Both the position numbers and the translations under genes were made by a program. From positions 398,266-462,265 of the forward strand of contig CAWHYQ010000002.1 of the NCBI GenBank assembly GCA_963833705.1: 64,000 nucleotides of DNA. The letters are read 5' to 3'. The stretch comes from an uncultured Chloroflexia bacterium (lineage in GTDB: Bacteria > Chloroflexota > Limnocylindria > Limnocylindrales > CSP1-4). Numbering within the stretch: the first letter of the stretch is position 1; every line of letters starts with the position of its first letter. The notes under the pieces are model-generated. The model worked only from the letters and a program-made list of their open reading frames with translations. It was not told the origin of the DNA and made no database searches. Below, one piece after another: positions 1-64,000 of this stretch.

Positions 1-994
1 ATTGTCCGTTGAGCCATTCGAGACGCTCGCGGTCGAACACGGCCCCGCCCTTGTGGACGTCACCGATCTCGAACCGCTCGACGATCTCGCCGATTGACAG
101 GACTTCCTCTTCCGTCCCAGTCGCCCAGCCGAGGAGCGCCAGGTAGTTGACGAGGGCCTCGCGGATGAACCCCTCGGCGATGTAGTCGCCGACCGCGGTC
201 TGGCTCTTTCGCTTGCTCATCTTGGTCCGGTCCGGGTTGAGGATGAGCGGCAGGTGGGCGAAGGCGGGCTCCGGATGACCGAGCGCCCGGAACAGGAGGA
301 TGTGCTTCGGCGTGTTCGACAGGTGGTCCTCGCCGCGGATCACGTGACTGATCTCCATCGCCGCGTCGTCGACGACGACCGTGAAGTGGTAGAGCGGCGT
401 CCCGTCGCCGCGGACGATCACGAAGTCGCCACCGAGGTTCGCCACATCGATCTCGACATGGCCGCGGACGATGTCGTCGAAGGCCACCACGCCGGTCCCG
501 ACCCGGAAGCGCAGCGCGGCCGGCCGGCCCTCGGCCTCTCGCGCGGCCCGCTCGTCGGCGGTCAGCGCGGCGCACCGGCCCACGTACTTCGGGGGGAGCC
601 TGGCCGCCTCCTGGGCCTTGCGATCGGCGTCGAGCTCCTCGGGCGTGCAGTAGCACGGGTAGGCCATGTCGGCGGCCTTGAGGCGGTCGGCGGCCGCGGC
701 ATACAGCGGCAGGCGCAGCATCTGTCGATAGGGGGCATACGGGCCGCGCGCCGCCTCGCCGGCCACCTCGGGACCCTCATCCCAGCCGAGTCCCAGCCAG
801 TGCAGCCCGTCGAGGATGTCCTTTTCGTACGCGATGGAACTCCGCGCCTGGTCGGTGTCCTCCAGGCGCAGGATGAACGTGCCAGCCGTGTGCCGGGCAT
901 ACAGGAAGTTGAACAGCGCGGTCCGGGCGGTCCCGATATGGAGAGGACCGGTGGGACTCGGGGCGATCCGGACGCGCGGCGCCGCGTCGCTCAC
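1..994 (-). CDS. gltX: glutamate--tRNA ligase (C-terminal end lies outside the window)
   Basis: The minus frame is open from the window edge to a GTG at 994. It is absent from the ORF track because it has no stop inside the window. The translation starts VSDAAPRVRIAPSPTGPLHIGTARTALFNFLYARH (class-I HIGH region) and contains TKMSKRKS (KMSKS loop) near nt 205-225. The GTG overlaps the upstream stop (GTGA). Confidence 0.9.
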   Translation of the reverse strand, partial: MSDAAPRVRIAPSPTGPLHIGTARTALFNFLYARHTAGTFILRLEDTDQARSSIAYEKDILDGLHWLGLGWDEGPEVAGEAARGPYAPYRQMLRLPLYAAAADRLKAADMAYPCYCTPEELDADRKAQEAARLPPKYVGRCAALTADERAAREAEGRPAALRFRVGTGVVAFDDIVRGHVEIDVANLGGDFVIVRGDGTPLYHFTVVVDDAAMEISHVIRGEDHLSNTPKHILLFRALGHPEPAFAHLPLILNPDRTKMSKRKSQTAVGDYIAEGFIREALVNYLALLGWATGTEEEVLSIGEIVERFEIGDVHKGGAVFDRERLEWLNGQ

Positions 995-1719
995 TGCTTC
1001 GGGACGACGTGGAACAGCGCGGGGTCGGCGTCGCCCGGCAGGACGCGGACGAGCGCCGCCGGCCGGAGGCCCAGGGTCGCGCGACCGCGCGGGCCATCGA
1101 GCGTCATGGAGTCGAGCGATTCGCTCCTCGCCAGGATCGTGATATGGGCACCCGGCGTCAGCGCTCGAGCCTCGAGGTAGGAGAGCAGGCCGGCGTCCTC
1201 TTCGGCCTCCTCCGTGATCCGGTAGATCGTCGCCGGCTGCCCGGCGTCCATCTCGCTCAGGCGGACGCCTGCGGGTCGGCGACGGGCGGTCTCGGCATCG
1301 ATCGGATTGCCGTGGGGGCATGTCTCCGGGTGCCCCAGCATCTCGTCCAGCCGGGCCTCGACGCGCGGCGAGATGGCGCCCTGCAGCCGCATCGCCTCGT
1401 CATCCGATTCGGCCCAGCCGAGCCCGACGACCGACGTCAGGAGCCACTCGAGGAGCGCATGACGACGGAAGATCGCATCGGCCGCCGCCCGCCCGGCGGG
1501 GGTCAGGTGCAGGTCGCGACCCCCGGCGTGGGCCACCAGACCGTCGGCCACCAGTCGCCGGAACATCTCGCTGGCCGCCTGGGTGGTGACGCCGAGGTGG
1601 CGGGCGATGCCCGCGGCGCTGACACGCCCACCGTCGTCGGCGCCGGCCGCCACGCGGAGCGCGAGGAGGTACTCCTGGGCGGCTTCGGACAGTTCGCGCT
1701 GGTCGTGTCGTCGGGGCAT
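991..1719 (-). CDS. DtxR/IdeR/MntR-family metal-dependent transcriptional regulator
   Basis: This is the inner part of ORF 991..2010, starting at ATG 1719 (MPRRHDQRELSEAAQEYLL). It has an HTH region, the metal-site style motif MLGHPETCPHGNPI and a C-terminal FeoA/SH3-like domain (ATIYRITEEAEEDAGLLSYLEARAL). The upstream 97 codons of the track ORF are Arg/Ser/Pro-rich junk. Confidence 0.85.
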   Translation of the reverse strand: MPRRHDQRELSEAAQEYLLALRVAAGADDGGRVSAAGIARHLGVTTQAASEMFRRLVADGLVAHAGGRDLHLTPAGRAAADAIFRRHALLEWLLTSVVGLGWAESDDEAMRLQGAISPRVEARLDEMLGHPETCPHGNPIDAETARRRPAGVRLSEMDAGQPATIYRITEEAEEDAGLLSYLEARALTPGAHITILARSESLDSMTLDGPRGRATLGLRPAALVRVLPGDADPALFHVVPKQ

Positions 1720-1723
1720 GGCC

Positions 1724-3169
1724 TCAGGATACGGGACGCGTCGGCGGCCCGACGGGGCGCACCCGGCGGACGATCGCGAAGGCCAGACCCGCGAACCATG
1801 CGAGCAGCAGCAGACCTCCGAGAGCGAACCGCCTCGAGTCGCTGTCGGCGGCCCCCCCGCTCGCGGACAGGATGAGCGCGGCGGCGACCGCCGTCGACAG
1901 GAGCGCGATGGCAGCCATGGCGGTCGTGGCGGCGAGGATCGGGAGCGCGAGCAGGAGCGCGAACAGGGCGACCTGCACCAACAGGACCAGCGGATCGATG
2001 CTGGCGTCACAGGTCGCGGCGAACCGGCCGCAACCCGTCAGCTCCCCCACCAGCCAGCTGAACCCGAAGGCGATGGGTAGCCAGCCGATGACGGCGCGCA
2101 CGATCCGGCCGCGCGGACCACCCGACCGCTCGTCGACCAGGGCACGAAGGAAGTCGGACGCGGCACGCCCGAGATCGGGCGGAGACGCGTCGTACGCGAT
2201 CGCGCCCGCGGCGGCGCGGAATCCCTGCCGTCGGTCGCCCGGCGCCTGCTGGGAGGTGGGTGGGACGGAGCCCGCGCCGGCCGTCGATTCCCACCAGGAG
2301 CTGGTGGTGTGCTCGGGCGCGGGGGGTGTCTCGCCCCTTGCCGACGGGTCCGCGTTGCCGGCTCCGGGCGTCGCGCCGGGGTCGGTCCCGCCAGTCGTCG
2401 CCTCGGGGTCAGCAGTCGAACCCACCCCGGATCCGCGGGCAGCCGCGGCTCGACGGGCGCGCGCCTGGTATTCCGGACCGTGCTTGCGAGGGTCGGCGTA
2501 TTCCTTTGGGTTGAGTGTCCAATAGGTGCCGCTGGTCGTCCCGTACCAACTGGCGCCACCCCAATCGGGCTCGAAGGGCCCGGCGTCCGCGCCGTCGTAC
2601 GAGGTCGAACCGAGCGTGGCCTTGCCCGGCGGGCCATCCGATCGCCCGGAGGCGGCGCCGTCGGACGCCCCCGACGCCCCAGCACCGGGATCGCTCGACC
2701 GGCGACGTCCACCCGTGCCTCGTTCCGACCGCCGTCCGCCATCCGTCCGTGGCGCTCCCGACGGACCGGCCTTCGATCCCGGCTTGCCAGAGGTCCCGGT
2801 CGTTCCGGACGAGGCCCGCCCACCGGCATCGCCCGTTCCTCCGCCGGCACCGCCCGTTCCCGCGCCGGCTCCCGAGGTCGGCCCGCGGGTTCGGCCGCCG
2901 TACGCTCGACGCGTGGCCTCGCTTCGCTCGGTATCGGCCTCCCACGGCCGACGCGGGGCCGACGCCGCTCCCCGCCCACGTGGTGCGACCCAGCCACCGG
3001 CCAGCTGTTCGTAGGCCGCCTGGATGGCAAGGAACCGCGGTAGTGCGCCCTCCCCGGCGGCGTCGGGATGATTGACCTTGGCCAGTCGGCGATAGGCGCG
3101 CTTGACCTCGTCGAGCGTGGCTCCACGCGACAGCCCGAGCGTCCGATACGGGTCCGGGTCGAGCGTCAT
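1724..3169 (-). CDS. J-domain (DnaJ-like) membrane protein with a long low-complexity linker
   Basis: ORF 1724..3169. The N-terminus is YRTLGLSRGATLDEVKRAYRRLAKVNHPD (J domain with HPD). About 250 aa of G/A/S/T/P-rich sequence follow, then a C-terminal hydrophobic segment with 3-4 predicted TM helices. Confidence 0.8.
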   Translation of the reverse strand: MTLDPDPYRTLGLSRGATLDEVKRAYRRLAKVNHPDAAGEGALPRFLAIQAAYEQLAGGWVAPRGRGAASAPRRPWEADTERSEATRRAYGGRTRGPTSGAGAGTGGAGGGTGDAGGRASSGTTGTSGKPGSKAGPSGAPRTDGGRRSERGTGGRRRSSDPGAGASGASDGAASGRSDGPPGKATLGSTSYDGADAGPFEPDWGGASWYGTTSGTYWTLNPKEYADPRKHGPEYQARARRAAAARGSGVGSTADPEATTGGTDPGATPGAGNADPSARGETPPAPEHTTSSWWESTAGAGSVPPTSQQAPGDRRQGFRAAAGAIAYDASPPDLGRAASDFLRALVDERSGGPRGRIVRAVIGWLPIAFGFSWLVGELTGCGRFAATCDASIDPLVLLVQVALFALLLALPILAATTAMAAIALLSTAVAAALILSASGGAADSDSRRFALGGLLLLAWFAGLAFAIVRRVRPVGPPTRPVS

Positions 3170-3222
3170 GTCATCGTCGGGTCGCTCTGGGCGTGTCGGT
3201 CTGGCCGGTGCCGGCCGGACGC

Positions 3223-4362
3223 TCAGCCGATGAGCTCGCCCACCGGTGCGAGTTCGAACTCAGGGACCGCCTCGGCGCCGACACGCCCGTGCGGATCGAG
3301 GATGACCGGCCGGTGGTAGCGGGCGAGGTCGCGCATGGCGCCGCCATCGAGGACGCCCGCCTGGCGCAGCGCCTCCACCGACGCCGCCCACGTCCCGCGG
3401 TCGTAGCCGTCGCCGTCCTCGATCTTGACCGCCATCCCCGACGGCCCGTCCTCGTGGGTGCCGCTCCGCGGTCCGGACAGGATCGCGACGCCGCGGAGAG
3501 CCTCCATGCCGGCCTTGCTGACGAGGCGGCCAGGCGCGGCCTTCATCAGGGAGGTGTCGAGTCGGTCGTGCCGTCCGCCGACCATCTCGGGGTTGGCCAG
3601 CATCGCGTCGCGGATCGCGAGGAGCGAAGGGGCGAATTCGGATCGTGCGTCGCCCGCCGGGATGGCCTCGGGATCGGCCAGCATCGCGTAGGCCCGTGCG
3701 ACCTCACGCAGCTTGAAGGCGTACGTCTCGACCCCACACCCGTCGATCGCCGTCTTGAGCTTGGCCGGCGTCGTGCCATACGCCCGGGCGACGGCCGCTC
3801 GATACGCGATCTGCGATGGATGGCTGGGCTTCCAGTAGTCGACCGGGTCCCAGCCGCGCAGGCGCGACAGCAGGAGCGACACGGTGTGCTGGCCGGAGCA
3901 CATGTGTCGGACCGGGCCGGCCTTCTCGCCATCGCGCGCAAGCCGGGCGGCGGTCAGGGCATCGAGCGGCATCCCCTCGGCGCCGCAGGCGAGGAGGGCC
4001 TGGCTCACGCCCGCCCGCCGATACAGGCCCTGGAGCGTCCGAACGTGGAGATCCTCGCCCGAGTGCGAACTGGCCATGATCGCGATCTCGGCGGGCTCCA
4101 GGTCGAACGCCGCGATGCCCCCGGCTTCGATGAGCGCGAGCGCCCCGAAGGGCTTGACCGTCGAGCGGAGCGTGACGACGCGATCGGGGTCCCCGAGCTG
4201 GCGGATGATCCGGCCCGCGGCGTCGGCCTCGACGATGTCCCCGCGATGGACGCTCTCCTCGATCCCGTTGCGCATCTGGCGGACGAGGATCGGCGGCGCT
4301 CCCCGACCTCGCGCCGCAGGGCGTGCCGCGCGCGAGACGCTGGGTACGGCCTGGGTCGTCAC
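3223..4362 (-). CDS. asparaginase-II family protein (PF06089-like)
   Basis: This is the inner part of ORF 3223..4596. [45 protein letters not shown]...[11 protein letters not shown] resembles Rhizobium-type L-asparaginase II from memory. The start is assigned to the in-frame GTG at 4362, but a later ATG is possible. Confidence 0.7.
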
Positions 4363-4478
4363 GACGGTGGCTCTCCGGATCGACGCGGGTTGCGAACCTT
4401 GGAGCGCGAGGATACCGCGGCGATTGCTACGATGGGTGCCCTGAGGTCCACATCGTCGTCCGGAGGCCCAGCGGTCGC

Positions 4479-5129
4479 ATGACAGCCCCGACGCTCCACG
4501 TCTCGCAGCACCCTGCCGTCCTGCACAAACTCGCCATCTTGCGCGACGAGAAGACCGAGCCGAAGAAGTTTCGCGAGGTCGTTCGCGAGCTGTCATGGCT
4601 GCTCGGGTACGAGGCGCTGGCGGACGTCCGCGTGCGACCGCTCGACATCAGGACGCCGCTCGAGCCGATGGTCGCGGCCGAGCTCGGCGAACGGATCGGG
4701 CTCGTCCCGATCCTGCGGGCCGGTCTCGGGATGGTCGATGCGATGCTCGAACTGATGCCGACCGCGCAGGTCTGGCACCTCGGATTGTTCCGCGACGAGC
4801 GTACCCTTCGGCCGGTCGAGTACTACAACAAGCTCCCCGACTCGGCGACGGTGGACCTGTGCCTGATCCTGGACCCGATGCTCGCGACCGGTGGCTCGGC
4901 CACCGCGGCCATCGAGGTGCTCAAGAAATGGGGTGCCGTCCAACCGGTTCGGATCAAGCTGGTCAACCTCATCGCCGCGCCCGAGGGCGTGGCGGCGGTC
5001 ACCGCGGCCCACCCCGACGTCGAGATCTACTGCGCGGCGCTCGACCGTTCGCTCAACGACAAGGGCTACATCCAGCCCGGCCTCGGCGACGCGGGCGACC
5101 GCCAGTTCGGGACCGGCAAGTCGGACTAG
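4479..5129 (+). CDS. upp: uracil phosphoribosyltransferase
   Basis: ATG at 4479 inside ORF 4323..5129. [42 protein letters not shown] and [16 protein letters not shown] are canonical Upp motifs. Confidence 0.9.
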
Positions 5130-5217
5130 CCGCCCGGCGAGATGGTAGTGAAACCACGAGTGTTCGCACGGATGCTGAATCGAGGTTTCGCACCACTCCC
5201 ACTGGGCCTCAGGTTCG

Positions 5218-6492
5218 TCAGCCCTCGACGGCGTACTCATCCGAGATCGTGCGGATCCGGGGCAACGGCGAGAACACCAGGAATAGGATCGACACGGCCA
5301 TCCCGGCCCAGCCGACAGCGATCCCGCCACGGACGCCGATCACCCCCGCCACGCCGGCCGCCACGAGCGCACCGATCGGATACGCGATCCCGTGCGACAA
5401 CACACCGAAGGTGGCGTTCACCCGGCCGAGGACGCGGTCCGGGCTGAGCCCCTGGATCAGTGACAGCTCGGCGACACCCTCGATCGTCTGCAGGCCATCA
5501 CCGAACAGCTGCGGGATGAACACCATCACCGTCGCCAACAGGAGCGGTCCCTGCGCCAGGGGCGTCAGGATGCCGAGCGCCGAGGCACCGATCGCCGTCC
5601 AGATCATCGCCGGGCCGATCCCCAGCCTGCGGATGACTCGCGAGGCGAAGAGCGAGCCGACCAGCGACCCGACCCCGCCGGCCGAGACCACGACGCCGAG
5701 CAGGAACGGCGACAGATGCAGGTCATTGATCAGATAGATCGTGTACAGGACCCCATAGAACGACCCGGCGACGTGGGCGACCACCGATCGCATCGCCATC
5801 GGAAGCAGGACTCGGTGGTGCCGCACCAGCCGAAGGCCCTCGACGATCTCCTCGCGAATCGCCGTCGTGGTCGTCCTCGCCGGCCGCGGCGGCTCCGGCG
5901 TCCGGATGAGAACCAGCGACACCGCCGATATGGCGAACGACACCGCATCGACGAGGATCGCGAACGGGGCGCTCACCAGCTGGACCAGCGCTCCGGCCAG
6001 CCCTGGGCCGCCGATCTCGGCTAGCGACGAGCTCGTCGCGAGCTTGCTGTTGCCGTCGACGACGCGATCGACCCCGATCAGCGACGGGACGTAGGCTGGA
6101 TAGGCAGCGTCGAAGAGCGCGCCCAGGCACCCCTCGACGAACGTCACGAGGTAAAGCTGCTCCATGCGCAGGGCACCGGCCGCGTAGGCGATCGGGATCG
6201 ACAACAGGAGCAGCGACCGGACCGCGTCCGTGCCGATCAGGAGCGGCCTGCGCCGAAGCCGGTCGACCCAAGCCCCCGCGAACAACCCGACGAGCAGGAT
6301 CGCCAGGCTGCCGGCGACCACCAGAAGCGCCATCTCCGTCGGACCCGCGCCGAGGACGAGCAATGCCACGAGCGGGATCGCCGTTCGGGTCACGACGGAG
6401 CCCAGCTCGGAGATGGTCTGACCCGTCCACAGTTTCAGGAAATCGGCGTGCCGCCAGAGTGACAGTGCTGTCACGTCGCCGCGATGTGCCAC
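5218..6492 (-). CDS. MFS transporter (EntS/MFS_3-like)
   Basis: ORF 5218..6615 has about 12 hydrophobic segments. The LWRHADFLKLWTGQTISELG N-terminus is typical of this MFS subgroup. The start is placed at GTG 6492. Confidence 0.8.
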   Translation of the reverse strand: MAHRGDVTALSLWRHADFLKLWTGQTISELGSVVTRTAIPLVALLVLGAGPTEMALLVVAGSLAILLVGLFAGAWVDRLRRRPLLIGTDAVRSLLLLSIPIAYAAGALRMEQLYLVTFVEGCLGALFDAAYPAYVPSLIGVDRVVDGNSKLATSSSLAEIGGPGLAGALVQLVSAPFAILVDAVSFAISAVSLVLIRTPEPPRPARTTTTAIREEIVEGLRLVRHHRVLLPMAMRSVVAHVAGSFYGVLYTIYLINDLHLSPFLLGVVVSAGGVGSLVGSLFASRVIRRLGIGPAMIWTAIGASALGILTPLAQGPLLLATVMVFIPQLFGDGLQTIEGVAELSLIQGLSPDRVLGRVNATFGVLSHGIAYPIGALVAAGVAGVIGVRGGIAVGWAGMAVSILFLVFSPLPRIRTISDEYAVEG

Positions 6493-6779
6493 GGGTCCTA
6501 GCCTAGCTCGGGCGCGCCGCTCGAATTCAGTCCAAGAGACTCTGGATCGCATTGCAATCCGTCGCGAGCGTCCCATTCCGGGACTCCCGGTTCGCAGGGC
6601 GTCCGTGCGCCGCAACGACTACGATCCGACCGTTCGTTCGGGAATGAGGCGAAACGATGCTCAGCTTGGAACCGGCGTCCGATCCGTTCGTTCTCGCAGA
6701 CGTGCGAACGTCGCCTCGGCGAACGTCCTGACCGTCACTACCAGGCACCCGGCGTGGATCGCCCCTCGCGCGACCTCGA

Positions 6780-7502
6780 TCACCGCGTCCCTGTGATGAG
6801 CCGCTCCCGGACGAACATCGGAGCCACGATCCGCCAGCCGAGCACGTCTGCCACGAGCAGGATCGCAGTGAGACCGACCGCGACTGCCGGCGTCGGGCGG
6901 ATCGCGCCGAAGGCGATGAGGGAGGTCAGGAGGACCACCGGGAGATCGGCCAGGAGGCTGAGCTGCTGCGCGACGCGGACGTCGCTCGATCGTGTGGAGA
7001 TCGCGATCCCGACCCAGATGGACCAGGCGGCGAGCAATGGCGTGAGCAGTATCTGGGCGACGATGTCCGGGACCTGCAAGAGTGCTGAAGCGACGGCGGG
7101 TTGCGCGAACAGGACGACGCAGGCAAGGAAGATCGCGTACACGCCGTAGGCGATCGTCACGGCCGGCACCAGCGCTGCCAGGGCCTTGGCGAGCAGGAAT
7201 TCCTCGCGAGGGATCGGCGTCGTGAGGATCGGCTCCAGGCTCCCCTGCTGCCGCTCCCCGGCCACCGAGTAGGCCGCAAGGACCGCGGGCGCCAGCACCG
7301 GGATGGCCAGCATGTACAGCAGCAGGTGCCATCCCCCGAGCGTCTCCGCCGACGTCTCCGAGGTGAGGAAGACCACGGCCAGCGGCTGGATGAGGAAGAT
7401 GACGGGAAAGATCGCGGTCGCCACGACGACCGATCCGTGTCGCCGGTACTCGCGCATCTCCTTGCGAACGATGGCGCCGATCCGCCGGGAGCTCATCCTC
7501 AT
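6780..7502 (-). CDS. ABC-2 type transporter permease
   Basis: ATG at 7502 (MRMSSRRIGAIVRKEMREYRR) inside ORF 6780..8141. It has six hydrophobic segments and an ATGA overlap with the upstream ATPase gene. Confidence 0.8.
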   Translation of the reverse strand: MRMSSRRIGAIVRKEMREYRRHGSVVVATAIFPVIFLIQPLAVVFLTSETSAETLGGWHLLLYMLAIPVLAPAVLAAYSVAGERQQGSLEPILTTPIPREEFLLAKALAALVPAVTIAYGVYAIFLACVVLFAQPAVASALLQVPDIVAQILLTPLLAAWSIWVGIAISTRSSDVRVAQQLSLLADLPVVLLTSLIAFGAIRPTPAVAVGLTAILLVADVLGWRIVAPMFVRERLITGTR

Positions 7503-8482
7503 CGCAGAGCCGTCTCCCGCTCCTCGTCGATCAGCTCCAAGTAGACATCTTCGAGCGAGTGGCGCGTCTCGGTGATCGAGAGGACGTCTGCGCCCGCGGC
7601 CACGAGTGCCCGGGTCAATTCGGGCGCGGCGACCGTCGGGTCGGACACCGTCAGGACGTAGCCCGCCCCGTCGTCCAGGCGCCAGCCCTGGACCGCCGCG
7701 AGCCCCGCGAGGACGCGGTCGGGTTCCTCGAGTGCGGTCACCGTCCTGACCGTGAGGGTCCGCGCAAAGAGCCGGTCGCGAAGCTCGACGGGCCGGCCGA
7801 TCGAGCGCAGCGCCGTGTTCAGGATCACGACGCGATCGCAGAGTCGCTCCGCCTCCTCCAGGCGGTGCGTCGTCAGGAAGGTCGTCACGCCTCGCTGGCG
7901 GAGGCCGGCGATCAGCTCGTGGACGTCGCGAGTCGCGACCGGGTCGAGGCCGGCGGTCGGCTCGTCGAGGAAGAGCACCTCGGGATCGCTGAGCAGCGCT
8001 CGCGCGAGGGCGGTTCGCTGGCGAAGTCCCTTCGACAGGATGCCGCAGGTGTCGTGCGCCCGGGCCGTCAGGCCCATCGCGAGGAGGGCGGCATCGATGC
8101 GGGCAGGTGCGTCGGTGACTTCGTAGAGGTCGGCGAAGCACTCGAGGTTCTCGAGCACGCTGAGGCGGAGGTAGAGACCGGGTGACTCGGGCATGACGGC
8201 GACACGCCGGCGGATCGCTTCACCGTTCTGCGGCGTGAGGGGAATCCCAGCGATCGTGGCCGATCCGGAGGTCGGAGCGACGAGCGTGCCGAGCATCCGC
8301 ACGGTCGTCGTCTTGCCGGCGCCGTTGGGCCCGAGCAGGCCGAAGACCTCGCCCCGCCCCACGTCGAACGAGACGTCGTCGACGGCGAGTCGGTCGCCGA
8401 AGCGTTTCGAGAGATGTCGGACGGTCACCGCCGGCCCGCCGTCGCCCGCGATGGGCAACGGAGGCATTTCGCGGTCGCTCAT
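7499..8482 (-). CDS. ABC transporter ATP-binding protein
   Basis: ATG at 8482. Walker A is GPNGAGKTT, the signature is LSKGLRQR and Walker B is LFLDEPTAGLD. Confidence 0.9.
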   Translation of the reverse strand: MSDREMPPLPIAGDGGPAVTVRHLSKRFGDRLAVDDVSFDVGRGEVFGLLGPNGAGKTTTVRMLGTLVAPTSGSATIAGIPLTPQNGEAIRRRVAVMPESPGLYLRLSVLENLECFADLYEVTDAPARIDAALLAMGLTARAHDTCGILSKGLRQRTALARALLSDPEVLFLDEPTAGLDPVATRDVHELIAGLRQRGVTTFLTTHRLEEAERLCDRVVILNTALRSIGRPVELRDRLFARTLTVRTVTALEEPDRVLAGLAAVQGWRLDDGAGYVLTVSDPTVAAPELTRALVAAGADVLSITETRHSLEDVYLELIDEERETALR

Positions 8483-8546
8483 CTCGGTCGTAGCGTAGCG
8501 CCGGAACGACGGACGCCCTGCCCGTCGACCTCCGTTCCCTCCTCGA

Positions 8547-10394
<1,848 letters not shown>

Positions 10395-10398
<4 letters not shown>

Positions 10399-10441
10399 CA
10401 GCGCTCCGATCCGGTGTACAGTACCCATAGGTTATATAACC
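10395..10441 (+). promoter_or_regulatory. candidate sigma-70-type promoter (TTGACA-16-TACAGT) followed by the perfect 12-bp palindrome GGTTATATAACC, a likely ArsR operator
   Basis: TTGACA lies at 10395-10400, TACAGT at 10417-10422 and the palindrome at 10430-10441. This AT-rich island in GC-rich DNA sits immediately upstream of the ArsR-family gene. Confidence 0.4.
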
Positions 10442-10449
10442 AAATAGTG

Positions 10450-10815
10450 ATGGACATGCCGCAGCCCGACACCCTCAGCGTCACCTTCGCCGCACTGGCC
10501 GACCCGACCCGTCGGGCGATCCTTGCCCGTCTCGCCCAGGGCGAGGCCTCGGTCAAGGACCTGTCCGAACCGTTCGACATGAGCCAACCCGCCATCTCGA
10601 AGCATCTTCGGGTGCTTGAACGGGCCGGTCTGATCGAGCAGGGCCGGCAGGCGCAGTGGCGACCGCGTCGCCTGCGGGCGGGGCCGCTGCGGGATATCGC
10701 GGAATGGGTGGACCAGTACCGCCGTCATTGGGATGAGAGCTTCGAGCGATTGGACGACTACCTCCGCGAGGTCCAGGGCGAGGAGCACGAGCAAGGGAAG
10801 GAGCAGGAGCGATGA
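10450..10815 (+). CDS. ArsR/SmtB-family transcriptional regulator
   Basis: FAALADPTRRAILARLAQGEASVKDLSEPFDMSQPAISKHLRVLERAGLI is a classical ArsR wHTH. The start is assigned to ATG 10450; the track ORF starts at 10414. Confidence 0.85.
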   Translation: MDMPQPDTLSVTFAALADPTRRAILARLAQGEASVKDLSEPFDMSQPAISKHLRVLERAGLIEQGRQAQWRPRRLRAGPLRDIAEWVDQYRRHWDESFERLDDYLREVQGEEHEQGKEQER

Positions 10816-11309
10816 TCATGGCGATCGAACGATTTCGAAACGACACAACCCTCGTCTTCTCGGAGGCGACCGACCTCGTCTGGGAGCGCACCTTCGATGC
10901 CCCGCGCGATCTCGTCTGGGCCGCCTTCACGGATCCGGACCGGATCCCGCGCTGGTGGGGCCCGCACGGCACGACCGCGACGGTCGTCGAGATGGACGTC
11001 CGGCCGGGTGGCCGCTGGCGGTTCATCAGTCGGGCGCCGGATCGCGACGACGTGCCGTTCATGGGCGAGTACCTCGAGGTCGAAGCGCCCGCCCGCTTCA
11101 AGCAGACCTTCATCGTCGACATCGACGGGATGCGCGAACACGTCGGCGTCGAGACCTACACCTTCGAGGACGTCGGCGGGAAGACCAAGCTCACTTCCCG
11201 GTCGGAGTTCGGGACGATCGAGGCGCTCGAGGGCGCCGTCGCGACCGGCATGATCGCCGGGGGCGTCGAGACCTGGGACCGCTTCGAGGCGATGCTGGCC
11301 GAAGGCTGA
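10812..11309 (+). CDS. SRPBCC/AHSA1-domain protein
   Basis: ORF 10812..11309 overlaps arsR by ATGA. FDAPRDLVWAAFTDPDRIPRWWGP...GGRWRF is typical of the Aha1/START-like family that is commonly paired with ArsR. Confidence 0.85.
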   Translation: MIMAIERFRNDTTLVFSEATDLVWERTFDAPRDLVWAAFTDPDRIPRWWGPHGTTATVVEMDVRPGGRWRFISRAPDRDDVPFMGEYLEVEAPARFKQTFIVDIDGMREHVGVETYTFEDVGGKTKLTSRSEFGTIEALEGAVATGMIAGGVETWDRFEAMLAEG

Positions 11310-11321
11310 TCCATTGGCAGG

Positions 11322-11352
11322 GCCGGGCATCCCGCTCCGTGGGATGCCCGGC
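11322..11352. terminator. GC-rich hairpin between convergent genes (12-bp stem, 7-nt loop)
   Basis: The sequence is GCCGGGCATCCC gctccgt GGGATGCCCGGC, followed by TTCG. It lies between the stops at 11309 (+) and 11375 (-). Confidence 0.5.
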
Positions 11353-11374
11353 TTCGTCGCTCGGGTCGATCCAG

Positions 11375-12238
11375 TCAGGAAACCGACAGGGCGGCCCCGC
11401 CGGCGGGCATCACGAGTGTGCAGGTCGAGTCGCTCACCGAGTCGCAGCCGCTCCAGCTCGGCGTCAACGTCGTTGGATCGCCGTCGTTGATGGTTCGCTC
11501 CTTGGAGGCCGAGATCTGGATCGTCGAGCCTTCAGTAACGTAACTCGCGCAGGTCCTGACCTGGCCATACCCACTGCATCCGACACTGGTTCCGATGGCG
11601 ACGATGATCACGGTTGTGATGCTTCCGGTCGTGAGGCCGTGGACCGTCAATGTGAGCTTGGGGGCAAGACACACCATCGACATCGTCGCGTCCGGGTCGA
11701 CGGTCACTTGGACGACCCCATCAGCCGCTCCGAACCACTGCGCCGGGATCGCGCACGGCGACCCGTCGTCGCCGGATCCTGCTGGACCGGTCGGGCCAGT
11801 CGGGCCGGGGTCTCCGGTCGGTCCCGCAGCGCCCGAATCACCCTTGGGGCCGGGCTCGCCCTGACCACCCGTCGAGCCGGTCGGGCCAGCGAGCCCGTCG
11901 GCGCCGGTCGGGCCTTGGGCGCCCGTCGGGCCCGCGGCACCCGCGAGACCATTCGGACCGGTCGGTCCCAGGGCCCCAGTGGAACCGGTCGCGCCCGTCG
12001 GACCGGCGATGCCGCCATCCCCCTTCGGTCCGATCTGACTCCAGTTGATCGCGACCTCGACCTTGGGCAGGCATTGCGATGCGTTGTCCACGATCCGAAC
12101 CACACCGCCGGCCTTGCCGTAGCAGGCCTGGATCACGCCTCCCGTCCCCGGGATGGTCGCCCAGGCGACCCCGGTCACCAATGCGGTTGCCACGAGTGCA
12201 CTCGCGACGGCGCGTGGGAGCCTTGTGCGCCCCATCAT
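11375..12238 (-). CDS. secreted collagen-like (G-X-Y repeat) protein with a Cys-containing beta-rich C-terminal domain
   Basis: ATG ATG at 12238 ([27 protein letters not shown], signal-peptide-like). It has 29 uninterrupted G-X-Y triplets. The C-terminus (...[20 protein letters not shown]) resembles divergent InlB B-repeat domains from memory. Confidence 0.75.
11771..12031 (-). repeat. coding tandem G-X-Y (collagen triple-helix) repeat, 29 triplets
   Basis: [87 protein letters not shown] has a 9-nt periodicity at the DNA level. Confidence 0.8.
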
Positions 12239-12711
12239 CCCGGACCCTCCGTTCTCACGAATCGGCCCACGATCTTCGTCGACCGAGACGGAGAGTATGG
12301 GGCCCCCGTCACCGCGTCTGGTGACAGTCCGCACCTCGGCTTTCGTGGGGCGCGATCGGAGGTCGTTGGGCACCAAGGGCGCCAGACGTTCGTGGGCCAA
12401 CCGGCCTTCTGATTCGGGCTCCCCTCCCCTAGGCCGACCGATCCGTCACGCGCACGATTCGATCGGGCCTCGACGATCGGGCGAGGCTCGATCGAGGTCG
12501 AAATGCTGCTGCGACTGGTCCAGGCCGATCTCCAGCTGGAGATCGAGGAAGCTGTCGATCGGATCGTTCGTTCGGTGCTGGTCGTCGCCAGGCGCCTCGT
12601 GTCGATCGTCGCCGCGGTCACCCATCGAGGGCCCGAGACCTGATGACTGTGGCCCGAGTCGCGCGCGAGCCCGTCTGGAGCGAGGCATTGACGCGGCCCA
12701 TCGCCGCGCGG

Positions 12712-13077
12712 ATGCCAGCTCGATGGCGCGGAGCCGCGGTGGTGATGATCAAGGCCATCCATACGATGGCGTTCTTCTCCATCGCCACGCTCATCGCCTC
12801 GTTCACCTGGGATGGGATCCGCCATCGTTCGACGCGACGAACAGCCGCGGCCGGACTGATCGCCATCGCCGAATCGGTGGTCTACGCGACCAACAACGGG
12901 GTGTGTCCGCTCACGCCGTTGGCCGAGGAGCTGGGTGCAGCGAGCGGCTCGGTCACGGACATCTACCTGCCGGACTGGCTGAGCCGGCGCGTGCCCCTGT
13001 TCGGCGGTAGTGCGCTGGTGGCCGGCATCGCGTTCAACGCCTGGACCTGGCTCCAGCGGCCGTCCACGGGACGCTGA
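12712..13077 (+). CDS. small integral membrane protein (CPLT motif; possibly DUF2784-like)
   Basis: This is the inner part of ORF 12643..13077. It has three hydrophobic segments and NNGVCPLTPLAEELG. The start is uncertain (12643 or 12712). Confidence 0.5.
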   Translation: MPARWRGAAVVMIKAIHTMAFFSIATLIASFTWDGIRHRSTRRTAAAGLIAIAESVVYATNNGVCPLTPLAEELGAASGSVTDIYLPDWLSRRVPLFGGSALVAGIAFNAWTWLQRPSTGR

Positions 13078-13118
13078 TCGGCCCGGATCCCGCCCGACGT
13101 CCCGGCGGTCGCGGTTCC

Positions 13119-13445
13119 CTAGTCCGGACTGTTCGTATCGAGGCGGCGGAGGCCTGTTCGGGCGAAGCCCTCCAACCCCTCGAGCTGGGCCTTGAGGGTC
13201 GTCGCCCCGAGCGCGGTCAGTCGGTAGGGTCGTCGACGGTCCTCCGGCGGGAGGGGCTCGATGAGACCGCGAGCCTCGAGGCGAGCGAGCGCCGCATACA
13301 GGGTGCCAGGCCCGATCCGGGCTCCGCCGATGGCCTCGATGTCCTCCATGATCGCGTACCCGTGCTTGGGTCGATCGCTGAGCGACACGAGGATGAGGAG
13401 CGATGGCTCCGCGAACCGCCCGAGATCGGCGAGTTCGTCGCTCAT
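13119..13445 (-). CDS. PadR-family transcriptional regulator
   Basis: ORF 13119..13445. LLILVSLSDRPKHGYAIMEDIEAIGGARIGPGTLYAALARLEARGLI is a canonical PadR wHTH. Confidence 0.9.
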   Translation of the reverse strand: MSDELADLGRFAEPSLLILVSLSDRPKHGYAIMEDIEAIGGARIGPGTLYAALARLEARGLIEPLPPEDRRRPYRLTALGATTLKAQLEGLEGFARTGLRRLDTNSPD

Positions 13446-13485
13446 GTGGCTCGACCCGCGTGTGTCGCCATTCGGCCTCCGTTCG

Positions 13486-13519
13486 TATAGCGTGGACCGC
13501 TATATCGCAGCACGATATA
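13486..13519. promoter_or_regulatory. two abutting inverted repeats, TATAGCG-N5-CGCTATA and TATATCG-N5-CGATATA (candidate PadR operators)
   Basis: The repeats lie at 13486-13504 and 13501-13519 and share the central TATA. This AT-rich island sits 40-75 bp upstream of the PadR start at 13445. Confidence 0.45.
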
Positions 13520-13579
13520 TAACGCCCCAAACCGGCCGTGTCAAGGCGGACCGTCGCGTCGAGTCAGGTGAGGCCCCGG

Positions 13580-14353
13580 CTACCCTCGGACGCGCGTGGC
13601 GGTCAGCCGGCCGGTCGGTGCGTCGAACCAGACCAGGCCTGGCGCGTTCGGAGGCGGCTGGGCGGTCGTGAGAGCACGAAACCAACGGCGCGAGGAGCCC
13701 GGAAACGCGGCACGGATGATCTGCGGATATCGACCCAGGAGGGCACGGTTGACGGCGCTGCCCCGGAGCACCCAGACGGCGGCGACTCGATAGGGCGGAC
13801 CCTCGTCGATCGTTGCCGCAAGGTCGGCGGCCTCCGCGGTCTTGCGGTTGGTGCTGCGGATCGCGGCACCGAGATCGGTGAAGGTGTTCCAGGCCTCCTC
13901 GACGATCAGCACTCGGTTGTGGGCGTCGCGGACGCAGATGTCGATCGAGCGAGTCGGGTCGGATGGGCGCGTGGGGAGTTCGAATGTGGCGGTGCGTCCG
14001 GTCGCGCGGGCAAGCCCGATGAGATGTTCTTGCATCGCCAAGTGGCCGGCATCCATTGGGCCGCGGGGTTCGCCGAGCGGCTTCGACAGCGAGATCGCGA
14101 GCGGCCGTCCGAGCGCGAGACCGAGGGCGATCCACAGGTCGAGTGGAACGTGCTGTCCGTGACCTGACTCGATCCGACTGATCCAGGCCTGGGTGATGCC
14201 GACCCTGGCGGCCAGCTTGGCCTGCGTCATGCCAAGGCGGACGCGCCCGGATCTGACGGACTCCCCGAGCGACAACGCGATCGATCGCGAGAGGCGTCCC
14301 GCCTCACGAGTGGTTTCGTTGGCCCGCCGTCTGGTCGTTGGCCTGGCGATCAT
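13580..14353 (-). CDS. XRE-family HTH protein with an uncharacterised about 180-aa C-terminal domain
   Basis: ATG at 14353 inside ORF 13580..14623. The HTH is VRSGRVRLGMTQAKLAARVGITQAWISRIESG. The C-terminal part contains SIDICVRD...VLIVEEAWN, which is reminiscent of a PD-(D/E)xK-type core. Confidence 0.7.
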   Translation of the reverse strand: MIARPTTRRRANETTREAGRLSRSIALSLGESVRSGRVRLGMTQAKLAARVGITQAWISRIESGHGQHVPLDLWIALGLALGRPLAISLSKPLGEPRGPMDAGHLAMQEHLIGLARATGRTATFELPTRPSDPTRSIDICVRDAHNRVLIVEEAWNTFTDLGAAIRSTNRKTAEAADLAATIDEGPPYRVAAVWVLRGSAVNRALLGRYPQIIRAAFPGSSRRWFRALTTAQPPPNAPGLVWFDAPTGRLTATRVRG

Positions 14354-14582
14354 TACTGGCAGTCTTACAGGTGGGCCTTCACTGGCCATAACCGTGTGCT
14401 CAACGCAGCATTCACGCTCAGCCGAGCGCGACTGGGTGGCCCGGGAAGCCTCGATCGACCCGTTGTCGGCCCGAATCGCCTGCGGACATGACTGCTGGGA
14501 ATATCCGGGCAGGGAAGGGCCGGCCGAACCCAACCGCGTCCCGACCCCACTGCGCCCCTCCCCGACCCGATCCCGAATCGAA

Positions 14583-14610
14583 AGGGGCCGGCCCTCGCGG
14601 GCCGGCCCCT
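14583..14610 (-). terminator. intrinsic-terminator-like hairpin downstream of the ABC transporter operon
   Basis: AGGGGCCGGCCC tcgc GGGCCGGCCCCT forms a 12-bp perfect stem. On the minus strand it is followed by TTTCGATT and lies 22 nt after the SBP stop (14633). Confidence 0.5.
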
Positions 14611-14632
14611 GACTCACCCCCATCCGAAACCC

Positions 14633-15744
14633 CTAGTTGCCGCCCTCCTTGAGCGTGATCGTCCCCTTCGTGAAACCGGCGCCCTTGGTGTCGACCGAGG
14701 TGCCGAGCGCATCGAGCGCCTTCTTGGCCAGGTCCGTTCGAGTCGCGTCGGCCGAGGGCACCGCCTTGAGCACCTTGTAGGTGGTCGCGATCGAGGTCGT
14801 CTGGTCGTACAGGGCCTTGTCGAGCATGCCGATGCCGTTCGGCGACGGCCAGATCAGCGCGTTGATCTCGTTCATCTGCCACGCCTGGTGGCTGGCGCCC
14901 AGCTGCGAGCCCTTGGCGAGGACGATGTCGACGCACTTCTGCGGGTTGTCGCGGCAGTAGATCCAGCCCTTGAAGGTCGCCTGCAGGAACTTCGCGGCGA
15001 CGTCGGCGTTGTTGCCGGTCTTGAGCCACTTGTCGGTGGCGAAGATCTGGTCCTGGAGCATCGCCGTCCCGACCGACGGGTCGTTGAAGTCGACCACGTT
15101 CAGGTCACCGGGCTGGTACAGCGCCCCGGTCTTCGGGTTCTTGGCTTCGAGGACCTGGGCGTACTCGTTGTAGATCATCGCCTGCGCGACGTCGAGGTCT
15201 CCCTTGAGCAGCCCCGACATGTCGAAGTTCTGCTTGATGACGTTCTCCTTGGTCGGGTCGAGCCCGGCCTTGGTCAACCCGGCGAAGAGCTCGGGCTCAT
15301 TGCCACCCAGCCAGCTGCCGATCTTCTTGCCGGCCATGTCCTTGGGGCTCGGTGATGTTGGCGGCCTTGAAGCCGGCCATCCGCGTCCCCGAGCGCTGGA
15401 AGATCTGGGCGATGGAGACCAGATCGGTCCCGCCCTCGCGCGACTGGAGCATGTTCGGCAGCCAGGCGGTGCCGATGTCCGCTCCGCCCGTCGCGACGCA
15501 CCTGGACGTTGTTGATGTTCGGGCCGCCGAGCAGCAGCGAGACGTCGAGCCCGGCGTCCCTGTAGTAGCCCTGGTCGATCGCGGCGTAGTAGCCCGCGAA
15601 CTGCGACTGGGCGACCCATTGGAGCTGGAACTTGACCGGCGTCAACACGGCCAGCGAGGCGCCCCCACCGCTCGAACTGCAGGCCGCGACCAGCAGTACC
15701 ACGGCGGCCATGGCCATCGCCATTGCCTTCCGAGTCACTCTCAT
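14633..15744 (-). pseudogene. NMT1/THI5-like (NitT/TauT-family) ABC substrate-binding lipoprotein, two frameshifts
   Basis: The N-terminus is in ORF 15274..15744 (MRVTRKAMAMAMAAVVLLVAACSS lipobox, ...QLQWVAQSQFAGYYAAIDQGYY...NINNVQV). The middle (VATGGADIGTAWLPNMLQSREGGTDLVSIAQIFQRSGTRMAGFKAANIT) is in a third frame. The C-terminus is in ORF 14633..15820 (SPKDMAGKKIGSWLGGNEPELF...). Breaks lie at about 15499 and about 15352. The length is 2 mod 3. Confidence 0.8.
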
Positions 15745-15831
15745 GTCGATCCTCCTCCAAGGTGTCGACCAGCTCGGCCGGCCGACGTGACATCCTCCCG
15801 GATGACCGATGGTAGGCCACCCGCGTTCACC

Positions 15832-16608
15832 TCATCGCGCCATCTCGCGAGCCATCCGCCACGGCATCACGAGGCGCTCGAGCGCCACCGCGGCCAGGTA
15901 CAACCCGATGCCCATCGCGCATGCGAGCACGATCGCGGCCCACGCCGTCGGGTAGCGGCTGTGGCCCGTTTCGAGCGTGATGTAGATGCCCAGCGAGTAC
16001 AGCGGCCCACCGAAGAACTCCCCGACGACCGCGCCGATCACGCTCAATGTCGTCGCGATCCGGAGGGCCGTGAACCAGTACGGCAACGCGTTCGGGGCGC
16101 GCAACTTGGCCAGGGTCTGCGAGTCGCTGGCCGCATAGGAGGTCAACAGTTCGAGCGCGGCCGGCTCCACGTTCGTCAGCCCGCGGATGGTGTTCACCAT
16201 GACCGGGAAGAACACCATCGCCGCGACGATCGTCATGCGTGGCAGGAGGCTCTCCGGGCCGAACCAGTTGAGCGTGATCGGGGCGAACGCGATGATCGGG
16301 ATGGCGCTCGCGCCGATGGCGATCGGCAGGAGCATCTCTCGCGCGGTCGCCCAGCGGGCGGTGGCGAGACCCGCCAGTGTGCCCAGCGTGACGCCGATGA
16401 TCAACCCGCCGACGGCCTCCGCGCCGGTGAACAGGACGCCCTTGACGAGGGTCGGCCAATCCGACGCAAGGCTCCCCGCGATGACGCTGGGTCGCGGGAT
16501 CAGGAACGACTGGACACCGAGGGCGAGCAGCGTGACCTCCCACAGCACCAGCACCACGACGAACACGATGACGGCCGGCATCCATTCACGGATGGCATCC
16601 CGACTCAC
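15832..16608 (-). CDS. ABC transporter permease (NitT/TauT family)
   Basis: ORF 15832..16608 has six TM segments and a GTGA overlap with the upstream ATPase gene. Confidence 0.85.
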   Translation of the reverse strand: MSRDAIREWMPAVIVFVVVLVLWEVTLLALGVQSFLIPRPSVIAGSLASDWPTLVKGVLFTGAEAVGGLIIGVTLGTLAGLATARWATAREMLLPIAIGASAIPIIAFAPITLNWFGPESLLPRMTIVAAMVFFPVMVNTIRGLTNVEPAALELLTSYAASDSQTLAKLRAPNALPYWFTALRIATTLSVIGAVVGEFFGGPLYSLGIYITLETGHSRYPTAWAAIVLACAMGIGLYLAAVALERLVMPWRMAREMAR

Positions 16609-17464
16609 GCCAGCCCCTCCGCGCGGATCCGCGCGCCGGCCGACGGCCCGAGCCCGTCGTCGGGCGCCTCGTGCTGACGGAGCGCTTCGCGAACCCTCGT
16701 CACGAGCGCGAAGTACGCCTCCGATTCACGCGTCTCGACCGTCCGCCCCGCCGGCAGGTCGATGTCGATGACCTGGTGATCCGCCCCGGCCGAGCCGACA
16801 TGACGACGACGCGGGTCGAGAGGAAGACCGCCTCGGGGATGCTGTGGGTGACGAACACGATGGTCGTGCCGGTGCGCTGCCAGATGTTCATCAGTTCGGC
16901 GTTCATCCGCTCGCGCGTCATCTCGTCGAGCGCGCCGAACGGCTCGTCCATCAACAGCAGCTTGGGGTCGAACGACAGCGCCCGGGCGATGGCCACGCGT
17001 TGCTGCATCCCGCCCGACAGCTCCCACGGGTGCCGCTCGGCGAACGCCTCCAGCTCGACCAGGCGGAGCAGGTCGGTCGAGCGCCGATGCCGCTCATCGG
17101 CCGAGAAGCCCATGATCTCGAGCGGCAACTCGATGTTCTTGGCGATCGTCCGCCAGTCCATCAGGACCGGTGCCTGGAAGACCATGCCGTAGTCGCGGTC
17201 GAGCCGCGCCCGGGCGGCCGGCTTGCCGTTGATCACGACGGTCCCGCTGGTCGGCGGGGTGAGGTCGCCGATCAACCGGAGCAGGGTCGACTTGCCACAA
17301 CCGGACGGCCCGATGAGCGAGACGAACTCGCCCCCCCGGATGGTCAGGTCGACCGATTCCAGGGCCGTGACGGCGCCTGGCCCGGTCCCGAACACCTTGC
17401 CGACCCCGGTCGCCTCGACCACCGCCGGCGCCGCCGCCACGACCGGCGTCTCGTCGGCGGTCAC
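16605..17464 (-). pseudogene. ABC transporter ATP-binding protein (NitT/TauT family), one frameshift
   Basis: The N-terminal 230 aa are in the frame of ORF 16700..17575 (GPSGCGKSTLL, LSGGMQQRVAIARAL, LLMDEPFGALD). The tail (VIDIDLPAGRTVETRESEAYFALVTRVREAL) is in the frame of ORF 16605..17027. The break is at about 16775 and behaves as a 1-base loss. Confidence 0.8.
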
Positions 17465-18411
17465 AGCAGCCCCTCGACCGGCCGATACCGACCGCGCGTG
17501 ACGATCCCTTCGGCCACGTTGATGGCACCGAAGAAGAAGAGCCCGAGGAGTGTGCACATCACGATCGTCGCCCACAACCGCTCGGGTGCGGAGATGTAGT
17601 ACTGGTTGTAGTTGATGATCGCGCTGCCCAGGCCCGAGGCGACCCCGGCCGTCTGCTCACCGATGATGGCCCCGATGATCGACGCGGCCGCCGCCACCCG
17701 GAACCCCGCGAACAGGTACGGCACGGACGTCGGCAACCGCAACTGCAACAGGATCTCGCGACGCGACGCGGCATAGGACCGGAAGAGCTCGATCGCCCGC
17801 GGGTCCACCGCGTTGAGCCCGCGCAGCGACGCGATCGTGACCGGGAAGAACGTCAGGTAGGCCGACACCGCCATGACCGAGGCCCAGTCCGCCTTGATGG
17901 CCACCACGACGATCGGGGCGATGGCGAGGATGGGCACGGTCTGCGAGGCGACGACGTACGGGACGAAGGCGCGCTCAGCGAGGCGCGAATGGACGAACAG
18001 GACGCCAAGCGCGAGACCCAGGGTCGCCCCGATGACGAAACCGGCGAGCGCCTCTGCGAACGTGAAGATCGCCTGGCCGAGGAGGACGAGGCCGAGTGGC
18101 GGTCCCGCGCGCTGGGCCGGGTCGATGAAGGCCCGGATGACATCCCACACGTGGGGCAACGACAGGTCGTCGGCGATCCGCCACGCGAACGGCGGGAAGT
18201 GCTCGTAGTCGATCTGGATCCCGCCGATCGTGGCGTGGATGCGCCACGGATCGCCGGCGAGCCACTTGGTGCCCTCCCACAGGACGGCGAGGCCGACCAG
18301 GACGACGACGAGGCCGATGGCCCGCCGGGTCCTCGACCGACCGGATCGCGGCCCGGTCGCGGCGCGTTGCCGACCGGAGGCCCGGCCGAGGGATCCGCTC
18401 GCGGTCGTCAT
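17461..18411 (-). CDS. ABC transporter permease (NitT/TauT family), second subunit
   Basis: ORF 17461..18411 is hydrophobic and is a paralogue of 15832..16608. It has a GTGA overlap with the ATPase gene. Confidence 0.85.
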   Translation of the reverse strand: MTTASGSLGRASGRQRAATGPRSGRSRTRRAIGLVVVLVGLAVLWEGTKWLAGDPWRIHATIGGIQIDYEHFPPFAWRIADDLSLPHVWDVIRAFIDPAQRAGPPLGLVLLGQAIFTFAEALAGFVIGATLGLALGVLFVHSRLAERAFVPYVVASQTVPILAIAPIVVVAIKADWASVMAVSAYLTFFPVTIASLRGLNAVDPRAIELFRSYAASRREILLQLRLPTSVPYLFAGFRVAAAASIIGAIIGEQTAGVASGLGSAIINYNQYYISAPERLWATIVMCTLLGLFFFGAINVAEGIVTRGRYRPVEGLL

Positions 18412-18442
18412 CGGGTGACGCTCGGAGGGTCGATCTGGTCCG

Positions 18443-19777
18443 TCAGGCGACGGCCTGGTCGGCGATGTCGAGTGCGCGGTCGATGATCTCGAAGCCCTCG
18501 GCCAGTTGCTCGTCCGTGATGCACAGCGGCGGGTTCGTGTGGACCGAGTTGTTGGCGATCATCGTGTACAGGTGGTTGTCCCGCAGGAACTTGCCGATCG
18601 CCTTCATCTCGTCCGAGGTGCCGTTGAACGGGGTGAGTGGCGTCCACGGGTCGTGGCCCCGGACCAGGTCGATGATCCCGAACAGGCCGAGGTTCCGGGT
18701 GGCGCCGACGCTCGGGTGCTTGGCCGCGAGCCGGCGATGGTGCTCGCGCATGATCGGGTCGAGGCGGGCGGCATTCTCGATCAGGCCGTCCTCCTCGTAG
18801 ACGGCGATCGTGGCGAGTGACGCCGCGAGGCTGACCGGGTGGCTGCTGTAGGTCAGCCCGCCATAGAACATGACCGATTCGAACTGTTCGGCGATGCCGT
18901 GTCGCATCGCTACCGCGCCGAGCGGCAGGTACGAACTCGTCAGGCCCTTGGCCATCGTCATCAGGTCCGGCGTGACGTCCCAATGGTCGACCGCGAACCA
19001 TCGGCCCGTCCGGCCGAAACCCGCCATGACCTCGTCGGCGACCATCAGGATGCCGTTCCGATCGCAGATCTCGCGGACACCCGCGATGTACCCGTCGGGC
19101 GGGATCAGGATCCCGTTCGTCCCGACGATCGTCTCGAGGAAGACCGCGGCGATCGTCTTGGCGCCCTCGTAACGGATCACGTCCTCGAGACCCTGGAGGC
19201 TCTCGGCCACGGGACGCGGTTCCGCCTCGCCCCAGCGATGCGTATCCGGGTAGCGGACGACGCCGACGATGCCGGGCTCGTTGGCCCATCGTCGGGGGTC
19301 GCCGGTCAGGGTCATCGCCCCGAGCGTCGCCCCGTGGTAGGCGCGGTAGCGGGCCAGGATCTTGTGCCGGCCGGTGGCGTGGCGGGCCAGCTTGATGGCG
19401 TTCTCGACGGCCTCGGCCCCACCGAGCGTGAAAAAGACCTTGTCCATGTCGCCAGGCAGGATCTCGGCGAGCTTGGCGCCAAGGCGGGCCCGGATCTCGG
19501 TGGCGAAAGCGGGTTGGACGTACTGGAGCTTGAGCGCCTGGGCGGTGATCGCGTCGATGACCCGTCGGTCGCCGTGGCCGATGTTGACCGACATCAGCTG
19601 GCTGTTGAAGTCGAGGATGCGCGTCCCCTCCGGTGTGTACAGGTAGACGCCCTCGGCGTGGTCGATCGCGATCGGGTCGAGCGTGCCCTGGATCGACCAC
19701 GAGAAGAAGGTGTGTTCGCGCGACAGCCGCGCGATCTCCTCGCTGGTCATCGGGCTGGAAGCGGTCGTGATGCCCAT
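18443..19777 (-). CDS. class-III (omega) aminotransferase
   Basis: ORF 18443..19777. FFTLGGAEAVENAIKLAR, LMVADEVMAGFGRTGRWFA and TMAKGLTSSY (PLP lysine) match beta-alanine/taurine:pyruvate-type transaminases. Confidence 0.9.
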   Translation of the reverse strand: MGITTASSPMTSEEIARLSREHTFFSWSIQGTLDPIAIDHAEGVYLYTPEGTRILDFNSQLMSVNIGHGDRRVIDAITAQALKLQYVQPAFATEIRARLGAKLAEILPGDMDKVFFTLGGAEAVENAIKLARHATGRHKILARYRAYHGATLGAMTLTGDPRRWANEPGIVGVVRYPDTHRWGEAEPRPVAESLQGLEDVIRYEGAKTIAAVFLETIVGTNGILIPPDGYIAGVREICDRNGILMVADEVMAGFGRTGRWFAVDHWDVTPDLMTMAKGLTSSYLPLGAVAMRHGIAEQFESVMFYGGLTYSSHPVSLAASLATIAVYEEDGLIENAARLDPIMREHHRRLAAKHPSVGATRNLGLFGIIDLVRGHDPWTPLTPFNGTSDEMKAIGKFLRDNHLYTMIANNSVHTNPPLCITDEQLAEGFEIIDRALDIADQAVA

Positions 19778-19895
19778 CGATCACCTCGGGGCAGGCGCGC
19801 CGGCGCCCGCATCGTCTCGTCGGTCGGCGGCGTCGCGCGCCACCGGTGGGTGGTGATTACAGCACACCAGCGGCGTGTCGGCGACGCCGGTCACG

Positions 19896-21724
19896 TCAGC
19901 GCAGGAGGCGACGGCGGACTTCACCCAGGCTGTCGAGGATGAGGATGATGCCCAGCGCCAGCAACCCGGCGAGGAGCACTTCGCGCAGGTAGGCGACGGC
20001 CAGGATGAGTGTCGACAGCATGGCAAGCACGACCGTGATCCTGAGCACCAGCTCCATCACGTTGCGATCGAAGAACGATTCGATCGCGAGGTACGACCCG
20101 AGCATCACCACGATCGCCAGCGGCGCGGGCAGGATCCGGAACCAGACGATGACCGCGAGCGCTGCGATGAGCAGCCCGACGCTGACCGCTGCCCACGCCT
20201 CACCGAACGCTCGCTGCCGTGTGACCGAGGGCGGCTCGGGTTCCGACGCGTGATGGAGATGGAGCCGTGGGTCATCGAGGTGGCCGGCTCGCAGCGCGGC
20301 CAATCGATCATGGCTGGCGGCGATCGCGGTCCCGAGCTCGACCTCCTGGAGGCGGAGGGCGGTCCGCCGTTCCTCACCCTCATGGAGCTCCACCGCGCGC
20401 GTTTCCCGGTAGTCCGTGAGGCCGGCCGTCGTCCGCACCGCGGCCACCTCGGAATCGAGCTCCGGTAACGAGATGGTGAGGGCCTCGATCTCGGCTGCGA
20501 CGGACGCCCGGGTCGCGGTCAGTTCGGCGACCCGCGTCTCGAGGACCGCGACCGCCTGTGAAGGTGGTGCGATCTTGCCCAGCCCGGCGAACCCGAGCGG
20601 GTCGTGCCACGACTGCCGGACGGAGCCGCTCCGCGTGTACTTGGGACCGGCGGGGGCGCGTTCGCCGGCGAACCGGTCGCCGGTGTCGAGGCCCCACAGC
20701 CCCCGGTAACGGTCGACCCAGCCGTCCAAATCGCCGATGAGGATCGGCGTCCACTCGACGTCGCCACCGGGACCGACGACCTTGCCGTCGCCTCGGGCGT
20801 AGTCGACGAACGGAACGCTGAGGGCACGCCGTGCCCTCGCCGCGAGATCACCCGGGTCGGGCTGGGCGAGCGTGTCACGCCAGACCCGACGCAGGAGGTC
20901 GAGGGGCCCGCGGATGTTCCGCTCGCCCGGGAACGGCAGCAACATGATGTATTCGCCGCGTTCGAGATAGGTCGCGTGGGAGCCCGCGCCCGGGTACACG
21001 ACGGGATGTCCCTCGATGGGTCTCCATGCGCGGGTCGTCCCAGCGCCGCCGAAGGTCGTCGCCCTTCTCGTCGTGCGCCGCCGCGCAGAACCAGGCGGGT
21101 CGCATCGTTCCGTCGTCGAGCGCCTCGAGGACCACGAAGCACTGCTCGAGGTCGGCCTCGTGGTCGTTGGCGCCCTCGAAGGTGGAGCGCCAGTCGTTCA
21201 TGGCGTAGAAGAACATGTAGTGCAGGACGACCCAGCGGCCCTCGCGGACGACCCGACCGTGGTAGACGACCCGCGGGTCGCGAGCCTGGATCTCGTCGTA
21301 GCGTTCCGAGGCCGCAGCTGCGGTACCGCCGGGCACGCGGCCGCGCAACAGCAGCGACGTGACGAGTCCGGCGTCGACGAGCCGCGCCGGCCAGGCCAAC
21401 GCGAGCGAGGCGACCTGGGGCGGAGAACCGCTGATGTTCCGGACGACCCTGCCAGCGACGCAGTTCGAGGGCGGTCAGGGGCTGCGGGACGAATCGAAGG
21501 AACTGGGCCTCGCCGGGCGGCGGATCGCCGACCGCCGCCAACCCGTCGAGATCGAGTTCGCCCGCCGGGATCGTCACGCGCGCCTCGCGCAGGTTCGGTC
21601 CGGTCAGGAGGTCGCACGCCTCGACGTATGAGCCCGCGGCCATCGGAAAGAACAACTCGCCGTCGGTGAACCGGAGGACGGGTTCGTGGCGCCTGAGCAG
21701 ATCCAGGTCCGTCGGGGTGTTCAT
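19896..21724 (-). pseudogene. large conserved hypothetical protein (Vps62/DUF946-like N-terminal region, coiled coil, C-terminal multi-TM), two frameshifts
   Basis: Three consecutive frames read through coherently. The first is MNTPTDLDLLRRHEPVLRFTDGELFFPM...GRLAR (frame of ORF 20519..22159). The second is AWPARLVDAG...VVLHYMFFYAMNDWRSTFEGANDHEADLEQCFVVL...WDDPRMET (ORF 20875..21399). The third is GHPVVYPGAGSHATYLERGEY... to the stop at 19896 (ORF 19896..20999). Breaks lie at about 21400 and about 21015. Confidence 0.6.
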
Positions 21725-22086
21725 GACGTTGCGACCATGCCTCGCAGGGCCAGCCGTACGTCGCGCTGGTTGAGATAGAACACGGCGATGCTGTTGAGGA
21801 GCATCGAGCCGTAGCGCGGCTCGCCGCTCCACCACCAGCCGAGGTCGATGGCGAGGATGATCCCGGACGACACGATCGCGAGGACCCACGCCCATTCCCT
21901 GCGCGCGAGGAGGCCGACCATGACCAGGACGCTCGCGACGAGCAATCCGAGGAGCAAGACCCGAGCGATGAGCTCGAAGTCGGATCCGGGTGGCGGCTGC
22001 GGCAGGGGTGAACCGCTGCGCACCCAGTCCGCGAGGGGGCCGCCCTGGAGATCCACCAGCGCCGCGATGATCGTCACGCTGCGCAA
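21721..22086 (-). CDS. small membrane protein
   Basis: ORF 21721..22086 has 3 hydrophobic segments and its stop overlaps the downstream ATG (ATGA at 21721-21724). There is no recognisable family. Confidence 0.45.
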   Translation of the reverse strand: MRSVTIIAALVDLQGGPLADWVRSGSPLPQPPPGSDFELIARVLLLGLLVASVLVMVGLLARREWAWVLAIVSSGIILAIDLGWWWSGEPRYGSMLLNSIAVFYLNQRDVRLALRGMVATS

Positions 22087-22200
22087 TGCGGTGAGGAGGA
22101 CGATGACGAGGATCCCGAAGGGATATCCGCGACCTGACCTGGCGGGCAGTCTGTGTCACGGGGTCAGGCTAGCAGGGGGCGACCCGCCGAGTAGGCCATC

Positions 22201-23154
22201 TCACCGCGCGGGAGCGACGACGGAGATCGCGCCGGGCACCACGGCGGCCTCCAACCTGGCCGGCGGATGATGGTCGCCGTCCGTCTCGATGGGCTGGGCC
22301 GGTTCGGCCTCGATCGAGACCTCCTGGACGGACCGCCGGATCACGCTTCCCTCGAGGTCGCCCGTCGCGAGCATCAGGGTCGCCGTGCCGTGGAGCGCCG
22401 CCAATGCATCGCTGCCGCCGAGGACGATGAGCTCGAGGCGGCCGTCCGTCGGATCGATCGGCTGACGCGGCCCGATGCGACCCGGGATGAGCTCCCCGGC
22501 GTTGGCCACGAGGGCGAGATGACCGGCGATCTCGATCGTCTCGCCATCGGCAACGATCCGGAACTGCGCGGGCGTGAGGCGCACGAACTCGCGGACCGCC
22601 GCGCCGACATAGGCCCCGAACCGCAGCCGCCGCTTCCATTCCTGTTCGGCGGCGGCCATGATGCGGGCGTCGAGGCCCATCCCGCACGCGACGGTGAAGA
22701 TCCGCTCGTGCGACCCATCCACGACCGGACGGCCATCCGCCAACTCCCACCATCGGGCGAGCCCGAGGTCCAGCCGCAGCGCTCGTCCTGACCGGATCGC
22801 GTCGAGGCCGGAGCTGACGCCACGGATGCCCAGGGCACCAGCGAGGACGTTCCCGGTCCCGGCCGGGATGATGGCCAACGGTGTCTCACGACCGACCAAC
22901 GTGGCAGCCGCCTCGCGGACGGTCCCGTCACCGCCGACGACGACGACCAACGGCGCGTCCGTGGCAGCGAGCAGGGCCTCGCGTGCGGCCTCGACGGAGC
23001 CGTCCTCGATCCGCGGGTCGGTACCGAACCGGCGCCGGATGGCGCCCGATACGGCACGCACCATATCCTCGCGCCGGACCGGGTCGGCCGCCCGCGACGC
23101 TCGCGGGTTGACGATGACGAGCGGTATAGCGGACGTCACGGGGACGGGTGACAT
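22201..23154 (-). CDS. diacylglycerol/lipid kinase family protein (YegS/BmrU-like)
   Basis: ORF 22201..23154 has VVVVGGDGTVREAA and IIPAGTGNVLAGALG motifs. Confidence 0.85.
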   Translation of the reverse strand: MSPVPVTSAIPLVIVNPRASRAADPVRREDMVRAVSGAIRRRFGTDPRIEDGSVEAAREALLAATDAPLVVVVGGDGTVREAAATLVGRETPLAIIPAGTGNVLAGALGIRGVSSGLDAIRSGRALRLDLGLARWWELADGRPVVDGSHERIFTVACGMGLDARIMAAAEQEWKRRLRFGAYVGAAVREFVRLTPAQFRIVADGETIEIAGHLALVANAGELIPGRIGPRQPIDPTDGRLELIVLGGSDALAALHGTATLMLATGDLEGSVIRRSVQEVSIEAEPAQPIETDGDHHPPARLEAAVVPGAISVVAPAR

Positions 23155-23449
23155 CGTCCGATCCTAGGGCCTTCGCCGCCTCGTCGCCTGCACGTTCGGT
23201 CGATCCCGGCTAGACTCCGCCCCGCCGATCGACCCCCAGGCCACATGGGAACCCGGAAAACTCGAACAGCGCCCCGTTCGCACGGCTCCCCGAGCCACCG
23301 TTCCGGCTACGTCCCATCGTGTCGGCACCCTCCTGAACCCGGCCCAGGCCGGTTCGCCATGTCCGTCCGTGCGTGCCCGCGGGGCGTCACCGCCGTCATG
23401 CCTCCGCGTGACGTCCTGGCAGGAAGGAACTCCATTGTTGACACGTCGC

Positions 23450-24213
23450 ATGGGCGCACGAGCGTTCATCCCGGCCGCCCTCGCGGGGGCCATCCTCCTC
23501 GGCCTCGCCCCGTCCACCCCGGCCGCGGCCGCCGAGCCGAAGACCACCGAAGCGCAGCAGATCATCACGATCGCCAGGGCCCAACTGGGTGACCACTGGC
23601 GTCGCGGCGCGACCGGACCGCGCGTCTTCGACTGCTCCGGCCTGGTCATCTATGCGTACCGCAAGGCCGGTGACGCCAAGGTGATCCGCTATGGCCACCT
23701 TCGGTCGGCGTATGCGCTGTACCGCTACTTCGGGCCCACGGGCTCGCCAGCCGCACGAACCCGAAGCCCGGCGACCTCGTCATCTGGGGGCGCGGTTCGC
23801 ACGTCGGCATCTACATCGGCGGCGGCAAGGCGATCAGCACCCTGACCAACGGTGTCCGCATCCACCGCGTCCACGCGGTCCGGGCGACGTTCACCGCGTA
23901 CCTCCATACGGGCATGTCGCTCATGGTCGCGGTGCCGGCGCCGGCCAAGTCGGTCGCCGCGAGCGCCAAGGCTCCGGCGGCGGCGACGAAGAAGTCGGCC
24001 GCCAGCGCGACGACCCACACCTGGGTCCGCCACATCCGCGGCGCGGTCAACCTGCGACGCGGTCCGGCCACCACGTCCGCGCGGCTGACGACCCTCCGGA
24101 ACGGGACTCGCCTGGTCATCTTCGGCCGGCACGCGGACGGCCACGGTCGCGTCTGGTACCACGTCCATGCCGCCGGTCGCACGGGTTGGGTCGCCGGTTG
24201 GTTGACTCGCTAG
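23450..24213 (+). pseudogene. NlpC/P60 peptidoglycan endopeptidase with a C-terminal SH3-like domain, one frameshift
   Basis: It has a signal peptide MGARAFIPAALAGAILLGLAPSTPAAAA and the catalytic Cys in FDCSGLVIYAYRKAG (frame of ORF 23369..23845). After about 23722 the sensible reading continues in the frame of ORF 23914..24213: RAHGLASRTNPKPGDLVIWGRGSHVGIYIGGGKAIS...GRVWYHVHAAGRTGWVAGWLTR. Confidence 0.75.
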
Positions 24214-25745
24214 TCGTCCAGCCCTGTCACGGTTTGGGGCGCGAGCCGGCTCGTCCCCCAGGAGGCCTCGCCCGTCCACGTGACGGTCGGGGCCTTCGCT
24301 CGTTCGGGCATGCCGGCCGCGTCGACGGCTGCCGCACACCGCAGGATGGCCGCCGCCGATCGGTCGATGTCGTCCTCGGTCGTCTGCCAGCCCGAGACCG
24401 ACACGCGCATCGCGGCCCGGCCGGCCCACGACGTCCCTCCCAGCCAGCACGTCCCGTCGCGCTGCACCGCGTCGACCACTGACCGAGTCCGGGCGTCACC
24501 GGCCGCGGCGTCACCCGCCGAGCCGTCACCCGCGCCCCGGCCCTCGAACCGGACGAGGACCTGGTTGAGCACGACGTCGTTCAGGATCGACACGCCAGGC
24601 CCGGCGGCGAGGCGTTCGGCCATCCGGCGAGCCAGCGCGCAATCGCGCTCGATGAGGTCGACGAGGCCGGCCCGACCCAGCGATCGCAGGGCGGCGAGGA
24701 CCGCGAACCCGCGCGCCCGGCGCGACGACTCGGGCACCCAGTTGTAGGGGTCACGTTCGGCGCCGGTCGTCTCGACGTAGTACTCGGCACCGAGCGTCAT
24801 CGCGCCGTGGTGGGCCGCCACGTCCCGGACGAAGACGAGCCCCGAGTCGTATGGCACGTTCAGCCACTTGTGGGCATCGGTCGACCACGAGTCGGCCGCA
24901 TCGTGGCCGCGCATCCGGTCGCGCAGCGAGGGCACGGCTGCTGCCCAGATCCCGAACGCACCGTCGACATGGACCCAGGCACCACGCTCGTGGGCGATCT
25001 GGACGACCTCGTCGAGCGGATCGAATGCCCCGGTGTTCACGTTGCCGGCCTGGCCACACACGATGGTCGGGCCGTCGACCTCCGCCAGAGCCGCGCGAAG
25101 CGCATCAGGGCGCATCCGGCCCTGCTCATCGGCGTCGATCCGGCGACTCCATTCGCTGTCGCGGCCGAGACCCAGCATCTGTAGTGCGGCGTAGACCGTG
25201 ACATGGGTCCCGCCGTGGCTGATGACCGTGACGGGTGGAGCGCCCTGGAGCCCCCGGCGTTCGACATCCCAGCCGTGCCTGGCGAGGACTGCGCGGCGGG
25301 CCGCGGCGAGCGCGGTGAAGTTGGCCATCGTGGCGCCGGTGACGAAGCCCACGCTCGTCGACGGCGGTAGTCCCAGCAGGTCGATCAGCCATGCAGCAGC
25401 CACTTCCTCTGCGACTGCGGCGGCCGGCGACATGACGTACATCGCCGCGTTCTGATCCCACGCGCTGGTGAGCCAGTCGGCCGCAAGCGCCGCCGGCAGG
25501 CCGCCGCCGATGACGAAGCCGAAATAGCGCGGGCCGGCAGTCGCGACGAGGCCCGGATCGGCCGATGCCGCGAGCCAGTCGATGACCTCGGCGGGATCGG
25601 CCGGACCGTCTGGGAGAGCTCCACCGAGGGCCCGCCGGAGCGACTCGAGGTCGACCGGCGCAGCCACGGGGCGGGTGGACAGTGCGTCGAGATAGGCCGC
25701 GGCCCGCGATGCCGTCGCCGCCAGGAGTTCGGGCGTTCCGGCCAC
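24210..25745 (-). CDS. PLP-dependent group-II decarboxylase family protein
   Basis: ORF 24210..25745 has GATMANFTALAAAR, VHVDGAFG and STDAHKWLNVPYDSG (PLP lysine). It overlaps the 3' end of the convergent NlpC/P60 gene by 4 bp. Confidence 0.85.
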   Translation of the reverse strand: MAGTPELLAATASRAAAYLDALSTRPVAAPVDLESLRRALGGALPDGPADPAEVIDWLAASADPGLVATAGPRYFGFVIGGGLPAALAADWLTSAWDQNAAMYVMSPAAAVAEEVAAAWLIDLLGLPPSTSVGFVTGATMANFTALAAARRAVLARHGWDVERRGLQGAPPVTVISHGGTHVTVYAALQMLGLGRDSEWSRRIDADEQGRMRPDALRAALAEVDGPTIVCGQAGNVNTGAFDPLDEVVQIAHERGAWVHVDGAFGIWAAAVPSLRDRMRGHDAADSWSTDAHKWLNVPYDSGLVFVRDVAAHHGAMTLGAEYYVETTGAERDPYNWVPESSRRARGFAVLAALRSLGRAGLVDLIERDCALARRMAERLAAGPGVSILNDVVLNQVLVRFEGRGAGDGSAGDAAAGDARTRSVVDAVQRDGTCWLGGTSWAGRAAMRVSVSGWQTTEDDIDRSAAAILRCAAAVDAAGMPERAKAPTVTWTGEASWGTSRLAPQTVTGLDD

Positions 25746-25804
25746 GTTGTCACCTCCCCGTGTAAGCGGCCGGCGACGCGACCGTTCGAGCCTCAGATGC
25801 TACC

Positions 25805-26224
25805 GTGACCGGGACAGCTGTCGAGGAGGCACCCATGGATCACGCGGCCTTCGGCGCCTGGCTCGCGCGCTACGTCGACGCCTGGCGACTCAACGATCCG
25901 ATCGCCATCGGCGACCTGTTCAGCGCCGATGTCCGATACGCGTACGACCCGTTCGAGGAGGCCGTCGTGGGGCGGGCCGCTATCGTCGCGTCCTGGCTGA
26001 CCGACCCCGACGTCCCGGGGTCGTGGGAGGCCGATTACGAGGTCCTCGCTATCGACGGCGACACCTTCGTCGCACACGGTCGGACTCGCTATCTGACCGA
26101 CGATCGATCGGCCGTCGACCGCGAATTCGCCAACATCTTCGTCTGCCGCTTCGACGCCGAAGGCCGTTGTCGGGAGTTCACGGAGTGGTACATGCGGCGC
26201 AGGCCAGAAGCGGTCCCCGACTGA
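25805..26224 (+). CDS. SnoaL/NTF2-like domain protein
   Basis: ORF 25805..26224. FGAWLARYVDAWRLNDPIAIGDLFSADVRY... is typical of the NTF2-like fold. Confidence 0.6.
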   Translation: MTGTAVEEAPMDHAAFGAWLARYVDAWRLNDPIAIGDLFSADVRYAYDPFEEAVVGRAAIVASWLTDPDVPGSWEADYEVLAIDGDTFVAHGRTRYLTDDRSAVDREFANIFVCRFDAEGRCREFTEWYMRRRPEAVPD

Positions 26225-26301
26225 CGGCGCGCCAATTCTCGGTAGGGTGAGCGTGAGGTGTATCTTCTGGCATCTTCGAGCCATCTAACGCTTCGAGCGA
26301 G

Positions 26302-27165
26302 GTGACGCGCGACATGCCCCGAAACGTCCGCGGCGCGCTCGTCCAGGCCAGCTGGACGGGCGACAAGGAATCGATGATCCAGAAGCACGAGCAGCGCGCT
26401 CACGAGGCCGCCACGCAGGGCGCCCAGTTCATCCTGTTCCAGGAACTGTTCTACGGGCCGTACTTCTGCCAGGTCCAGGACGCCCAGTACTACAGCTACA
26501 CCGAGCTCATCCCCGACGGTCCGACGACCAAGCGGATGCAGGATCTCGCCAAGTCGACCGGGATGGTCGTGATCGCGCCGATGTACGAGGAGGACGAGAA
26601 GGCCTCCGGGATCTACTACAACACCGCCGCGGTCATCGACGCCGACGGCAAGTACCTCGGGAAATACCGCAAGACCCACATCCCGCACGTCAAGGGCTTC
26701 TGGGAGAAGTTCTACTTCCGGCCGGGCAACCTTGGGTACCCGGTCTTCGAAACCGCGGTCGGCAAGGTCGGCGTGTACATCTGCTATGACCGGCACTTCC
26801 CGGAGGGCGCCCGGGCGCTTGGCCTGAACGGCGCGGAGATCGTGCTGATCCCGAGCGCCACCTCGCGCGGATTGTCCGAGTACCTGTGGCGGATCGAACA
26901 GGTCAGCCACGCGGTCGCCAACGGGTACTACGTCGGCACGATCAACCGGGTCGGGATCGAGGCCGACTACGGCGACGACGACTTCTACGGCCAGAGCTAC
27001 TTCGTTGACCCGCGTGGCCAGTTCGTGGGCGACGTCGGGAGCGCCCATGACGAGGAGTTGATCGTCCGCGACCTCGACCTCGACCGGATCACGGAGGTCC
27101 GGAACACCTGGCAGTTCTTCCGCGACCGACGACCCGACGCCTACGAGGATCTCGTCCGACCGTAG
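26302..27165 (+). CDS. carbon-nitrogen hydrolase, beta-ureidopropionase (N-carbamoyl-beta-alanine amidohydrolase) type
   Basis: ORF 26302..27165; the ATG at 26314, with a GAGG Shine-Dalgarno, is the more likely start. It has FQELF, YRKTHIP and VYICYDRHFPE (Glu-Lys-Cys triad context). Confidence 0.85.
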   Translation: MTRDMPRNVRGALVQASWTGDKESMIQKHEQRAHEAATQGAQFILFQELFYGPYFCQVQDAQYYSYTELIPDGPTTKRMQDLAKSTGMVVIAPMYEEDEKASGIYYNTAAVIDADGKYLGKYRKTHIPHVKGFWEKFYFRPGNLGYPVFETAVGKVGVYICYDRHFPEGARALGLNGAEIVLIPSATSRGLSEYLWRIEQVSHAVANGYYVGTINRVGIEADYGDDDFYGQSYFVDPRGQFVGDVGSAHDEELIVRDLDLDRITEVRNTWQFFRDRRPDAYEDLVRP

Positions 27166-27184
27166 AACGCGCTATCATCCGCGC

Positions 27185-27218
27185 CGGCTCGGCCGTCTGG
27201 AGGAGGACGGCCGAGCCG
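27185..27218 (+). terminator. 13-bp-stem hairpin followed by CTTCGTTTCCC, between beta-ureidopropionase and the LLM oxidoreductase
   Basis: The sequence is CGGCTCGGCCGTC tggaggag GACGGCCGAGCCG. It could act as a terminator or as an attenuator. Confidence 0.4.
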
Positions 27219-27243
27219 CTTCGTTTCCCGAAAGGCACGTCTC

Positions 27244-28251
27244 ATGCAGTTCGGATTCACGCTCAAGCCCGATCACACCCTCGATCGAACGGTCGCCCTG
27301 ACCCGCCAGGCCGAGGCCGCGGGCTTCGACTACGGCTGGCTGTTCGACTCGCACGTCCTGTGGCGCGAACCGTACGTGCTGCTGACCCTGATGGCCCAGG
27401 CCACGACACGGCTGCGCCTCGGCACGTGTGTCACGAACCCGGCCACGCGCGAGCCTTCCGTGACGGCCTCCGCGCTTGCCGTCCTCAACGAGGTGTCGGG
27501 CGGCCGGATGGATCTCGGGATCGGGCGCGGCGACTCGGCCCGGCGCGTGCTGGGCAAGCCACCGACCACGATGGCCACCCTCGAGGAGGCGATCGTCGTC
27601 ATCAAGGCCCTCGTCGAGGGCCGGGCGATCGAATACGAAGGGGCCGAGCTGCGTCTGCCCTGGACGGGGTCATGGACGCTGCCCGTCTGGGTCGCCGGCT
27701 ACGGCCCCATGGCGCTCGCGATGACCGGTCGCGTCGCCGACGGGATCATCCTGCAGTTGGCCGACCCCGACCTCATCCGCTGGTTCGTCTCGCAGGTGCG
27801 TGAGGCGGCCGAGGCGGCGGGGCGCGACCCCGGCTCGATCAAGGTCCAGGCCGCGGCGGCGGCGTACATCGGGCCGCGTGAGCTCGGTCGGGAGCGGACA
27901 CGCTGGTTCCCGGCCCTCGTCTCGAACCATGTCGTGGACCTCGTCAACAAGTACCCGCGCGAAGCGTTGCCAGCGAGCCTGACCGGCTACATCCGCGACC
28001 GATCCGGCTACGACTACCAGCACCATGCCGAGGTCGGTTCGTCGAACGCCTCGTTCGTGGGTGACGAGGTGACCGATCGTTTCTGCGTGCTCGGATCGGC
28101 CGCCGACCATCTCGTCAAGCTGCGCGAACTGGCGGCGGCCGGGGTCGACCAGTTCAACGTCTACCTGATGAACGGCGACGAAGAGGCCCAGCTCGAGGCC
28201 TATGGCCGCGAGATCATCCCCGCGCTCCGGGACCTCGACGCGGCACGATAA
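27244..28251 (+). CDS. luciferase-like monooxygenase (LLM) class, probable F420-dependent oxidoreductase
   Basis: ORF 27244..28251. MQFGFTLKP..., GTCVTNPATREPSVTASALAVLNEVSGGRMDLGIGRGDS and VWVAGYGPMAL match the LLM/F420 TIM-barrel pattern. Confidence 0.8.
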   Translation: MQFGFTLKPDHTLDRTVALTRQAEAAGFDYGWLFDSHVLWREPYVLLTLMAQATTRLRLGTCVTNPATREPSVTASALAVLNEVSGGRMDLGIGRGDSARRVLGKPPTTMATLEEAIVVIKALVEGRAIEYEGAELRLPWTGSWTLPVWVAGYGPMALAMTGRVADGIILQLADPDLIRWFVSQVREAAEAAGRDPGSIKVQAAAAAYIGPRELGRERTRWFPALVSNHVVDLVNKYPREALPASLTGYIRDRSGYDYQHHAEVGSSNASFVGDEVTDRFCVLGSAADHLVKLRELAAAGVDQFNVYLMNGDEEAQLEAYGREIIPALRDLDAAR

Positions 28252-28285
28252 CGCCTGCGGTATCGCCCGTCGCTACCATGCCCCG

Positions 28286-30280
28286 ATGACGGTGGCGCGC
28301 CTCCGCCGCGTGTTGACGGTCAGCCGGCCGACGTCGTGGATCCAGACCGGTCTGCCGTTCCTGGTCGCGGCGTTCGCCGTGACCCGCGAACTCACGCCCC
28401 TGCTCGTGATCGGCACGATCTACTTCCTTGGCCCCTACAACCTGCTCCTCCACGGCGTCGACGAGGCCCACCAGGTCGACACGGACCCCGAGACCGTCGA
28501 CGACGACGACGCGGCGACGGCAGCCAGGGACCTCTGGATCGCGATCTCGGTCACGAACCTGCCGTTCCTCATCGTCCTGACCATCCTCGCCGGACCGGTC
28601 GCCGGGCTCGCCCTCCTCCTCGCAGTCGCGGCGGCCATCGCCTATTCGGACCTGCCGGCCCGGACGAGGGAGCGACCGATCCTCGATTCGGCGACGAGCG
28701 CCCTGCATCTGGTTCTGCCGGCGGCGTGCGGCTTCCTGGTCGTGGGACTACCGGTCGGCGAGCTGCCTTGGGCCGCCCTGTTCGCGTTCACGGCCTGGGC
28801 GATGGCGACCCATGCGCTCGAGGGTTGCCGCCGAGCCGGCGCGGATCGAGCGGCGGGGGTCGCGTCCGTGGCGACCGAGCTCGGCGTGCGGACGACCGCG
28901 GCGGGTGCACTGGTCGGCTACCTGTTCGCGGTCGTCCTGGCCGCCACCCAGGGGCCGGGCGGAGCCCTCGCGGCCGTCGGCCTGGCGCTCTATCTCCTCC
29001 CCGCCACGATGGTCGTCCTTCGCCCCGACGACGCGGTCGCCGAGGCCGCCTGGGGCCAGGTCGCCGGGCTCGACGTCCTGGTCGGGATCTGGCTCGGGTC
29101 CATCCTCGCGTGGGTCTGGGGGATCGTCCGGTTCGACCCCTGGGTCGCGTGGATCGGGCTCGCCTCCGGGGCGACGATCATCGTCCTGTTCGATGTCCTC
29201 GTGACCCGCTTCGCGGCCCGGCGTCGGACGGTCCCCATCCATCAGCGCACCCCGCGCGAGACCGACGAGTCGCCGTTGACCATCGTCGTGACCGGTCGCG
29301 ACCGGGCGGCCGACCTGCCGGCGTGCCTGGCGGCCCTTCGCGCGCAGACCCATCCCGACCCGAGGATCCTCGTCGTCGATGGGGCGTCCATCCTCGGAAC
29401 GACCGACCTCGCGCGTGGGCTGCTCGGGGACGATGGCGAAGTCGTGCCGCTCCCACCGGCCCCGCCAGGTTGGGACGGTGTCGGATGGGCTCGCGACGTG
29501 GGTGCCCGTGCCGCGGACGGCGACCTGATCCTGTTCGTCGACGCGAGCACGGTCCTGGCTCCCGTCGCGGTCCGGATCCTCGTCGAGCAGCTCGGCGCCG
29601 ATCGCGACGACATGGTCTCTGGCCTGCTGCGCCTGGCGATGCCGACCTGGGCCGAACGCCTCACGTCACCAGGGTTCGCGATGGTGTCGTTCGGGCTCGT
29701 CCCGTTGTGGCTGTCGAGGCGGACGGCCGGCCATCCACCGCAACTCGCGTTCGGGTCCGGGTCCCTCCTCATCGTCCGGCGCGAGGCGTACCTGACGACG
29801 GACGGTCACGCGGCAAACCCCGGCAGTCCACGCCCCGCGCAGGACCTGGCTCGGACCTTCGCCCGGGCGGGTCAGCGCGTCGGGCTGGTCCACGCGGCGG
29901 ACCTCGGGTCCAGTCGGCAGGGCGGGTCCATCCCAGGCGCCCTGGAGGCATGGCGACGTGGGTTCGTCGCGGGGGCCGGGGACTCGCTCGCGGGCGCGGT
30001 GGCGGTGCTCCTGGGTGAGGCCACGGCCCTGGCCCTGCCCCTGGCGCTCCCGATCGCCGCGTTCCTGGCTCGCGCTCCCCTGACCACGCTGGAGGCGAGC
30101 CTCGTCCCGCTCCTCATCCTGCTCCTCGGTCGGCTCGCGCTGGCCATCACGCAGCGGGAGCCCGTCGCGACGATCGTCTGGCATCCACTGACCGTCGCGC
30201 TGATGGTCATCGGGCAGGTGATCGGCATCGCGGACTTCGTGGTCGGCCGCCGGCCACGCTACCATCAGCCCCTGACCTGA
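28286..30280 (+). CDS. fusion protein: UbiA-like prenyltransferase domain + family-2 glycosyltransferase + C-terminal TM region
   Basis: ATG at 28286 inside ORF 28202..30280. The N-terminal 300 aa are polytopic, with VSRPTSWIQTGLPFLV and a second-motif-like ADRAAGVASVATELG. The middle (LTIVVTGRDRAADLPACLAALRAQTHPDPRILVVDGAS ... LILFVDAST) is GT2-like. The C-terminus has 3-4 more TM helices. Confidence 0.65.
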   Translation: MTVARLRRVLTVSRPTSWIQTGLPFLVAAFAVTRELTPLLVIGTIYFLGPYNLLLHGVDEAHQVDTDPETVDDDDAATAARDLWIAISVTNLPFLIVLTILAGPVAGLALLLAVAAAIAYSDLPARTRERPILDSATSALHLVLPAACGFLVVGLPVGELPWAALFAFTAWAMATHALEGCRRAGADRAAGVASVATELGVRTTAAGALVGYLFAVVLAATQGPGGALAAVGLALYLLPATMVVLRPDDAVAEAAWGQVAGLDVLVGIWLGSILAWVWGIVRFDPWVAWIGLASGATIIVLFDVLVTRFAARRRTVPIHQRTPRETDESPLTIVVTGRDRAADLPACLAALRAQTHPDPRILVVDGASILGTTDLARGLLGDDGEVVPLPPAPPGWDGVGWARDVGARAADGDLILFVDASTVLAPVAVRILVEQLGADRDDMVSGLLRLAMPTWAERLTSPGFAMVSFGLVPLWLSRRTAGHPPQLAFGSGSLLIVRREAYLTTDGHAANPGSPRPAQDLARTFARAGQRVGLVHAADLGSSRQGGSIPGALEAWRRGFVAGAGDSLAGAVAVLLGEATALALPLALPIAAFLARAPLTTLEASLVPLLILLLGRLALAITQREPVATIVWHPLTVALMVIGQVIGIADFVVGRRPRYHQPLT

Positions 30281-30307
30281 CTGCCGCCCGACCTCGAGGG
30301 AGGACCG

Positions 30308-31705
30308 ATGCGCACGCTCATCAGCCACGGGACGATCGTGACCGCGGACGCCTCGTTCGAGGCCGATGTCCTGATCGACGGCGAGACCATCGCCCAGATC
30401 GGGCGGGACCTCGCCGCTACCGGCGTGACCGCGGACGAGACGCTCGACGCGACCGGCGCCTATGTCATCCCGGGCGGCATCGACGTCCACACGCACATGG
30501 AATTGCCGTTCGGCGGGACCTTCGCCAAGGACACCTTCGAGACCGGCACGCGTGCCGCGGCGTTCGGTGGGACGACGTCCATCGTCGACTTCGCGGTCCA
30601 GAGCAAAGGTCAGTCGCTGCGAGCCGGCCTGGATGCGTGGCACGCCAAGGCCGAGGGCAACGCCGTCACCGACTACGGCTTCCACATGATCATGAGCGAC
30701 GTCAACGCCTCCACCCTCGCCGAGATGGACGGCCTGGTGGCCGAGGGAATCCCCGACTTCAAGCTGTTCACGGCCTACCCGGGCGTCTTCTACAGCGACG
30801 ACGGGGCGATCTTCCGGGCGCTCCAGCAGACCGCGAGGAACGGCGGGCTGATCATGATGCACGCCGAGAACGGCATGGCCATCGACGTGGTCGCCGAACA
30901 GACCTTCGAGTCGGGCACGACCGACCCGATCGGCCATGGTCTGGCGCGCAAGGCCATCTTCGAGGGCGAGGCGACCAACCGCGTCATCCGCCTGGCCGAG
31001 GCGGCCGGGGCACCCGTCTACATCGTCCACCTGTCGGCCCGCGAGGCGCTCGACGCGGTCCGCTCGGCACGCGATCGCGGCAGCAAGGTGTTCGCCGAGA
31101 CGTGTCCGCAGTACCTGTTCCTGTCGCTCGACGACCTCGGCCATGGGTTCGAAGGCGCCAAGTTCATCTGCTCGCCACCGCTCCGGACGAAGGATCACTG
31201 GGACGATCTCTGGACCGGGCTCGTCAAGGACGACCTGCAACTCGTGGCGACCGACCACTGCCCGTTCGACTTCCACGGCCAGAAGGAGCTGGGCCGGGGC
31301 GACTTCCGCAAGGTCCCCAACGGCCTGCCGGGCATCGAGGACCGGCTCGACCTGCTCCACGACGGCGGGGTCGTCGCCGGCCGGATCACGAAGGAACGGT
31401 GGGTGGAGATCGTCTCGACCGCGCCGGCCAAGCTGTTCGGGATGTATCCGCGCAAGGGGGCTGTCGCGGTCGGTTCCGACGCTGACCTCGTCATCTACGA
31501 CCCGAACGGGAGGCGGACCATCTCGGCGCGGACGCACCACATGGACGTCGACTATTCGTGTTACGAGGGCCGGGTGGTCCAGGGCGCGTCGCGGGTGGTC
31601 CTATCGCGCGGGTCGGTCGTCGTCCGCGACGGCGCATTCACGGGTCGCAAGGGCGCCGGCAGGTTCATCAAGCGAGCTCCCGCCGACCACGTCCGGGCCA
31701 ACTGA
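30308..31705 (+). CDS. dihydropyrimidinase / D-hydantoinase
   Basis: ORF 30308..31705 has GGIDVHTHMELPF, FKLFTAY (carboxylated Lys context), MMHAENG, VHLS and ATDHCPF. Confidence 0.9.
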   Translation: MRTLISHGTIVTADASFEADVLIDGETIAQIGRDLAATGVTADETLDATGAYVIPGGIDVHTHMELPFGGTFAKDTFETGTRAAAFGGTTSIVDFAVQSKGQSLRAGLDAWHAKAEGNAVTDYGFHMIMSDVNASTLAEMDGLVAEGIPDFKLFTAYPGVFYSDDGAIFRALQQTARNGGLIMMHAENGMAIDVVAEQTFESGTTDPIGHGLARKAIFEGEATNRVIRLAEAAGAPVYIVHLSAREALDAVRSARDRGSKVFAETCPQYLFLSLDDLGHGFEGAKFICSPPLRTKDHWDDLWTGLVKDDLQLVATDHCPFDFHGQKELGRGDFRKVPNGLPGIEDRLDLLHDGGVVAGRITKERWVEIVSTAPAKLFGMYPRKGAVAVGSDADLVIYDPNGRRTISARTHHMDVDYSCYEGRVVQGASRVVLSRGSVVVRDGAFTGRKGAGRFIKRAPADHVRAN

Positions 31706-31712
31706 CCGCGCG

Positions 31713-32636
31713 ATGGCTCGGCCGGCCCCGGGCGAGATGGTCGTGCTCGATGGCGGGCTTGCGACCGAGCTCGAGGCGCGCGGGTACGACCTGTCGGACC
31801 GGCTGTGGTCGGCGCGGCTGCTGGTGACCGATCCGGACGCCATCGAGGACCTCCACCTGTCCTACTTCCGGGCGGGCGCCACGGTCGCGACGACCGCCAG
31901 CTACCAGGCGACCGTGCCGGGGTTCGAGGCGGCCGGGTACGACCGCGCGGCAGCGCTCGAGGCCATCCGCACGAGCGTGGCCCTGGCCCGACGGGCCAGG
32001 GATCGGTACCGGCACGAGGTCGGCGACACGGTCGCGCTGTACGTCGCGGGTTCCGTCGGGCCGTATGGCGCGATGCTCGCGGACGGGTCCGAATACCGCG
32101 GCGACTACGACCCCGGGTCGGCGACCCTGCGCGACGTCCATGCCCCTCGGATCGACACGCTGCTCGACGCCGGCGCGGACTTCCTCGCGTTCGAGACGAT
32201 CCCGACGATCCGCGAGGCGGAGGTCCTCGTGGACCTGCTCGTCGCATCCGGTGCTTCGGCCTGGCTGTCGTTCCAGTGCCGCGACGGCCGTTCGACCGCG
32301 GCCGGCGAACCCGCCGTGGAGGCGTTCGGCATCGCCGGGAGCGCACCGGGCGTCCTCGCCATCGGCGTGAACTGCGGCCCGCCACGCCATGTCCCTGCCC
32401 TGCTCGCGCTCGCCGCCGGCGTCGCCGACCGGCCGTTGATCGCGTATCCGAACGGTGGCGACACGTGGGACGCGACCGCCCGCCGCTGGATCCCGGCGGA
32501 CGGTGACGCTTACGACCCGGGCGCCGTGGCCTCCTGGACCGGCCTTGGCGCGACGTGGCTCGGGGGTTGCTGCGGGACGGGTCCGGCCGATATGGCCGCG
32601 CTGGCAGCCGCCATCGTCACGGCAGCCGAGCGCTGA
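31713..32636 (+). CDS. mmuM: homocysteine S-methyltransferase
   Basis: ATG at 31713 inside ORF 30936..32636. It has VVLDGGLATELEARG, FETIP, GVNC and the Zn-ligand motif GGCCGTGP. Confidence 0.85.
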   Translation: MARPAPGEMVVLDGGLATELEARGYDLSDRLWSARLLVTDPDAIEDLHLSYFRAGATVATTASYQATVPGFEAAGYDRAAALEAIRTSVALARRARDRYRHEVGDTVALYVAGSVGPYGAMLADGSEYRGDYDPGSATLRDVHAPRIDTLLDAGADFLAFETIPTIREAEVLVDLLVASGASAWLSFQCRDGRSTAAGEPAVEAFGIAGSAPGVLAIGVNCGPPRHVPALLALAAGVADRPLIAYPNGGDTWDATARRWIPADGDAYDPGAVASWTGLGATWLGGCCGTGPADMAALAAAIVTAAER

Positions 32637-32661
32637 CCAGCGGCGGTGCCGCCCGACGGCC

Positions 32662-34203
<1,542 letters not shown>

Positions 34204-34304
34204 CGAACGACCTCTTGATGTTCCAGCCGCCGGAGGGCGGTCCCGCGCGCTCGTGGGGTGACCACGATACTCCCTCGACATCGGCGGGCTGGGTCGCGCT
34301 GCCC

Positions 34305-35234
34305 TCAGAACCGCGGGCGTGACGCCGGATCCGCCCACGACACGTCTCCGGCCGCATCGGTCGGCGATGGCGTCTGGGCGGGCCCCCGATCGCGAAGCGC
34401 GAGGAGCACGAATGCCACCGCGCATCCGGTGGCGATGCCGAGCGCGATGAGGCCCCCGGCATCGAGTGGGCCGAGCACCGGCGGGTCTCGCCACGTGGTC
34501 GACACGGCGACCCTTGCCAGCGCCCACAGACCCACCCCGAGGAAGAACGACCGCCCATCCCGGCCGGCGAAGGCGCCGAGCATCAGGGCGATGGTGAGAC
34601 CGGTCAGGATGACGAGCGTGGCCACCCCCTCGTAGGCCTGCGACGGCTGGGATGGGAGGGCGGGGGCGAGCGAGCCCCACGGACCGGGGCCGAGATAGGC
34701 GGTCGCCCAGTCGGCCGTGCTTGGCAGCCCCTGCCCGGAACCGGTCAGGACCATCGTCAACTTGCCAGCGCCGAGCGCGAACAGGAGCGGTGCCGCCGCG
34801 ACATGGAGCCAGCGCCCGACCGACGCCCCGAGCAGGCTCGCCACATACGCCCCGGTCAAGGTGCCCCCGACGACCGCCAGGCCGAGCTCGAGTCCGCCCG
34901 TCGCGGGGTCCAGCAGCAACCCAGGCGAGGCGCCGTAGTAGCTCGCATGGAGGAGGGCGTAGCCGATCCGACCGCCGATGATCGCCCCGGGCACGACACC
35001 GACCGCGATGAACGCGACATCGTCCGCGCGAAGGCCGCCGGAACGGGCGAGGATCCCGGCCACGACGAGTGAGGCGACGAGGACGGCGACCAGCGCGATC
35101 GACCCCCAGCGGACGACGAGGTCACCGAACAGGTGGACGAGGGGGTCGAACTGGAAGGTCACGACGGCGATCGGCACGTTCCGGTGAGTGTATCGAAGGT
35201 TCGCTTGTCGGCTAGCCGACACGGAACGTGTCAA
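34305..35234 (-). CDS. divergent prolipoprotein diacylglyceryl transferase (Lgt)-like membrane protein
   Basis: ORF 34305..35234 is polytopic. GAIIGGRIGY and QPSQAYEG parallel the GARLGY and HP(T/S)QLYE motifs of Lgt. The start is uncertain. Confidence 0.65.
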   Translation of the reverse strand: MTRSVSASRQANLRYTHRNVPIAVVTFQFDPLVHLFGDLVVRWGSIALVAVLVASLVVAGILARSGGLRADDVAFIAVGVVPGAIIGGRIGYALLHASYYGASPGLLLDPATGGLELGLAVVGGTLTGAYVASLLGASVGRWLHVAAAPLLFALGAGKLTMVLTGSGQGLPSTADWATAYLGPGPWGSLAPALPSQPSQAYEGVATLVILTGLTIALMLGAFAGRDGRSFFLGVGLWALARVAVSTTWRDPPVLGPLDAGGLIALGIATGCAVAFVLLALRDRGPAQTPSPTDAAGDVSWADPASRPRF

Positions 35235-35424
35235 CGAACGGCTGGCCGATGGGTCCCGTGACGCACCACCATCGACCCAACGCGGGCAGTAGGGACGTCG
35301 ATCTCTGCAAACTCGGGGGTGGTCCGCGGTGCGAGTCTGGGGGCTCGTCTACGCGCGATCCGCGCGTCCGGCCCTTCGGGGGGAGGGCCGGACGTCGCGG
35401 GACCCAGGGGGCCTGGTGACGACC

Positions 35425-36237
35425 ATGGGGATGACTGAGCTCAACCCGAAGATCAGACTCAGAGTGGAGTTGCTGGGTCGACTCCAGGCGCGGACGGCGT
35501 CGGGTCGCCCGATCCGTGTCGCCGGTCGCCACGCCCAGGCCCTCTTCGCGCTCCTCGTCCTGGCTCGCCGGCCGCGATCCCGCGAGGCCATCGCGGCCGA
35601 CCTGTGGCCCGATGCGGACACGGCGTCGGCGGGCTCGCTGCGCCAGGCCCTGTGGCTGGTCCGCCAGGCGCTCATCGGCGCGGATATCCATCCCGATCAC
35701 CTGCTCGAGGTCGAGGGCGACGTTGTCGGGATCCGCATGGACGCGAAGATCGACCTCGACGTCACCTCGTTCGAAGGCTGTCTGGCCGATGGCACAGGAG
35801 CTGCCGAGCGAGCGGTCGAGCTCTATCGGGGCGACCTGCTCGAAGGGCTCGGGCACGAGTGCTTCGCCGCCGAGCGAGAACGCCTGGCCGACCGGTTCGA
35901 GGATGCCCTCGCGATGGTCGCCGAGCGACGCCTGTTGATGGGCGAGCACGTGGCGGCGCGGGCCGCCGCTGACCGCCTGCTTGCGCGCGATCCCCTGCGC
36001 GAGGAGGCCCACGCGGTGCTCATCGCGGTCCACGGGATGATCGGGTCGCGATCGCAGGTCGTCCGCCAGTATCGGCGGCTGCGCGACGTGCTCGGGCGCG
36101 AACTCGATGAGGCGCCACTCCCCGACACCGAGGCGATCTACCGCCTCGCGCTGGACCAGGCGATGCGTCGGGCGGTCGAACGCGCCGCCATGATGGAGGC
36201 GGATCGGCCGCCGCGGCTGGTGGCGGTCGGGCGCTGA
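35425..36237 (+). CDS. SARP/AfsR-family regulator (winged-helix + BTAD domain)
   Basis: ATG at 35425 inside ORF 35329..36237. It has LELLGRLQARTASGRPIRVAGRHAQALFALLV..., YRGDLLEGL and REEAHAVLIAVHGMIGSRSQVVRQYRRLRDVLGRELDEAP. Confidence 0.8.
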   Translation: MGMTELNPKIRLRVELLGRLQARTASGRPIRVAGRHAQALFALLVLARRPRSREAIAADLWPDADTASAGSLRQALWLVRQALIGADIHPDHLLEVEGDVVGIRMDAKIDLDVTSFEGCLADGTGAAERAVELYRGDLLEGLGHECFAAERERLADRFEDALAMVAERRLLMGEHVAARAAADRLLARDPLREEAHAVLIAVHGMIGSRSQVVRQYRRLRDVLGRELDEAPLPDTEAIYRLALDQAMRRAVERAAMMEADRPPRLVAVGR

Positions 36238-36491
36238 CGCGGCTCGCCATCCGGCGGCCTCCCGTGGCGGCCGGTCGCCGTCGTCAGGGAACCTGGCGGC
36301 GCCCGAGGCGTCTTTGGCTCGACGACGCAGCCACGGCTCGACCGCGGTCGGGGGCCGCGACCCACGCCACACGATGCGAGGACTACCGCTCGATGACACG
36401 CTCGACGCGCCCGCCGATCGCCCCATCACGCACCGCTCGCCACGACCGTCGCGCCGGCGTCCGGCCGACCGTGGGGTACCATCGCCACCTG

Positions 36492-36932
36492 ATGGTCGTA
36501 CGGATCGCCCTGTTCGCCTCGCTCTGGCTGGTGGCCGGTTGCAGCGCCGCCTCGACCGGCGGGTCGCCGAGCGGGGCGCCCGATGGAGGCGCCTCCTCGA
36601 CCGAGGCCGCCGGTTCGTTCGAGCCCGCCAGCCTCCAGCCGTCGCAGGGACCGACCGCCACCCTTGGGCCCAACGAGCTGTCGGCGGCATACGTCGATCC
36701 TGTGGTCGCCGACGCCGCCCGGCTCGCGTCCGTGCCCGTCGAATCGGTGACCGTCCAGTCGGCCGAATCGATGACGTTCCCCGACGGCGGCCTCGGCTGC
36801 CCGGTGCCAGGCATGCTCTACACGCAGGTCATGACCGAGGGCTACAAGATCGTCGTGGTCGCCGGCGGCACGACGTACGACTACCGCGGCACGGCGCCCG
36901 GCAAGTACCGGTTGTGCACGCCCGTGAAGTGA
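36492..36932 (+). CDS. lipoprotein of unknown function
   Basis: ATG at 36492 inside ORF 36264..36932. It has a signal peptide with lipobox (MVVRIALFASLWLVAGCS), a Ser/Gly/Pro linker and a small globular domain. Confidence 0.6.
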   Translation: MVVRIALFASLWLVAGCSAASTGGSPSGAPDGGASSTEAAGSFEPASLQPSQGPTATLGPNELSAAYVDPVVADAARLASVPVESVTVQSAESMTFPDGGLGCPVPGMLYTQVMTEGYKIVVVAGGTTYDYRGTAPGKYRLCTPVK

Positions 36933-36950
36933 CCCTCGCCTGACGGTGCG

Positions 36951-39829
<2,879 letters not shown>

Positions 39830-40042
39830 CGTCGGTGGACTCCTGGAGCGCAGGCGATCACGGTGATCGACCGGCCGCGCGTGACGCTCACCCGAAGGCG
39901 AGACAGGAGTCGGCTTCCGCAGTCGTAGTGCGACGATGCTAGCACGTTGCGAAATGGTTGCGGTGACCCAGAAGTCCGCAACCATGCCGGGACGACTGGC
40001 CGACACGGACTCGGCGGGACCTCCCGCCGTGGCACCATCCGA

Positions 40043-40071
40043 TTGACTCGGGCGCCAGCAGCCCGTAGCAT
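40043..40071 (+). promoter_or_regulatory. candidate promoter TTGACT-17-TAGCAT for the riboswitch transcript
   Basis: TTGACT lies at 40043-40048 and TAGCAT at 40066-40071, about 17 nt upstream of the riboswitch P1 helix. Confidence 0.45.
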
Positions 40072-40087
40072 GCGCTGACAACCGAAG

Positions 40088-40200
40088 AGCTCTTATCAAG
40101 AGTTGGCTGAGGGACCGGCCCGTTGAAGCCACGACAACCTACCGGCGTCGCGTCGGCAAGGTGCCAAGTCCGGGCAGGTCCTCCTGCACGATAAGGGAAC
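40088..40200 (+). promoter_or_regulatory. SAM-I (S-box) riboswitch aptamer
   Basis: GCUCUUAUCAAGAG-UUGGCUGAGGGACCGGCCCGUUGAAGCC-ACGACAACC-...-GGUGCCAAGUCC-GGGCAGGUCCUCCUGCAC-GAUAAGGG matches the conserved S-box blocks (UUAUCAAGAG, GAGGGA, GGCCC.UUGAA.CC, CAACC, GGUGC.AA.UCC, GAUAAG) in the right order. The 5' and 3' ends can form P1. Confidence 0.85.
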
Positions 40201-40283
40201 TCCCTTCGGAGACTCCCCTTTCAGGCCAAGGCGGTCGCCTGCCCACCCGGTCCCGAGGCGCGCTCCACACCCCGGAGACGACC

Positions 40284-41584
40284 ATGGCGACCGACATCCT
40301 GCCCGCCCCGCCCGCAGCCCCGGTGCGCATCCTCGGCATGCGCTGTCGCAACTGCGGCCGCACCGAGCCGATCGGCCTGTCGTACGTGTGTGTCGCATGT
40401 TTCGGGCCGCTCGAGGTCGACTACGACTACGCGGCGATCGGGGCGACCTTGACGCGCGCGGCCATCGCCGGCCGCCCACCGGGGATCTGGCGCTATGCCG
40501 AGCTCCTGCCCGTCGACGCGCGCGCCCGTCCGCGGCCTGCCGGTCGGCTCCACGCCCCTCATCGAGGCCGAACGACTCGCCCCGACGCTCGGCCTCGATC
40601 GCCTCTGGATCAAGGACGACACGCGGAACCCGTCGCTCAGCTTCAAGGACCGCGCGGTCGCGGTCGCCGCGGCCCGCGCCGTGGAGTTCGGGGTGGAGGC
40701 GCTCGCCTGCGCGTCGACCGGCAACCTGGCCGGCGCGACGGCGGCCGCGGCGGCCGCACTTGGTCTGCCGGCCTACGTCTTCATCCCCGCCGACCTCGAA
40801 CCCGCCAAGGTGGACCACGCCCTGGCCTACGGCGCGACCGTCGTCCCGATCGAGGGCACCTACGACGACGTCAACCGGCTCTGTCTCGAGGTCGCCGACG
40901 AGACCGGCTGGGGGTTCGTCAACATCAACCTGCGGCCGTTCTACGCCGAGGGTTCGAAGACGCTGGCCTACGAGATCGCGGAGTCGCTCGGCTGGCGCTC
41001 ACCCGACGTCGTCGTCGCGCCGGTCGCCTCCGGGGCGATGTTCACCCGTGTCGCGCGTGGGTTCGAGGAACTCGTCGAGCTGGGGCTCATCGAGCCGCGG
41101 CCCATCCGCTTCGTCGGCGGCCAGGCTGCGGGCTGCGCACCGGTCGCGACGGCCTGGGCCGCCGGGACCGACGTGATCGACGCCGGTCCGCGAGCCCGAC
41201 ACGATCGTCCGCTCGCTCGCCATCGGCAATCCGGCGGACGGGCAATTCGCGATCGAGCTGGCCAACGCGTCGGGCGGCTCGATCGAGGCGATCGAGGACA
41301 CCGTGACGGCCGAAGCGATCCGCGAGGTCGCCCGCCTCGAGGGGATCTATCCGGAGACCGCCGGCGGCGTCACGCTCGCGGCCACGGCGGCCGCGCGTCG
41401 GCGCGGTGTGATCCGACCCGGCGACGAGGTCGTCGCCCTGCTGACCGGGAATGGGCTCAAGACGCCGGATGCGCGCACCCTGGGTCACGGCGACGGCGTC
41501 GCCTGGCCGGGCCAGCCGGGTCTCGCCCCGGCGATCCGACCGAGCCTGTCGGCGTTCGAGCGCTGGCTCGGTGGCGAGGCATGA
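40284..41584 (+). pseudogene. threonine-synthase-like PLP enzyme with an N-terminal Cys4 zinc ribbon (MetM-like?), two frameshifts
   Basis: ATG at 40284 with a GGAG Shine-Dalgarno. The first frame gives MATDIL...GMRCRNCGRTEPIGLSYVCVACFGPLEVDYDY...LLPVDAR. The second gives PVRGLPVGSTPLIEAERL...NPSLSFKDRAVAVA (PLP lysine)...ASTGNLAGA.... The third gives VREPDTIVRSLAIGNPADG...LLTGNGLKT.... Breaks lie at about 40524 and about 41186, and both are 1-base gains. Confidence 0.8.
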
Positions 41585-41853
41585 GCACGGTCCGCATCCC
41601 GCCCACGCTCAGGGTCGCGACCGGCGGGGCGAAGCAGGTCGAGGTGCCAGGCGGCACGGTCCGCGAGGTGGTGACCGGTCTGGTCGCGGCCTATCCGGCC
41701 CTCGAGTCGCAACTCCTCGCGCCCGACGGGGACCTCAACCGGTTCGTCAACGCGTTCCTGAACGACACGGACGTCCGCCACCTCCAGGCGCTCGACACGC
41801 CCGTCGGCGAGACCGACACCCTCGTCCTCCTGCCGGCGATGGCCGGCGGCTGA
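41581..41853 (+). CDS. MoaD/ThiS-family sulfur-carrier protein ending in Gly-Gly
   Basis: ATG at 41581 overlaps the ThrC-like stop (ATGA). The 90-aa protein is MSTVRIPPTLRVATGGAKQVEVPGGTVREVVTGLVAAYPALESQLL...TDTLVLLPAMAGG. It shows the beta-grasp carrier pattern with a C-terminal GG. Confidence 0.75.
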   Translation: MSTVRIPPTLRVATGGAKQVEVPGGTVREVVTGLVAAYPALESQLLAPDGDLNRFVNAFLNDTDVRHLQALDTPVGETDTLVLLPAMAGG

Positions 41854-42015
41854 CCGACCCCGCGACTGAAACCGTTCGGGGCTAAAGGGCCGCGTCCCCA
41901 GGAATGAAGGGTGCGCCGGGTCGAGAATCACGGCTTTGGTCGATGGCCGGCGAGCGGCCGGCGGCCACCCTGTCGTCAGACGGCCGGAACGGCCGGCGAG
42001 CAGAGGGGGCGACCG

Positions 42016-42213
42016 ATGTCAGCCGCGAAGAGCATGTTCTTCTTGATCAACCACAACCAGGACCGATGGTGGCTCGATGACGACCCGCATCGCCTGCCAT
42101 ACGCCAAGGTCGACGCACCGCCGCTCCCGGACGAACCGCAGCGGGAACGATCGTCGTACGTGAACCGGCTCGCCTTCCGGCTTCGGATCACCATCCGCCC
42201 GTCGGCCGGCTGA
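42016..42213 (+). CDS. small hypothetical protein (65 aa)
   Basis: ATG at 42016 is preceded by GAGGGGG. Third-position GC is high (about 80 %), as in neighbouring genes. There is no recognisable family. Confidence 0.4.
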   Translation: MSAAKSMFFLINHNQDRWWLDDDPHRLPYAKVDAPPLPDEPQRERSSYVNRLAFRLRITIRPSAG

Positions 42214-42216
42214 CCG

Positions 42217-42540
42217 TCAGTCGGTGTGGAAGACCTCGGGCAGGGTCAGCCACCAGGCCCCGGGCGGGCGCTCCGGATACGGATCCTGCATCGCATCGGT
42301 CTGGCTCCACCACGACTGGATGACCGGGTCCGCGGCCATCGCCGCCATGTCCCGGTCGAAGTCGTCGCCGACGTACTCGAAATACGCGAAGAGCTGCTCG
42401 CCGTGCCGATAGATCGAGTAGTTACGGATGTTGGCCGCCTCGATGGCGGCGAGGACGCCCGGCCAGGTTTCGGCGTGGAGGCGCTCGTAGGCGTCGATCG
42501 ACTCGGGCCGAACCCGGATGACCTGTCCGAACCGGCTCAC
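42217..42540 (-). CDS. rhaM: L-rhamnose mutarotase-family protein
   Basis: GTG at 42540 (GTGA overlap with the upstream gene). [56 protein letters not shown]...MQ matches the RhaM family. Confidence 0.85.
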
Positions 42541-43832
42541 GACCACGCGGAACCGCCCGGATAGCGGTATCGGGCGATGGACGCCGGCCGCATCGTGGCG
42601 CTGTAGCCGGGCGCGGTCGGCAGCACGTATCGCCCATCGCGGATGACCACCGGGTCCACGAAATGCTCGTGCAGGTGGTCGACATACTCGATCATCCGCC
42701 CGTCCAGCCGCCCGCTCACGGCGATGTAGTCGAAGGCGGACAGGTGCTGCACGAGCTCGCACAGGCCGACTCCGCCGGCGTGCGGACAGACCGTCACGCC
42801 GAACCGCGCCGCCAGCAGCAGGACTGCGACGACCTCGTTGACGCCACCGAGCCGGCAGGCGTCGATCTGGCAGATGCTCAGTGCATCGGCCGCCAGGAAC
42901 TGCTTGAACATGATCCGGTTATGGACGTGCTCGCCGGTGGCGACCCGGATGGGCGCCACGGCCCGGGCGATCGCCGCGTGACCGAGGATGTCGTCGGGGC
43001 TCGTGGGCTCCTCGATCCAGTACGGGTCGAACGGTGCGAGATGGGTCATCCACTCGATGGCCGTGTCGACATCCCAGCGCTGGTTGGCGTCGACCGCGAG
43101 CATGTGCTCCGGCCCGATCTCGTCGCGGATGATCCGGATCCGTCGGACGTCGTCGTCGACGTCGGCCCCGACCTTCATCTTGAACCGCGTCCAGCCCTCG
43201 GCCAGCGCCTCGCGACAGAGCCGCCGGATCTTGTCGTCGTCGTAGCCCAGCCAGCCGACCGAGGTCGTGTAGGCGGGATACCCGTCACGCAGCAGCTCCG
43301 CCTCGCGTTCGCCTCGACCTGCCACGTTCCGCTCGAGGAGTACGAGCGCGGCGTCCGGGGTCAGGGCGTCGGTGAGGTAGCGGAAGTCGACGAGGCTCAC
43401 GATCTCCGCCGGCGACATGTCGCTCAGGAGCTTCCAGACGGGCACCCCGGCCCGCTTGGCGACCAGATCCCAGGCGGCGTTGACGACGGCCGCCGTCGCG
43501 AGGTGGATGACGCCCTTCTCCGGCCCGATCCAGCGCAGCTGGCTGTCGCCGACCAGGTCCCGCCAGAACCCGCCGAGGTCCGCCGCGAGGCCATCGACGG
43601 ACCGCCCCAAGACGAGTGGACGAAGCGCCTCGACCGCGGCCACCACGATCTCCGTCCCGCGGCCGATCGTGAACGTGAGGCCGTGGCCCTCGTGCCCGTC
43701 GTCCGCGTCGGTGCGCAGGACGACGTACGCGGCGGAGTAGTCCGGGTCCGGGTTCATCGCATCGGATCCGTCGAGCGTCCGCGACGTCGGGAAGCGGATG
43801 TCGACGACATCGAGCCCCGTGATGGTCGGCAT
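42537..43832 (-). CDS. L-fuconate dehydratase-type enolase-superfamily enzyme
   Basis: ATG at 43832 inside ORF 42537..44144. It has [17 protein letters not shown]..., [18 protein letters not shown] and [10 protein letters not shown]. Confidence 0.85.
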
Positions 43833-43834
43833 GG

Positions 43835-44812
43835 TCAGCCCTTGAGCGCGCCGACCAGGATGCCGCGCGTGATGTAGCGCTCGAGCAGGATCGCCATGAC
43901 CACGACCGGCGTGATCATGATCAGGATCAGGACGGACATCGCCCACCACTGCGGGCCGCGTGTCGCGTTCTGGGCGGCGACCTGGAGCGGCATCGTCTGG
44001 GCAGTTCGCGCTGGTCAGCACGAGGGCGATGAGGAACTCGTTCCAGGCGAAGATCAGCACGATCAGGAACGTCGCGACGAGGCCCGGCACCGAGATCGGC
44101 AGCACGATCGAGCGGACGATCCGGTAGACCGACGCGCCGTCCACCGACGGCCGACTCCTCGAGCTCGATCGGCAGCGCCGCGAAGTAGTCGCGCATCAGC
44201 CAGACGACGATGGGCAGGTTGGTCGCGACGTAGGTGATGACCAGCGCGGCGAGGCTGTCGAGCAGGCCGATCTGCTGGAACAGCACGTACATCGGGATGA
44301 CCACCGCGATCGGCGGCAGGATCCGCTGCGAGATCATCCAGAACGCGATGTCGCTGTTGCCGAGGGCGCGCTTGAACCGTCGCCCGATCGTCTGGGCGAG
44401 GATGACGAAGACGCCCAGCGCCGCGGCGCCGGCGATCGGCAACGGCGCACCCAGACGCCATCGCGACCAGCGTGAAGGCGAGGCAGCCGATGAACAGGCC
44501 GATGATCCCGAACCGTGGGCTGTACGTGAAGCGCACCAGCGCGTAGGCCGCGAACGACCCGAGGACGAGCGCGATGACCGCGCTCGACGATGCCGACGAT
44601 CACGGTGTTGACGTACGGTCGCAGCGTGTCGTTGCCCGAGCTCGACGAGGATGTAGCGCCAGGCGTCGAGGGTCGGCTGGAAGTCGACGAAGGGGATGTA
44701 GAACGGTCCCTTGTCCACCTGGTACGGCCGTCTTGAACGAGGTGACGACGAGCCAGTAGATCGGCAGCAGGACGACGAGCGCCCAGCCGCACAGGAGCGC
44801 GAACGCGCCCGA
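43835..44812 (-). pseudogene. carbohydrate ABC transporter permease (MalG-like), multiple frameshifts
   Basis: Coherent peptide pieces are scattered over all three minus frames. They include GAFALLCGWALVVLLPIYWLVVTSFKTA, VDKGPFYIPFVDFQPTLDAWRYILVELG, NDTLRPYVNTVIVGIV and RFTYSPRFGIIGLFIGCLAFTLVAM. Further pieces are [113 protein letters not shown] and a tail ending ...GALKG with the stop at 43835. There are at least 5 breaks, and the 5' boundary is approximate. Confidence 0.7.
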
Positions 44813-44818
44813 GCTTGG

Positions 44819-46083
44819 CTAGCGGGTGCAGTCGAGCGGCGACCGGCGCCGGAACGGGTTCCTCACGAGCGTCGCGGCGCGCCCGTGCTCACGTCGCCGC
44901 TCCGCGTCGCGGGCGAGGCTGACGTACGCGGTCGCGACGAGGGTGACGACGATCAGCAGCAGGTAGGCCACCGCCGCCGATCTGCCGAGGTTGAGCGAGT
45001 TCCAGTCGATGTAGGCCTGGAGCGACATCGACTGGGTCGCCGTGCCCGGACCGCCGCCGAGCAGGATGTTGGGCATGTCGATGATCTTGAAGCCCTCGAT
45101 GAGCCGGATGAGCACGATCGTCGTCACGACCGGCAGGATGGCCGGGAGCGTGATGTTGAGGAAGCTCTGCCAGCGGCTGGCGCCGTCGACGACCGCGGCC
45201 TCGCGCACCTCCTGGTCGAGGCTCTCGAGCGCCGCCAGCAGGACGATGAACACGAACGGCGTCCACTGCCACGTGTCGCCGATGATGACGGCGACGCGTG
45301 CCGCCCACGGATCGGTCACCCACGAGAAGTTGCGCAGTCCGAGGCCGACCCAGAGCGGCTCGAGCGGCCCCTTGGACGTGTCGGTCATCATCAGGAACAT
45401 GTAGCCGACGCCGACCGGGGTGATCGTCAGCGGGAATCAGGAAGGCGACCCGGAAGAAGCGCCGCACAGGGACCGCCTGGACGCACAGGATCGCGAGTCC
45501 GAGGCCGAGCAGCGAGCTGCACGCCGATCCCGGCGAACACGAAGATCATCGTGACGATCAGGGCGCCGGGCCGCCCGCCGCTGCTGGCCAGCGCCCCCAC
45601 GAGCAGCCACAGGAAGCCGACGAATACGATCCCGGCCATCAGCCGGAGGGCCAGACCGAACGGCCCGAACCGCCCGCCGCGGACGGCCCGTGTGAACGCC
45701 CAGACCGTGCCGCCGATCCCGACCGACGAGGATCAGCCAGCCGAGCGGGGACGGCGTCTTCAGGACGCCCGAGGAAGTGGCTCTGTTCGGTGCCGAACAG
45801 CAGCTGGTAGTAGTTCGAGAGGCCGATGAACGTGAGGTCGACGCCGCCCTTGCGGAAGACCAGCTTCGAGACGGACAGCGCGACCGATGCGACGAGCGGG
45901 AAGATCGACAGGAACAGGATGACGATGACGGTCGGCCAGATGAAGACCCAGCGGGCCGCGCCGTCCGAACGCCACGCGCCGAGGGTGTCGACCGCTCGGC
46001 GCGTGGCCCGGGCTGTCGAGGGCCGGTCCGTCCTGGACCGGCCCTCCGGGCTCGGTGTCGATGACGTTATCGCTGGACGCCAA
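44819..46083 (-). pseudogene. carbohydrate ABC transporter permease (MalF-like), multiple frameshifts
   Basis: The pieces are ARWVFIWPTVIVILFLSIFPLVASVALSVSKLVFRKGGVDLTFIGLSNYYQLLFGTEQSHFLG, VLKTPSPLGWLILV, LMAGIVFVGFLWLLVGALASSGGRPGALIVTMIFVFAGIGV and AFLIP/LTITPVGVGYMFLMMTDTSKGPLEPLW...DGASRWQSFLNITLPAILPVV.... There are at least 3-4 breaks, and both boundaries are approximate. Confidence 0.7.
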
Positions 46084-47665
46084 GGCTGGCGACGTAGGCA
46101 GCGAGTTGCTTGTCCTTGCCGGCCTCGTTGGTGATCCCGTTCCAGCCATCGGCGATCGCCTGTTCGGTGCCGGCCTCGTCGAGCTCGCCGGCGAGGTACT
46201 GGGCGACGGCGGTGTCGAGGACGTCCTGTTCGTAGCGCTTGGTCAGCGGGATGCGCAGATCGAGCACCATGTTGGGACTCTGGAGGCTGTTCTTGATGGC
46301 GTCAAGGTAGTTGGTCGCTGCGGCTTCGCTGAGTCCGGCGGCCTCCCACGGCGCGAGGTCTGCTGAAGTGTGAGGTGCGATACGGGTTGTAGCCGGTCTT
46401 GCCGAGGGTCACGTCCGTCTCGGATTGCGCCGGCGCGCTCATGTACGAGAGGAAGGCGTAGGCGGCGTCCTGCTGCGGCTTGCGGCGCGGCCGCGTTGAC
46501 CGCCCCGGACCAGCCGCCGAACGAGGCGAACGGAGCGTAGTTGACGCCGTCGACCGCCTTGGGGCAGGTCGTCGCGTCGCACGGCGACGAGCTTGCCGGT
46601 CGTGCGATCGAGGACCTCCTTCCAGCCCGGGGTGATGGTCGCGCCGGTCTTGTCCTGCGCGTAGGTGCCGGGCGCCAGCGTGCCGATGTCGCCCCAGTCC
46701 ATGGTCAGGGCGCAGCGACCGGTCGTGAACAGGCCGCGGCTGCCGCCGACGTCCATGTTCAGCTCGTCGGGCGGACCGACTGTCCTTCGTGGCCTTGTAC
46801 AGCTGGAGGGCCTTGGTCATGGCCTCGTTCGGGCCGAACAGCGGCGTCATGTCCTTCGTGTCGAAGAAGGCGCCCTGGTTCGTGCCCTGGCTCTGGAGCA
46901 GGCCGGCGGCGATCGAGATGATCCACCAGTAGCTCTGGGCGCCCTTCTTCTTGGCGATGCACGAGCCGTAGTCGGGCTCGCCGTCGCCGTTGAGGTCCTG
47001 GCCCTGGTACTTCTTCGCGATGGTCAGGTAGTCGTCCCATGTCGCCGGCGGCTTGAGGCCGTCCTTGGTCAGGAGGTCGCTGCGGTAATAGACCATGTGG
47101 AAGTCACCGTCGAGCGGGATGGTGTAGACCTTGCCGTCATAGGTCGCGTTGAAATCGCGGAAGAACGGACCGATGTCCTGCCACTTGAGGCTCGCGTCGT
47201 CGTTGACCTTGTCGGTCAGGTCGAGCAGGTAGCCCGGGCCGACGAAGTCGCCAAGCCACTGCGGATTGAAGACGTACGCGTCGAAGCTGTTCGTCGCCGA
47301 TGCCGCGTCGAGCAGCGCCTTGTCGTAGATCGTCTGGAACCCGACGGCGATGACGTTGACGTGCGCGCCGGTGAGCTTCTCGAAATCGGGGGCGCGCCGC
47401 TGGAGCGGCTCGGCGACCTGCGGACCGTTGAAGGTGAGCAGGTTGACGTTGATTCCCTTGAACGCCTGGGACGGCGGCCGGCGTCGGAGCCGCCGCTGCG
47501 GATGCCGAGGCGGCCGCCGTCGCAGCCGGCGGATGGCGTAGCCTGCCGGCGGCGGGCGCTGGGTGGCGTACTCGCGGCGGGCGACGGGCTCGTTGTTGCC
47601 GAGCCACAACCCGCCATCACGAGTATCAAGCCAACCACTGGCGCGATGGATCTGAACCGCGACAC
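46067..47665 (-). pseudogene. carbohydrate ABC transporter substrate-binding lipoprotein, multiple frameshifts
   Basis: GTG at 47665 follows GGAGGAGGA. The lipobox is VGLILVMAGCGS. The long middle piece is in ORF 46302..47708 (FKGINVNLLTFNGPQVAEPL...DGEPDYGSCIAKKKGAQSYWWIISIAAGLLQSQG...). A further piece is in ORF 46439..46756 (GRCALTMDWGDIGTLAPGTYAQDKTGATITPGWKEVLDRTTGKLV). The C-terminus is in ORF 46067..46270. There are at least 5 breaks. Confidence 0.75.
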
Positions 47666-47811
47666 TGGTGGTCCTCCTCCTCTTGACCTCGCCAGGCCCG
47701 TCCAGCATACTGAACGACTGGCGGTAGGTTGAACAGGATACGGACCGGAGCCGCCAAAGTCAATATGTTGTACGCAGTCCATCCTGCTGTCCGCTCGTTC
47801 GGACCGTTCGG

Positions 47812-48679
47812 ATGACCGTGGTGGAGGTCCGGCGGATGGCCGCTCGCGAGACGCCGATCGAAACCGAGCCGACGGCCGGCACCATCCGGTCGGGTGACGA
47901 CGCCGGTCGCGACGCGGAGTCGCTGACGCCCGCCGTCACCCGCGCCGCACTCATCCTGGACGTCCTGGCCGAGAGCGGTGGCGACCCGGTGGGTCCGAGC
48001 GAGCTGGCTCGACGGCTCGGGCTTGCCCAAGTCGTCCATCGCCAACATCTGCGGTGCGCTGGCCGACGCCGGGCTCGTCCGGCGCGTGTCAACGGGCTTC
48101 GCGCTCGGCCGCCGTCTCGCCGAGCTGGGCGGCGCCTACCTCGCGACGGTCGACCAGGTCCAGGAGTTCTACGAGGCATCGCGCAACCTGCCGGCGGGCT
48201 CGGAAGAGACGGTCCAGTTCGCGGTCCTCGACGGGTTGGAGGTCACCTATCTCGCCCGACACGACGGACGCCAGCCCGTGCAGCTGACCTCGGGGATCGG
48301 CCGCCGGCTGCCGGCCTTCTCGACGGCGACCGGCAAGGCGGCGCTCGCATCGCTGCCGTCCGAGGAGCTGGGACGTCGGCTGGCCGGCCTGACGACGCTG
48401 CCGCGGGCCACGCGGAAGGCACATGCCACGGTCGACGAGCTGCTGGCGGACCTCGAGGAGATCCGACTGCGCGGGTATGCGATCGATGACGAGCAGACCA
48501 TGGAAGGCGTCGTCTGCTACGGCGTCATGGTCCCGAGCCGGCAACCCGGCGGCGAAGGCCCATGTGGGGCGAGCATCACGCTGCTCAAGGTCCGGGCCAC
48601 GGCCGAACGGGTACCCGCCCTCATCGCCGACCTGCACTGGCTCGCCGCGGAGCTATCCGACCCCATCCGGCGCGACTGA
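47812..48679 (+). pseudogene. IclR-family transcriptional regulator, one frameshift
   Basis: The N-terminal wHTH start (VTRAALILDVLAESGGDPVGPSELARRLGL) is in ORF 47812..48489. It continues as PKSSIANICGALADAGLVRRV... plus the effector domain in ORF 47978..48679. There is one extra base at about 48025. Confidence 0.8.
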
Positions 48680-49537
48680 GATCGCGTAGGCCCGTTCGGC
48701 GGCCCCGCCGAAGATGGCCCCCCGCTCGTCCGGTGACAAGGCGCTGGTGAGCTCGCGGGCGGCCGCCACGACCTCGCCATACGACGCGGCGAGCCGGCAC
48801 ACCGGCCAGTCCGACCCGAAGATCAGGCGCGACGGCCCGAAGACCTCCAGGGCGATCTCCACCGCCGGCGCGAGGTCGGCCACACGCCACGACCCCCAGT
48901 CGGCCTCCGTGACGAGACCCGACAGCTTGCACCAGACATGGTCCAGCGCCCCGAACGGCCGGAGCCGGGCCGCCCACGACTCGAGGTCGCCCGAGCGGAT
49001 CGGCGGCTTGGCCAGGTGGTCGATCACGAAGCGGGTCTCGGGCTGCCCCCGGGCGACGGTCAGCGCGGCTGGCAGCTCGCGGGCTCGGACCAACAGGTCG
49101 AACGTGAGCGAGGCCCGTTCCACGACGAGGAGGCCGCGGCGGACGTCAGGCCGGAGCAACCACGAAGGATCGGGTTCGTCGTGGACCTGGTGGCGGATCC
49201 CGATGAACCGATCGCCGCCTGGGCCCGAGCGGATGGCCTCGATCGCGCCCGCGACGGCGACGTCGGTCAGGTCGGCCCAGCCGACGACGCCGGCGATGAA
49301 CTCGGTGGCCGCCGCGGTCGCGAGGAAGTCGCGGGTCTCGTCCGTGCTGGAGATGGTCTGCACGAGGACGGTCCGGTCGACGCCGGCCCTGCGGAGCTCG
49401 GGCGCCAGGTCGTCGGGGCCCCATGGCCGGTCGATCGCCGCGAGCGCCGGGGTCAGCCACGGATAGTCGACACGCCCGGGATCCAGGAAGTGGTGGTGCG
49501 CATCGAGGCGAATGCGCTCGGGTGGTTCTGCGGCCAT
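48653..49537 (-). CDS. amidohydrolase-2 family protein (L-fucono/rhamnono-lactonase type)
   Basis: ATG at 49537 inside ORF 48653..49588. It has IRLDAHHHFLDP, VIDHLAKPP, CKLSGLVTEA and IFGSDWPV. It overlaps the 3' end of the convergent IclR gene by 27 bp. Confidence 0.8.
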   Translation of the reverse strand: MAAEPPERIRLDAHHHFLDPGRVDYPWLTPALAAIDRPWGPDDLAPELRRAGVDRTVLVQTISSTDETRDFLATAAATEFIAGVVGWADLTDVAVAGAIEAIRSGPGGDRFIGIRHQVHDEPDPSWLLRPDVRRGLLVVERASLTFDLLVRARELPAALTVARGQPETRFVIDHLAKPPIRSGDLESWAARLRPFGALDHVWCKLSGLVTEADWGSWRVADLAPAVEIALEVFGPSRLIFGSDWPVCRLAASYGEVVAAARELTSALSPDERGAIFGGAAERAYAISVAPDGVG

Positions 49538-49704
49538 CGCGGCGTCCCCTGGTCGGGTGGATCGGACGCCAAGATTGACGCATCCCATCGGCGAAGGTAT
49601 CGTTCAATCGGTCGTCCACAGGTCAGTATACTGAACAAGGGGAGTCGGGTGGCGGTCGAGTCGTTCCAGAGGAGGCGCACGGCGCGCGCGGAGCGTCCTC
49701 GCCG

Positions 49705-50598
49705 ATGCGCCTGATGTCCTACCGCTCCCCCGCCGGCGTCGAGGCGCTCGGGGTCGCGACGCTCGACCGCTGGCTGCCCGCTGCGGAGGCATCGCCCCGA
49801 GGCCCGCGAACCATGGCCGAGCTGATCGACGGGGGTGCGCCCGTCCTCGACGCGCTCCGCGCCGCGGCCGAACCCGACCGCATCGACGCCGTCGGCCGTC
49901 CGCTCGACGACGTGGACTGGCTCGCGCCCGTGCGGCGACCGGGCAAGGTCGTGGGCATCGGTCGCAACTACCGCGAGCACATCGACGAGGAAGGCGCCGA
50001 GGCGCCCGGGGCCCCACTGGTCTTCAGCAAGTGGCCGAGCTGTGTGGTGGGGCATGAGGCCGACATCAGCTGGGATCCCGAACTCACCGCCCAGGTCGAC
50101 TACGAGGCCGAACTCGCGGTCGTCATCGGCCGGCGTGCGCGTCGGGTTACGGTGGACGACGCCCTCGACCACGTCCTTGGCTACACGTGTCTCAACGACG
50201 TGTCGGCGCGGGATCTCCAGTTCGGCGACGGGCAATGGGCACGCGGCAAGTCGCTCGACACGTTCTGTCCGATGGGCCCGGTCCTCGTGACCGCCGATGA
50301 GATCGCCGACCCGCAGGACCTCGACATCACCTGTCGGGTTGGCGACGAGGTCGTCCAGCAGGCGAACACGCGACTGATGTACTTCGGCGTGGCGGAGATC
50401 ATCAGCTACTGCTCCCAGTCCTTCAGCCTCGAGCCGGGGGACGTCATCGCAACCGGCACGCCTGGCGGCGTCGGCATCTTCCGGTCGCCACCGCTGCTCC
50501 TCCGCGGTGGCGACCGGGTCACCGTCGAGATCGAGCGGATCGGCCGTCTCGTCAACACCTGCCGCTACGAGAACGCCGCGGTGGCGGCGAGCGCATGA
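49705..50598 (+). CDS. fumarylacetoacetate hydrolase (FAH) family protein
   Basis: ORF 49705..50598 has GIGRNYREH, VDYEAELAVVIG, NDVSARDLQ and GDVIATGTPGGVG. Confidence 0.85.
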   Translation: MRLMSYRSPAGVEALGVATLDRWLPAAEASPRGPRTMAELIDGGAPVLDALRAAAEPDRIDAVGRPLDDVDWLAPVRRPGKVVGIGRNYREHIDEEGAEAPGAPLVFSKWPSCVVGHEADISWDPELTAQVDYEAELAVVIGRRARRVTVDDALDHVLGYTCLNDVSARDLQFGDGQWARGKSLDTFCPMGPVLVTADEIADPQDLDITCRVGDEVVQQANTRLMYFGVAEIISYCSQSFSLEPGDVIATGTPGGVGIFRSPPLLLRGGDRVTVEIERIGRLVNTCRYENAAVAASA

Positions 50599-51587
50599 GT
50601 CCCGCGCAGGAGCGGTTCCTCGTCACGGGCGCCCTTGGTTGTATCGGCGCCTGGACGGTCCGCACGCTGGTCGGGAACGGCGCCGACGTGACCGCGTTCG
50701 ATGTCGGACGGGATGCCCGGCGGCTGCGCCTGATCATGACTGACGCCGAGTTCGAACGGGTGCGGTTCGAGGTCGGCGACATCACCGAACTGGCGTCACT
50801 GGAACGCGTGCTCGACCAGTACGAGATCACGAATATCATCCACCTCGCGGCCCTCCAGGTCCCCTTCTGTCGAGCGGATCCACCGCTCGGCGCCCTGGTC
50901 AACGTGGTCGGCACGGTCAATGTGTTCGAGGCCGCCAGGCGCCGGGCCGACCGGATGGCGCCCGTCGTCTACACGAGCTCCATCGGCATCTATACGGCCG
51001 AGGACGCGGATCCCGTGACCGGCCGCCTGGCGACCAACGCGACCCAGCATCCACCCAACCATTACGGCGTCTACAAGCAGGCGAACGAGGGCAACGCGCG
51101 GATCTACTGGCTGGAGAACGGCCTGTCGACCATCGGCCTCCGCCCGATGACCGTCTACGGCGTGGGTCGCGACCAGGGCATGACCAGTGGCCCGACGAAG
51201 GCGATCGTCGCCGCGGTCCTGGGCCAGCCGTACGAGGTGTCGTTCCGCGGGGCCACCCTGTACCAGTACGCAGGCGATGTGGCCGAGAACCTGATCGCCG
51301 CGAGCCGGAGCACGCTCGTCGGCGCGCACGTCTTCAATCTCCCGGGCGAGGTCGCCGACGGTGCGGCCCTGACCGCGGCCATCGAAGCGGCGGTCCCGGG
51401 TGCGTCGAGCCTTATCGGCTTCGCCTCGACCGAGCTGCCGTTCCCGAGCGAGATCGACCACGATGGCCTCGAGGCCATCGACCCACCCGGGGTCACGCCG
51501 CTCGCCGCGGGTGTCGAGGCGAGCGTCGAGATCTACCGGGCGCTGGCGCGGGACGGCCGCCTGGTCGCCGCCGACCACGGGCTCTAG
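50595..51587 (+). CDS. NAD-dependent epimerase/dehydratase-family (extended SDR) protein
   Basis: ORF 50595..51587 overlaps the FAH gene by ATGA. It has VTGALGCIGAWTVRTL (Rossmann) and YGVYKQANE (YxxxK). Confidence 0.8.
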   Translation: MSPAQERFLVTGALGCIGAWTVRTLVGNGADVTAFDVGRDARRLRLIMTDAEFERVRFEVGDITELASLERVLDQYEITNIIHLAALQVPFCRADPPLGALVNVVGTVNVFEAARRRADRMAPVVYTSSIGIYTAEDADPVTGRLATNATQHPPNHYGVYKQANEGNARIYWLENGLSTIGLRPMTVYGVGRDQGMTSGPTKAIVAAVLGQPYEVSFRGATLYQYAGDVAENLIAASRSTLVGAHVFNLPGEVADGAALTAAIEAAVPGASSLIGFASTELPFPSEIDHDGLEAIDPPGVTPLAAGVEASVEIYRALARDGRLVAADHGL

Positions 51588-51631
51588 GCGACCCCGCCCG
51601 AAGAGGCGCGGCCGGCGCGTTCCCGCCTCGA

Positions 51632-52795
51632 TCAAGCCCGGTCGAGGGCCCCCGCGAGATCGGCGATGAGGTCGTCCACGGCCTCGATCCCCACCGACAG
51701 CCGGACGAGCGCGGCAGGCACTTCGAGCGGTGAACCGGCGACCGAGAGATGGGTCATCGCCGCCGGGACCTCGATGAGCGACTCGACGCCGCCGAGGGAC
51801 TCGGCCAGGGTGAACCAGCGGGTCGACTCGGCGATCGCCACCGCGCGCTCGGCGGGAGAGCGACCGTGGACGCCGCCGCTCGCCGGGAGGAACGAGACCA
51901 TCCCGCCCATCCCCGGATACAGGACCGTCGCGACATCGGCTCGACCCGACAGGAACGCGGCCACGGCCATGGCATTCGCCACGTGCCGTTCCATACGCAG
52001 GTGCAGCGTCCGCAGCCCGCGCAGGACGAGGAAGCAATCGAGCGGCCCCGGTACCGCGCCCATCGCGTTCTGCAGGAACCGCAGGCGCTCGGCGACCGCG
52101 TCGTCCGAGGTCGCCGCCACCCCGACGATCGTGTCGGAGTGCCCCGAGAGGTACTTCGTCGCCGAGTGGAAGACGATGTCCGCCCCGAGGGTGAGCGGCC
52201 GCTGGAGCGCCGGAGAGGCGAATGTGTTGTCGACCACGATCAGCGGCCGGCGCCCGCCTTCGGCCGCCCGACGGGCGACGGTCGCCGCGGTGGCAGCGAT
52301 GTCGATGATCCGGAGATGCGGGTTCGATGGTGTCTCGAACCAGACCAGCCGGGTCCGCTCGGACAGGGCCTCCCAGAGTACGTCGGGGCCGGACGCCAGG
52401 TCGATGTACTGCGCGTCCACGCCCTTGGCTCGATGGACCCGTTCGAGATAGCGGTAGGTCCCGCCGTAGACGTCATCGCCGACGACGATCTCGTCGCCAG
52501 GTCCGGCCAGGTCGGCGATGGCCGCGGTCGTCGCCGAGCCCGAGGCGAAGGCGATGCCGTGCGTGCCGCCCTCGAGCGTCGCGACCGCCCGCTCGAGGCG
52601 CTCGCGGGTCGGGTTCTGCGAGCGCGCGTACTCGTAGCCGCGACGGGGCCGGCTCACGCCGTCCTGCGCGTACGTCGAGGTCTGGTAGATCGGCGGAGCG
52701 ACGGCGCCGGTCAGCTCGTCGGGTTCGGCTCCTGCGTGGACGGCCAGGGTCTCGAAGGCTGGTTCGCGGTCCGGATCGTGCATCGGGGCCATCAT
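51632..52795 (-). CDS. cystathionine gamma-lyase/gamma-synthase family PLP enzyme
   Basis: ATG ATG at 52795 inside ORF 51632..53152. It has TLAVHAG, YEYARSQNPTR and FHSATKYLSGHSD (PLP lysine). Confidence 0.85.
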   Translation of the reverse strand: MMAPMHDPDREPAFETLAVHAGAEPDELTGAVAPPIYQTSTYAQDGVSRPRRGYEYARSQNPTRERLERAVATLEGGTHGIAFASGSATTAAIADLAGPGDEIVVGDDVYGGTYRYLERVHRAKGVDAQYIDLASGPDVLWEALSERTRLVWFETPSNPHLRIIDIAATAATVARRAAEGGRRPLIVVDNTFASPALQRPLTLGADIVFHSATKYLSGHSDTIVGVAATSDDAVAERLRFLQNAMGAVPGPLDCFLVLRGLRTLHLRMERHVANAMAVAAFLSGRADVATVLYPGMGGMVSFLPASGGVHGRSPAERAVAIAESTRWFTLAESLGGVESLIEVPAAMTHLSVAGSPLEVPAALVRLSVGIEAVDDLIADLAGALDRA

Positions 52796-52806
52796 GGCAC
52801 CGGCCG

Positions 52807-53352
52807 TCACCCTGCGACCGGCCAGCCGTCGAGCTCGAACACGAGCTCCTTGCCGTCGACGTCGTCCATCTGGACGCCGACCTCGCGGAACCCGAGGCCT
52901 CGGATGATCGCGAGTGACGCGACGTTGTGCGGCGCGACCGACGCCCGGAACTTGTCCACACCCTGCGCGTGCGCCCAGTCGAACAGCGCGCGGACGACCT
53001 CCGTCGCGACGCCCTGGCGCCGATAGGCGGGCTCGACGCGATAGCCGACCTCGACGCGTCCATCCGCATCCGGCGGCGAGTGGAACCCGGCCGTGCCGAT
53101 GATCCGCCGGGTGCCATCGGCCTCGGTCAGGATGATCGACCGGCCGAGCCATGGTTGGGCGGCCGCGTCGGCCGACAGGTCGGCGATCCTGAACTGGAGG
53201 AAGTTGTCGAGATGGTCCGGGAAGTCGTCGGGGATGACGGCATCGACCTCTTTGGCCGCGGCGGCAAGGTCCCGGTCGAGCAGCAGGCGCATGAACTCGA
53301 GTGACATCGAGACGAGCTCGAACCGTGCGGTCGGGATCGGCGGCACGGTCAC
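52807..53352 (-). CDS. GNAT-family N-acetyltransferase
   Basis: GTG at 53352 (GTGA overlap with the CBS gene). VGYRVEPAYRRQGVATEVVRALFDWAH...NVASLAIIRGLGF is the typical acetyl-CoA site. Confidence 0.75.
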   Translation of the reverse strand: MTVPPIPTARFELVSMSLEFMRLLLDRDLAAAAKEVDAVIPDDFPDHLDNFLQFRIADLSADAAAQPWLGRSIILTEADGTRRIIGTAGFHSPPDADGRVEVGYRVEPAYRRQGVATEVVRALFDWAHAQGVDKFRASVAPHNVASLAIIRGLGFREVGVQMDDVDGKELVFELDGWPVAG

Positions 53353-54770
53353 GGCAGGGCCTCGGGCCGGTGCGCGAGGTACTCGAGCACGTCGAGCTTC
53401 GTCACCACGCCGATGGGTCGATCCCCCCGGGTGGCGATGACGGCCGGTGCCCCGCCTGACAGCAGCGCGAAGGCGCCGTCTAGGCTCGTGTTGATGTCGA
53501 CGAAGGGCAGTGGCGCGTCCATCACCTCGCCCACCGTCCGTTCCACGATCGAGGGGTCGCGGAACGCCCGGTCGAGCAGGCCCTTCTCCGTGATCGAGCC
53601 GACGAACCCTTCGAGGTCGTCGCCATCGGGGCGCTCGGAGACCGGCAACTGGCTGATACCGTATTCCTGGAGCGTGGCGATGGCGTCGCCCACCCGCTGC
53701 GTCGTGCGGGCGATGACAAGGTCCGGCAACGGGCCCGCGTGATGGCGGTCGTGCAGCAGGTCCCCGATGCGGACGATCGCGCCGGTCGTCGCGAGGAGGC
53801 CGTTGGCCCGCATCCACTCGTCGTTGTAGACCTTGGAGAGGTAGTTCCGGCCGGAATCCGGGAGGAGCACGACGACGACGGCTTTCTTGCCGGCGGGTTC
53901 GCCGACGAGGTCGCGGACCACCTCTCGCGCCGCGACCATCGCGGTGCCGCACGAGCCTCCGGACAGGATCCCTTCCTCGCGGGTCAGCCGACGGGCCATG
54001 GCGAACGCATCGCGGTCGCTGACCCGGACCCAGCGATCGATGACGGACGCGTCATACGTCCCCGGGAAGAAGTCCTCGCCGACCCCCTCGGTGAGGTACG
54101 GCCGGGCGTTGTCCCCGGACAACACGCTGCCCTCCGGATCGGCACCGATGACCTTGATCGCGGGGTTGTGGCGCTTGAGCGCTCGGGCCGCGCCGGAGAT
54201 CGTGCCGCCCGTCCCGACGCTGGCCACGAAGTGCGTGACCCGTCCCTCGGTCGCGTCCCAGATCTCGGGACCGGTGGTCCGTTCGTGCGCGGCGGGGTTC
54301 TCGACATTCCAGTACTGGTCGGGCTTGAACGCCCCCGGGATGTCGCGAGCGAGCCGGGCCGCCACCGAGTAATAGGACTCGGGCGATTCGGGCGCGACGT
54401 TGGTCGGGCAGAGCACGACCTCCGCGCCATAGGCACGGAGGAGCTGTTGCTTCTCGGACGATTGCTTGTCGGCCATCACGAAGATACAGCGGTAGCCCTT
54501 GAGCGCCGCGGCGATGGCCAGCCCGTGACCGGTGTTGCCCGAGGTCGGCTCGATGATCGTCCCTCCGGGCTTCAGCAGGCCCGCCAGTTCGGCCGCCTCG
54601 ATCATCGGCAGCCCGATGCGATCCTTGACCGAACCGCCTGGGTTGAGCATCTCCAGCTTGGCGAGGAGGAGCGGTTGGCGGTCGACGGGCCCGAGATCGC
54701 GGTTGATCCGGCTGATCCGAACGAGCGGCGTCTCCCCGACCAGGTCGAGGATCGACTCGGCGTACTGCAT
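53349..54770 (-). CDS. cystathionine beta-synthase (PLP domain + tandem CBS domains)
   Basis: ATG at 54770 inside ORF 53349..54992. It has LNPGGSVKDRIG (PLP lysine), EPTSGNTGHGLA and GTGGTISG, and the C-terminal about 130 aa form a CBS pair. Confidence 0.9.
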   Translation of the reverse strand: MQYAESILDLVGETPLVRISRINRDLGPVDRQPLLLAKLEMLNPGGSVKDRIGLPMIEAAELAGLLKPGGTIIEPTSGNTGHGLAIAAALKGYRCIFVMADKQSSEKQQLLRAYGAEVVLCPTNVAPESPESYYSVAARLARDIPGAFKPDQYWNVENPAAHERTTGPEIWDATEGRVTHFVASVGTGGTISGAARALKRHNPAIKVIGADPEGSVLSGDNARPYLTEGVGEDFFPGTYDASVIDRWVRVSDRDAFAMARRLTREEGILSGGSCGTAMVAAREVVRDLVGEPAGKKAVVVVLLPDSGRNYLSKVYNDEWMRANGLLATTGAIVRIGDLLHDRHHAGPLPDLVIARTTQRVGDAIATLQEYGISQLPVSERPDGDDLEGFVGSITEKGLLDRAFRDPSIVERTVGEVMDAPLPFVDINTSLDGAFALLSGGAPAVIATRGDRPIGVVTKLDVLEYLAHRPEALP

Positions 54771-54810
54771 CGCGGCCGAGTATAGGTGCCCGCCGGGAGG
54801 CGCCGGACCG

Positions 54811-55611
54811 TCAGTGCCAGGCGGTCGTGAGCCAGCGCCAGCGGCGGCGTGTCCCGGGTGCCGGCGTGGCCTCGCGGTGCGCGATGGCGACCGCTGCGAC
54901 GGTGCGCTCGTGCAGGGCGACGACGATCCGATGGGCGATGCGCCGCTCCGCCGAGCTCCATGGTTCGGGCGGGGCGGCACCGGCCGGCTCACCCGCCAGG
55001 TCCTGCCAGGTCAGCGGTGGGAAGATCCTGAGCTGGAAGCGACGACCGCGAAACAGTTCCTCGGTGCCGCCGAGCACGAATGGGACGATCGGGGCTCCGG
55101 TCCGCAGTGCGAAGTACGCGACGCCGAGCCCAAGGGGCCGCGCGGTCCCCGGTGGTGTCGCCGCACCCGTCTCCGGGAAGAGACACAGGACGGCGCCCGC
55201 GGACAGGGCCGTCCCGGCCGCGGCGAGGTAGGTGTCGACGGCGGCTCGACCGCCATCGAGCCAGATCGGGATGACGCCGCCCATCGCGCCGATGACGGCG
55301 CGTCGCCATCGAGATCGGAAGATCGCCGGGCCATCCCCGAAGAACACCAACCTGGGTTCGACCGGCAGGTTGTCGGCGACGACGAATGGGTCGACCCACG
55401 TCCGATGAGGCAGGCCGGCCGCGATCCAGCCGCCGGTGGGTCGTCCGTACGGATCTCGCGGGAGGTTGGCTCGACCGCGGACCGCGGTTCGGAACCCGAA
55501 GAGACCGCGGCCGACGACGCGGACGCCGACGAGCAGAGCCCGATACGTCAGGGAGGCCCGCGCCGTCGGCGGCCCGAGGAGGCCGATCGGGCGAACCTCC
55601 CGGTCAGCCAT
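54811..55611 (-). CDS. PlsC-family (lysophospholipid) acyltransferase
   Basis: ORF 54811..55611 has the HX4D motif in LPHRTWVDPF and a downstream FPETG motif. Confidence 0.75.
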   Translation of the reverse strand: MADREVRPIGLLGPPTARASLTYRALLVGVRVVGRGLFGFRTAVRGRANLPRDPYGRPTGGWIAAGLPHRTWVDPFVVADNLPVEPRLVFFGDGPAIFRSRWRRAVIGAMGGVIPIWLDGGRAAVDTYLAAAGTALSAGAVLCLFPETGAATPPGTARPLGLGVAYFALRTGAPIVPFVLGGTEELFRGRRFQLRIFPPLTWQDLAGEPAGAAPPEPWSSAERRIAHRIVVALHERTVAAVAIAHREATPAPGTRRRWRWLTTAWH

Positions 55612-56488
55612 CGCGGTCGAGGCGGCCCGGTCGTAACAGGAGCCAGGTCAGGCGACGGCGGAGACGTCGCCGGTGGGTCGGCGGATCGACCGTCCATGGA
55701 TGGAGTTCCTCCACCACGGGTCCCAGGATGGCCGACAGGGCGTCGTTCATCCGGTGGGCGGTCGTGAGTTCCTCGCGGGACCCCTCGGGCGGCAACGGCT
55801 CCCCGTAGGCGAGCCCCGCGAGGGCACGGGCCGAGGTGACCGGCAGGACCCGCGACGCCAACCGCCGGCCGAGGTACAGCTCCTCGGTCCCGGCCATGGC
55901 CAGCGGCACGATCGGCGCATCGGTGCGGAGCGCGATCACGGCCCAGCCGGTCCTGAACGGACCGATCCGACCCGCCGGCCCACTGACGGTCCCCTCCGGC
56001 ATCTGGGCGAAGACGGCGCCGTTGCCGATCACGGCACGGGCGGATGCGATGTGCGGGTCGATGCCGACGCCGCCCCGCCAGACCGGCAGGAGACCACCGA
56101 GCCGATGGATGAACCGCTCACGCCAGCGCGAGGTGAACGTGGACGGACCGCTGCCGAGGAACCACGCCCGTGGCTGCACGGGCAACGCGTGGATCACCAG
56201 GAACGGGTCCATCCAGCCGCGATGTGCCGCACCGACGACGAGGTACCCGCGCCGTGGCAGGTGCTCCTGGCCACTCGTCTGGATCTTGAACCGGAAGAAC
56301 CCGAAGAGGACGACGCGCGCGACGAGCCGGATCAGCCGATAGAGGACTGACGCCTTCGCCTCGGGTGGCCGGCCCAGCCAGTCCAGGCCCTCGACCGCCC
56401 CGCCGCGCGCGGCGGCCAGAGCCTCCGGCGAGATGCGCGCGGGCGGGGGCCGGTGGCGGGCCTCGGGTCGAGGTTCGGGATCGTCCAT
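55604..56488 (-). CDS. PlsC-family acyltransferase, tandem paralogue
   Basis: ATG at 56488 (MDDPEPRPE...) inside ORF 55604..56626. It has the HX4D motif in AAHRGWMDPF and a MPEGT motif. It is collinear with the downstream paralogue and overlaps it by 8 bp. Confidence 0.75.
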   Translation of the reverse strand: MDDPEPRPEARHRPPPARISPEALAAARGGAVEGLDWLGRPPEAKASVLYRLIRLVARVVLFGFFRFKIQTSGQEHLPRRGYLVVGAAHRGWMDPFLVIHALPVQPRAWFLGSGPSTFTSRWRERFIHRLGGLLPVWRGGVGIDPHIASARAVIGNGAVFAQMPEGTVSGPAGRIGPFRTGWAVIALRTDAPIVPLAMAGTEELYLGRRLASRVLPVTSARALAGLAYGEPLPPEGSREELTTAHRMNDALSAILGPVVEELHPWTVDPPTHRRRLRRRLTWLLLRPGRLDRDG

Positions 56489-56489
56489 G

Positions 56490-57512
56490 TCACGTAGACG
56501 TCGACTCCGGCTCGACGTGACGCAACGGGGTGTCGCCAGTGTCTTCCGCCTCATCCTCGGCCTCGTCGTCGCCGTCCTCGTCGTCATCGTCATCGTCGTA
56601 CTCGTCATCGTCATCGTCGTCGTCATCGCCTTCGTCGACCTCGTCCGGATCGACCGGACGGCCGATGGCGCCCCAGGTGGCGACCGCTGGATAGGTCGGG
56701 GGCTCGTCCAGTGGGTGACCCCGTCGATGCCGCCAGAGCAGGACGGCGATGGCCGGCACGATGAACAGGAGCGCCACGACCTGTGCCGTGGGGATCGCGA
56801 AGAACGTCCAGTTGTCCTGGCGGAATGCCTCCAATCCGAACCGCACGACGCTGTACCAGATGAAGAACGTCAGGATCAGATCGCCGGTGCGCAGCCGCTT
56901 CCGGGCATGGAACCCGAGCCAGATCAGGAACAGGCAACCAAGCACGCCGGAGATCGATTCGTAGAGGAACAGCGGATGGAAGCGCGTCGTTTCGAAGGGG
57001 AAGGTCTCGCACGGGTAGGCGGCGATGCGATGCACGCACTCGATCGGGATGCCCCACGGCAGCGTGGTCGGGGTGCCGTACAGCTCCTGATTGAAGAAGT
57101 TGCCCCAGCGCGCGATCGCCTGCATCGCGAACAATGCCGGGGCGATGATGTCCGTCCAGCGCCAGAAGTCCAGGTGCTTGTAGCGGACGTACAGGATCAC
57201 CGCGATCAGGCCCGCGATGATCCCACCGTAGACGCCCAGGCCCGAATACGGCGGCAGGATGATCTTGAGCGGGTCGTCCTTGTACAGGGCCCACTGGTCG
57301 ATGACGTGGTATGCCCTGCCGCCGATGAGCGCCGCGACCGCGACGATGATCATCCCGTTCCCGACGACGTTGGGATCCTCACCGGCGCGCCGGGCCAGTC
57401 GGACGAGGATCAGGTAGGCGACGGTGAGGCCGACGACGTACCCGACCCCGTACCAACCGATCGTCAGCGGGCCGATCTGGAGGAGGATCGGATCGGGCGT
57501 GAAGTCGAGCAT
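56490..57512 (-). CDS. lgt: prolipoprotein diacylglyceryl transferase with a poly-acidic C-terminal tail
   Basis: ORF 56490..57512 has WYGVGYVVG, GGRAYH, ARWGNFFNQELYG and HPLFLYES. The last about 60 aa are Asp/Glu-rich (DEGDDDDDDDDEYDDDDDDEDGDDEAEDEAED). Confidence 0.9.
   Translation of the reverse strand: MLDFTPDPILLQIGPLTIGWYGVGYVVGLTVAYLILVRLARRAGEDPNVVGNGMIIVAVAALIGGRAYHVIDQWALYKDDPLKIILPPYSGLGVYGGIIAGLIAVILYVRYKHLDFWRWTDIIAPALFAMQAIARWGNFFNQELYGTPTTLPWGIPIECVHRIAAYPCETFPFETTRFHPLFLYESISGVLGCLFLIWLGFHARKRLRTGDLILTFFIWYSVVRFGLEAFRQDNWTFFAIPTAQVVALLFIVPAIAVLLWRHRRGHPLDEPPTYPAVATWGAIGRPVDPDEVDEGDDDDDDDDEYDDDDDDEDGDDEAEDEAEDTGDTPLRHVEPESTST
56545..56650 (-). repeat. coding trinucleotide (GAY/GAG) low-complexity tract
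   Basis: The plus strand reads ...CTCGTCGTCGCCGTCCTCGTCGTCATCGTCATCGTCGTACTCGTCATCGTCATCGTCGTCGTCATCGCCTTCGTCGAC.... It encodes the acidic tail of Lgt. Confidence 0.8.
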
Positions 57513-57553
57513 CCGGGGAGTGTAACGGCGACGCTCCCTATACTTGGCCGCGG

Positions 57554-57973
57554 GTGAATACCGAGTTCAGGGATTGGCTACTCATCGTCGGGCTCGTGGT
57601 CGGAGCCGGGCTGGCCTGGCTCGTCCTCATCGATTCTCGCCGGCACGAGGGGGACGTCGATGCCGTCGAGTTGCCGCGTGAGGCCGCGTGGCTGTCAGCC
57701 GTGCTCGCGGACGACGGCTATGACGTCAGCCCCGAGGCGGCGCAGCGCCTGCTCGAGCTCCATCGAGCCTACCTGGAGGCGCCACCGCCCGACCCGGTGG
57801 ATGCCCGACCGGCGCCGCGGCTCGAGACCGCCCCCGACTGGGGCCTCGTTCAGAGTTCGCCGACGAGCACCGGCGCCGCTTCCACGCTCCCGCCCGAGAC
57901 GCCCGAGAGCGATACGCCGAAGGTCGCTCCGGCGGACACCCCGGACACCGCGGGAGCCGGCCCGACCCAGTAG
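57554..57973 (+). CDS. hypothetical single-pass membrane protein
   Basis: ORF 57554..57973 starts with GTG. It has an N-terminal TM (WLLIVGLVVGAGLAWLVLI) and then an acidic/Pro-rich region. Its last 124 nt overlap the convergent anti-sigma gene, so the call or its 3' end is doubtful. Confidence 0.4.
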   Translation: MNTEFRDWLLIVGLVVGAGLAWLVLIDSRRHEGDVDAVELPREAAWLSAVLADDGYDVSPEAAQRLLELHRAYLEAPPPDPVDARPAPRLETAPDWGLVQSSPTSTGAASTLPPETPESDTPKVAPADTPDTAGAGPTQ

Positions 57974-58725
57974 GCGAGCCCGTCGCTGAAGAACATCTTG
58001 CCCACCCGTTGACGCTTGCCGTCCACCTCGACCCAGCAGCGGTATTCGAGCCCACTGGGTGGCTGCGTCAGGCCGGTCGCCACGACCACGAGTTCGGCGG
58101 TCGACGGTGAATAGACGAGGCTGCCGTCGAGCGACGGGTCCGACACGCCAGCGAGCGCGACATGCTCGGCGTCCGGTTGTCCGGCGATCTGGATCGTCGC
58201 GGTCGTCACCTCCCGAAGCGCGGAGATCGTCTCGGCTTGAGCGGCCAGACGCTCGTCCACCCGCGCCCCGACCACCAGGGTGGTCGTGACGACCGACAGC
58301 ACGACGGCGGCGGCGATGGTCGCGATCCAACCGAAGGCCTGTCGCGAGCGCTCGCGGCGGGCCGCGGCCCCTCCGGCAATCGAGAACGGAGCGACGACGA
58401 CGGCGGGCGCAACCGCGACCTCGGCGGAGGCGGGCACGGCCGCCCCAGCGACCGCAACCGACGCCCCGCCTCGCGGCACGCCCTCTGCGCGGACTGCGGC
58501 CAACGTTCGAGCCCGAAGATCGGGCGGTGGCATCTCCCGCAAGGTCTCGCGGATCAGGCCGGACGATCGCTCCAACCGGGCCAATTCGTCCGTGCACGAC
58601 GGGCATCCGGCCAGGTGCCCTGCGACCGCCTGGGCCGTGGCCGTATCACCGGCCATCAACCGGTCGAGCCCGCCCGGCTCCACCGCCGCCAGTTCAAGCA
58701 GTTCGCGCGTTGCGTCGTGATCCAT
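57850..58725 (-). CDS. anti-sigma factor (zf-HC2 N-terminus, one TM, RskA-like extracytoplasmic domain)
   Basis: ORF 57850..58725 has HLAGCPSCTDELARL (H-x3-C-x2-C) and a central TM (GWIATIAAAVVLSVVTTTLVV). The C-terminus has YRCWVEVDGKRQRVGKMFF. Confidence 0.8.
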   Translation of the reverse strand: MDHDATRELLELAAVEPGGLDRLMAGDTATAQAVAGHLAGCPSCTDELARLERSSGLIRETLREMPPPDLRARTLAAVRAEGVPRGGASVAVAGAAVPASAEVAVAPAVVVAPFSIAGGAAARRERSRQAFGWIATIAAAVVLSVVTTTLVVGARVDERLAAQAETISALREVTTATIQIAGQPDAEHVALAGVSDPSLDGSLVYSPSTAELVVVATGLTQPPSGLEYRCWVEVDGKRQRVGKMFFSDGLAYWVGPAPAVSGVSAGATFGVSLSGVSGGSVEAAPVLVGEL

Positions 58726-58733
58726 CGTCCTCG

Positions 58734-59411
58734 TTACCGATCCTCGCCGGCCGGAACCGGCACCACCTCGAACTCGGCCGTCTGACCGAATTCGGCTCCG
58801 AGCGTTTCACGCAGGCGCAGGAGCGCGCGCCTGGTCCGCGTCTTGACCGTCCCGAGCGGCCAGCCCAGCTGGTCCGCGATCTCGGTCTGGGTCAGATCCT
58901 CCTGGTACGCCAGCAGGATCACCGTTCGTTCGACGTCGGGCATCGCCGCGACGGCGTCCGCGATGGCGGCTCGCACTGCCGTCGCCGCAGCCGCGTCTTC
59001 CGGTCCGACCGGTGGCGCAGCCCCGCCGACGACGGAGCCTCGCGCGACCATTCGCTCGAGGGCGCCGGCCGGGTCGTCCTCCGACGACGTGGCCGACGAC
59101 AACGCGACCAGATTCGGGCGCCGACCAGCCGCCCGGAGCCGATCGATGGCCCGGTTCCGGGCGATCGTGTGCAACCAGGCGGCCAACGAGCCTGTGGCCG
59201 GATCGAAGAGTTCGGCGCGGTTCCACAGGGCGAGGAATGTCTCCTGCACGACCTCCTCGGCGATCCCCCGATCGGATGTCAACCGATGCGCCGCGGCGAA
59301 GATCGCCGATGCGTAGCGGTCATAGAGGACCTCCAGGGCCGCCTCCGACCCCGCCGCCATCTCGTGGACGACGGCAGCGTCATCGGTGGGTCCCTGTCGA
59401 CCATTCGTCAC
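58734..59411 (-). CDS. ECF (group IV) RNA polymerase sigma factor
   Basis: ORF 58734..59411 starts with GTG. Region 2 is IAEEVVQETFLALWNRAELFD...WLHTIARNRAIDRLR. Region 4 is RTVILLAYQEDLTQTEIADQLGWPLGTVKTRTRRAL. Confidence 0.9.
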   Translation of the reverse strand: MTNGRQGPTDDAAVVHEMAAGSEAALEVLYDRYASAIFAAAHRLTSDRGIAEEVVQETFLALWNRAELFDPATGSLAAWLHTIARNRAIDRLRAAGRRPNLVALSSATSSEDDPAGALERMVARGSVVGGAAPPVGPEDAAAATAVRAAIADAVAAMPDVERTVILLAYQEDLTQTEIADQLGWPLGTVKTRTRRALLRLRETLGAEFGQTAEFEVVPVPAGEDR

Positions 59412-59552
59412 GTGATACGCCCCATCCGGTCCGTCGGTTTCATCGCTCGTCCGAGCGCTCCCGAGGGAACGTCGTTCGAAGCTTCGAGCAGGCCGATAGC
59501 CTACCCCGCCACGGTCAAGAGGTGGTCCGGCGTCGATCGATCGAGGGGCGGA

Positions 59553-59867
59553 CTACCACGACCCGGCCGCGCGACGCCGCATGGCCCCGAGCGATCCGGC
59601 TGGAAGGTGCGCCTCGAGACAGGCCACGCCGTCCCGCCCCACGACGGCGTCATGCCGGGTCGCGGCGGGCAATTCCAGCCGATCCCCGATCTCAAGATCC
59701 ACGGCCTCGCCCGTCGCGGGAAGCCCGAACCGGATGGACCCCCGCTCGACCACGATGACCTTGTCGTACGGGTGGTCGTGCGCGCCATAGCGGTCGCCCG
59801 GTCCGTTCGACCAGGCGGCCGGGTCGAGGCCCTCGTCGCGGAGGCGGTGTCCGAGATCGACCGGCAT
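59553..59867 (-). CDS. cupin-domain protein
   Basis: ORF 59553..59867 has GAHDHPYDKVIVVERGSIRF...GDRLELPAATRHDA (the two cupin motifs). Confidence 0.75.
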   Translation of the reverse strand: MPVDLGHRLRDEGLDPAAWSNGPGDRYGAHDHPYDKVIVVERGSIRFGLPATGEAVDLEIGDRLELPAATRHDAVVGRDGVACLEAHLPAGSLGAMRRRAAGSW

Positions 59868-59874
59868 GGCTCCC

Positions 59875-61059
59875 TCAGCCGGCGGTCGTGACGCCGATGA
59901 GGGATCCGATGGTGTACGTCACGAGGGCCGCCGCCAGCCCGATCCCGAGCTGGCGGAAGCCGGAGAAGATGAGACCGCGTCCGGTCAGCAGGCTGACGGC
60001 CGCACCGATGGCGAACAGCGCGATCAGGCTGAGCCCGAGGCTGACGAGGAGCGCCGACGTGCCGCCACCGAACAGGTACGGGATGACCGGCACGACCGCG
60101 CCGAGCGCGAACGCGACGAACGACCCGCCGGCCGCCTTCCAGGGCGATCCGAGTTCGTCGGGATCGAGCCCGAGCTCCTCCCGCACCAGCGTGTCGAGCG
60201 CCGTCTCCGGGTCTTGGAAGATGCGGTGTGCGATCCGGGCCGCTTCGTCGCGCGGGAACCCCTTGGCCCGGTACGCTGCGGCGAGTTCGGCTTCCTCCTC
60301 CTCGGGCATCGCCTCCATCTCGGCGCGCTCGAGGGCGATCTGGCGCTCGAAGAGTTCGCGCTGGCTCTGCATCGAGATGTACTCGCCGGCGGCCATGCTG
60401 AACGCACCCGCGAGGAGGCCGGCGATCCCCGCCAGCAGGATGAAGCTCGGGTTGCCACCCGCGGCGCCGGCCACGCCCATGACCAGTGACAGGTTGCTCA
60501 CGAGGCCGTCACTGACCCCGAAGATGACCGCGCGGAGCGTCCCCGATCGGCCCCCGGCGCGGTGCCAGCGCTCGTGTTGCCCGATCTCGGCCGCGTTCGA
60601 GGCCCTCCGGGCGATGGCGACCCCGTCGCGCGACGGATCGCCGATCGATCCGGGCGCGTCACCGGACTTGAGCCCCTCCCAGATCTCGGCGTGCTGGCGT
60701 TCATCGGCGGCGATGCCGGCGACCTCGGGCGAATCGCCCTGCGCGTCGTACTGGGCCTCTTCGTCGCCCTCGAGCGCCTTGACGAGCTCGGCCACGGCCG
60801 ATGTCCCGAACACGCGTGCGGCAAGGATGATGAACCGCACCCGCGCACGCGGCCCGCTCGCCGCCGGGACATCGGCGCCGAGCTCCGTCAGCTTCGACGC
60901 CCAGATGTCGGCGTGCCGGCGCTCGTTCGATGCGATGCGCTGGAAGGCCTCGGCTCGTCGCGGATCCTTCTCGATCCCCGCGAGCGCGTCGTACAGCACG
61001 ATCGCGTCGCGTTCCAGCTTGAGGTTGTCGAGGCTCTGCGCGACGTCGATCCCACCCAT
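59875..61059 (-). CDS. ferritin-like (erythrin) domain fused to a VIT1/CCC1-family Fe/Mn transporter
   Basis: ORF 59875..61059. The N-terminus has two E-x2-H-containing helices (ASNERRHADIW, AADERQHAEIW). The C-terminal half (GVSDGLVSNLSLVMGVAG...AGEYISMQSQRE...5 TM) is VIT1-like. Confidence 0.85.
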   Translation of the reverse strand: MGGIDVAQSLDNLKLERDAIVLYDALAGIEKDPRRAEAFQRIASNERRHADIWASKLTELGADVPAASGPRARVRFIILAARVFGTSAVAELVKALEGDEEAQYDAQGDSPEVAGIAADERQHAEIWEGLKSGDAPGSIGDPSRDGVAIARRASNAAEIGQHERWHRAGGRSGTLRAVIFGVSDGLVSNLSLVMGVAGAAGGNPSFILLAGIAGLLAGAFSMAAGEYISMQSQRELFERQIALERAEMEAMPEEEEAELAAAYRAKGFPRDEAARIAHRIFQDPETALDTLVREELGLDPDELGSPWKAAGGSFVAFALGAVVPVIPYLFGGGTSALLVSLGLSLIALFAIGAAVSLLTGRGLIFSGFRQLGIGLAAALVTYTIGSLIGVTTAG

Positions 61060-61100
61060 CGGTCCATCCTAGGTCATCACCGCCGCGTAGACTCGCGGCC

Positions 61101-62105
61101 ATGGCCGAGGTCGCTTCGCCTCCCGTCCGCTACCTCAGTGCAGCCGATGTCCTGGCCGCCATGCCCGAGCTCGACGAACGCCTGGCACTGGCCGAGCGCA
61201 CGCTCATCGCCCTCGTCTCGGATGCCGAGCTGCCTCCCAAGATCGGCGTGCATCCGCGCCCGGCGGGATCGTTCGCCCACGCGATGCCGGCCTACCTTCG
61301 CGGCGCCGAACCGGACGGGCGCGACGACCTCGTCGGGATGAAATGGGTGGCCGGGTTCGGCACCAACAACGCACTCGGGTTGCGGGCGATCAACGCGGTG
61401 GTCGTCCTCAACGACGCGATCACTGGGTTCCCGAAGGCGATCCTGGATGGCGGTCCGATCACGGCATCGCGAACCGCGGCCGTGAGTGGCGTCAGCATCG
61501 GCCACTACGCCCCGATCGTTGCAGGCCGCCGGCCACGTGCCGCGCTCATCGGGGCGGGGATCCAGGGACGAAGCCACCTGGCCGTCCTCGGCCGGGTCCT
61601 CGACGGCGTCGACCTGACCGTGTTCGACCGTCATCCCGAGCGCGCGGAGGCGTTGGCCGAGGAGGCACGCGCGACGCCTGGCGTGGCGGCGGTCTCGGTC
61701 GCCCCGGATGCACCGACCGCGGTCCGGGACGCTGATGTCGTGGTGACGGCGGCCTCGTTCGGCCCGATCCGGCAGGTCATGACCGGCACCTGGCTTGCGC
61801 CGGGTGCGCTGGTCGTGCCGGTCGACTACGCCACGTACTGCGCCGCTGACGTCGCGCGCGATGCCGCCCTGTTCCTCGTCGACGACCGTGGCCAGTTCCT
61901 GGCCAACCGCGATGCCGGTCTGTTCGATGGGTATCCGGACCCCGTCGCCACCCTTGGTGAAGCCCTCCTGGCGCGGACACCGCGGCCGGCGGCCGGACGC
62001 GTCGTCGCCACGCACCTCGGCGTGGGGCTTGCCGACGTCGTGTTCGGGGCCGCGATCCTCCGTCGTGCGGAGGAGCTCGGCCTGGGGACCCTCCTCCCCC
62101 GCTGA
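61101..62105 (+). CDS. ornithine cyclodeaminase/mu-crystallin family protein
   Basis: ORF 61101..62105 has ITASRTAAVSG and LIGAGIQGRSHL (Rossmann). Confidence 0.85.
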   Translation: MAEVASPPVRYLSAADVLAAMPELDERLALAERTLIALVSDAELPPKIGVHPRPAGSFAHAMPAYLRGAEPDGRDDLVGMKWVAGFGTNNALGLRAINAVVVLNDAITGFPKAILDGGPITASRTAAVSGVSIGHYAPIVAGRRPRAALIGAGIQGRSHLAVLGRVLDGVDLTVFDRHPERAEALAEEARATPGVAAVSVAPDAPTAVRDADVVVTAASFGPIRQVMTGTWLAPGALVVPVDYATYCAADVARDAALFLVDDRGQFLANRDAGLFDGYPDPVATLGEALLARTPRPAAGRVVATHLGVGLADVVFGAAILRRAEELGLGTLLPR

Positions 62106-62129
62106 ACCGGGGGTCGGGGGCTCGTGGGT

Positions 62130-62684
62130 CTAGCCGGCGCCGGCGCCACCCAACTGGAGCGACGGGACCGCGAACGGCGACCGCGTCGGGGCGTCCGGGA
62201 AGGCCGTCGTAGCCTCGACGGTCGGCGAGATCCAGTCGACGAGCAACCGATTGACGATGATCGCCCCGACGTCGCGCGCGACGATCGCGCCGGCCACCTC
62301 GTAGGCGATCGTGGCCCCGCTCAGCGGCACCATCGGATCGCGCTCCTGGACGCTCGCCACGGGATCGGCACCGGGCTCCGTGTGGAGGCTGCCGAGGATG
62401 AGGTACGGACCGATCGACACGTGACAGCGATCCGTCTTGAGCGAGACGCGCTGCTCCAGGGATCCGCGTGGTCCGGTGGCGACGACCGCGAGCAGGTCCT
62501 CGCGGGCGATGGACAACCCGTCCATCGTGAGCCGGTGTCCGTCCTCCAGGCTTTCGAACTCGACCTTGTGCAGGTGGAACCGCTCCTGACCGTTGAGGAA
62601 ATCGGTCAGCCGGTCGCCGAACATGGTCATCTGGCCGGTGATGGTGCAGTCACCGGCAAAGCCGATGAAATCGATGGGTTGCAT
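62130..62684 (-). CDS. conserved hypothetical protein with two similar about 80-aa halves
   Basis: ORF 62130..62684 has high third-position GC. I recognise no family. Confidence 0.6.
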   Translation of the reverse strand: MQPIDFIGFAGDCTITGQMTMFGDRLTDFLNGQERFHLHKVEFESLEDGHRLTMDGLSIAREDLLAVVATGPRGSLEQRVSLKTDRCHVSIGPYLILGSLHTEPGADPVASVQERDPMVPLSGATIAYEVAGAIVARDVGAIIVNRLLVDWISPTVEATTAFPDAPTRSPFAVPSLQLGGAGAG

Positions 62685-62757
62685 GTCCCGGGCACGCTAG
62701 CGCGGGGCCGCACTCGCCGCCACCCGGACGTTGGTACCGGTCAGGCGGACCAGGCGG

Positions 62758-63093
62758 TCATTCGTTCACCTCGAGGTGCCCGTCCGGGACCTCGATCGCG
62801 ATCCGGCCGTCCTCCACGACGACCTGGTACACCGCGAGCGGGAGCTCGGCCGGCGGATCCAGGGGCTCGCCACTCTCGAGCTCGAACCGCGACAGGTGCA
62901 GCGCGCAGGTGAGCGTCCCAGCGGTCAGGAAGCCCTTGTCGAGCTCGAAATATTCGTGGCTGCAGATGCCCTGGACCGCGTTGAACCGGCCACCCGAGTT
63001 GACCACGAGGACCTGGTCGGTGCCGTCCACCCAGGCCATCTTCATGGTTCCCTCGGGGACCTCGTCGACACCGAAGAGGTCGATACGTCTCAC
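62758..63093 (-). CDS. Rieske [2Fe-2S] ferredoxin-like protein of the suf cluster (annotated here as separate from SufD)
   Basis: An in-frame GTG at 63093 gives VRRIDLFGVDEVPEGTMKMAWVDG... with CSHEY ... CALHLSRF (CxH / CxxH). In the track it is fused to SufD in ORF 62758..63963. Confidence 0.7.
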   Translation of the reverse strand: MRRIDLFGVDEVPEGTMKMAWVDGTDQVLVVNSGGRFNAVQGICSHEYFELDKGFLTAGTLTCALHLSRFELESGEPLDPPAELPLAVYQVVVEDGRIAIEVPDGHLEVNE

Positions 63094-64000
63094 GCGGCGG
63101 CGTCTGCCCCTGCGCCGCGCGCCGGCGTCCCACTTGGCTTCGAGCAGTTCGCGCAGACGGTCCTGGGCGTCGGCCAGCGGGACGCGCGCGACGACCGGCT
63201 CCAGGAAGCCGAGCACGATGAACTTGCGCGCCTCGTCCGGCGGGATCCCGCGGCTTTCCAGGTAGAACAGCTGGCTCTCGTCGATCGGCCCGACCGAGCT
63301 GGCATGGGCGGCACGGCGACAATCCGGCTGGTCGATCTCGAGGCTCGGGATGGCGACCGAGCGGGTGGCTTTGGACAGGTTCATCCCGAACTCGCCAAGG
63401 AAGCTGTCGGTCCCGACCGCCGACTTCTCGATGACGATCATCCCCTTCAGATACGAACGCGCCCTGTCCATCAGCGCTCCCTTGGACAACAGGTTACCGG
63501 TCGTGTCGCGTCCGAGATGGCGTGTGTACGAGGTCAGGTCGAAGACCTGGTCCGCGCCGCCGAACACGATCTCCACCTGCTCGACCGCGCTGCGGTCGCC
63601 TTCCAGACGATTGTCGACGCGGCTGCGCACGAGCCGCGATCCGAGCTGCGCGAGCGCCCAGTGGAGCGTCGCGCCCTCGCCGAGGGTGGCGTTACGATGC
63701 TGGAAGGCCACGACCGAGGCCGGCAGCTCCTGGAGGCTCGCCACCGCCAGCTTCGCGCCGGCACCGAGGGTGACCTCCATCGTGCCCGTGAACAGGCTCG
63801 GCCGGCCATCGACCTCCTGGCCCGACGATACGAGTTCCTCCAGGATCGTGGCCTCGGCACCATCGCCGAGCTGTACGATCGTTCGAGTGATGAGTGCCCG
63901 GTCCGGGGCGCCGACCGCCCAGCGGATGACGATGGGCCGCGGGACCGAGACGCCGGCCGGCACGCGCAGGACGACCCCGTGGTTCCAGCCGGCGCGGGTC
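63090..64000 (-). CDS. sufD: Fe-S cluster assembly protein SufD (N-terminus outside the window)
   Basis: The frame is open to the window end. RSYLKGMIVIEKSAVGTDSFLGEFGMNLSKATRSVAIPSLEIDQPDCRRAAHASSVGPIDESQLFYLESRGIPPDEARKFIVLGF is the canonical SufD C-terminal region. The 3' end is ambiguous (see finding). Confidence 0.8.

Follow-up and report, generated by a model that had tools for sequence, protein, structure and literature searches.

Thirty-three single-base frame breaks interrupt genes in the 64,000-nt stretch of DNA analysed here (the window), and on sequence evidence we consider it about 90% probable that they arose as consensus errors when long reads of a metagenome were assembled, and that the organism itself does not carry them. 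A sequence-only reading of the same DNA had favoured local consensus or assembly error over pseudogenisation, and this preference is now supported by a 30:3 excess of extra over missing bases, the lack of other decay, the conservation of the corrected proteins, the state of sister contigs and the comparison available at one site near 22127.

The breaks were placed by frameshift-aware protein-to-DNA alignment against orthologues, drawn from 170 related loci plus 120 pckA proteins, together with three-frame comparison. Viterbi segmentation of the window by codon usage provided a reference-free view of frame changes. Each break is a single-base indel at which both ORF halves match one orthologue contiguously and the covering references are unanimous. 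Comparison with orthologous loci had been suggested in the sequence-only reading, and at every site the extra base is missing from the orthologues. All positions listed in that reading were recovered within a few bases, and one further site, at ~22127, was inferred. Its observation that the breaks behave mostly as +1 gains also held: the breaks comprise 30 extra and 3 missing bases (the latter at 16773, 23730 and ~44829), an excess that departs from 1:1 with p ~7e-7 (one-sided binomial, hand arithmetic).

The clustering that had been described was likewise recovered. Breaks are confined to two intervals of 8-10 kb each, 15350-23730 and 37706-48025, within which they are spaced at about one per 230-1300 nt. 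Outside both intervals, ~26 kb have orthologue coverage; if breaks were as frequent there as in the sparser cluster, ~22 would be expected, and none backed by all covering references was observed, so that the search for breaks in regions previously scored as intact left the clustering in place. In stretches without references, every Viterbi segment terminates at a stop codon. Within the second interval, 41182-44003 (2.8 kb) is break-free though it adjoins the densest stretch.

Thirteen genes carry breaks. In the first interval, an NMT1/THI5-type solute-binding protein gene (14636-15750, minus strand) has extra bases at 15350-15352 and 15498-15499, each called as +1 in 6/6 references; Pfam NMT1 covers both sites in the corrected protein, which is 89% identical to its counterpart in L091. 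The ABC transporter ATPase gene at 16608-17431 (minus strand) lacks one base at 16770-16776 (−1 in 7/7 references), and its corrected product matches Pfam ABC_tran. A conserved protein of ~608 aa with no assigned function and no Pfam match (19899-21724, minus strand) is interrupted by extra bases at 21018-21020 (6/6 references) and 21387-21390 (4/4). It has more than 100 intact homologues of 607-609 aa, the length found in most JGI (short-read) matches, and matches from long ENA contigs measure 174-546 aa. At the far end of the interval, an NlpC/P60 + SH3 gene (23450-24210, plus strand) has a missing base at 23727-23733 (−1 in 5/5 references), a site that Pfam NLPC_P60 covers in the corrected protein.

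The inferred site lies in the gene for a 145-aa membrane protein (21721-22159, minus strand), with the extra base near 22126-22128. Counted between the same two codons, GTG and TGA, this gene measures 439 nt in the window, out of frame, and it is called as 438 nt in Logan contigs. Those contigs, of 2313 and 2311 nt from runs ERR15459708 and ERR12036786, encode a DAGK protein 100% identical to that of the window beside the 145-aa gene, a comparison based on gene coordinates only. That in two assemblies with an identical DAGK the neighbour is called one base shorter suggests an error at ~22127. The N-terminus of the L091 orthologue, RSRYPLG, fits the removal of one base at this point. Exact look-ups of ten reconstructed variants of the neighbouring Logan proteins, with and without the extra base, returned no match either way.

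In the second interval, malate dehydrogenase (mdh, 36954-37884, minus strand) has an extra base at 37706, called as +1 in 4/4 references; in the corrected protein, residues 7-145 match Pfam Ldh_1_N and cover the site, and identity to L161 and L162 is 90%. Between mdh and pckA lies a small conserved membrane ORF (38047-38220, plus strand) for which a possible break at ~38120 had been noted. That break is real: the 55-aa L161 orthologue aligns over two frames of the window, placing a +1 at ~38131. ATP-dependent PEP carboxykinase (pckA, 38237-39829, minus strand) has extra bases at 38395, 38756-38758 and 39417. The alignments of five intact orthologues of 526-528 aa run from residue 1 to residues 523-526, nearly the whole protein, and need exactly three +1 shifts but contain no stops, and the joined frames are 82-89% identical to at least 120 pckA proteins among the matches listed. 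The two extra bases in a gene for a ThrC-like PLP enzyme (40284-41581, plus strand), at 40518-40522 and 41179-41182, are both demanded by two full-length 431-aa short-read references (L165, L166), with which L161 and L162 concur. An IclR-type regulator (47812-48676, plus strand) has an extra base within 48018-48025, +1 in 7/7 references.

The densest stretch is a sugar ABC operon, in whose three genes at least 13 breaks had been reported and 18 were found (17 gains and 1 loss of a base) in 3.7 kb, or ~5 times the density elsewhere. Permease 2 (43838-44866, minus strand) has extra bases at 44003, 44147-44148, 44454, 44588, 44636-44637, 44728 and ~44810 and a missing base at ~44829. Six main events are agreed by one set of seven references and by two further references, and the −1/+1 pair at 44829/44810 comes from three-frame translation against orthologue N-termini; a single TAG, at 44819, sits in the 19-nt out-of-frame stretch of this pair. 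For permease 1 (44909-46116, minus strand), four extra bases are called by 7/7 references (45433-45434, 45511-45512, 45717-45718 and 45769-45770) and a fifth, at ~46010, by L005, L021 and L163. The solute-binding protein (46070-47603, minus strand) has four that are called by 6/6 references (46358-46360, 46476-46482, 46582-46585 and 46782-46787) and one at ~47472 that is seen with L008, L011 and L021; residues 36-367 of the corrected protein match Pfam SBP_bac_1 and cover three of the events (~46787, 46582 and 46482).

Once the breaks are removed all affected genes are full length, among them mdh, pckA, the ThrC-like and IclR genes, the two ABC systems and the 608-aa protein. As the earlier reading had stated, the corrected frames of the affected genes contain no in-frame stops, and orthologue alignments show no multi-base deletions in them. 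The corrected proteins are 74-91% identical to their orthologues, compared with 62-94% for unbroken neighbours against the same loci; on this measure the corrected proteins are as conserved as their intact neighbours.

Among the 26 extra bases that could be placed, none falls in a run of at least 4 nt, although the affected intervals contain 121 such runs; run lengths at the extra bases are 1-3 nt. This is unlike the classic nanopore homopolymer error and, like the tight clustering with its break-free 2.8 kb, counts against the error reading. No motif or methylation site was significantly enriched around the insertions after multiple testing, and the break sites contain no slippery heptamer, homopolymer, repeat tract or shared motif. 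The earlier remark that the extra bases usually have a C/G context is true but uninformative in a sequence of 70% G+C where no motif is enriched. Base composition was rejected as a cause of the clustering, the affected intervals being ordinary in this respect (0.67-0.72 G+C). Polishing in ten-kb chunks, the Medaka default, was considered as another cause; the second cluster, which spans 10.3 kb, does not fit a single chunk. The window, with ~70% G+C overall, derives from an uncultured, Limnocylindrales-like soil bacterium (Chloroflexota), and exact protein matches place it on an ENA/NCBI contig of 540,383 nt.

Breaks of the same kind recur in related assemblies. The sister contigs L161 and L162, ENA records of 98 and 331 kb with Flye-style names (contig_NNNN), have six and five robust breaks, respectively, in ~11-12 kb, and an MFD MAG locus, L003, has one. 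All 12 are +1, none is in a long homopolymer, and their positions differ from those in the window. The gene calls of L162 include split and fused genes, as expected from frame breaks. Four short-read contigs (L091, L107, L155, L081) have no breaks in 9-15 kb each, and three others (L106, L123, L156) have at most one. The same error type occurs in other, probably long-read, assemblies of the clade and is uncommon in its short-read assemblies. In a chimeric query of corrected segments for same-strain proteins, 608-aa homologues dominated the matches (best, 94% identity), and a second such query over the break sites gave no 100% match.

The closest genomes are long-read MAGs of the Microflora Danica, for which Nanopore reads went through metaFlye and a single Medaka round, without short-read polishing, and whose authors report coding density lost to errors at low coverage (PMC12313526). 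R10.4 consensus is near-finished only at ~40x coverage (PMC9262707). The window probably comes from a similar pipeline, Nanopore-only and of Flye + Medaka type without short-read polishing. Read support would then have been locally poor in ~15.3-23.7 kb and 37.7-48.0 kb, possible causes being lower depth, a pile-up of reads from co-occurring strains, or sequence that stayed at draft quality. The consensus in these stretches would retain a spurious base every 230-1300 nt or so, in nearly every case as a single-base insertion, and the affected genes would be intact in the organism itself. Fragmentation of ORFs by indels in long-read assemblies is what the IDEEL test was designed to reveal (cited in PMC9262707). 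The window resembles nanopore and PacBio examples in that single-base indels split conserved genes with no other decay, and in that the defect recurs in sister assemblies of the same type and not in most short-read ones. It differs from the classic form in that its extra bases lie in runs of 1-3 nt instead of long homopolymers, and its breaks are almost all insertions, grouped in two 8-10 kb patches instead of evenly spread.

The main biological alternative is genuine recent pseudogenisation, in which mdh, pckA, the ThrC-like enzyme, two ABC importers and other genes have been lost, for example in a local mutator episode. The breaks are truly present in the deposited sequence, genome reduction typically claims transporters and regulators early, and frameshifted metabolic and transport genes beside intact ones recall reductive decay in Mycobacterium leprae and recently host-restricted symbionts; the argument from sibling assemblies against such loss is, moreover, indirect. 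Yet the bacterial indel spectrum is usually deletion-biased, the reverse of the 30:3 found here, and decay of the M. leprae type mixes deletions, nonsense changes and raised non-synonymous change, none of which is seen in the window. A gene would be dead after its first break, and up to 8 breaks in one 1-kb gene without stops, deletions or excess divergence argue against this history, as does the apparent absence of the extra base at ~22127 from two assemblies whose neighbouring protein is identical. Like breaks occur elsewhere in Flye-named sister contigs, but most short-read contigs have none and the others few. That housekeeping genes (mdh, pckA) are hit favours consensus error, and we regard pseudogenisation throughout as very unlikely. 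The same low odds apply to a mixed case in which most breaks are errors and genuine decay into a pseudogene cluster is confined to the sugar ABC operon (43.8-47.6 kb), a caveat raised in the earlier reading. The ~5-fold higher density would fit, and the operon falls within a ~10-kb segment missing from L161 and L162, which makes it accessory and potentially dispensable. However, 17 of its 18 breaks are +1 changes of the type found in pckA and mdh, and the remaining one is a missing base with its partner extra base 19 nt away. Once corrected, the solute-binding protein and both permeases are full length, stop-free and 74-84% identical to close short-read orthologues, and the adjoining dehydratase and mutarotase genes of the same pathway are intact.

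Slightly fainter still is the prospect that the extra bases are real products of a very recent, localised, insertion-biased process that acted on two ~10-kb patches and inactivated about a dozen genes before other decay set in; a possible source would be error-prone patching, during repair or replication restart, in which single G/C bases are added outside homopolymers. We give least credence to recoding, by which real extra bases would be bypassed through programmed ribosomal frameshifting, transcriptional slippage or RNA editing. All that speaks for it is that conserved frames resume right after each break, and a one-base frame change with a full-length product encoded is indeed what prfB (+1), dnaX (−1) and IS transposases show. 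Unlike these systems, the sites in the window have neither a slippery heptamer, homopolymer or common motif nor a conserved shift, since the orthologues are without the extra base at all sites, and up to 8 events fall in one gene and many per gene in unrelated genes. Base-deleting RNA editing is not known in bacteria. Phase-variable contingency loci are also turned off, reversibly, by single-unit indels, but no site in the window has the homopolymer or repeat tract of such loci.

Taken as consensus errors, the breaks are a matter of data quality and not of biology. In an annotation of this contig, mdh, pckA, the ThrC-like and IclR genes and the genes of two ABC importers would be miscalled as split or as pseudogenes, and the sister contigs, if annotated naively, would be misread in similar ways. 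For curators of long-read MAGs, the relevant feature is that the errors are nearly all single-base insertions outside homopolymers. Since these errors are gathered in 8-10 kb patches, coding density, IDEEL-type scores and other genome-wide averages may appear sound even where parts of the sequence are seriously faulty.

Several candidate breaks were rejected. Apparent frameshifts at 4360-4474 are artefacts of antisense shadow ORFs, as are many plus-strand events opposite minus-strand genes in this 70% G+C DNA, and the ABC-2 permease ORF with a possible break at 6795 ends normally. Singletons at 52468, 54211, 57001 and 57133, each called by 1/2 references, were put down to the error-prone loci L161, L162 and L126. 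A break suspected at ~63110 in a SufD/Rieske gene (62761-63999, minus strand) also fell away: Viterbi segmentation gives a single reading frame, and SUFBD_core (33-265) and Rieske (309-391) domains share one ORF. Relatives read through the junction at 56-90% identity and a 553-aa full fusion exists; on these alignments, SufD-Rieske is a natural fusion.

Because plain ORF lists are useless at the G+C content of this window (68–74%), we located frame breaks by combining a codon model with orthologue alignment. The model was trained on long ORFs and applied in a seven-state Viterbi segmentation, and every coding segment was checked for a stop codon at its end. Orthologue proteins were aligned to the window by a dynamic programme permitting one-base insertions and deletions, with references (numbered L loci below) drawn from the surroundings of four genes: the dehydratase gene (80 genome loci), the aminotransferase gene (80 metagenome loci), pckA (2 loci) and the mutarotase gene (8 short-read contigs). 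An event was accepted only when every reference spanning the site required it. The nearest protein relatives came from uncultured Chloroflexota with the label Chloroflexia or Candidatus Limnocylindrales, mainly from long-read MAGs of Microflora Danica (MFD) and contigs of soil metagenomes.

A sequence-only reading had listed at least 25 clustered single-base frameshifts, and all positions listed were recovered to within a few bases. The final sum was 30 insertions and 3 deletions. In the first cluster, alignment placed extra bases at 15350, 15498, 21018 and 21388 and missing bases at 16773 and 23730; a further insertion at ~22127 was inferred from gene coordinates in Logan assemblies. In the second, insertions fell in mdh (37706), a conserved 55-aa membrane ORF (~38131), pckA (38395, 38757 and 39417), a ThrC-like gene (40521 and 41180, confirmed by two 431-aa references from short-read contigs) and the IclR gene (48019). 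Within the three sugar-ABC genes there are 17 insertions and a single deletion. That deletion, at 44829, and the insertion at 44810 compensate each other; the sole TAG sits in the 19-nt out-of-frame stretch between them.

The clustering that had been proposed was borne out. Approximately 26 kb with orthologue references outside both intervals (15350–23730 and 37706–48025) yielded no event backed by all references, and in reference-free regions a stop codon closes every Viterbi segment. The sugar operon averages ~1 break per 230 nt and the rest of the clusters ~1 per 1.3 kb, against <1 per 26 kb beyond the clusters; a 2.8 kb stretch free of breaks (41182–44003) is flanked by dense parts. Two sets of candidates were rejected: at 6795 a gene simply ends normally, and the apparent events at 4360–4474 arose where antisense shadow ORFs had served as references. 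A break suspected at ~63110 also proved not to be one. SufD core and Rieske [2Fe-2S] domains share one frame in a single ORF at 62761–63999 (−), close relatives are likewise continuous and read through the junction at 56–90% identity, and the complete fusion is known as a 553-aa protein. SufD stops at this junction in many other organisms, where the Rieske protein, of ~125 aa, is separate.

Removal of the breaks restored every affected gene to full length. Corrected pckA aligned from residue 1 to 523–526 with five intact orthologues of 526–528 aa, and the corrected ThrC-like protein over residues 1–429 of 431. Pfam domains span break sites in the corrected NMT1 binding protein, NlpC/P60, mdh and sugar-binding proteins, and the corrected frames contain no stops or multi-base deletions. 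Identity to orthologues was 74–91%, inside the 62–94% range of intact neighbours.

For 26 insertions whose position could be narrowed, the run length at the candidate base was 1 nt in 15, 2 nt in 6 and 3 nt in 5. None fell in a run of ≥4 nt, though the affected intervals hold 121 such runs, and no convincing k-mer enrichment was found around the insertions. At 15498 and 39417 the window reads GC, and at 41181 it reads CG; orthologues have C or G at these places. Several insertions, these three among them, may be two alternative wobble bases retained in tandem; such C/G alternation is frequent in a 70% G+C genome. Either local loss of read depth or a pile-up of reads from co-occurring strains could produce both the clustering and the non-homopolymer insertions.

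The site at ~22127 offers a comparison with a seemingly very close strain. In Logan assemblies of two runs, ERR15459708 and ERR12036786, the DAGK encoded by the upstream neighbour gene is identical to the 317-aa product in the window. Their next gene starts 42 nt downstream, is 438 nt long and overlaps its successor by 4 nt. The window has the same GTG (22159) and the same ATGA (21724–21721), but they are separated by 439 nt and do not share a frame, so the Logan assemblies are one base shorter. Removing one base at 22126–22128 gives an N-terminus resembling that of the L091 orthologue. These gene coordinates hint that the Logan strain lacks the extra base.

Related loci were put through the same frameshift scan. 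Two long ENA contigs, L161 (contig_7915, 98 kb) and L162 (contig_10435, 331 kb), showed 6 and 5 robust breaks, respectively, in 11–12 kb, and L003, an MFD MAG locus, showed one. All 12 are +1 insertions, none in a long homopolymer. Those in L161 lie at 2029, 4351, 7090, 7196, 19047 and 19984 and those in L162 at 2016, 6814, 8102, 14964 and 18696 (own coordinates). The breaks in these two contigs leave Cys_Met_Meta_PP, Aldedh, S-methyl_trans and PALP/ThiS genes split or fused, and the L162 gene calls contain matching split and fused genes. Within the same clade, the four short-read contigs L091, L107, L155 and L081 had no breaks in 9–15 kb each, and three further ones had at most one each. Short-read references are not error-free at very low depth, since L163, at 3.9x coverage, has one break at ~2160–2270 in permease 2, which is split into 312 + 34 aa. 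In one homologue search, the ~608-aa protein encoded at 19899–21724 (−) was 607–609 aa long in most JGI matches; among the matches of a second search, sequences on long ENA contigs measured 174–546 aa. For the MFD long-read catalogue, nanopore reads were assembled with metaFlye and polished in a single Medaka round, and short reads were not used for polishing. The authors of the catalogue describe a loss of coding density, related to errors, in MAGs of lower coverage (PMC12313526). In work by the same group, the consensus from R10.4 data was near-finished only from about 40-fold coverage (PMC9262707).

We conclude, with a probability of about 0.9, that the frame breaks are consensus errors rather than pseudogenisation, as the sequence-only reading had favoured. 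The 30:3 bias toward insertions argues for this, as does the involvement of housekeeping genes. No other sign of decay accompanies the breaks, not even where one gene has as many as eight, and sister contigs with Flye-style names share the defect while most short-read contigs of the clade are free of it. Real decay of the whole gene set is highly improbable. Decay confined to the sugar operon would fit the high break density there and is just as improbable. Recoding, in which the shifts would be read through, is the least credible explanation. As an assembly artefact the breaks are of little biological interest; they are a useful warning when annotating the source contig and its relatives.

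Several loci of the window were also noted. The ~608-aa protein lacks Pfam domains, is hydrophobic in its C-terminal third and matches >100 Limnocylindrales-like metagenome sequences, mainly of 607–609 aa. The genes at 14636–19777 (−) encode an NMT1-type binding protein, two permeases and an ABC ATPase, followed by an aminotransferase with the JGI name taurine--2-oxoglutarate transaminase; this content suggests a cluster for taurine or sulfonate uptake and use. A 55–60-aa membrane ORF between mdh and pckA (38047–38220, +) is kept and called as a gene in L161; L162 lacks it, and mdh and pckA are 30 nt apart there. At 40284–41850 (+), the ThrC-like PLP enzyme carries a Cys-rich extension at its N-terminus, and a ThiS-like protein of 90 aa comes directly after it. 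The pair resembles sulfur-carrier-dependent biosynthetic pairs and is kept in L161–L170. L161 and L162, syntenic in other respects, lack the ~10 kb at 41900–51600 (a small ORF, rhamnose mutarotase, enolase-superfamily dehydratase, sugar ABC system, IclR, amidohydrolase and further genes), whose gene order recurs in other Limnocylindrales loci (L002–L008 and L163–L170).

Follow-up and report, generated by a model that had tools for sequence, protein, structure and literature searches.

The 64-kb window (the whole stretch of DNA that we analyzed) carries on its forward strand a row of pyrimidine-catabolic genes, among which lies one long open reading frame (ORF) of a different kind (Table 1). 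The frame opens with ATG at 28286 and runs uninterrupted to a stop codon that ends at 30280. An earlier note on this DNA had correctly seen a single frame, but its length of 665 residues included the stop codon; the protein has 664. The GC3 of the ORF is 0.89, a typical value for a coding frame at the 70% GC of this window, where long spurious ORFs are also frequent. The note had placed the gene between an F420/LLM gene and a dihydropyrimidinase (DHPase) gene; family searches verified both assignments, the first as an F420-dependent LLM oxidoreductase, and a CN hydrolase gene lies ahead of them. The dihydropyrimidinase is preceded by a strong ribosome-binding site, GAGGGAGG, whereas the ATG of the fusion has no Shine-Dalgarno sequence. 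No terminator-like sites were found between the LLM, fusion and DHPase genes, and neither Pfam nor NCBIfam matched the fusion to any step of reductive pyrimidine catabolism. Homologues of crtE, crtB, crtI, crtYe or crtYf were not found within the 64-kb window by tblastn (E<=1e-4), nor did Pfam reveal carotenoid or isoprenoid families among the window ORFs scanned. Thus, the association with crtB, crtI and crtYe/Yf that is expected of a CrtEb gene is absent from these 64 kb; it is possible that crt genes lie elsewhere in the genome.

Table 1. Genes, domains and motifs at the locus (positions are those of the window)
Feature	Position	Strand	Residues	Evidence or remarks
CN hydrolase (beta-ureidopropionase-like)	26302..27165	+		88-94% identical in most related loci
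F420-dependent LLM oxidoreductase, TIGR03842	27244..28251	+		450 bits; ends 34 nt before fusion start
Whole ORF: CrtEb-like UbiA domain, linking TM helix, GT2 GT-A domain, three C-terminal helices	28286..30280	+	1-664	Pfam, NCBIfam, AlphaFold2
UbiA/CrtEb-like nine-helix membrane domain	28286..29125	+	1 to about 280	Pfam, NCBIfam, PDB profile search, AlphaFold2
Degenerate first Asp-rich motif, HGVDEAHQVDTD	28451..28486	+	56-67	Putative ancestral YGVNDxxDYxSD(x)RNPRK to DExxQxxxD, then acidic run
Degenerate second motif, RRAGADRAAG	28829..28858	+	182-191	Putative ancestral QDxxxD to RRxxxD
Tenth TM helix	29138..29215	+	285-310	AlphaFold2 model; equivalent of N-terminal TM in free-standing CruC/CrtQ-type GT2s
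GT2 GT-A catalytic domain	29276..29920	+	331-545	Pfam, PDB profile search, AlphaFold2, Foldseek
Eroded nucleotide-binding motif, VVDGASILGT	29372..29401	+	363-372	Family consensus VVDDGSTDGS; in-frame codon changes
DxD region, FVDAST	29534..29551	+		Family consensus FVDADT; last Asp to Ser421
PRPAQDLART	29828..29857	+	515-524	Family REDIDLAR; Glu-Asp to Pro-Ala, next Asp retained
Three C-terminal membrane helices	29930..30244	+	549-653	Conserved WRR, TQRxP and WHP motifs retained
Dihydropyrimidinase, TIGR02033	30308..31705	+		582 bits; starts 27 nt after fusion stop

Domain architecture and motif states

Pfam places both halves of the protein in their families above the gathering scores, with PF01040 (UbiA) at residues 84-254 (39.4 bits versus 34.2) and PF00535 (GT2) at residues 333-502 (53.4 bits versus 23.3). 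In the AlphaFold2 model (pLDDT 88.3, pTM 0.84), residues 2-310 form about ten TM helices, 331-545 fold as a GT-A alpha/beta domain and 549-653 add three long helices, in agreement with the architecture of UbiA, GT2 and extra C-terminal TM helices that the earlier note had read from the letters. The UbiA half adopts the expected all-helical fold, with a bundle at residues 2-277 followed by the tenth helix and a pLDDT mostly >85, and a profile search of the PDB matched 4od4 and 4tq3. In the predicted membrane topology, the tenth helix would return the glycosyltransferase domain to the cytoplasmic side. Foldseek retrieved the membrane GT2s PcManGT (6yv7), hyaluronan synthase and BcsA with E about 1e-8.

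The fusion ORF is real and conserved. Two neighboring genes joined via a missing stop or a frameshift would produce the same picture; nothing favors such an artefact beyond its having been raised as a prior possibility, and it is hardly credible. Orthologues are not always split: we found ~49 full-length fused homologues (38-68% identity) in independent assemblies from several phyla, and in a set of 1.84 billion proteins ~36 fused representatives remain at the 50% identity level. A genome scan with the single sequence gave no relatives, and an alignment-based scan retrieved them. A second, independent read-set assembly of the window gene yields the identical 664-aa protein. The domain junction, made up of a conserved TM helix and an RRRR linker, aligns across all family members, and free-standing GT2 relatives align to profile positions of about 300-675 with the same N-terminal TM included.

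All motifs quoted in the earlier note were located: HGVDEAHQVDTD spans residues 56-67, RRAGADRAAG 182-191, VVDGASILGT 363-372 and FVDAS 417-421. In UbiA proteins, the NDxxDxxxD and DxxxD motifs bind Mg2+ and prenyl diphosphate (PMC7839719). The first is degenerate here, as had been suspected, reading D59-E60-x-x-Q63-x-x-x-D67 (DExxQxxxD) instead of NDxxDxxxD. All crt-linked relatives have the complete motif followed by RNPRK, and this basic patch is replaced by ETVDD in the window protein. Three acidic positions are kept and an Asp-rich loop follows, so residual or altered metal binding may persist. The segment ADRAAG, described as second-motif-like, does preserve the second half of the QDxxxD of relatives, but the first Asp is Arg (R183-A-G-A-D187). 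The window still holds 51 of the 72 reference-conserved UbiA residues. The best NCBIfam family of the N domain is NF009608/PRK13105, for which the cut-off is 217 bits and the window protein reaches only 172.9; scores rise to 274-310 for intact fusions and to 397-431 for standalone homologues. Because its UbiA motifs have decayed, the window protein is most probably no longer an elongase or other prenyltransferase. Roles in quinone (MenA/UbiA) or polyprenyl-phosphate metabolism were rejected, since the best families are the models of CrtEb/LyeJ type and all relatives with intact motifs are linked to crt genes. Annotation pipelines would name the protein '4-hydroxybenzoate polyprenyltransferase' or 'lycopene elongase', and both names are probably wrong for the window copy.

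The GT2 half keeps 29 of 33, and the C-terminal helices 15 of 16, reference-conserved residues. Its nucleotide-binding motif, VVDGASILG, retains one Asp and has lost the second Asp and TDG, and the DxD site reads D419-A-S421 versus the consensus DADT; the codons point to genuine substitution. A frameshift or sequencing error behind these changes was rejected, in that the alternative frames are empty and a codon comparison with the related locus L045 shows in-frame changes. The last DxD Asp has been lost twice in the subclade of the window, to Ser in the window and to Gly in P0002, whereas other orphans, such as L003 and L011, have an intact DADT. Because this Asp and part of the nucleotide-binding motif are gone, glycosyltransferase activity of the window copy is doubtful.

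The best NCBIfam matches of the C-terminal half, HpnB (60.4 bits, cut-off 379) and CruG (59.8 bits, cut-off 600), stay well short of equivalog assignment; intact fusions are also weak on carotenoid-GT2 models, at only 82-155 bits. Chlorobactene glucosyltransferase is the annotation of the closest free-standing homologues (identity ~32-34%). The nearest of these, P0050, shares its cluster with two Amino_oxidase genes of desaturase/oxidase type, one gene for an aldehyde dehydrogenase and one for an acyltransferase, a set that resembles a C30 carotenoid glycoside-ester pathway. The order of N-terminal TM, GT-A domain and C-terminal TMs is that of carotenoid GT2s, and relatives are encoded in carotenoid clusters, the fused ones inside crt operons. 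Thus, the analogy to carotenoid glycosyltransferases drawn in the earlier note holds.

Relatives in carotenoid operons and a shared slot

The note had suggested searching the neighborhoods of orthologues for crt or cru genes. Relatives with intact motifs are encoded in operons of the order crtYe-crtYf-FUSION-crtI-crtB, which occur in Chloroflexota, Dormibacterota and an Actinomycetes MAG. Start and stop codons overlap in these operons, the loci being L042, L044, L004, L007, L010, L014, L017-L022 and L024; the fusion lies at 10001-12055 in L042 and at 6791-8788 in L044. All 12 tabulated crt-operon members keep YG(V/I/A/L)NDxxD(Y/F) and QDxxxD. Standalone homologues of the N domain are found in crtE-B-I-Ye-Yf-Eb clusters of Cellulomonas, Cellulosimicrobium and Saccharibacteria, and a tblastn search with the C half (E<=1) returned no relevant separate GT2 gene within ±10 kb of these loci. 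Because the motif-intact relatives sit in such operons, we assign the family, on sequence and context, as a putative fusion of a CrtEb-like lycopene elongase with a CrtQ/CruC-like carotenoid glycosyltransferase. From context and homology, we infer that the intact enzyme would elongate lycopene by C5 units before glycosylating the hydroxyls of the C50 product.

The position of the window gene can be compared directly with that of the operons. In L007, L010 and L042, the crt operon follows the CN hydrolase and F420 LLM genes, which is the slot that the fusion occupies in the window. Dihydropyrimidinase lies downstream of the operon in L007, the sole one of the three that reaches far enough (sequence stops inside or just after crtB in L010 and L042). 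At least 13 related loci resemble the window in keeping nothing but the fusion in this slot, and the order CN hydrolase-LLM-fusion-DHPase is seen in the window and in L001/3, L002/6, L005, L008, L009, L011, L013, L015, L016, L023, L031, L041 and L045. Two further orphan loci lie at sequence edges, with L012 ending at the fusion and L047 beginning within the LLM gene. L046 is intermediate: its LLM gene is followed by a stump of crtYe (aa 1-37) and crtYf (aa 52-90), then by a motif-intact fusion and DHPase. These loci, together with the clustering of the window protein with operon fusions, support descent from a crt-operon elongase. The earlier note had seen no obvious metabolic logic in the position and had suggested a possible insertion; the slot is instead inherited. 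Apparent disruptions of the fusion in L023 and L041 were rejected as signs of pseudogenisation, adjoining conserved genes being also split in what appear to be error-prone assemblies; the disruption in L024, which has no split-neighbor control, was set aside.

Orphans make up about two thirds or more of the known fusion-family members, and their erosion is concentrated in the UbiA half. The full first UbiA motif is gone in every orphan (P0007, from L047, still has NDxxD), and the second is gone in most. Of the columns with a conservation of 90% or more in the reference set, those that drop below 50% in orphans number 24 of 72 in the UbiA domain, catalytic motif residues included, as against 1 of 33 in GT2 and 1 of 16 in the C-terminal region. 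With local HMMs, the N domain scores 375-462 in the reference set and 85-274 in orphans, and the C half 449-540 and 265-432, respectively. A midpoint-rooted NJ tree puts P0005, whose motifs are intact, within the orphan clade as the sister of the window subclade, which implies repeated motif loss. Some residues, such as His56 in LLLHG, show conservation specific to the orphan class.

Selection and competing explanations

The window copy and that of L045 differ with dN/dS of 0.31 (0.26 in UbiA and 0.26 in GT2), compared with 0.04-0.16 for neighboring genes, at a dS of 0.5-0.8 that is near the range where NG86 becomes imprecise. A value of about 0.3 shows residual purifying selection, and because both copies are already motif-less, this constraint post-dates the decay. 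In other orphan pairs, dN/dS of the GT2 half is 0.08-0.31, lowest in L011/L015. Motif-intact pairs gave 0.21-0.35 for the N domain and 0.44-0.50 for the C half; the A-A comparison covers 3-6 pairs. The ratios were therefore rejected as proof of relaxed selection, since motif-intact pairs are similar or higher; only motif and profile erosion separates the classes.

We put a probability of about 0.7 on the reading that the window gene is the leftover, in its original slot, of a C50-carotenoid operon, that it descends from a bifunctional C50-carotenoid enzyme and that its prenyltransferase motifs decayed after the operon was lost. The ancestral enzyme would have combined a lycopene elongase of the CrtEb type (UbiA fold, 9 TM) with a membrane GT2 of the CrtQ/CruC type in one polypeptide, and in an ancestor of the present Chloroflexota lineage a crtYe-crtYf-fusion-crtI-crtB operon would have lain between the F420-LLM and dihydropyrimidinase genes. 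Later deletion of crtYe/Yf, crtI and crtB presumably left the fusion gene behind; it would be co-directional and tightly spaced in the pyrimidine-catabolic row because the rest of the operon was deleted in place. The Mg2+/prenyl-diphosphate motifs of the UbiA half would then have decayed, independently in at least two sub-lineages, while the GT2 half and C-terminal helices appear to have stayed conserved across the orphan class as a whole. To judge from these patterns, proteins of that class are probably still membrane glycosyltransferases or lipid-binding proteins with the dead UbiA half as a membrane scaffold. The window protein itself is most likely a repurposed protein of one of these kinds or a slowly decaying relic. 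Against the relic side of this reading, the gene has persisted in many lineages, packed tightly among the pyrimidine genes, where it could have gained a genuine new function.

The earlier note had proposed an enzyme active in both halves, one that would elongate or prenylate a lipid such as a carotenoid, a quinone or a polyprenyl phosphate and also glycosylate that lipid, and whose gene could have been inserted into the pyrimidine cluster. Two domains above their gathering scores, a confidently predicted fold and an intact ORF under purifying selection would all suit such an enzyme, and for the motif-intact relatives in crt operons this very activity is plausible. However, the window copy has DExxQxxxD and RxxxD in place of the two UbiA motifs, ETVDD in place of RNPRK and an N domain below the NF009608 cut-off; its glycosyltransferase half has DAS for DxD and VVDGASILG for VVDDGSTDG; the 64 kb around it contain no crtE/B/I/Y homologue detectable by tblastn and no carotenoid or isoprenoid Pfam family among the scanned ORFs; and the slot traces to an operon that decayed in place, not to an insertion. 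An active bifunctional enzyme is thus quite improbable here.

Two other readings are each unlikely. The orphan protein might have been co-opted as a membrane glycosyltransferase or lipid-handling protein with a dead UbiA scaffold, under selection for co-expression with the pyrimidine-catabolic genes. The fusion adjoins these genes across class B loci in which identity of the LLM protein to that of the window falls to ~76%, and L004, a class A locus, has its crt operon directly after DHPase, not before. The gaps of 34 and 27 nt without a terminator-like site, the retained GT2 and C-terminal columns, a GT2-half dN/dS as low as 0.08 and the orphan-specific residues fit co-option as well, as does a free-standing CruC-like GT2, P0051, which also adjoins pyrimidine nucleoside genes. 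Yet P0051 is a single observation, the DxD of the window copy is damaged and descent from a crt operon that already occupied this site, as in L007, L010 and L042, suffices to explain the adjacency. In the loci of other lineages (L014, L017-L022, L024, L044) the fusion never lies close to pyrimidine genes; extra genes, a PEP mutase in L045 and a 62-aa ORF in L001, intervene between the partners; and we know of no step in reductive pyrimidine catabolism that needs a membrane glycosyltransferase. We regard as unlikely the further proposal that the orphans are a new kind of membrane glycosyltransferase, with a dead UbiA/CrtEb lipid-binding module, that was recruited into an F420-linked pyrimidine-catabolic operon of soil Chloroflexota and might modify a non-carotenoid membrane lipid.

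Equally doubtful is that the gene is in effect a non-functional pseudogene whose frame is open only because stops are rare in 70% GC DNA. Motif erosion in both halves of the window copy, the missing Shine-Dalgarno sequence ahead of its ATG when DHPase has one, the long spurious ORFs of the window and the two different substitutions of the last DxD Asp would be expected of such a relic. Against it stand the constraint after decay (window-L045 dN/dS of 0.26-0.31), more than 20 diverged orphan sequences that keep the frame through many indels, the reference-conserved residues still in place in all three regions and a fold predicted at pLDDT 88.

Comparison with known systems

In Corynebacterium glutamicum, the operon crtE-cg0722-crtBIYeYfEb encodes the lycopene elongase CrtEb, and the functions of CrtEb and of CrtYe/Yf have been described (PMC3598387). 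Like CrtEb, the N-terminal 280 residues of the window protein best match the NF009608/PRK13105 family of UbiA fold, and the motif-intact fused relatives and standalone homologues adjoin crtYe, crtYf, crtI and crtB just like crtEb. Unlike CrtEb, the window protein falls below the family cut-off, lacks complete NDxxDxxxD and DxxxD motifs and crt neighbors in 64 kb, and carries a 380-residue GT2 module. That module shares its layout of N-terminal TM, GT-A domain and C-terminal TMs with CrtQ (C30 diapocarotenoids), CruC (chlorobactene glucosyltransferase), CruG and HpnB, and the P0050 cluster recalls the CrtN/CrtP/AldH/CrtO pathway; the module differs in being fused to UbiA, in having DAS in place of DxD and in scoring far below the equivalog cut-offs of HpnB and CruG.

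Gene fusion involving the elongase has a precedent within C50 carotenoid operons: in LbtBC, from Dietzia sp. CQ4, a lycopene elongase is joined to a C50 cyclase subunit (cited in PMC6669644). Proteins of 400-430 aa with the LbtBC layout are among the representative matches. In LbtBC the partner is an N-terminal cyclase subunit, as opposed to the C-terminal glycosyltransferase here, and the enzyme is catalytically intact. The second-tier family match of the N domain is to NF009516/PRK12875-type UbiA proteins, which we take to include LyeJ, the haloarchaeal lycopene elongase/hydratase. LyeJ performs the same kind of lycopene chemistry, but the score is below that of PRK13105 and the cyclase-containing operons of the relatives point to CrtEb rather than to the bacterioruberin type. 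Pseudoenzyme domains are known to be retained in multidomain proteins, and the UbiA half resembles them in keeping its fold and structural residues under purifying selection while having lost its metal and substrate motifs.

Our literature search found no description of a CrtEb-glycosyltransferase fusion, nor of C50 carotenoids in Chloroflexota or Dormibacterota. The intact relatives, as putative natural lycopene elongase-glycosyltransferase fusions in C50-type crt operons, point to glycosylated C50 carotenoids in phyla that are not known for them. The gene for the C50-carotenoid glycosyltransferase of C. glutamicum was reported as unknown in 2012 (PMC3598387), and the intact fusions are concrete candidates for such an activity. 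The loci also appear to capture staged decay of a pathway, from full operon to cyclase stump, to orphan with intact motifs, to orphan with dead prenyltransferase motifs, and are instructive on how a domain turns into a pseudoenzyme. The Dormibacterota loci display the mirror image of this decay, with the GT half eroding and the elongase half kept.

A fused UbiA-GT2 protein

The ORF encoding the fusion is uninterrupted (664 aa plus stop; GC3 0.89 in a window of 70% GC), and both of its domains exceed their Pfam gathering scores (see the table). An AlphaFold2 model, built with 26 homologues as input, is confident (pLDDT 88.3, pTM 0.84). Foldseek matched it to the membrane-embedded GT2 enzymes PcManGT (6yv7), hyaluronan synthase and BcsA, and a PDB profile search recovered the archaeal UbiA structures 4od4 and 4tq3. 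The earlier note had described an unbroken ORF with a UbiA part, a GT2 part and C-terminal helices, located between an F420/LLM gene and a dihydropyrimidinase gene; ORF reading, Pfam, the model and the matched neighbour families show this observation to be right in all particulars. The nearest NCBIfam model for the N half is NF009608/PRK13105 'prenyltransferase' (172.9 bits, under the cut-off of 217), and for the C half HpnB and CruG (carotenoid 2'-O-glycosyltransferase), each scoring far under its cut-off. The protein contains 49 arginines and no lysine, an extreme GC-driven amino-acid usage.

Coordinates of features in the window, the fusion protein and related loci
Feature	Position	Detail
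CN hydrolase gene	26302-27165	neighbour of fusion
GC-rich hairpin	27185-27218	perfect 14-bp stem, 11 GC pairs, 6-nt loop, weak T tail
F420-dependent LLM gene (TIGR03842)	27244-28251	450 bits
Fusion gene	28286-30280 (+)	
UbiA domain (PF01040)	residues 84-254	39.4 bits; gathering score 34.2
GT2 domain (PF00535)	residues 333-502	53.4 bits; gathering score 23.3
Helices (AlphaFold2)	residues 2-310	
GT-A alpha/beta domain (AlphaFold2)	residues 331-545	
Three long helices (AlphaFold2)	residues 549-653	
Dihydropyrimidinase gene (TIGR02033)	30308-31705	582 bits
Aldehyde dehydrogenase ORF	32662-34680 (-)	672 aa
Pyrimidine-catabolic set	26302-31705, 18443-19777, 32662-34680	
crt stump	L046:291-506	216 nt; N-terminal crtYe residues 1-37 joined to C-terminal crtYf residues 52-90
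PEP-mutase-family gene	L045:9121-9939	between LLM and fusion
Fusions with decayed GT2 motifs	L018:4114-6066; L020:10001-11959	Dormibacterota
Free-standing CruC-like GT2 (P0051)	L049:6682-7839	32% identical to window C half

A search of 5.8 billion proteins returned 49 full-length fused homologues (38-68% identity), contrary to the case, raised in the earlier note, of orthologues that are always two separate genes. When 1.84 billion representatives clustered at 50% identity were searched exhaustively with a profile, ca. 36 fused ones were found, ranked above free-standing GT2s of ca. 380 aa (profile positions ca. 300-675) and UbiA proteins of ca. 290 aa. The junction comprises a conserved tenth TM helix and an Arg-rich linker; because free-standing GT2s have this helix as their N-terminal TM, a complete CrtEb-like module has been joined to a complete CruC/CrtQ-like module. 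The extra helix would put the GT domain back on the cytoplasmic side. The fused homologues, the conserved junction and an identical protein from an independent assembly refute an assembly artefact.

Carotenoid operons and the pyrimidine slot

Genome and metagenome loci carrying homologues were probed with crt and pyrimidine gene queries and sorted into two classes. Class A fusions (L004, L007, L010, L014, L017-L022, L024, L042/43, L044), from Chloroflexota (including Limnocylindrales and Thermomicrobiales), Dormibacterota and one Actinomycetes MAG, lie in operons ordered crtYe-crtYf-fusion-crtI-crtB, often with overlapping stops and starts. crtE is found immediately upstream of the cyclase genes in L044 and upstream in L021, where no cyclase match was found. 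Standalone N-domain homologues (Cellulomonas, Cellulosimicrobium, Saccharibacteria) sit in crtE-crtB-crtI-crtYe-crtYf-crtEb-type clusters; NF009608 gives them 397-431 bits, against 274-310 for class A fusions. In Corynebacterium glutamicum, a crt gene set of this type, with CrtEb as lycopene elongase and CrtYe/Yf as heterodimeric cyclase, makes the C50 carotenoid decaprenoxanthin; as of 2012, the enzyme that glucosylates this product was unknown (PMC3598387). P0050, the free-standing protein most closely related to the C half, is encoded among two Amino_oxidase genes, an aldehyde dehydrogenase gene and an acyltransferase gene, a layout resembling C30 carotenoid glycoside-ester clusters. Operon context and homology thus suggest that class A proteins are bifunctional lycopene elongase/C50-carotenoid glycosyltransferases. 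A cyclase-elongase fusion, LbtBC, is known (PMC6669644); our literature search found no description of an elongase-glycosyltransferase fusion. The components are known enzyme types with conventional chemistry, and the fused architecture appears to be undescribed. Most of the interest attaches to these intact relatives, which are candidate C50-carotenoid glycosyltransferases and hint at C50 pigments in Chloroflexota and Dormibacterota; the pseudoenzyme question holds some, and any activity of the window gene itself little.

C50-type carotenoid genes also occur in Saccharibacteria/Patescibacteria MAGs of the candidate phyla radiation. L027, L032, L034 and L035 carry crtE, crtB, crtI and a crtEb-like gene (397 bits on NF009608 in L027), with cyclase-subunit matches in L027 and L035; L028, L029, L033 and L039 carry part of the set only. 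This is unexpected in such reduced genomes and is a candidate finding, with bin contamination possible.

Class B comprises orphan fusions in the order CN hydrolase-LLM-fusion-dihydropyrimidinase, with no crt gene within ±10 kb of the fusion (window, L001/3, L002/6, L005, L008, L009, L011, L013, L015, L016, L023, L031, L041, L045; the L012 sequence ends at the fusion, and that of L047 starts inside LLM). A class-III aminotransferase, a PLP decarboxylase and methylmalonate-semialdehyde dehydrogenase (MMSDH) are also encoded near the window fusion. Within the 64-kb window, tblastn detected no crtE/B/I/Y homologue, and no carotenoid or isoprenoid family was found among the ORFs scanned with Pfam. 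In L007, L010 and L042, the entire crt operon comes after CN hydrolase-LLM; dihydropyrimidinase then follows in L007, and the other two sequences end at or inside crtB. L046 is intermediate, with LLM, a crt stump, a motif-intact fusion and dihydropyrimidinase directly downstream, and neither crtI nor crtB; it is a snapshot of crt operon decay. Because full operon, intermediate and lone fusion all occupy this slot, the position of the fusion is inherited, not the fresh insertion into the pyrimidine cluster that the earlier note had considered: a crt operon would have lodged between LLM and dihydropyrimidinase in an ancestor and then decayed, leaving the fusion behind. No locus examined outside the window lineage has pyrimidine genes close to the fusion, and their adjacency in the window does not speak for a metabolic link. 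As a step-by-step record of decay, the series is instructive.

L045, the window's closest relative, carries a PEP-mutase-family gene that the window lacks. In a single MAG (MFD02199.bin.2.130), two contigs, L005 and L015, each contain the entire aminotransferase-to-LGT region with an orphan fusion, reflecting either a large duplication or a bin mixing two related populations.

Motif decay and constraint

In UbiA enzymes, NDxxDxxxD and DxxxD are the binding motifs for Mg2+ and prenyl diphosphate (PMC7839719). All tabulated standalone and class A sequences keep YG(V/I/A/L)NDxxD(Y/F)xSDxxNPRK and QDxxxD, whereas no class B sequence retains the first motif in full (P0007, in L047, still has NDxxD) and most have lost the second. 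The window copy reads D59-E60-x-x-Q63-x-x-x-D67, with ETVDDDD replacing RNPRK, and R183-x-x-x-D187. Among columns conserved at ≥90% in the reference set, 32 of 72 in the UbiA domain remain at ≥80% in class B and 24, catalytic motif residues among them, fall below 50%; the corresponding counts are 24 and 1 of 33 for GT2, and 13 and 1 of 16 for the C-terminal helices. Local HMM scores for the N domain are 430-462 bits (standalone), 375-435 (class A), 377 (P0005) and 85-274 (class B; window 252), and for the C half 449-540, 437 and 265-432 (window 338) in class A, P0005 and class B. In a midpoint-rooted NJ tree, class B and P0005 form one clade, with motif-intact P0005 sister to the window/P0002-P0004 subclade; the motifs were therefore lost at least twice after operon loss.

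The window copy is also eroded in its GT2 half: the family motifs VVDDGSTDGS, FVDADT and REDIDLAR read VVDGASILGT, FVDAST (the last Asp of DxD being Ser421) and PRPAQDLAR. Codon comparison with L045 resolves these changes into in-frame substitutions and indels, ruling out a frameshift. P0002, of the same subclade, independently lost the same Asp, to Gly. The mirror image occurs in two Dormibacterota class A fusions with intact UbiA motifs, where VVDDGS is missing or VVTAAA, DADT has become TADS or GAPA, and C-half scores have fallen to 233-264; L020 has the full crtYe-crtYf-fusion-crtI-crtB operon, and the L018 contig stops at the fusion, with crtYe/Yf visible upstream.

Between the window and L045, neighbouring genes are 82-97% identical (dN/dS 0.04-0.16) and the fusion 69% (0.31; UbiA 0.26, GT2 0.26, C-terminal helices 0.57). 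The gene is not evolving neutrally, and since both copies are already motif-less, this constraint postdates motif decay. Ratios in other class B pairs are 0.34-0.38 (N half) and 0.08-0.31 (C half), and in class A pairs 0.21-0.35 and 0.44-0.50; the whole family evolves fast, and dN/dS alone was rejected as a sign of relaxed selection because class A ratios are comparable. At equal LLM divergence (ca. 0.8 identity), identity in the UbiA half amounts to 63-76% for A-A pairs and ca. 50% for B-B pairs; C-half identity is similar in both, the A-A sample being small.

Status of the window gene

We favor the reading, with a probability of about 0.7, that the window gene descends from a CrtEb-GT2 C50-carotenoid enzyme, has been orphaned and no longer encodes a competent prenyltransferase. 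Orphan-class proteins probably keep a glycosyltransferase or lipid-handling role, itself in doubt for the window copy. The state of the motifs, a family score under the cut-off and the lack of pathway partners contradict the earlier proposal that one polypeptide both prenylates and glycosylates, and make a fully active bifunctional enzyme very improbable. A pure relic, as erosion in both halves might suggest, is unlikely given a dN/dS of ca. 0.3 and a frame conserved through many indels. Co-option into the pyrimidine operon would fit the persistence of the fusion, the tight gene spacing, the conserved GT2 half and a single anecdotal parallel, P0051, but descent already explains the adjacency, and we consider co-option doubtful. 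Immediately downstream of P0051 come genes for a nucleoside transporter, purine/uridine phosphorylase, cytidine deaminase, an amidohydrolase and pyrimidine-nucleoside phosphorylase, a single case that is possibly coincidence. Dihydropyrimidinase is preceded by GAGGGAGG, and no Shine-Dalgarno sequence was found upstream of the fusion ATG, which is weak evidence only.

Pyrimidine-catabolic genes of the window encode a beta-ureidopropionase-like CN hydrolase, dihydropyrimidinase, an aminotransferase and MMSDH, with no PydA-type dihydropyrimidine dehydrogenase in view there. The highly conserved TIGR03842 LLM occupies the place expected for that enzyme and may be the uracil/thymine reductase. The hairpin lies in the 78 nt that separate the CN hydrolase gene from the LLM gene and could be an attenuator or processing site. 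The match of the aldehyde dehydrogenase ORF to MMSDH begins only at residue 179; translation probably starts ca. 530 nt after the first in-frame start codon, giving a gene of ca. 495 aa.

Follow-up and report, generated by a model that had tools for sequence, protein, structure and literature searches.

A predicted MetM/MetO-type homocysteine synthesis operon behind a SAM-I riboswitch in a Limnocylindria-like Chloroflexota bacterium

The DNA analysed here (the window) is a 64-kb stretch, 64,000 nucleotides in full, from an uncultured member of the Chloroflexota. It contains a two-gene locus that is best read, with a probability of roughly 80%, as an operon for MetM/MetO-type homocysteine synthesis under the control of a SAM-I riboswitch, the enzyme gene being intact in the organism itself. 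The first gene encodes a ThrC-fold PLP enzyme which, if it works like the homologous system of Streptomyces albulus, would take O-phospho-L-homoserine and eliminate its phosphate. The translationally coupled second gene encodes a carrier protein ending in GG, and this protein would deliver the sulfur as a thiocarboxylate at its C-terminus, giving homocysteine. For its adenylation and sulfuration the carrier would depend on a MoeZ/ThiF-type enzyme with a gene at another place in the genome. At high SAM levels the leader RNA would bind SAM and expression of both genes would drop; this off-switch logic is assumed from the riboswitch class. The locus reveals no new pathway and no new class of regulator. 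Both the pathway and its riboswitch are known in S. albulus, so the locus adds a member to a known system. The coordinates of its features are given in Table 1.

Table 1. Features of the riboswitch, enzyme and carrier locus, in window coordinates.
Feature	Position	Strand	Remarks
Sigma-70-type promoter (-35 TTGACT, 17-nt spacer, -10 TAGCAT)	40043..40071	+	-35 at 40043-40048, -10 at 40066-40071
SAM-I (S-box) riboswitch aptamer, P1 enclosing P2-P4	40090..40197	+	RF00162 match
Conserved linker element, mini-hairpin and C-rich tract	40198..40222	+	From alignment and folds; role inferred
Predicted hairpin enclosing the Shine-Dalgarno GGAG (40274-40277)	40232..40283	+	From folds of the window and 6 relatives
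metM-like gene, ThrC-fold PLP enzyme with N-terminal 4-Cys zinc ribbon	40284..41584	+	ATG at 40284, stop at 41582-41584; 432 aa once two inserted bases are removed
metO-like gene, 90-aa ThiS/MoaD-family sulfur carrier	41581..41853	+	Ends AMAGG-stop; ATGA overlap with the metM-like stop

Promoter, aptamer and expression platform

The leader begins with a promoter that is the sole sigma-70-like site found in a scan of 39850-42100, where shuffled sequences gave a mean of 0.1. Its -10 hexamer is invariant in the aligned relatives, and the -35 TTGAC is retained in four of them (L001, L002, L004 and L005). The aptamer follows downstream, 86 nt before the metM-like start. It matches RF00162 on the forward strand over the full model (1-108) with 65.5 bits against a gathering score of 44.4 (E 5e-13), and it is the single Rfam match at the gathering threshold within the window. 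Its P1 helix is formed by CUCUUAUC (40090-97) pairing with GAUAAGGG (40190-97). An aptamer sits at the same position in all five close relatives scanned with Rfam, scoring 72-75 bits. Across 45 distinct homologous aptamers, in an alignment that was fitted to the Rfam model and thus favours the structure, pairing holds in 95.9% of cells and compensatory double changes occur in 27 of 32 pairs, a level reached by none of 500 shuffles. The structural model of the aptamer (R1) was derived from Rfam and imposed by hand, as RNAalifold on MAFFT alignments mis-folded it. By score, by covariation in P1-P4 and by position in the leader, the element is a SAM-I riboswitch, and SAM binding is predicted. The preliminary description, made from the letters alone, had proposed both the promoter and an aptamer with the S-box blocks, and both proposals hold up in the scans and in the relatives.

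The means by which the aptamer would act on the genes may be less classical. No intrinsic terminator with a U-tract was found downstream of the aptamer in the scan of 39850-42100. A hairpin that follows P1 was considered as a terminator and rejected, being without a U-tract and competing with P1, which is the wrong polarity. In the folds of the window and of 6 relatives the Shine-Dalgarno sequence (SD) itself is predicted to be paired, inside a hairpin that contains the conserved segment CCGGUCCCGAGG (40249-40260), the first part of which is CCGGUCCC (40249-40256). With no intrinsic terminator, and with the ribosome binding site inside a hairpin that is conserved, the switch is more likely to act on translation initiation, or through Rho-dependent termination, than by classical attenuation. 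A simple exchange in which formation of P1 frees an anti-SD was also considered and dropped. SD accessibility did not shift between ViennaRNA folds with P1 enforced and with P1 forbidden in any of the 7 leaders, and in the window the SD stays at an unpaired probability of at most 0.03 under both settings.

The linker element holds a mini-hairpin at 40201-40212, CUCC-CUUC-GGAG, with a 3' arm that duplicates the real SD region. The copy, CGGAGAC at 40208-40214, is identical to 40273-40279 and carries a decoy GGAG at 40209-40212; in 5 of 7 relatives, changes in the copy beyond the GGAG are matched by changes in the real SD. Alignment and folds indicate that the C-rich tract after the mini-hairpin is able to pair with the 3' strand of P1, while RNAalifold on a MAFFT alignment of the linker gave nothing useful. 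One may speculate that this amounts to an expression platform undescribed for SAM-I, in which exchange of a decoy SD with an anti-SD, or exposure of a C-rich Rho-loading site, replaces the terminator or simple sequestor; we regard this as unlikely.

The enzyme gene and its two frameshifts

As sequenced, the metM-like gene runs in frame 0, then +1, then +2. In a DNA alignment with 6 relatives exactly two bases of the gene are found in the window only, a G at 40522 and a C at 41181; the preliminary description had estimated two +1 frameshifts at about 40524 and 41186, and the alignment moves these by only a few bases. Such a gene might be a recently inactivated pseudogene with real frameshifts, the riboswitch and the carrier being its remnants. 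Apart from the two +1 frameshifts themselves, this is favoured by the fact that neither inserted base lies within a homopolymer run, long runs being the classic site of long-read errors. The surrounding sequence speaks against it. Single-base insertions of the same type also break the housekeeping genes immediately upstream, three times in pckA and once in mdh by alignment, and many further frame corrections are required in other genes across the window. Insertions in genes such as these leave a choice between decay of the entire genome and noise in the sequence. The closest genomes are soil MAGs of Limnocylindria-like Chloroflexota (Microflora Danica, long-read), and in several of these mdh and pckA are likewise fragmented. 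Besides the two extra bases, the metM-like frame contains no stops or other lesions, and the repaired product aligns from end to end, at 85-91% identity, with more than 100 intact proteins of 431-442 aa. A pseudogene is thus very improbable. Most likely, judging from these alignments, the two frameshifts are errors of the long-read assembly and the gene is intact in the organism; it is the insertions of the same type in mdh and pckA that make them look like assembly noise. It should be noted that firm frameshift counts come from alignment and cover only the metM-like gene, mdh and pckA. A frame count from codon usage (Viterbi) includes gene boundaries as well and is an upper bound, and a GC3 frame plot is too noisy on its own.

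The repaired enzyme scores 237 bits with Pfam PALP and 250 bits with TIGR00260 (thrC, cut-off 167). With NF006050, a model that covers the ribbon, it reaches 281 bits and stays below the cut-off of 303. The ribbon cysteines C21, C24, C36 and C39 and the lysine K121 of the SFKDR motif are conserved in distant relatives, in agreement with the ThrC-fold enzyme with a CxxC...CxxC ribbon that had been described from the letters. An AF2 model of a homolog with 91% identity has a pLDDT of 90, and its top PDB folds are threonine synthases. Compared with the solved canonical enzymes (Aquifex 2ZSJ, Thermus 1UIM, M. tuberculosis 2D1F and B. subtilis 6CGQ), the fold (TM 0.83-0.87, normalised to the target), the PLP lysine motif, the STGN loop and the presumed substrate are shared. 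On the other hand, sequence identity is only 31-38%, the 67-residue Cys4 ribbon at the N-terminus has no counterpart in the solved enzymes (the match begins at residue 64-68), and the motifs VASGAM and RPFYAEGSKT stand where the solved enzymes have GNAGN and NPYRIEGQKT.

Taken by these scores, the enzyme could be an ordinary threonine synthase, with a ThiS-like neighbour that serves molybdopterin, thiamin or protein modification and a riboswitch that tunes the flux between threonine and methionine at the O-phosphohomoserine branch point. The score with the thrC model lies above its cut-off, the best PDB matches in sequence and fold are threonine synthases, and every database name among the relatives reads "threonine synthase". 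Evidently, however, the TIGR00260 model does not separate MetM-like proteins, and MetM is frequently misannotated as threonine synthase (GapMind 2026, 10.1101/2024.10.14.618325). The different PLP-phosphate loop, VASGAM, also argues against an ordinary threonine synthase, as does the setting of the gene: a canonical thrC would be expected in hom-thrB-thrC, under a T-box or threonine attenuation and with no carrier, and here there is a SAM riboswitch and a coupled carrier instead, with neither hom nor thrB near the metM-like gene. SAM-I riboswitches control methionine, cysteine and SAM genes. Together with the distribution of related loci and the characterised homolog described below, this leaves the threonine synthase reading highly improbable.

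The carrier and related loci

The carrier scores 43 bits with Pfam ThiS (PF02597, cut-off 22.5) and 58 bits with NCBIfam SAMP1, and its C-terminus is PAMAGG-stop, so no C-terminal trimming would be needed. The 90-aa, GG-terminated beta-grasp protein coupled by ATGA that had been proposed is therefore well founded. In a survey of 85 related loci from at least 8 phyla (Chloroflexota, Actinomycetota, Cyanobacteria, Nitrospirota, Verrucomicrobiota, Planctomycetota and others), 74 have a gene for a GG-ended carrier next to the 3' end of the enzyme gene, the two often overlapping by 4 nt, and 44 have a SAM-I aptamer upstream of the enzyme gene. When the window is counted along with the 74 loci, 66 of the 75 carrier ORFs end exactly in GG-stop. 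When the neighbouring ORFs of the 85 loci were clustered all against all, no further gene emerged as a conserved companion of the pair; the next most frequent cluster occurs in at most 11 loci. In other phyla further sulfur genes accompany the pair. As an example, in a Clostridia MAG the enzyme gene is preceded by an RF00162 match of 90 bits and followed by ThiS, ThiF, sulfite reductase and TusA, and on an Elusimicrobia contig it is found with ThiS, a CysM-like gene, a ThiS-ThiF fusion and sulfite reductase. Such an adjacency of enzyme and carrier across many phyla, and the co-occurrence with ThiF, sulfite reductase and TusA, are not what would be expected of an ordinary threonine synthase. 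In the 64-kb window itself, six-frame phmmer searches for ThiF, sulfite reductase and TusA and a search for the JAMM motif gave none, in line with the earlier remark that no adenylating or JAMM partner is present there.

The closest solved chains to the carrier are of the CysO type, 4N6E_B (E 8e-17) and M. tuberculosis 3DWG_C (E 4e-16), the latter from the CysM/CysO/MoeZ/Mec system, whose GG-ended carrier belongs to the same subfamily. There, too, thiocarboxylate sulfur is passed to a fold-type II PLP enzyme that uses an O-phospho amino acid, but that enzyme is of the CysK/CysM type and makes cysteine from O-phosphoserine. We know of no SAM riboswitch for the M. tuberculosis system. This likeness allows for a different sulfur chemistry at the present locus: a CysM/CysO-like synthesis of cysteine from O-phosphoserine, use of free sulfide with a dispensable carrier, or synthesis of another thio-amino acid. 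The CysO-type relatives of the carrier serve CysM and a thiosugar synthase, in 11 of the 85 loci no carrier gene adjoins the enzyme gene, and a cyanobacterial homolog has been assayed with Na2S (PMC12172450). The enzyme, however, falls in the ThrC branch and not with CysK/CysM (ThrC models 250-281 bits), the window encodes its CysK/CysM-like protein in a separate gene (CBS, 53349-54992), and the ligand of the riboswitch, SAM, stands at the end of the methionine branch. We consider a different chemistry quite improbable, and homocysteine synthesis from O-phosphohomoserine remains the preferred reading.

Protein-thiocarboxylate-dependent homocysteine synthesis was reportedly described by Krishnamoorthy and Begley in 2011 for HcyS/HcyF/MetY of Wolinella succinogenes. 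The MetY of that organism is a fold-type I O-acetylhomoserine sulfhydrylase that uses an acetyl ester and is not a ThrC homolog. The Wolinella genes cluster with ThiF and sulfite reductase, as in two related loci, L086 and L087, where ThiF is adjacent.

The MetM/MetO system of S. albulus

MetM of S. albulus is a ThrC homolog that makes homocysteine from O-phosphohomoserine with the carrier MetO (Hasebe et al. 2024, AEM 90:e01247-24, via PMC12172450; 10.1101/2024.10.14.618325), with MoeZ and Mec as helpers (PMC12172450; 10.1101/2024.10.14.618325; 10.64898/2026.09.15.751699), and a SAM riboswitch lies upstream of metM (PMC12172450). The S. albulus locus and the present one thus both combine a ThrC-homologous PLP enzyme with a neighbouring ThiS/MoaD-type carrier and an upstream SAM riboswitch, and the same reaction is predicted here. 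That a characterised homolog yields homocysteine also weighs against the threonine synthase reading. The differences are the phylum (here Limnocylindria-like Chloroflexota), an identity to the characterised MetM that is probably near 50%, the lack of MoeZ and Mec in the window, a carrier that ends in GG-stop and can do without trimming, and an 86-nt linker without a terminator. Orthology to S. albulus MetM is indirect and rests on sequence comparison through cyanobacterial homologs: these are 47-54% identical to the repaired enzyme, and S. albulus MetM is 51.6% identical to a cyanobacterial homolog (PMC12172450). Protein searches, among them one with a Micromonosporaceae representative as query and one with a profile, did not find Streptomyces entries.

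The preliminary description had named a MetM/MetO route from Streptomyces and suggested a riboswitch-controlled example in another lineage rather than a new pathway. The route is indeed found in the sources cited above, and since the riboswitch on S. albulus metM was already published, the more modest framing is supported. The thiocarboxylate-dependent synthesis of homocysteine it proposed likewise gains support from this literature, from the pairing in 74 of 85 loci and from the SAM-I aptamers in 44 of 85, and it remains a prediction for this organism. With it, Limnocylindria-like soil bacteria of the Chloroflexota join the organisms predicted to make homocysteine from O-phosphohomoserine and a protein thiocarboxylate. 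The cassette of riboswitch, enzyme and carrier is spread over many phyla and is nearly always labelled "threonine synthase". In the metabolic reconstruction of uncultured soil bacteria this would lead to methionine prototrophy being missed and to threonine synthase being counted twice.

The window also contains a homocysteine S-methyltransferase gene at 31710-32633, and a CBS and cystathionine-lyase block at 51632-54992, in which the CBS gene mentioned above is located.

The cassette and the published MetM/MetO system

Sequence comparison supports reading 40043-41853 as a Chloroflexota example of a known, widely distributed kind of operon, in line with the homocysteine synthesis proposed in the preliminary description. 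Hasebe et al. 2024 identified the homocysteine synthase MetM in Streptomyces, and homologs occur in cyanobacteria (PMC12172450). According to PMC12172450, MetM converts O-phosphohomoserine to homocysteine, metM of S. albulus has a SAM riboswitch upstream, an adjacent gene resembles metO, and the Microcystis homolog is without a SAM riboswitch. The GapMind 2026 preprint (10.1101/2024.10.14.618325) names MetO, Mec, MoeZ and MetM as the steps and points to frequent misannotation of MetM as threonine synthase. These papers confirm the Streptomyces MetM/MetO route named in the preliminary description. On their description, all three parts of the Streptomyces albulus system (SAM riboswitch, enzyme and carrier) recur in the window's cassette. 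As predicted, this is a riboswitch-controlled example in another lineage and not a new pathway; the riboswitch control is not new either, S. albulus metM already being described with such a riboswitch. By homology, the window's enzyme would form homocysteine from O-phosphohomoserine and carrier-COSH, a reading that fits the recurrence of the gene pair and of the SAM-I aptamer in relatives. The carrier would need an adenylating and sulfurating enzyme encoded outside the window; neither a JAMM motif nor any match to the ThiF, sulfite-reductase or TusA seeds was found in the window's six-frame translation, as had been claimed for adenylating and JAMM partners.

Features of the cassette, of its surroundings in the window and of cyanobacterial relatives (L-numbers, positions within each locus)
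Feature	Position	Strand	Remarks
Homocysteine S-methyltransferase, stand-alone	31710-32633	+	PF02574, 245 bits; ~8 kb upstream of operon
Promoter-like TTGACT-17-TAGCAT	40043-40071	+	sole such match in 39850-42100; shuffles average 0.1
SAM-I aptamer (RF00162)	40090-40197	+	65.5 bits (cut-off 44.4), E 5e-13, full model
Shine-Dalgarno (SD) GGAG	40274-40277	+	six bases before enzyme-gene ATG
Enzyme gene (metM-like)	ATG 40284 to TGA 41582-41584	+	frame changes twice
Carrier gene (metO-like)	ATG 41581 to 41853	+	ATGA overlap with enzyme stop; ends ...LLPAMAGG-stop
Sugar-acid utilisation island	42217-51584		L-rhamnose mutarotase (rhaM), MR_MLE-type sugar-acid dehydratase, ABC sugar transporter permeases and binding protein, IclR regulator, amidohydrolase, FAH-family protein, SDR
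Transsulfuration block	51632-54992	-	cystathionine gamma-lyase/synthase-type enzyme (Cys_Met_Meta_PP, 394 bits), GNAT, cystathionine beta-synthase (PALP + CBS domain)
Second ThiS-family ORFs, cyanobacterial loci	L015 3457-3870, L057 3277-3579, L066 3472-3795, L080 2850-3143

The enzyme scores 237 bits with Pfam PALP and 250 bits with TIGR00260, the thrC model of NCBI (cut-off 167); NF006050, which also covers the N-terminus, scores 281, below its cut-off of 303. Among solved structures the closest matches are threonine synthases, 2ZSJ (200 bits) followed by 1UIM, 6CGQ and 2D1F, and these align only from residue 64-68 on. The first 67 residues contain C21, C24, C36 and C39, which are conserved, like K121 of SFKDR, in relatives just 37-50% identical. 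Profiles and conservation bear out the described ThrC-fold enzyme with an N-terminal cysteine ribbon and an SFKDR lysine. The AlphaFold model of a homolog with 91% identity has a pLDDT of 90, residues 10-60 included, and TM scores of 0.83-0.87 (target-normalised) against ThrC structures; no MetM structure was present in the PDB set searched. Compared with the threonine synthase of Aquifex, VASGAM takes the place of GNAGN in the PLP-phosphate loop, and RPFYAEGSKT that of NPYRIEGQKT in a further segment. The carrier, GG-terminated and ATGA-coupled as described, is a ThiS-family protein (43 bits) whose closest solved relatives are of the CysO type: 4N6E_B (E 8e-17) and M. tuberculosis CysO, 3DWG_C (E 4e-16).

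Frame changes in the enzyme gene

The enzyme gene can be read only with two frame changes, which the preliminary description had placed at about 40524 and about 41186: in a DNA alignment with six relatives, exactly two bases are found in the window only, G 40522 and C 41181. Their removal restores VDAPPVRGL and VIEPVREPD, the family consensus being VDxPPxRGL and VIEPVRxPD, and the repaired protein of 432 aa shares 85-91% identity with >100 intact proteins (431-442 aa) across 96-100% of its length. The same alignment test on the two genes directly upstream (36951-41584 with the enzyme gene) shows single bases unique to the window three times in pckA (39417, 38758, 38395) and once in mdh (37706). 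In a codon-usage Viterbi analysis of the whole 64-kb window, coherent proteins emerge only after several tens of single-base frame changes, at least ten of them in the ABC-transporter genes at 44000-46800; this total includes gene boundaries and so gives an upper bound. Such frame-breaking insertions are typical of an unpolished long-read MAG. The nearest genomes are Microflora Danica long-read soil MAGs labelled 'uncultured Chloroflexia' (88% and 84% protein identity), one enzyme homolog carries the name Candidatus Limnocylindrales, and mdh and pckA are fragmented in several related assemblies too. Given the insertions in pckA, mdh and the rest of the window, and these fragmented assemblies, the frameshifts are most likely window-wide noise or an assembly artefact and not an inactivation of the metM-like gene.

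Leader RNA and control

Both the promoter and the SAM-I aptamer of the preliminary description were recovered. Four close relatives retain the -35 and share an unchanged -10 TAGCAT. RF00162 was the single Rfam match in the entire 64-kb window at gathering thresholds, with no SAM-IV or other riboswitch class reported; five close relatives score 72-75 bits. An alignment of 45 distinct aptamers has 95.9% of its cells paired, with compensatory changes at 27 of the 32 pairs.

A U-tract terminator was looked for in the leader and not found. A hairpin enclosing the SD is predicted in all seven leaders examined, and in folding models the SD is paired alike with helix P1 enforced or forbidden. Directly after P1 stands a conserved mini-hairpin CUCC-CUUC-GGAG (40201-40212), the 3' arm of which copies the SD (CGGAGAC at 40208-40214, against the real SD region 40270-40279); the bases past GGAG in this copy change along with the real SD in 5/7 relatives. 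A conserved C-rich tract can pair with the P1 3' strand. The linker octamer CCGGUCCC (40249-40256) is the exact reverse complement of GGGACCGG (40113-40120) in the P2 region, and the two octamers persist throughout the close relatives, where L002 and L004 show one G-U wobble. These octamers could form an alternative pairing, although it is not favoured in minimum-free-energy folds. By analogy with the riboswitch class, SAM would turn expression off. Attenuation is a less likely mode of control than regulation of translation or Rho-dependent termination.

Relatives and surrounding genes

In 85 loci encoding relatives at least 47% identical, a ThiS-family ORF directly follows the enzyme gene in 74, and 66 of 75 carrier ORFs (the window's included) have an exact GG-stop end; a carrier-built profile also matches nothing in the other 11. 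A covariance model from the window's aptamer places a SAM-I aptamer directly upstream in 44/85 loci, including Chloroflexota, Acidimicrobiales, Solirubrobacterales, other Actinomycetota, Verrucomicrobiota, Kiritimatiellae and Planctomycetota. The same search found none in cyanobacterial and Nitrospirota loci, which for cyanobacteria agrees with the Microcystis homolog. Some cyanobacterial loci have, besides the downstream carrier, another ThiS-family ORF, divergent and ending PPVSGG, on the upstream side of the MetM-like gene. Comparison of neighbouring ORFs gave no third gene conserved with the pair. Two sulfur-carrier clusters are fuller than the window's two-gene cassette: in a Clostridia MAG (L086 3425-7545) a SAM-I riboswitch (RF00162, 90 bits) and the enzyme gene are followed by ThiS, ThiF, sulfite reductase and TusA, and on an Elusimicrobia contig (L087 372-6335) the enzyme gene lies among sulfite reductase-TusA, ThiS, a CysM-like gene and a ThiS-ThiF fusion. 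These neighbourhoods tie the MetM-like family to protein-bound sulfur transfer. In the cultured actinomycete Micromonospora coriariae (L088 4855-6287), RF00162 (69 bits) precedes the MetM-like gene and the 290-nt gap after it has no carrier ORF; here a carrier gene must lie elsewhere, unless none is required.

In relatives L002, L004 and L005 the transsulfuration block directly abuts the carrier gene, which suggests that homocysteine also feeds cysteine synthesis via reverse transsulfuration. In the window the ~9.4-kb island separates metO from the block; it is absent at this position in relatives and resembles an inserted catabolic cluster for deoxy-sugars of the fucose/rhamnose type. The homocysteine S-methyltransferase is a candidate for the homocysteine-to-methionine step. 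It is preceded by genes (26269-31705, +) assigned by eye to a carbon-nitrogen hydrolase (beta-ureidopropionase-like), a luciferase-like oxidoreductase and a dihydropyrimidinase/hydantoinase-like amidohydrolase, possibly a reductive pyrimidine or hydantoin catabolism group. Farther upstream, the translation of an ORF at 11594-12178 (-) shows, by eye only, a long collagen-like Gly-X-Y run.
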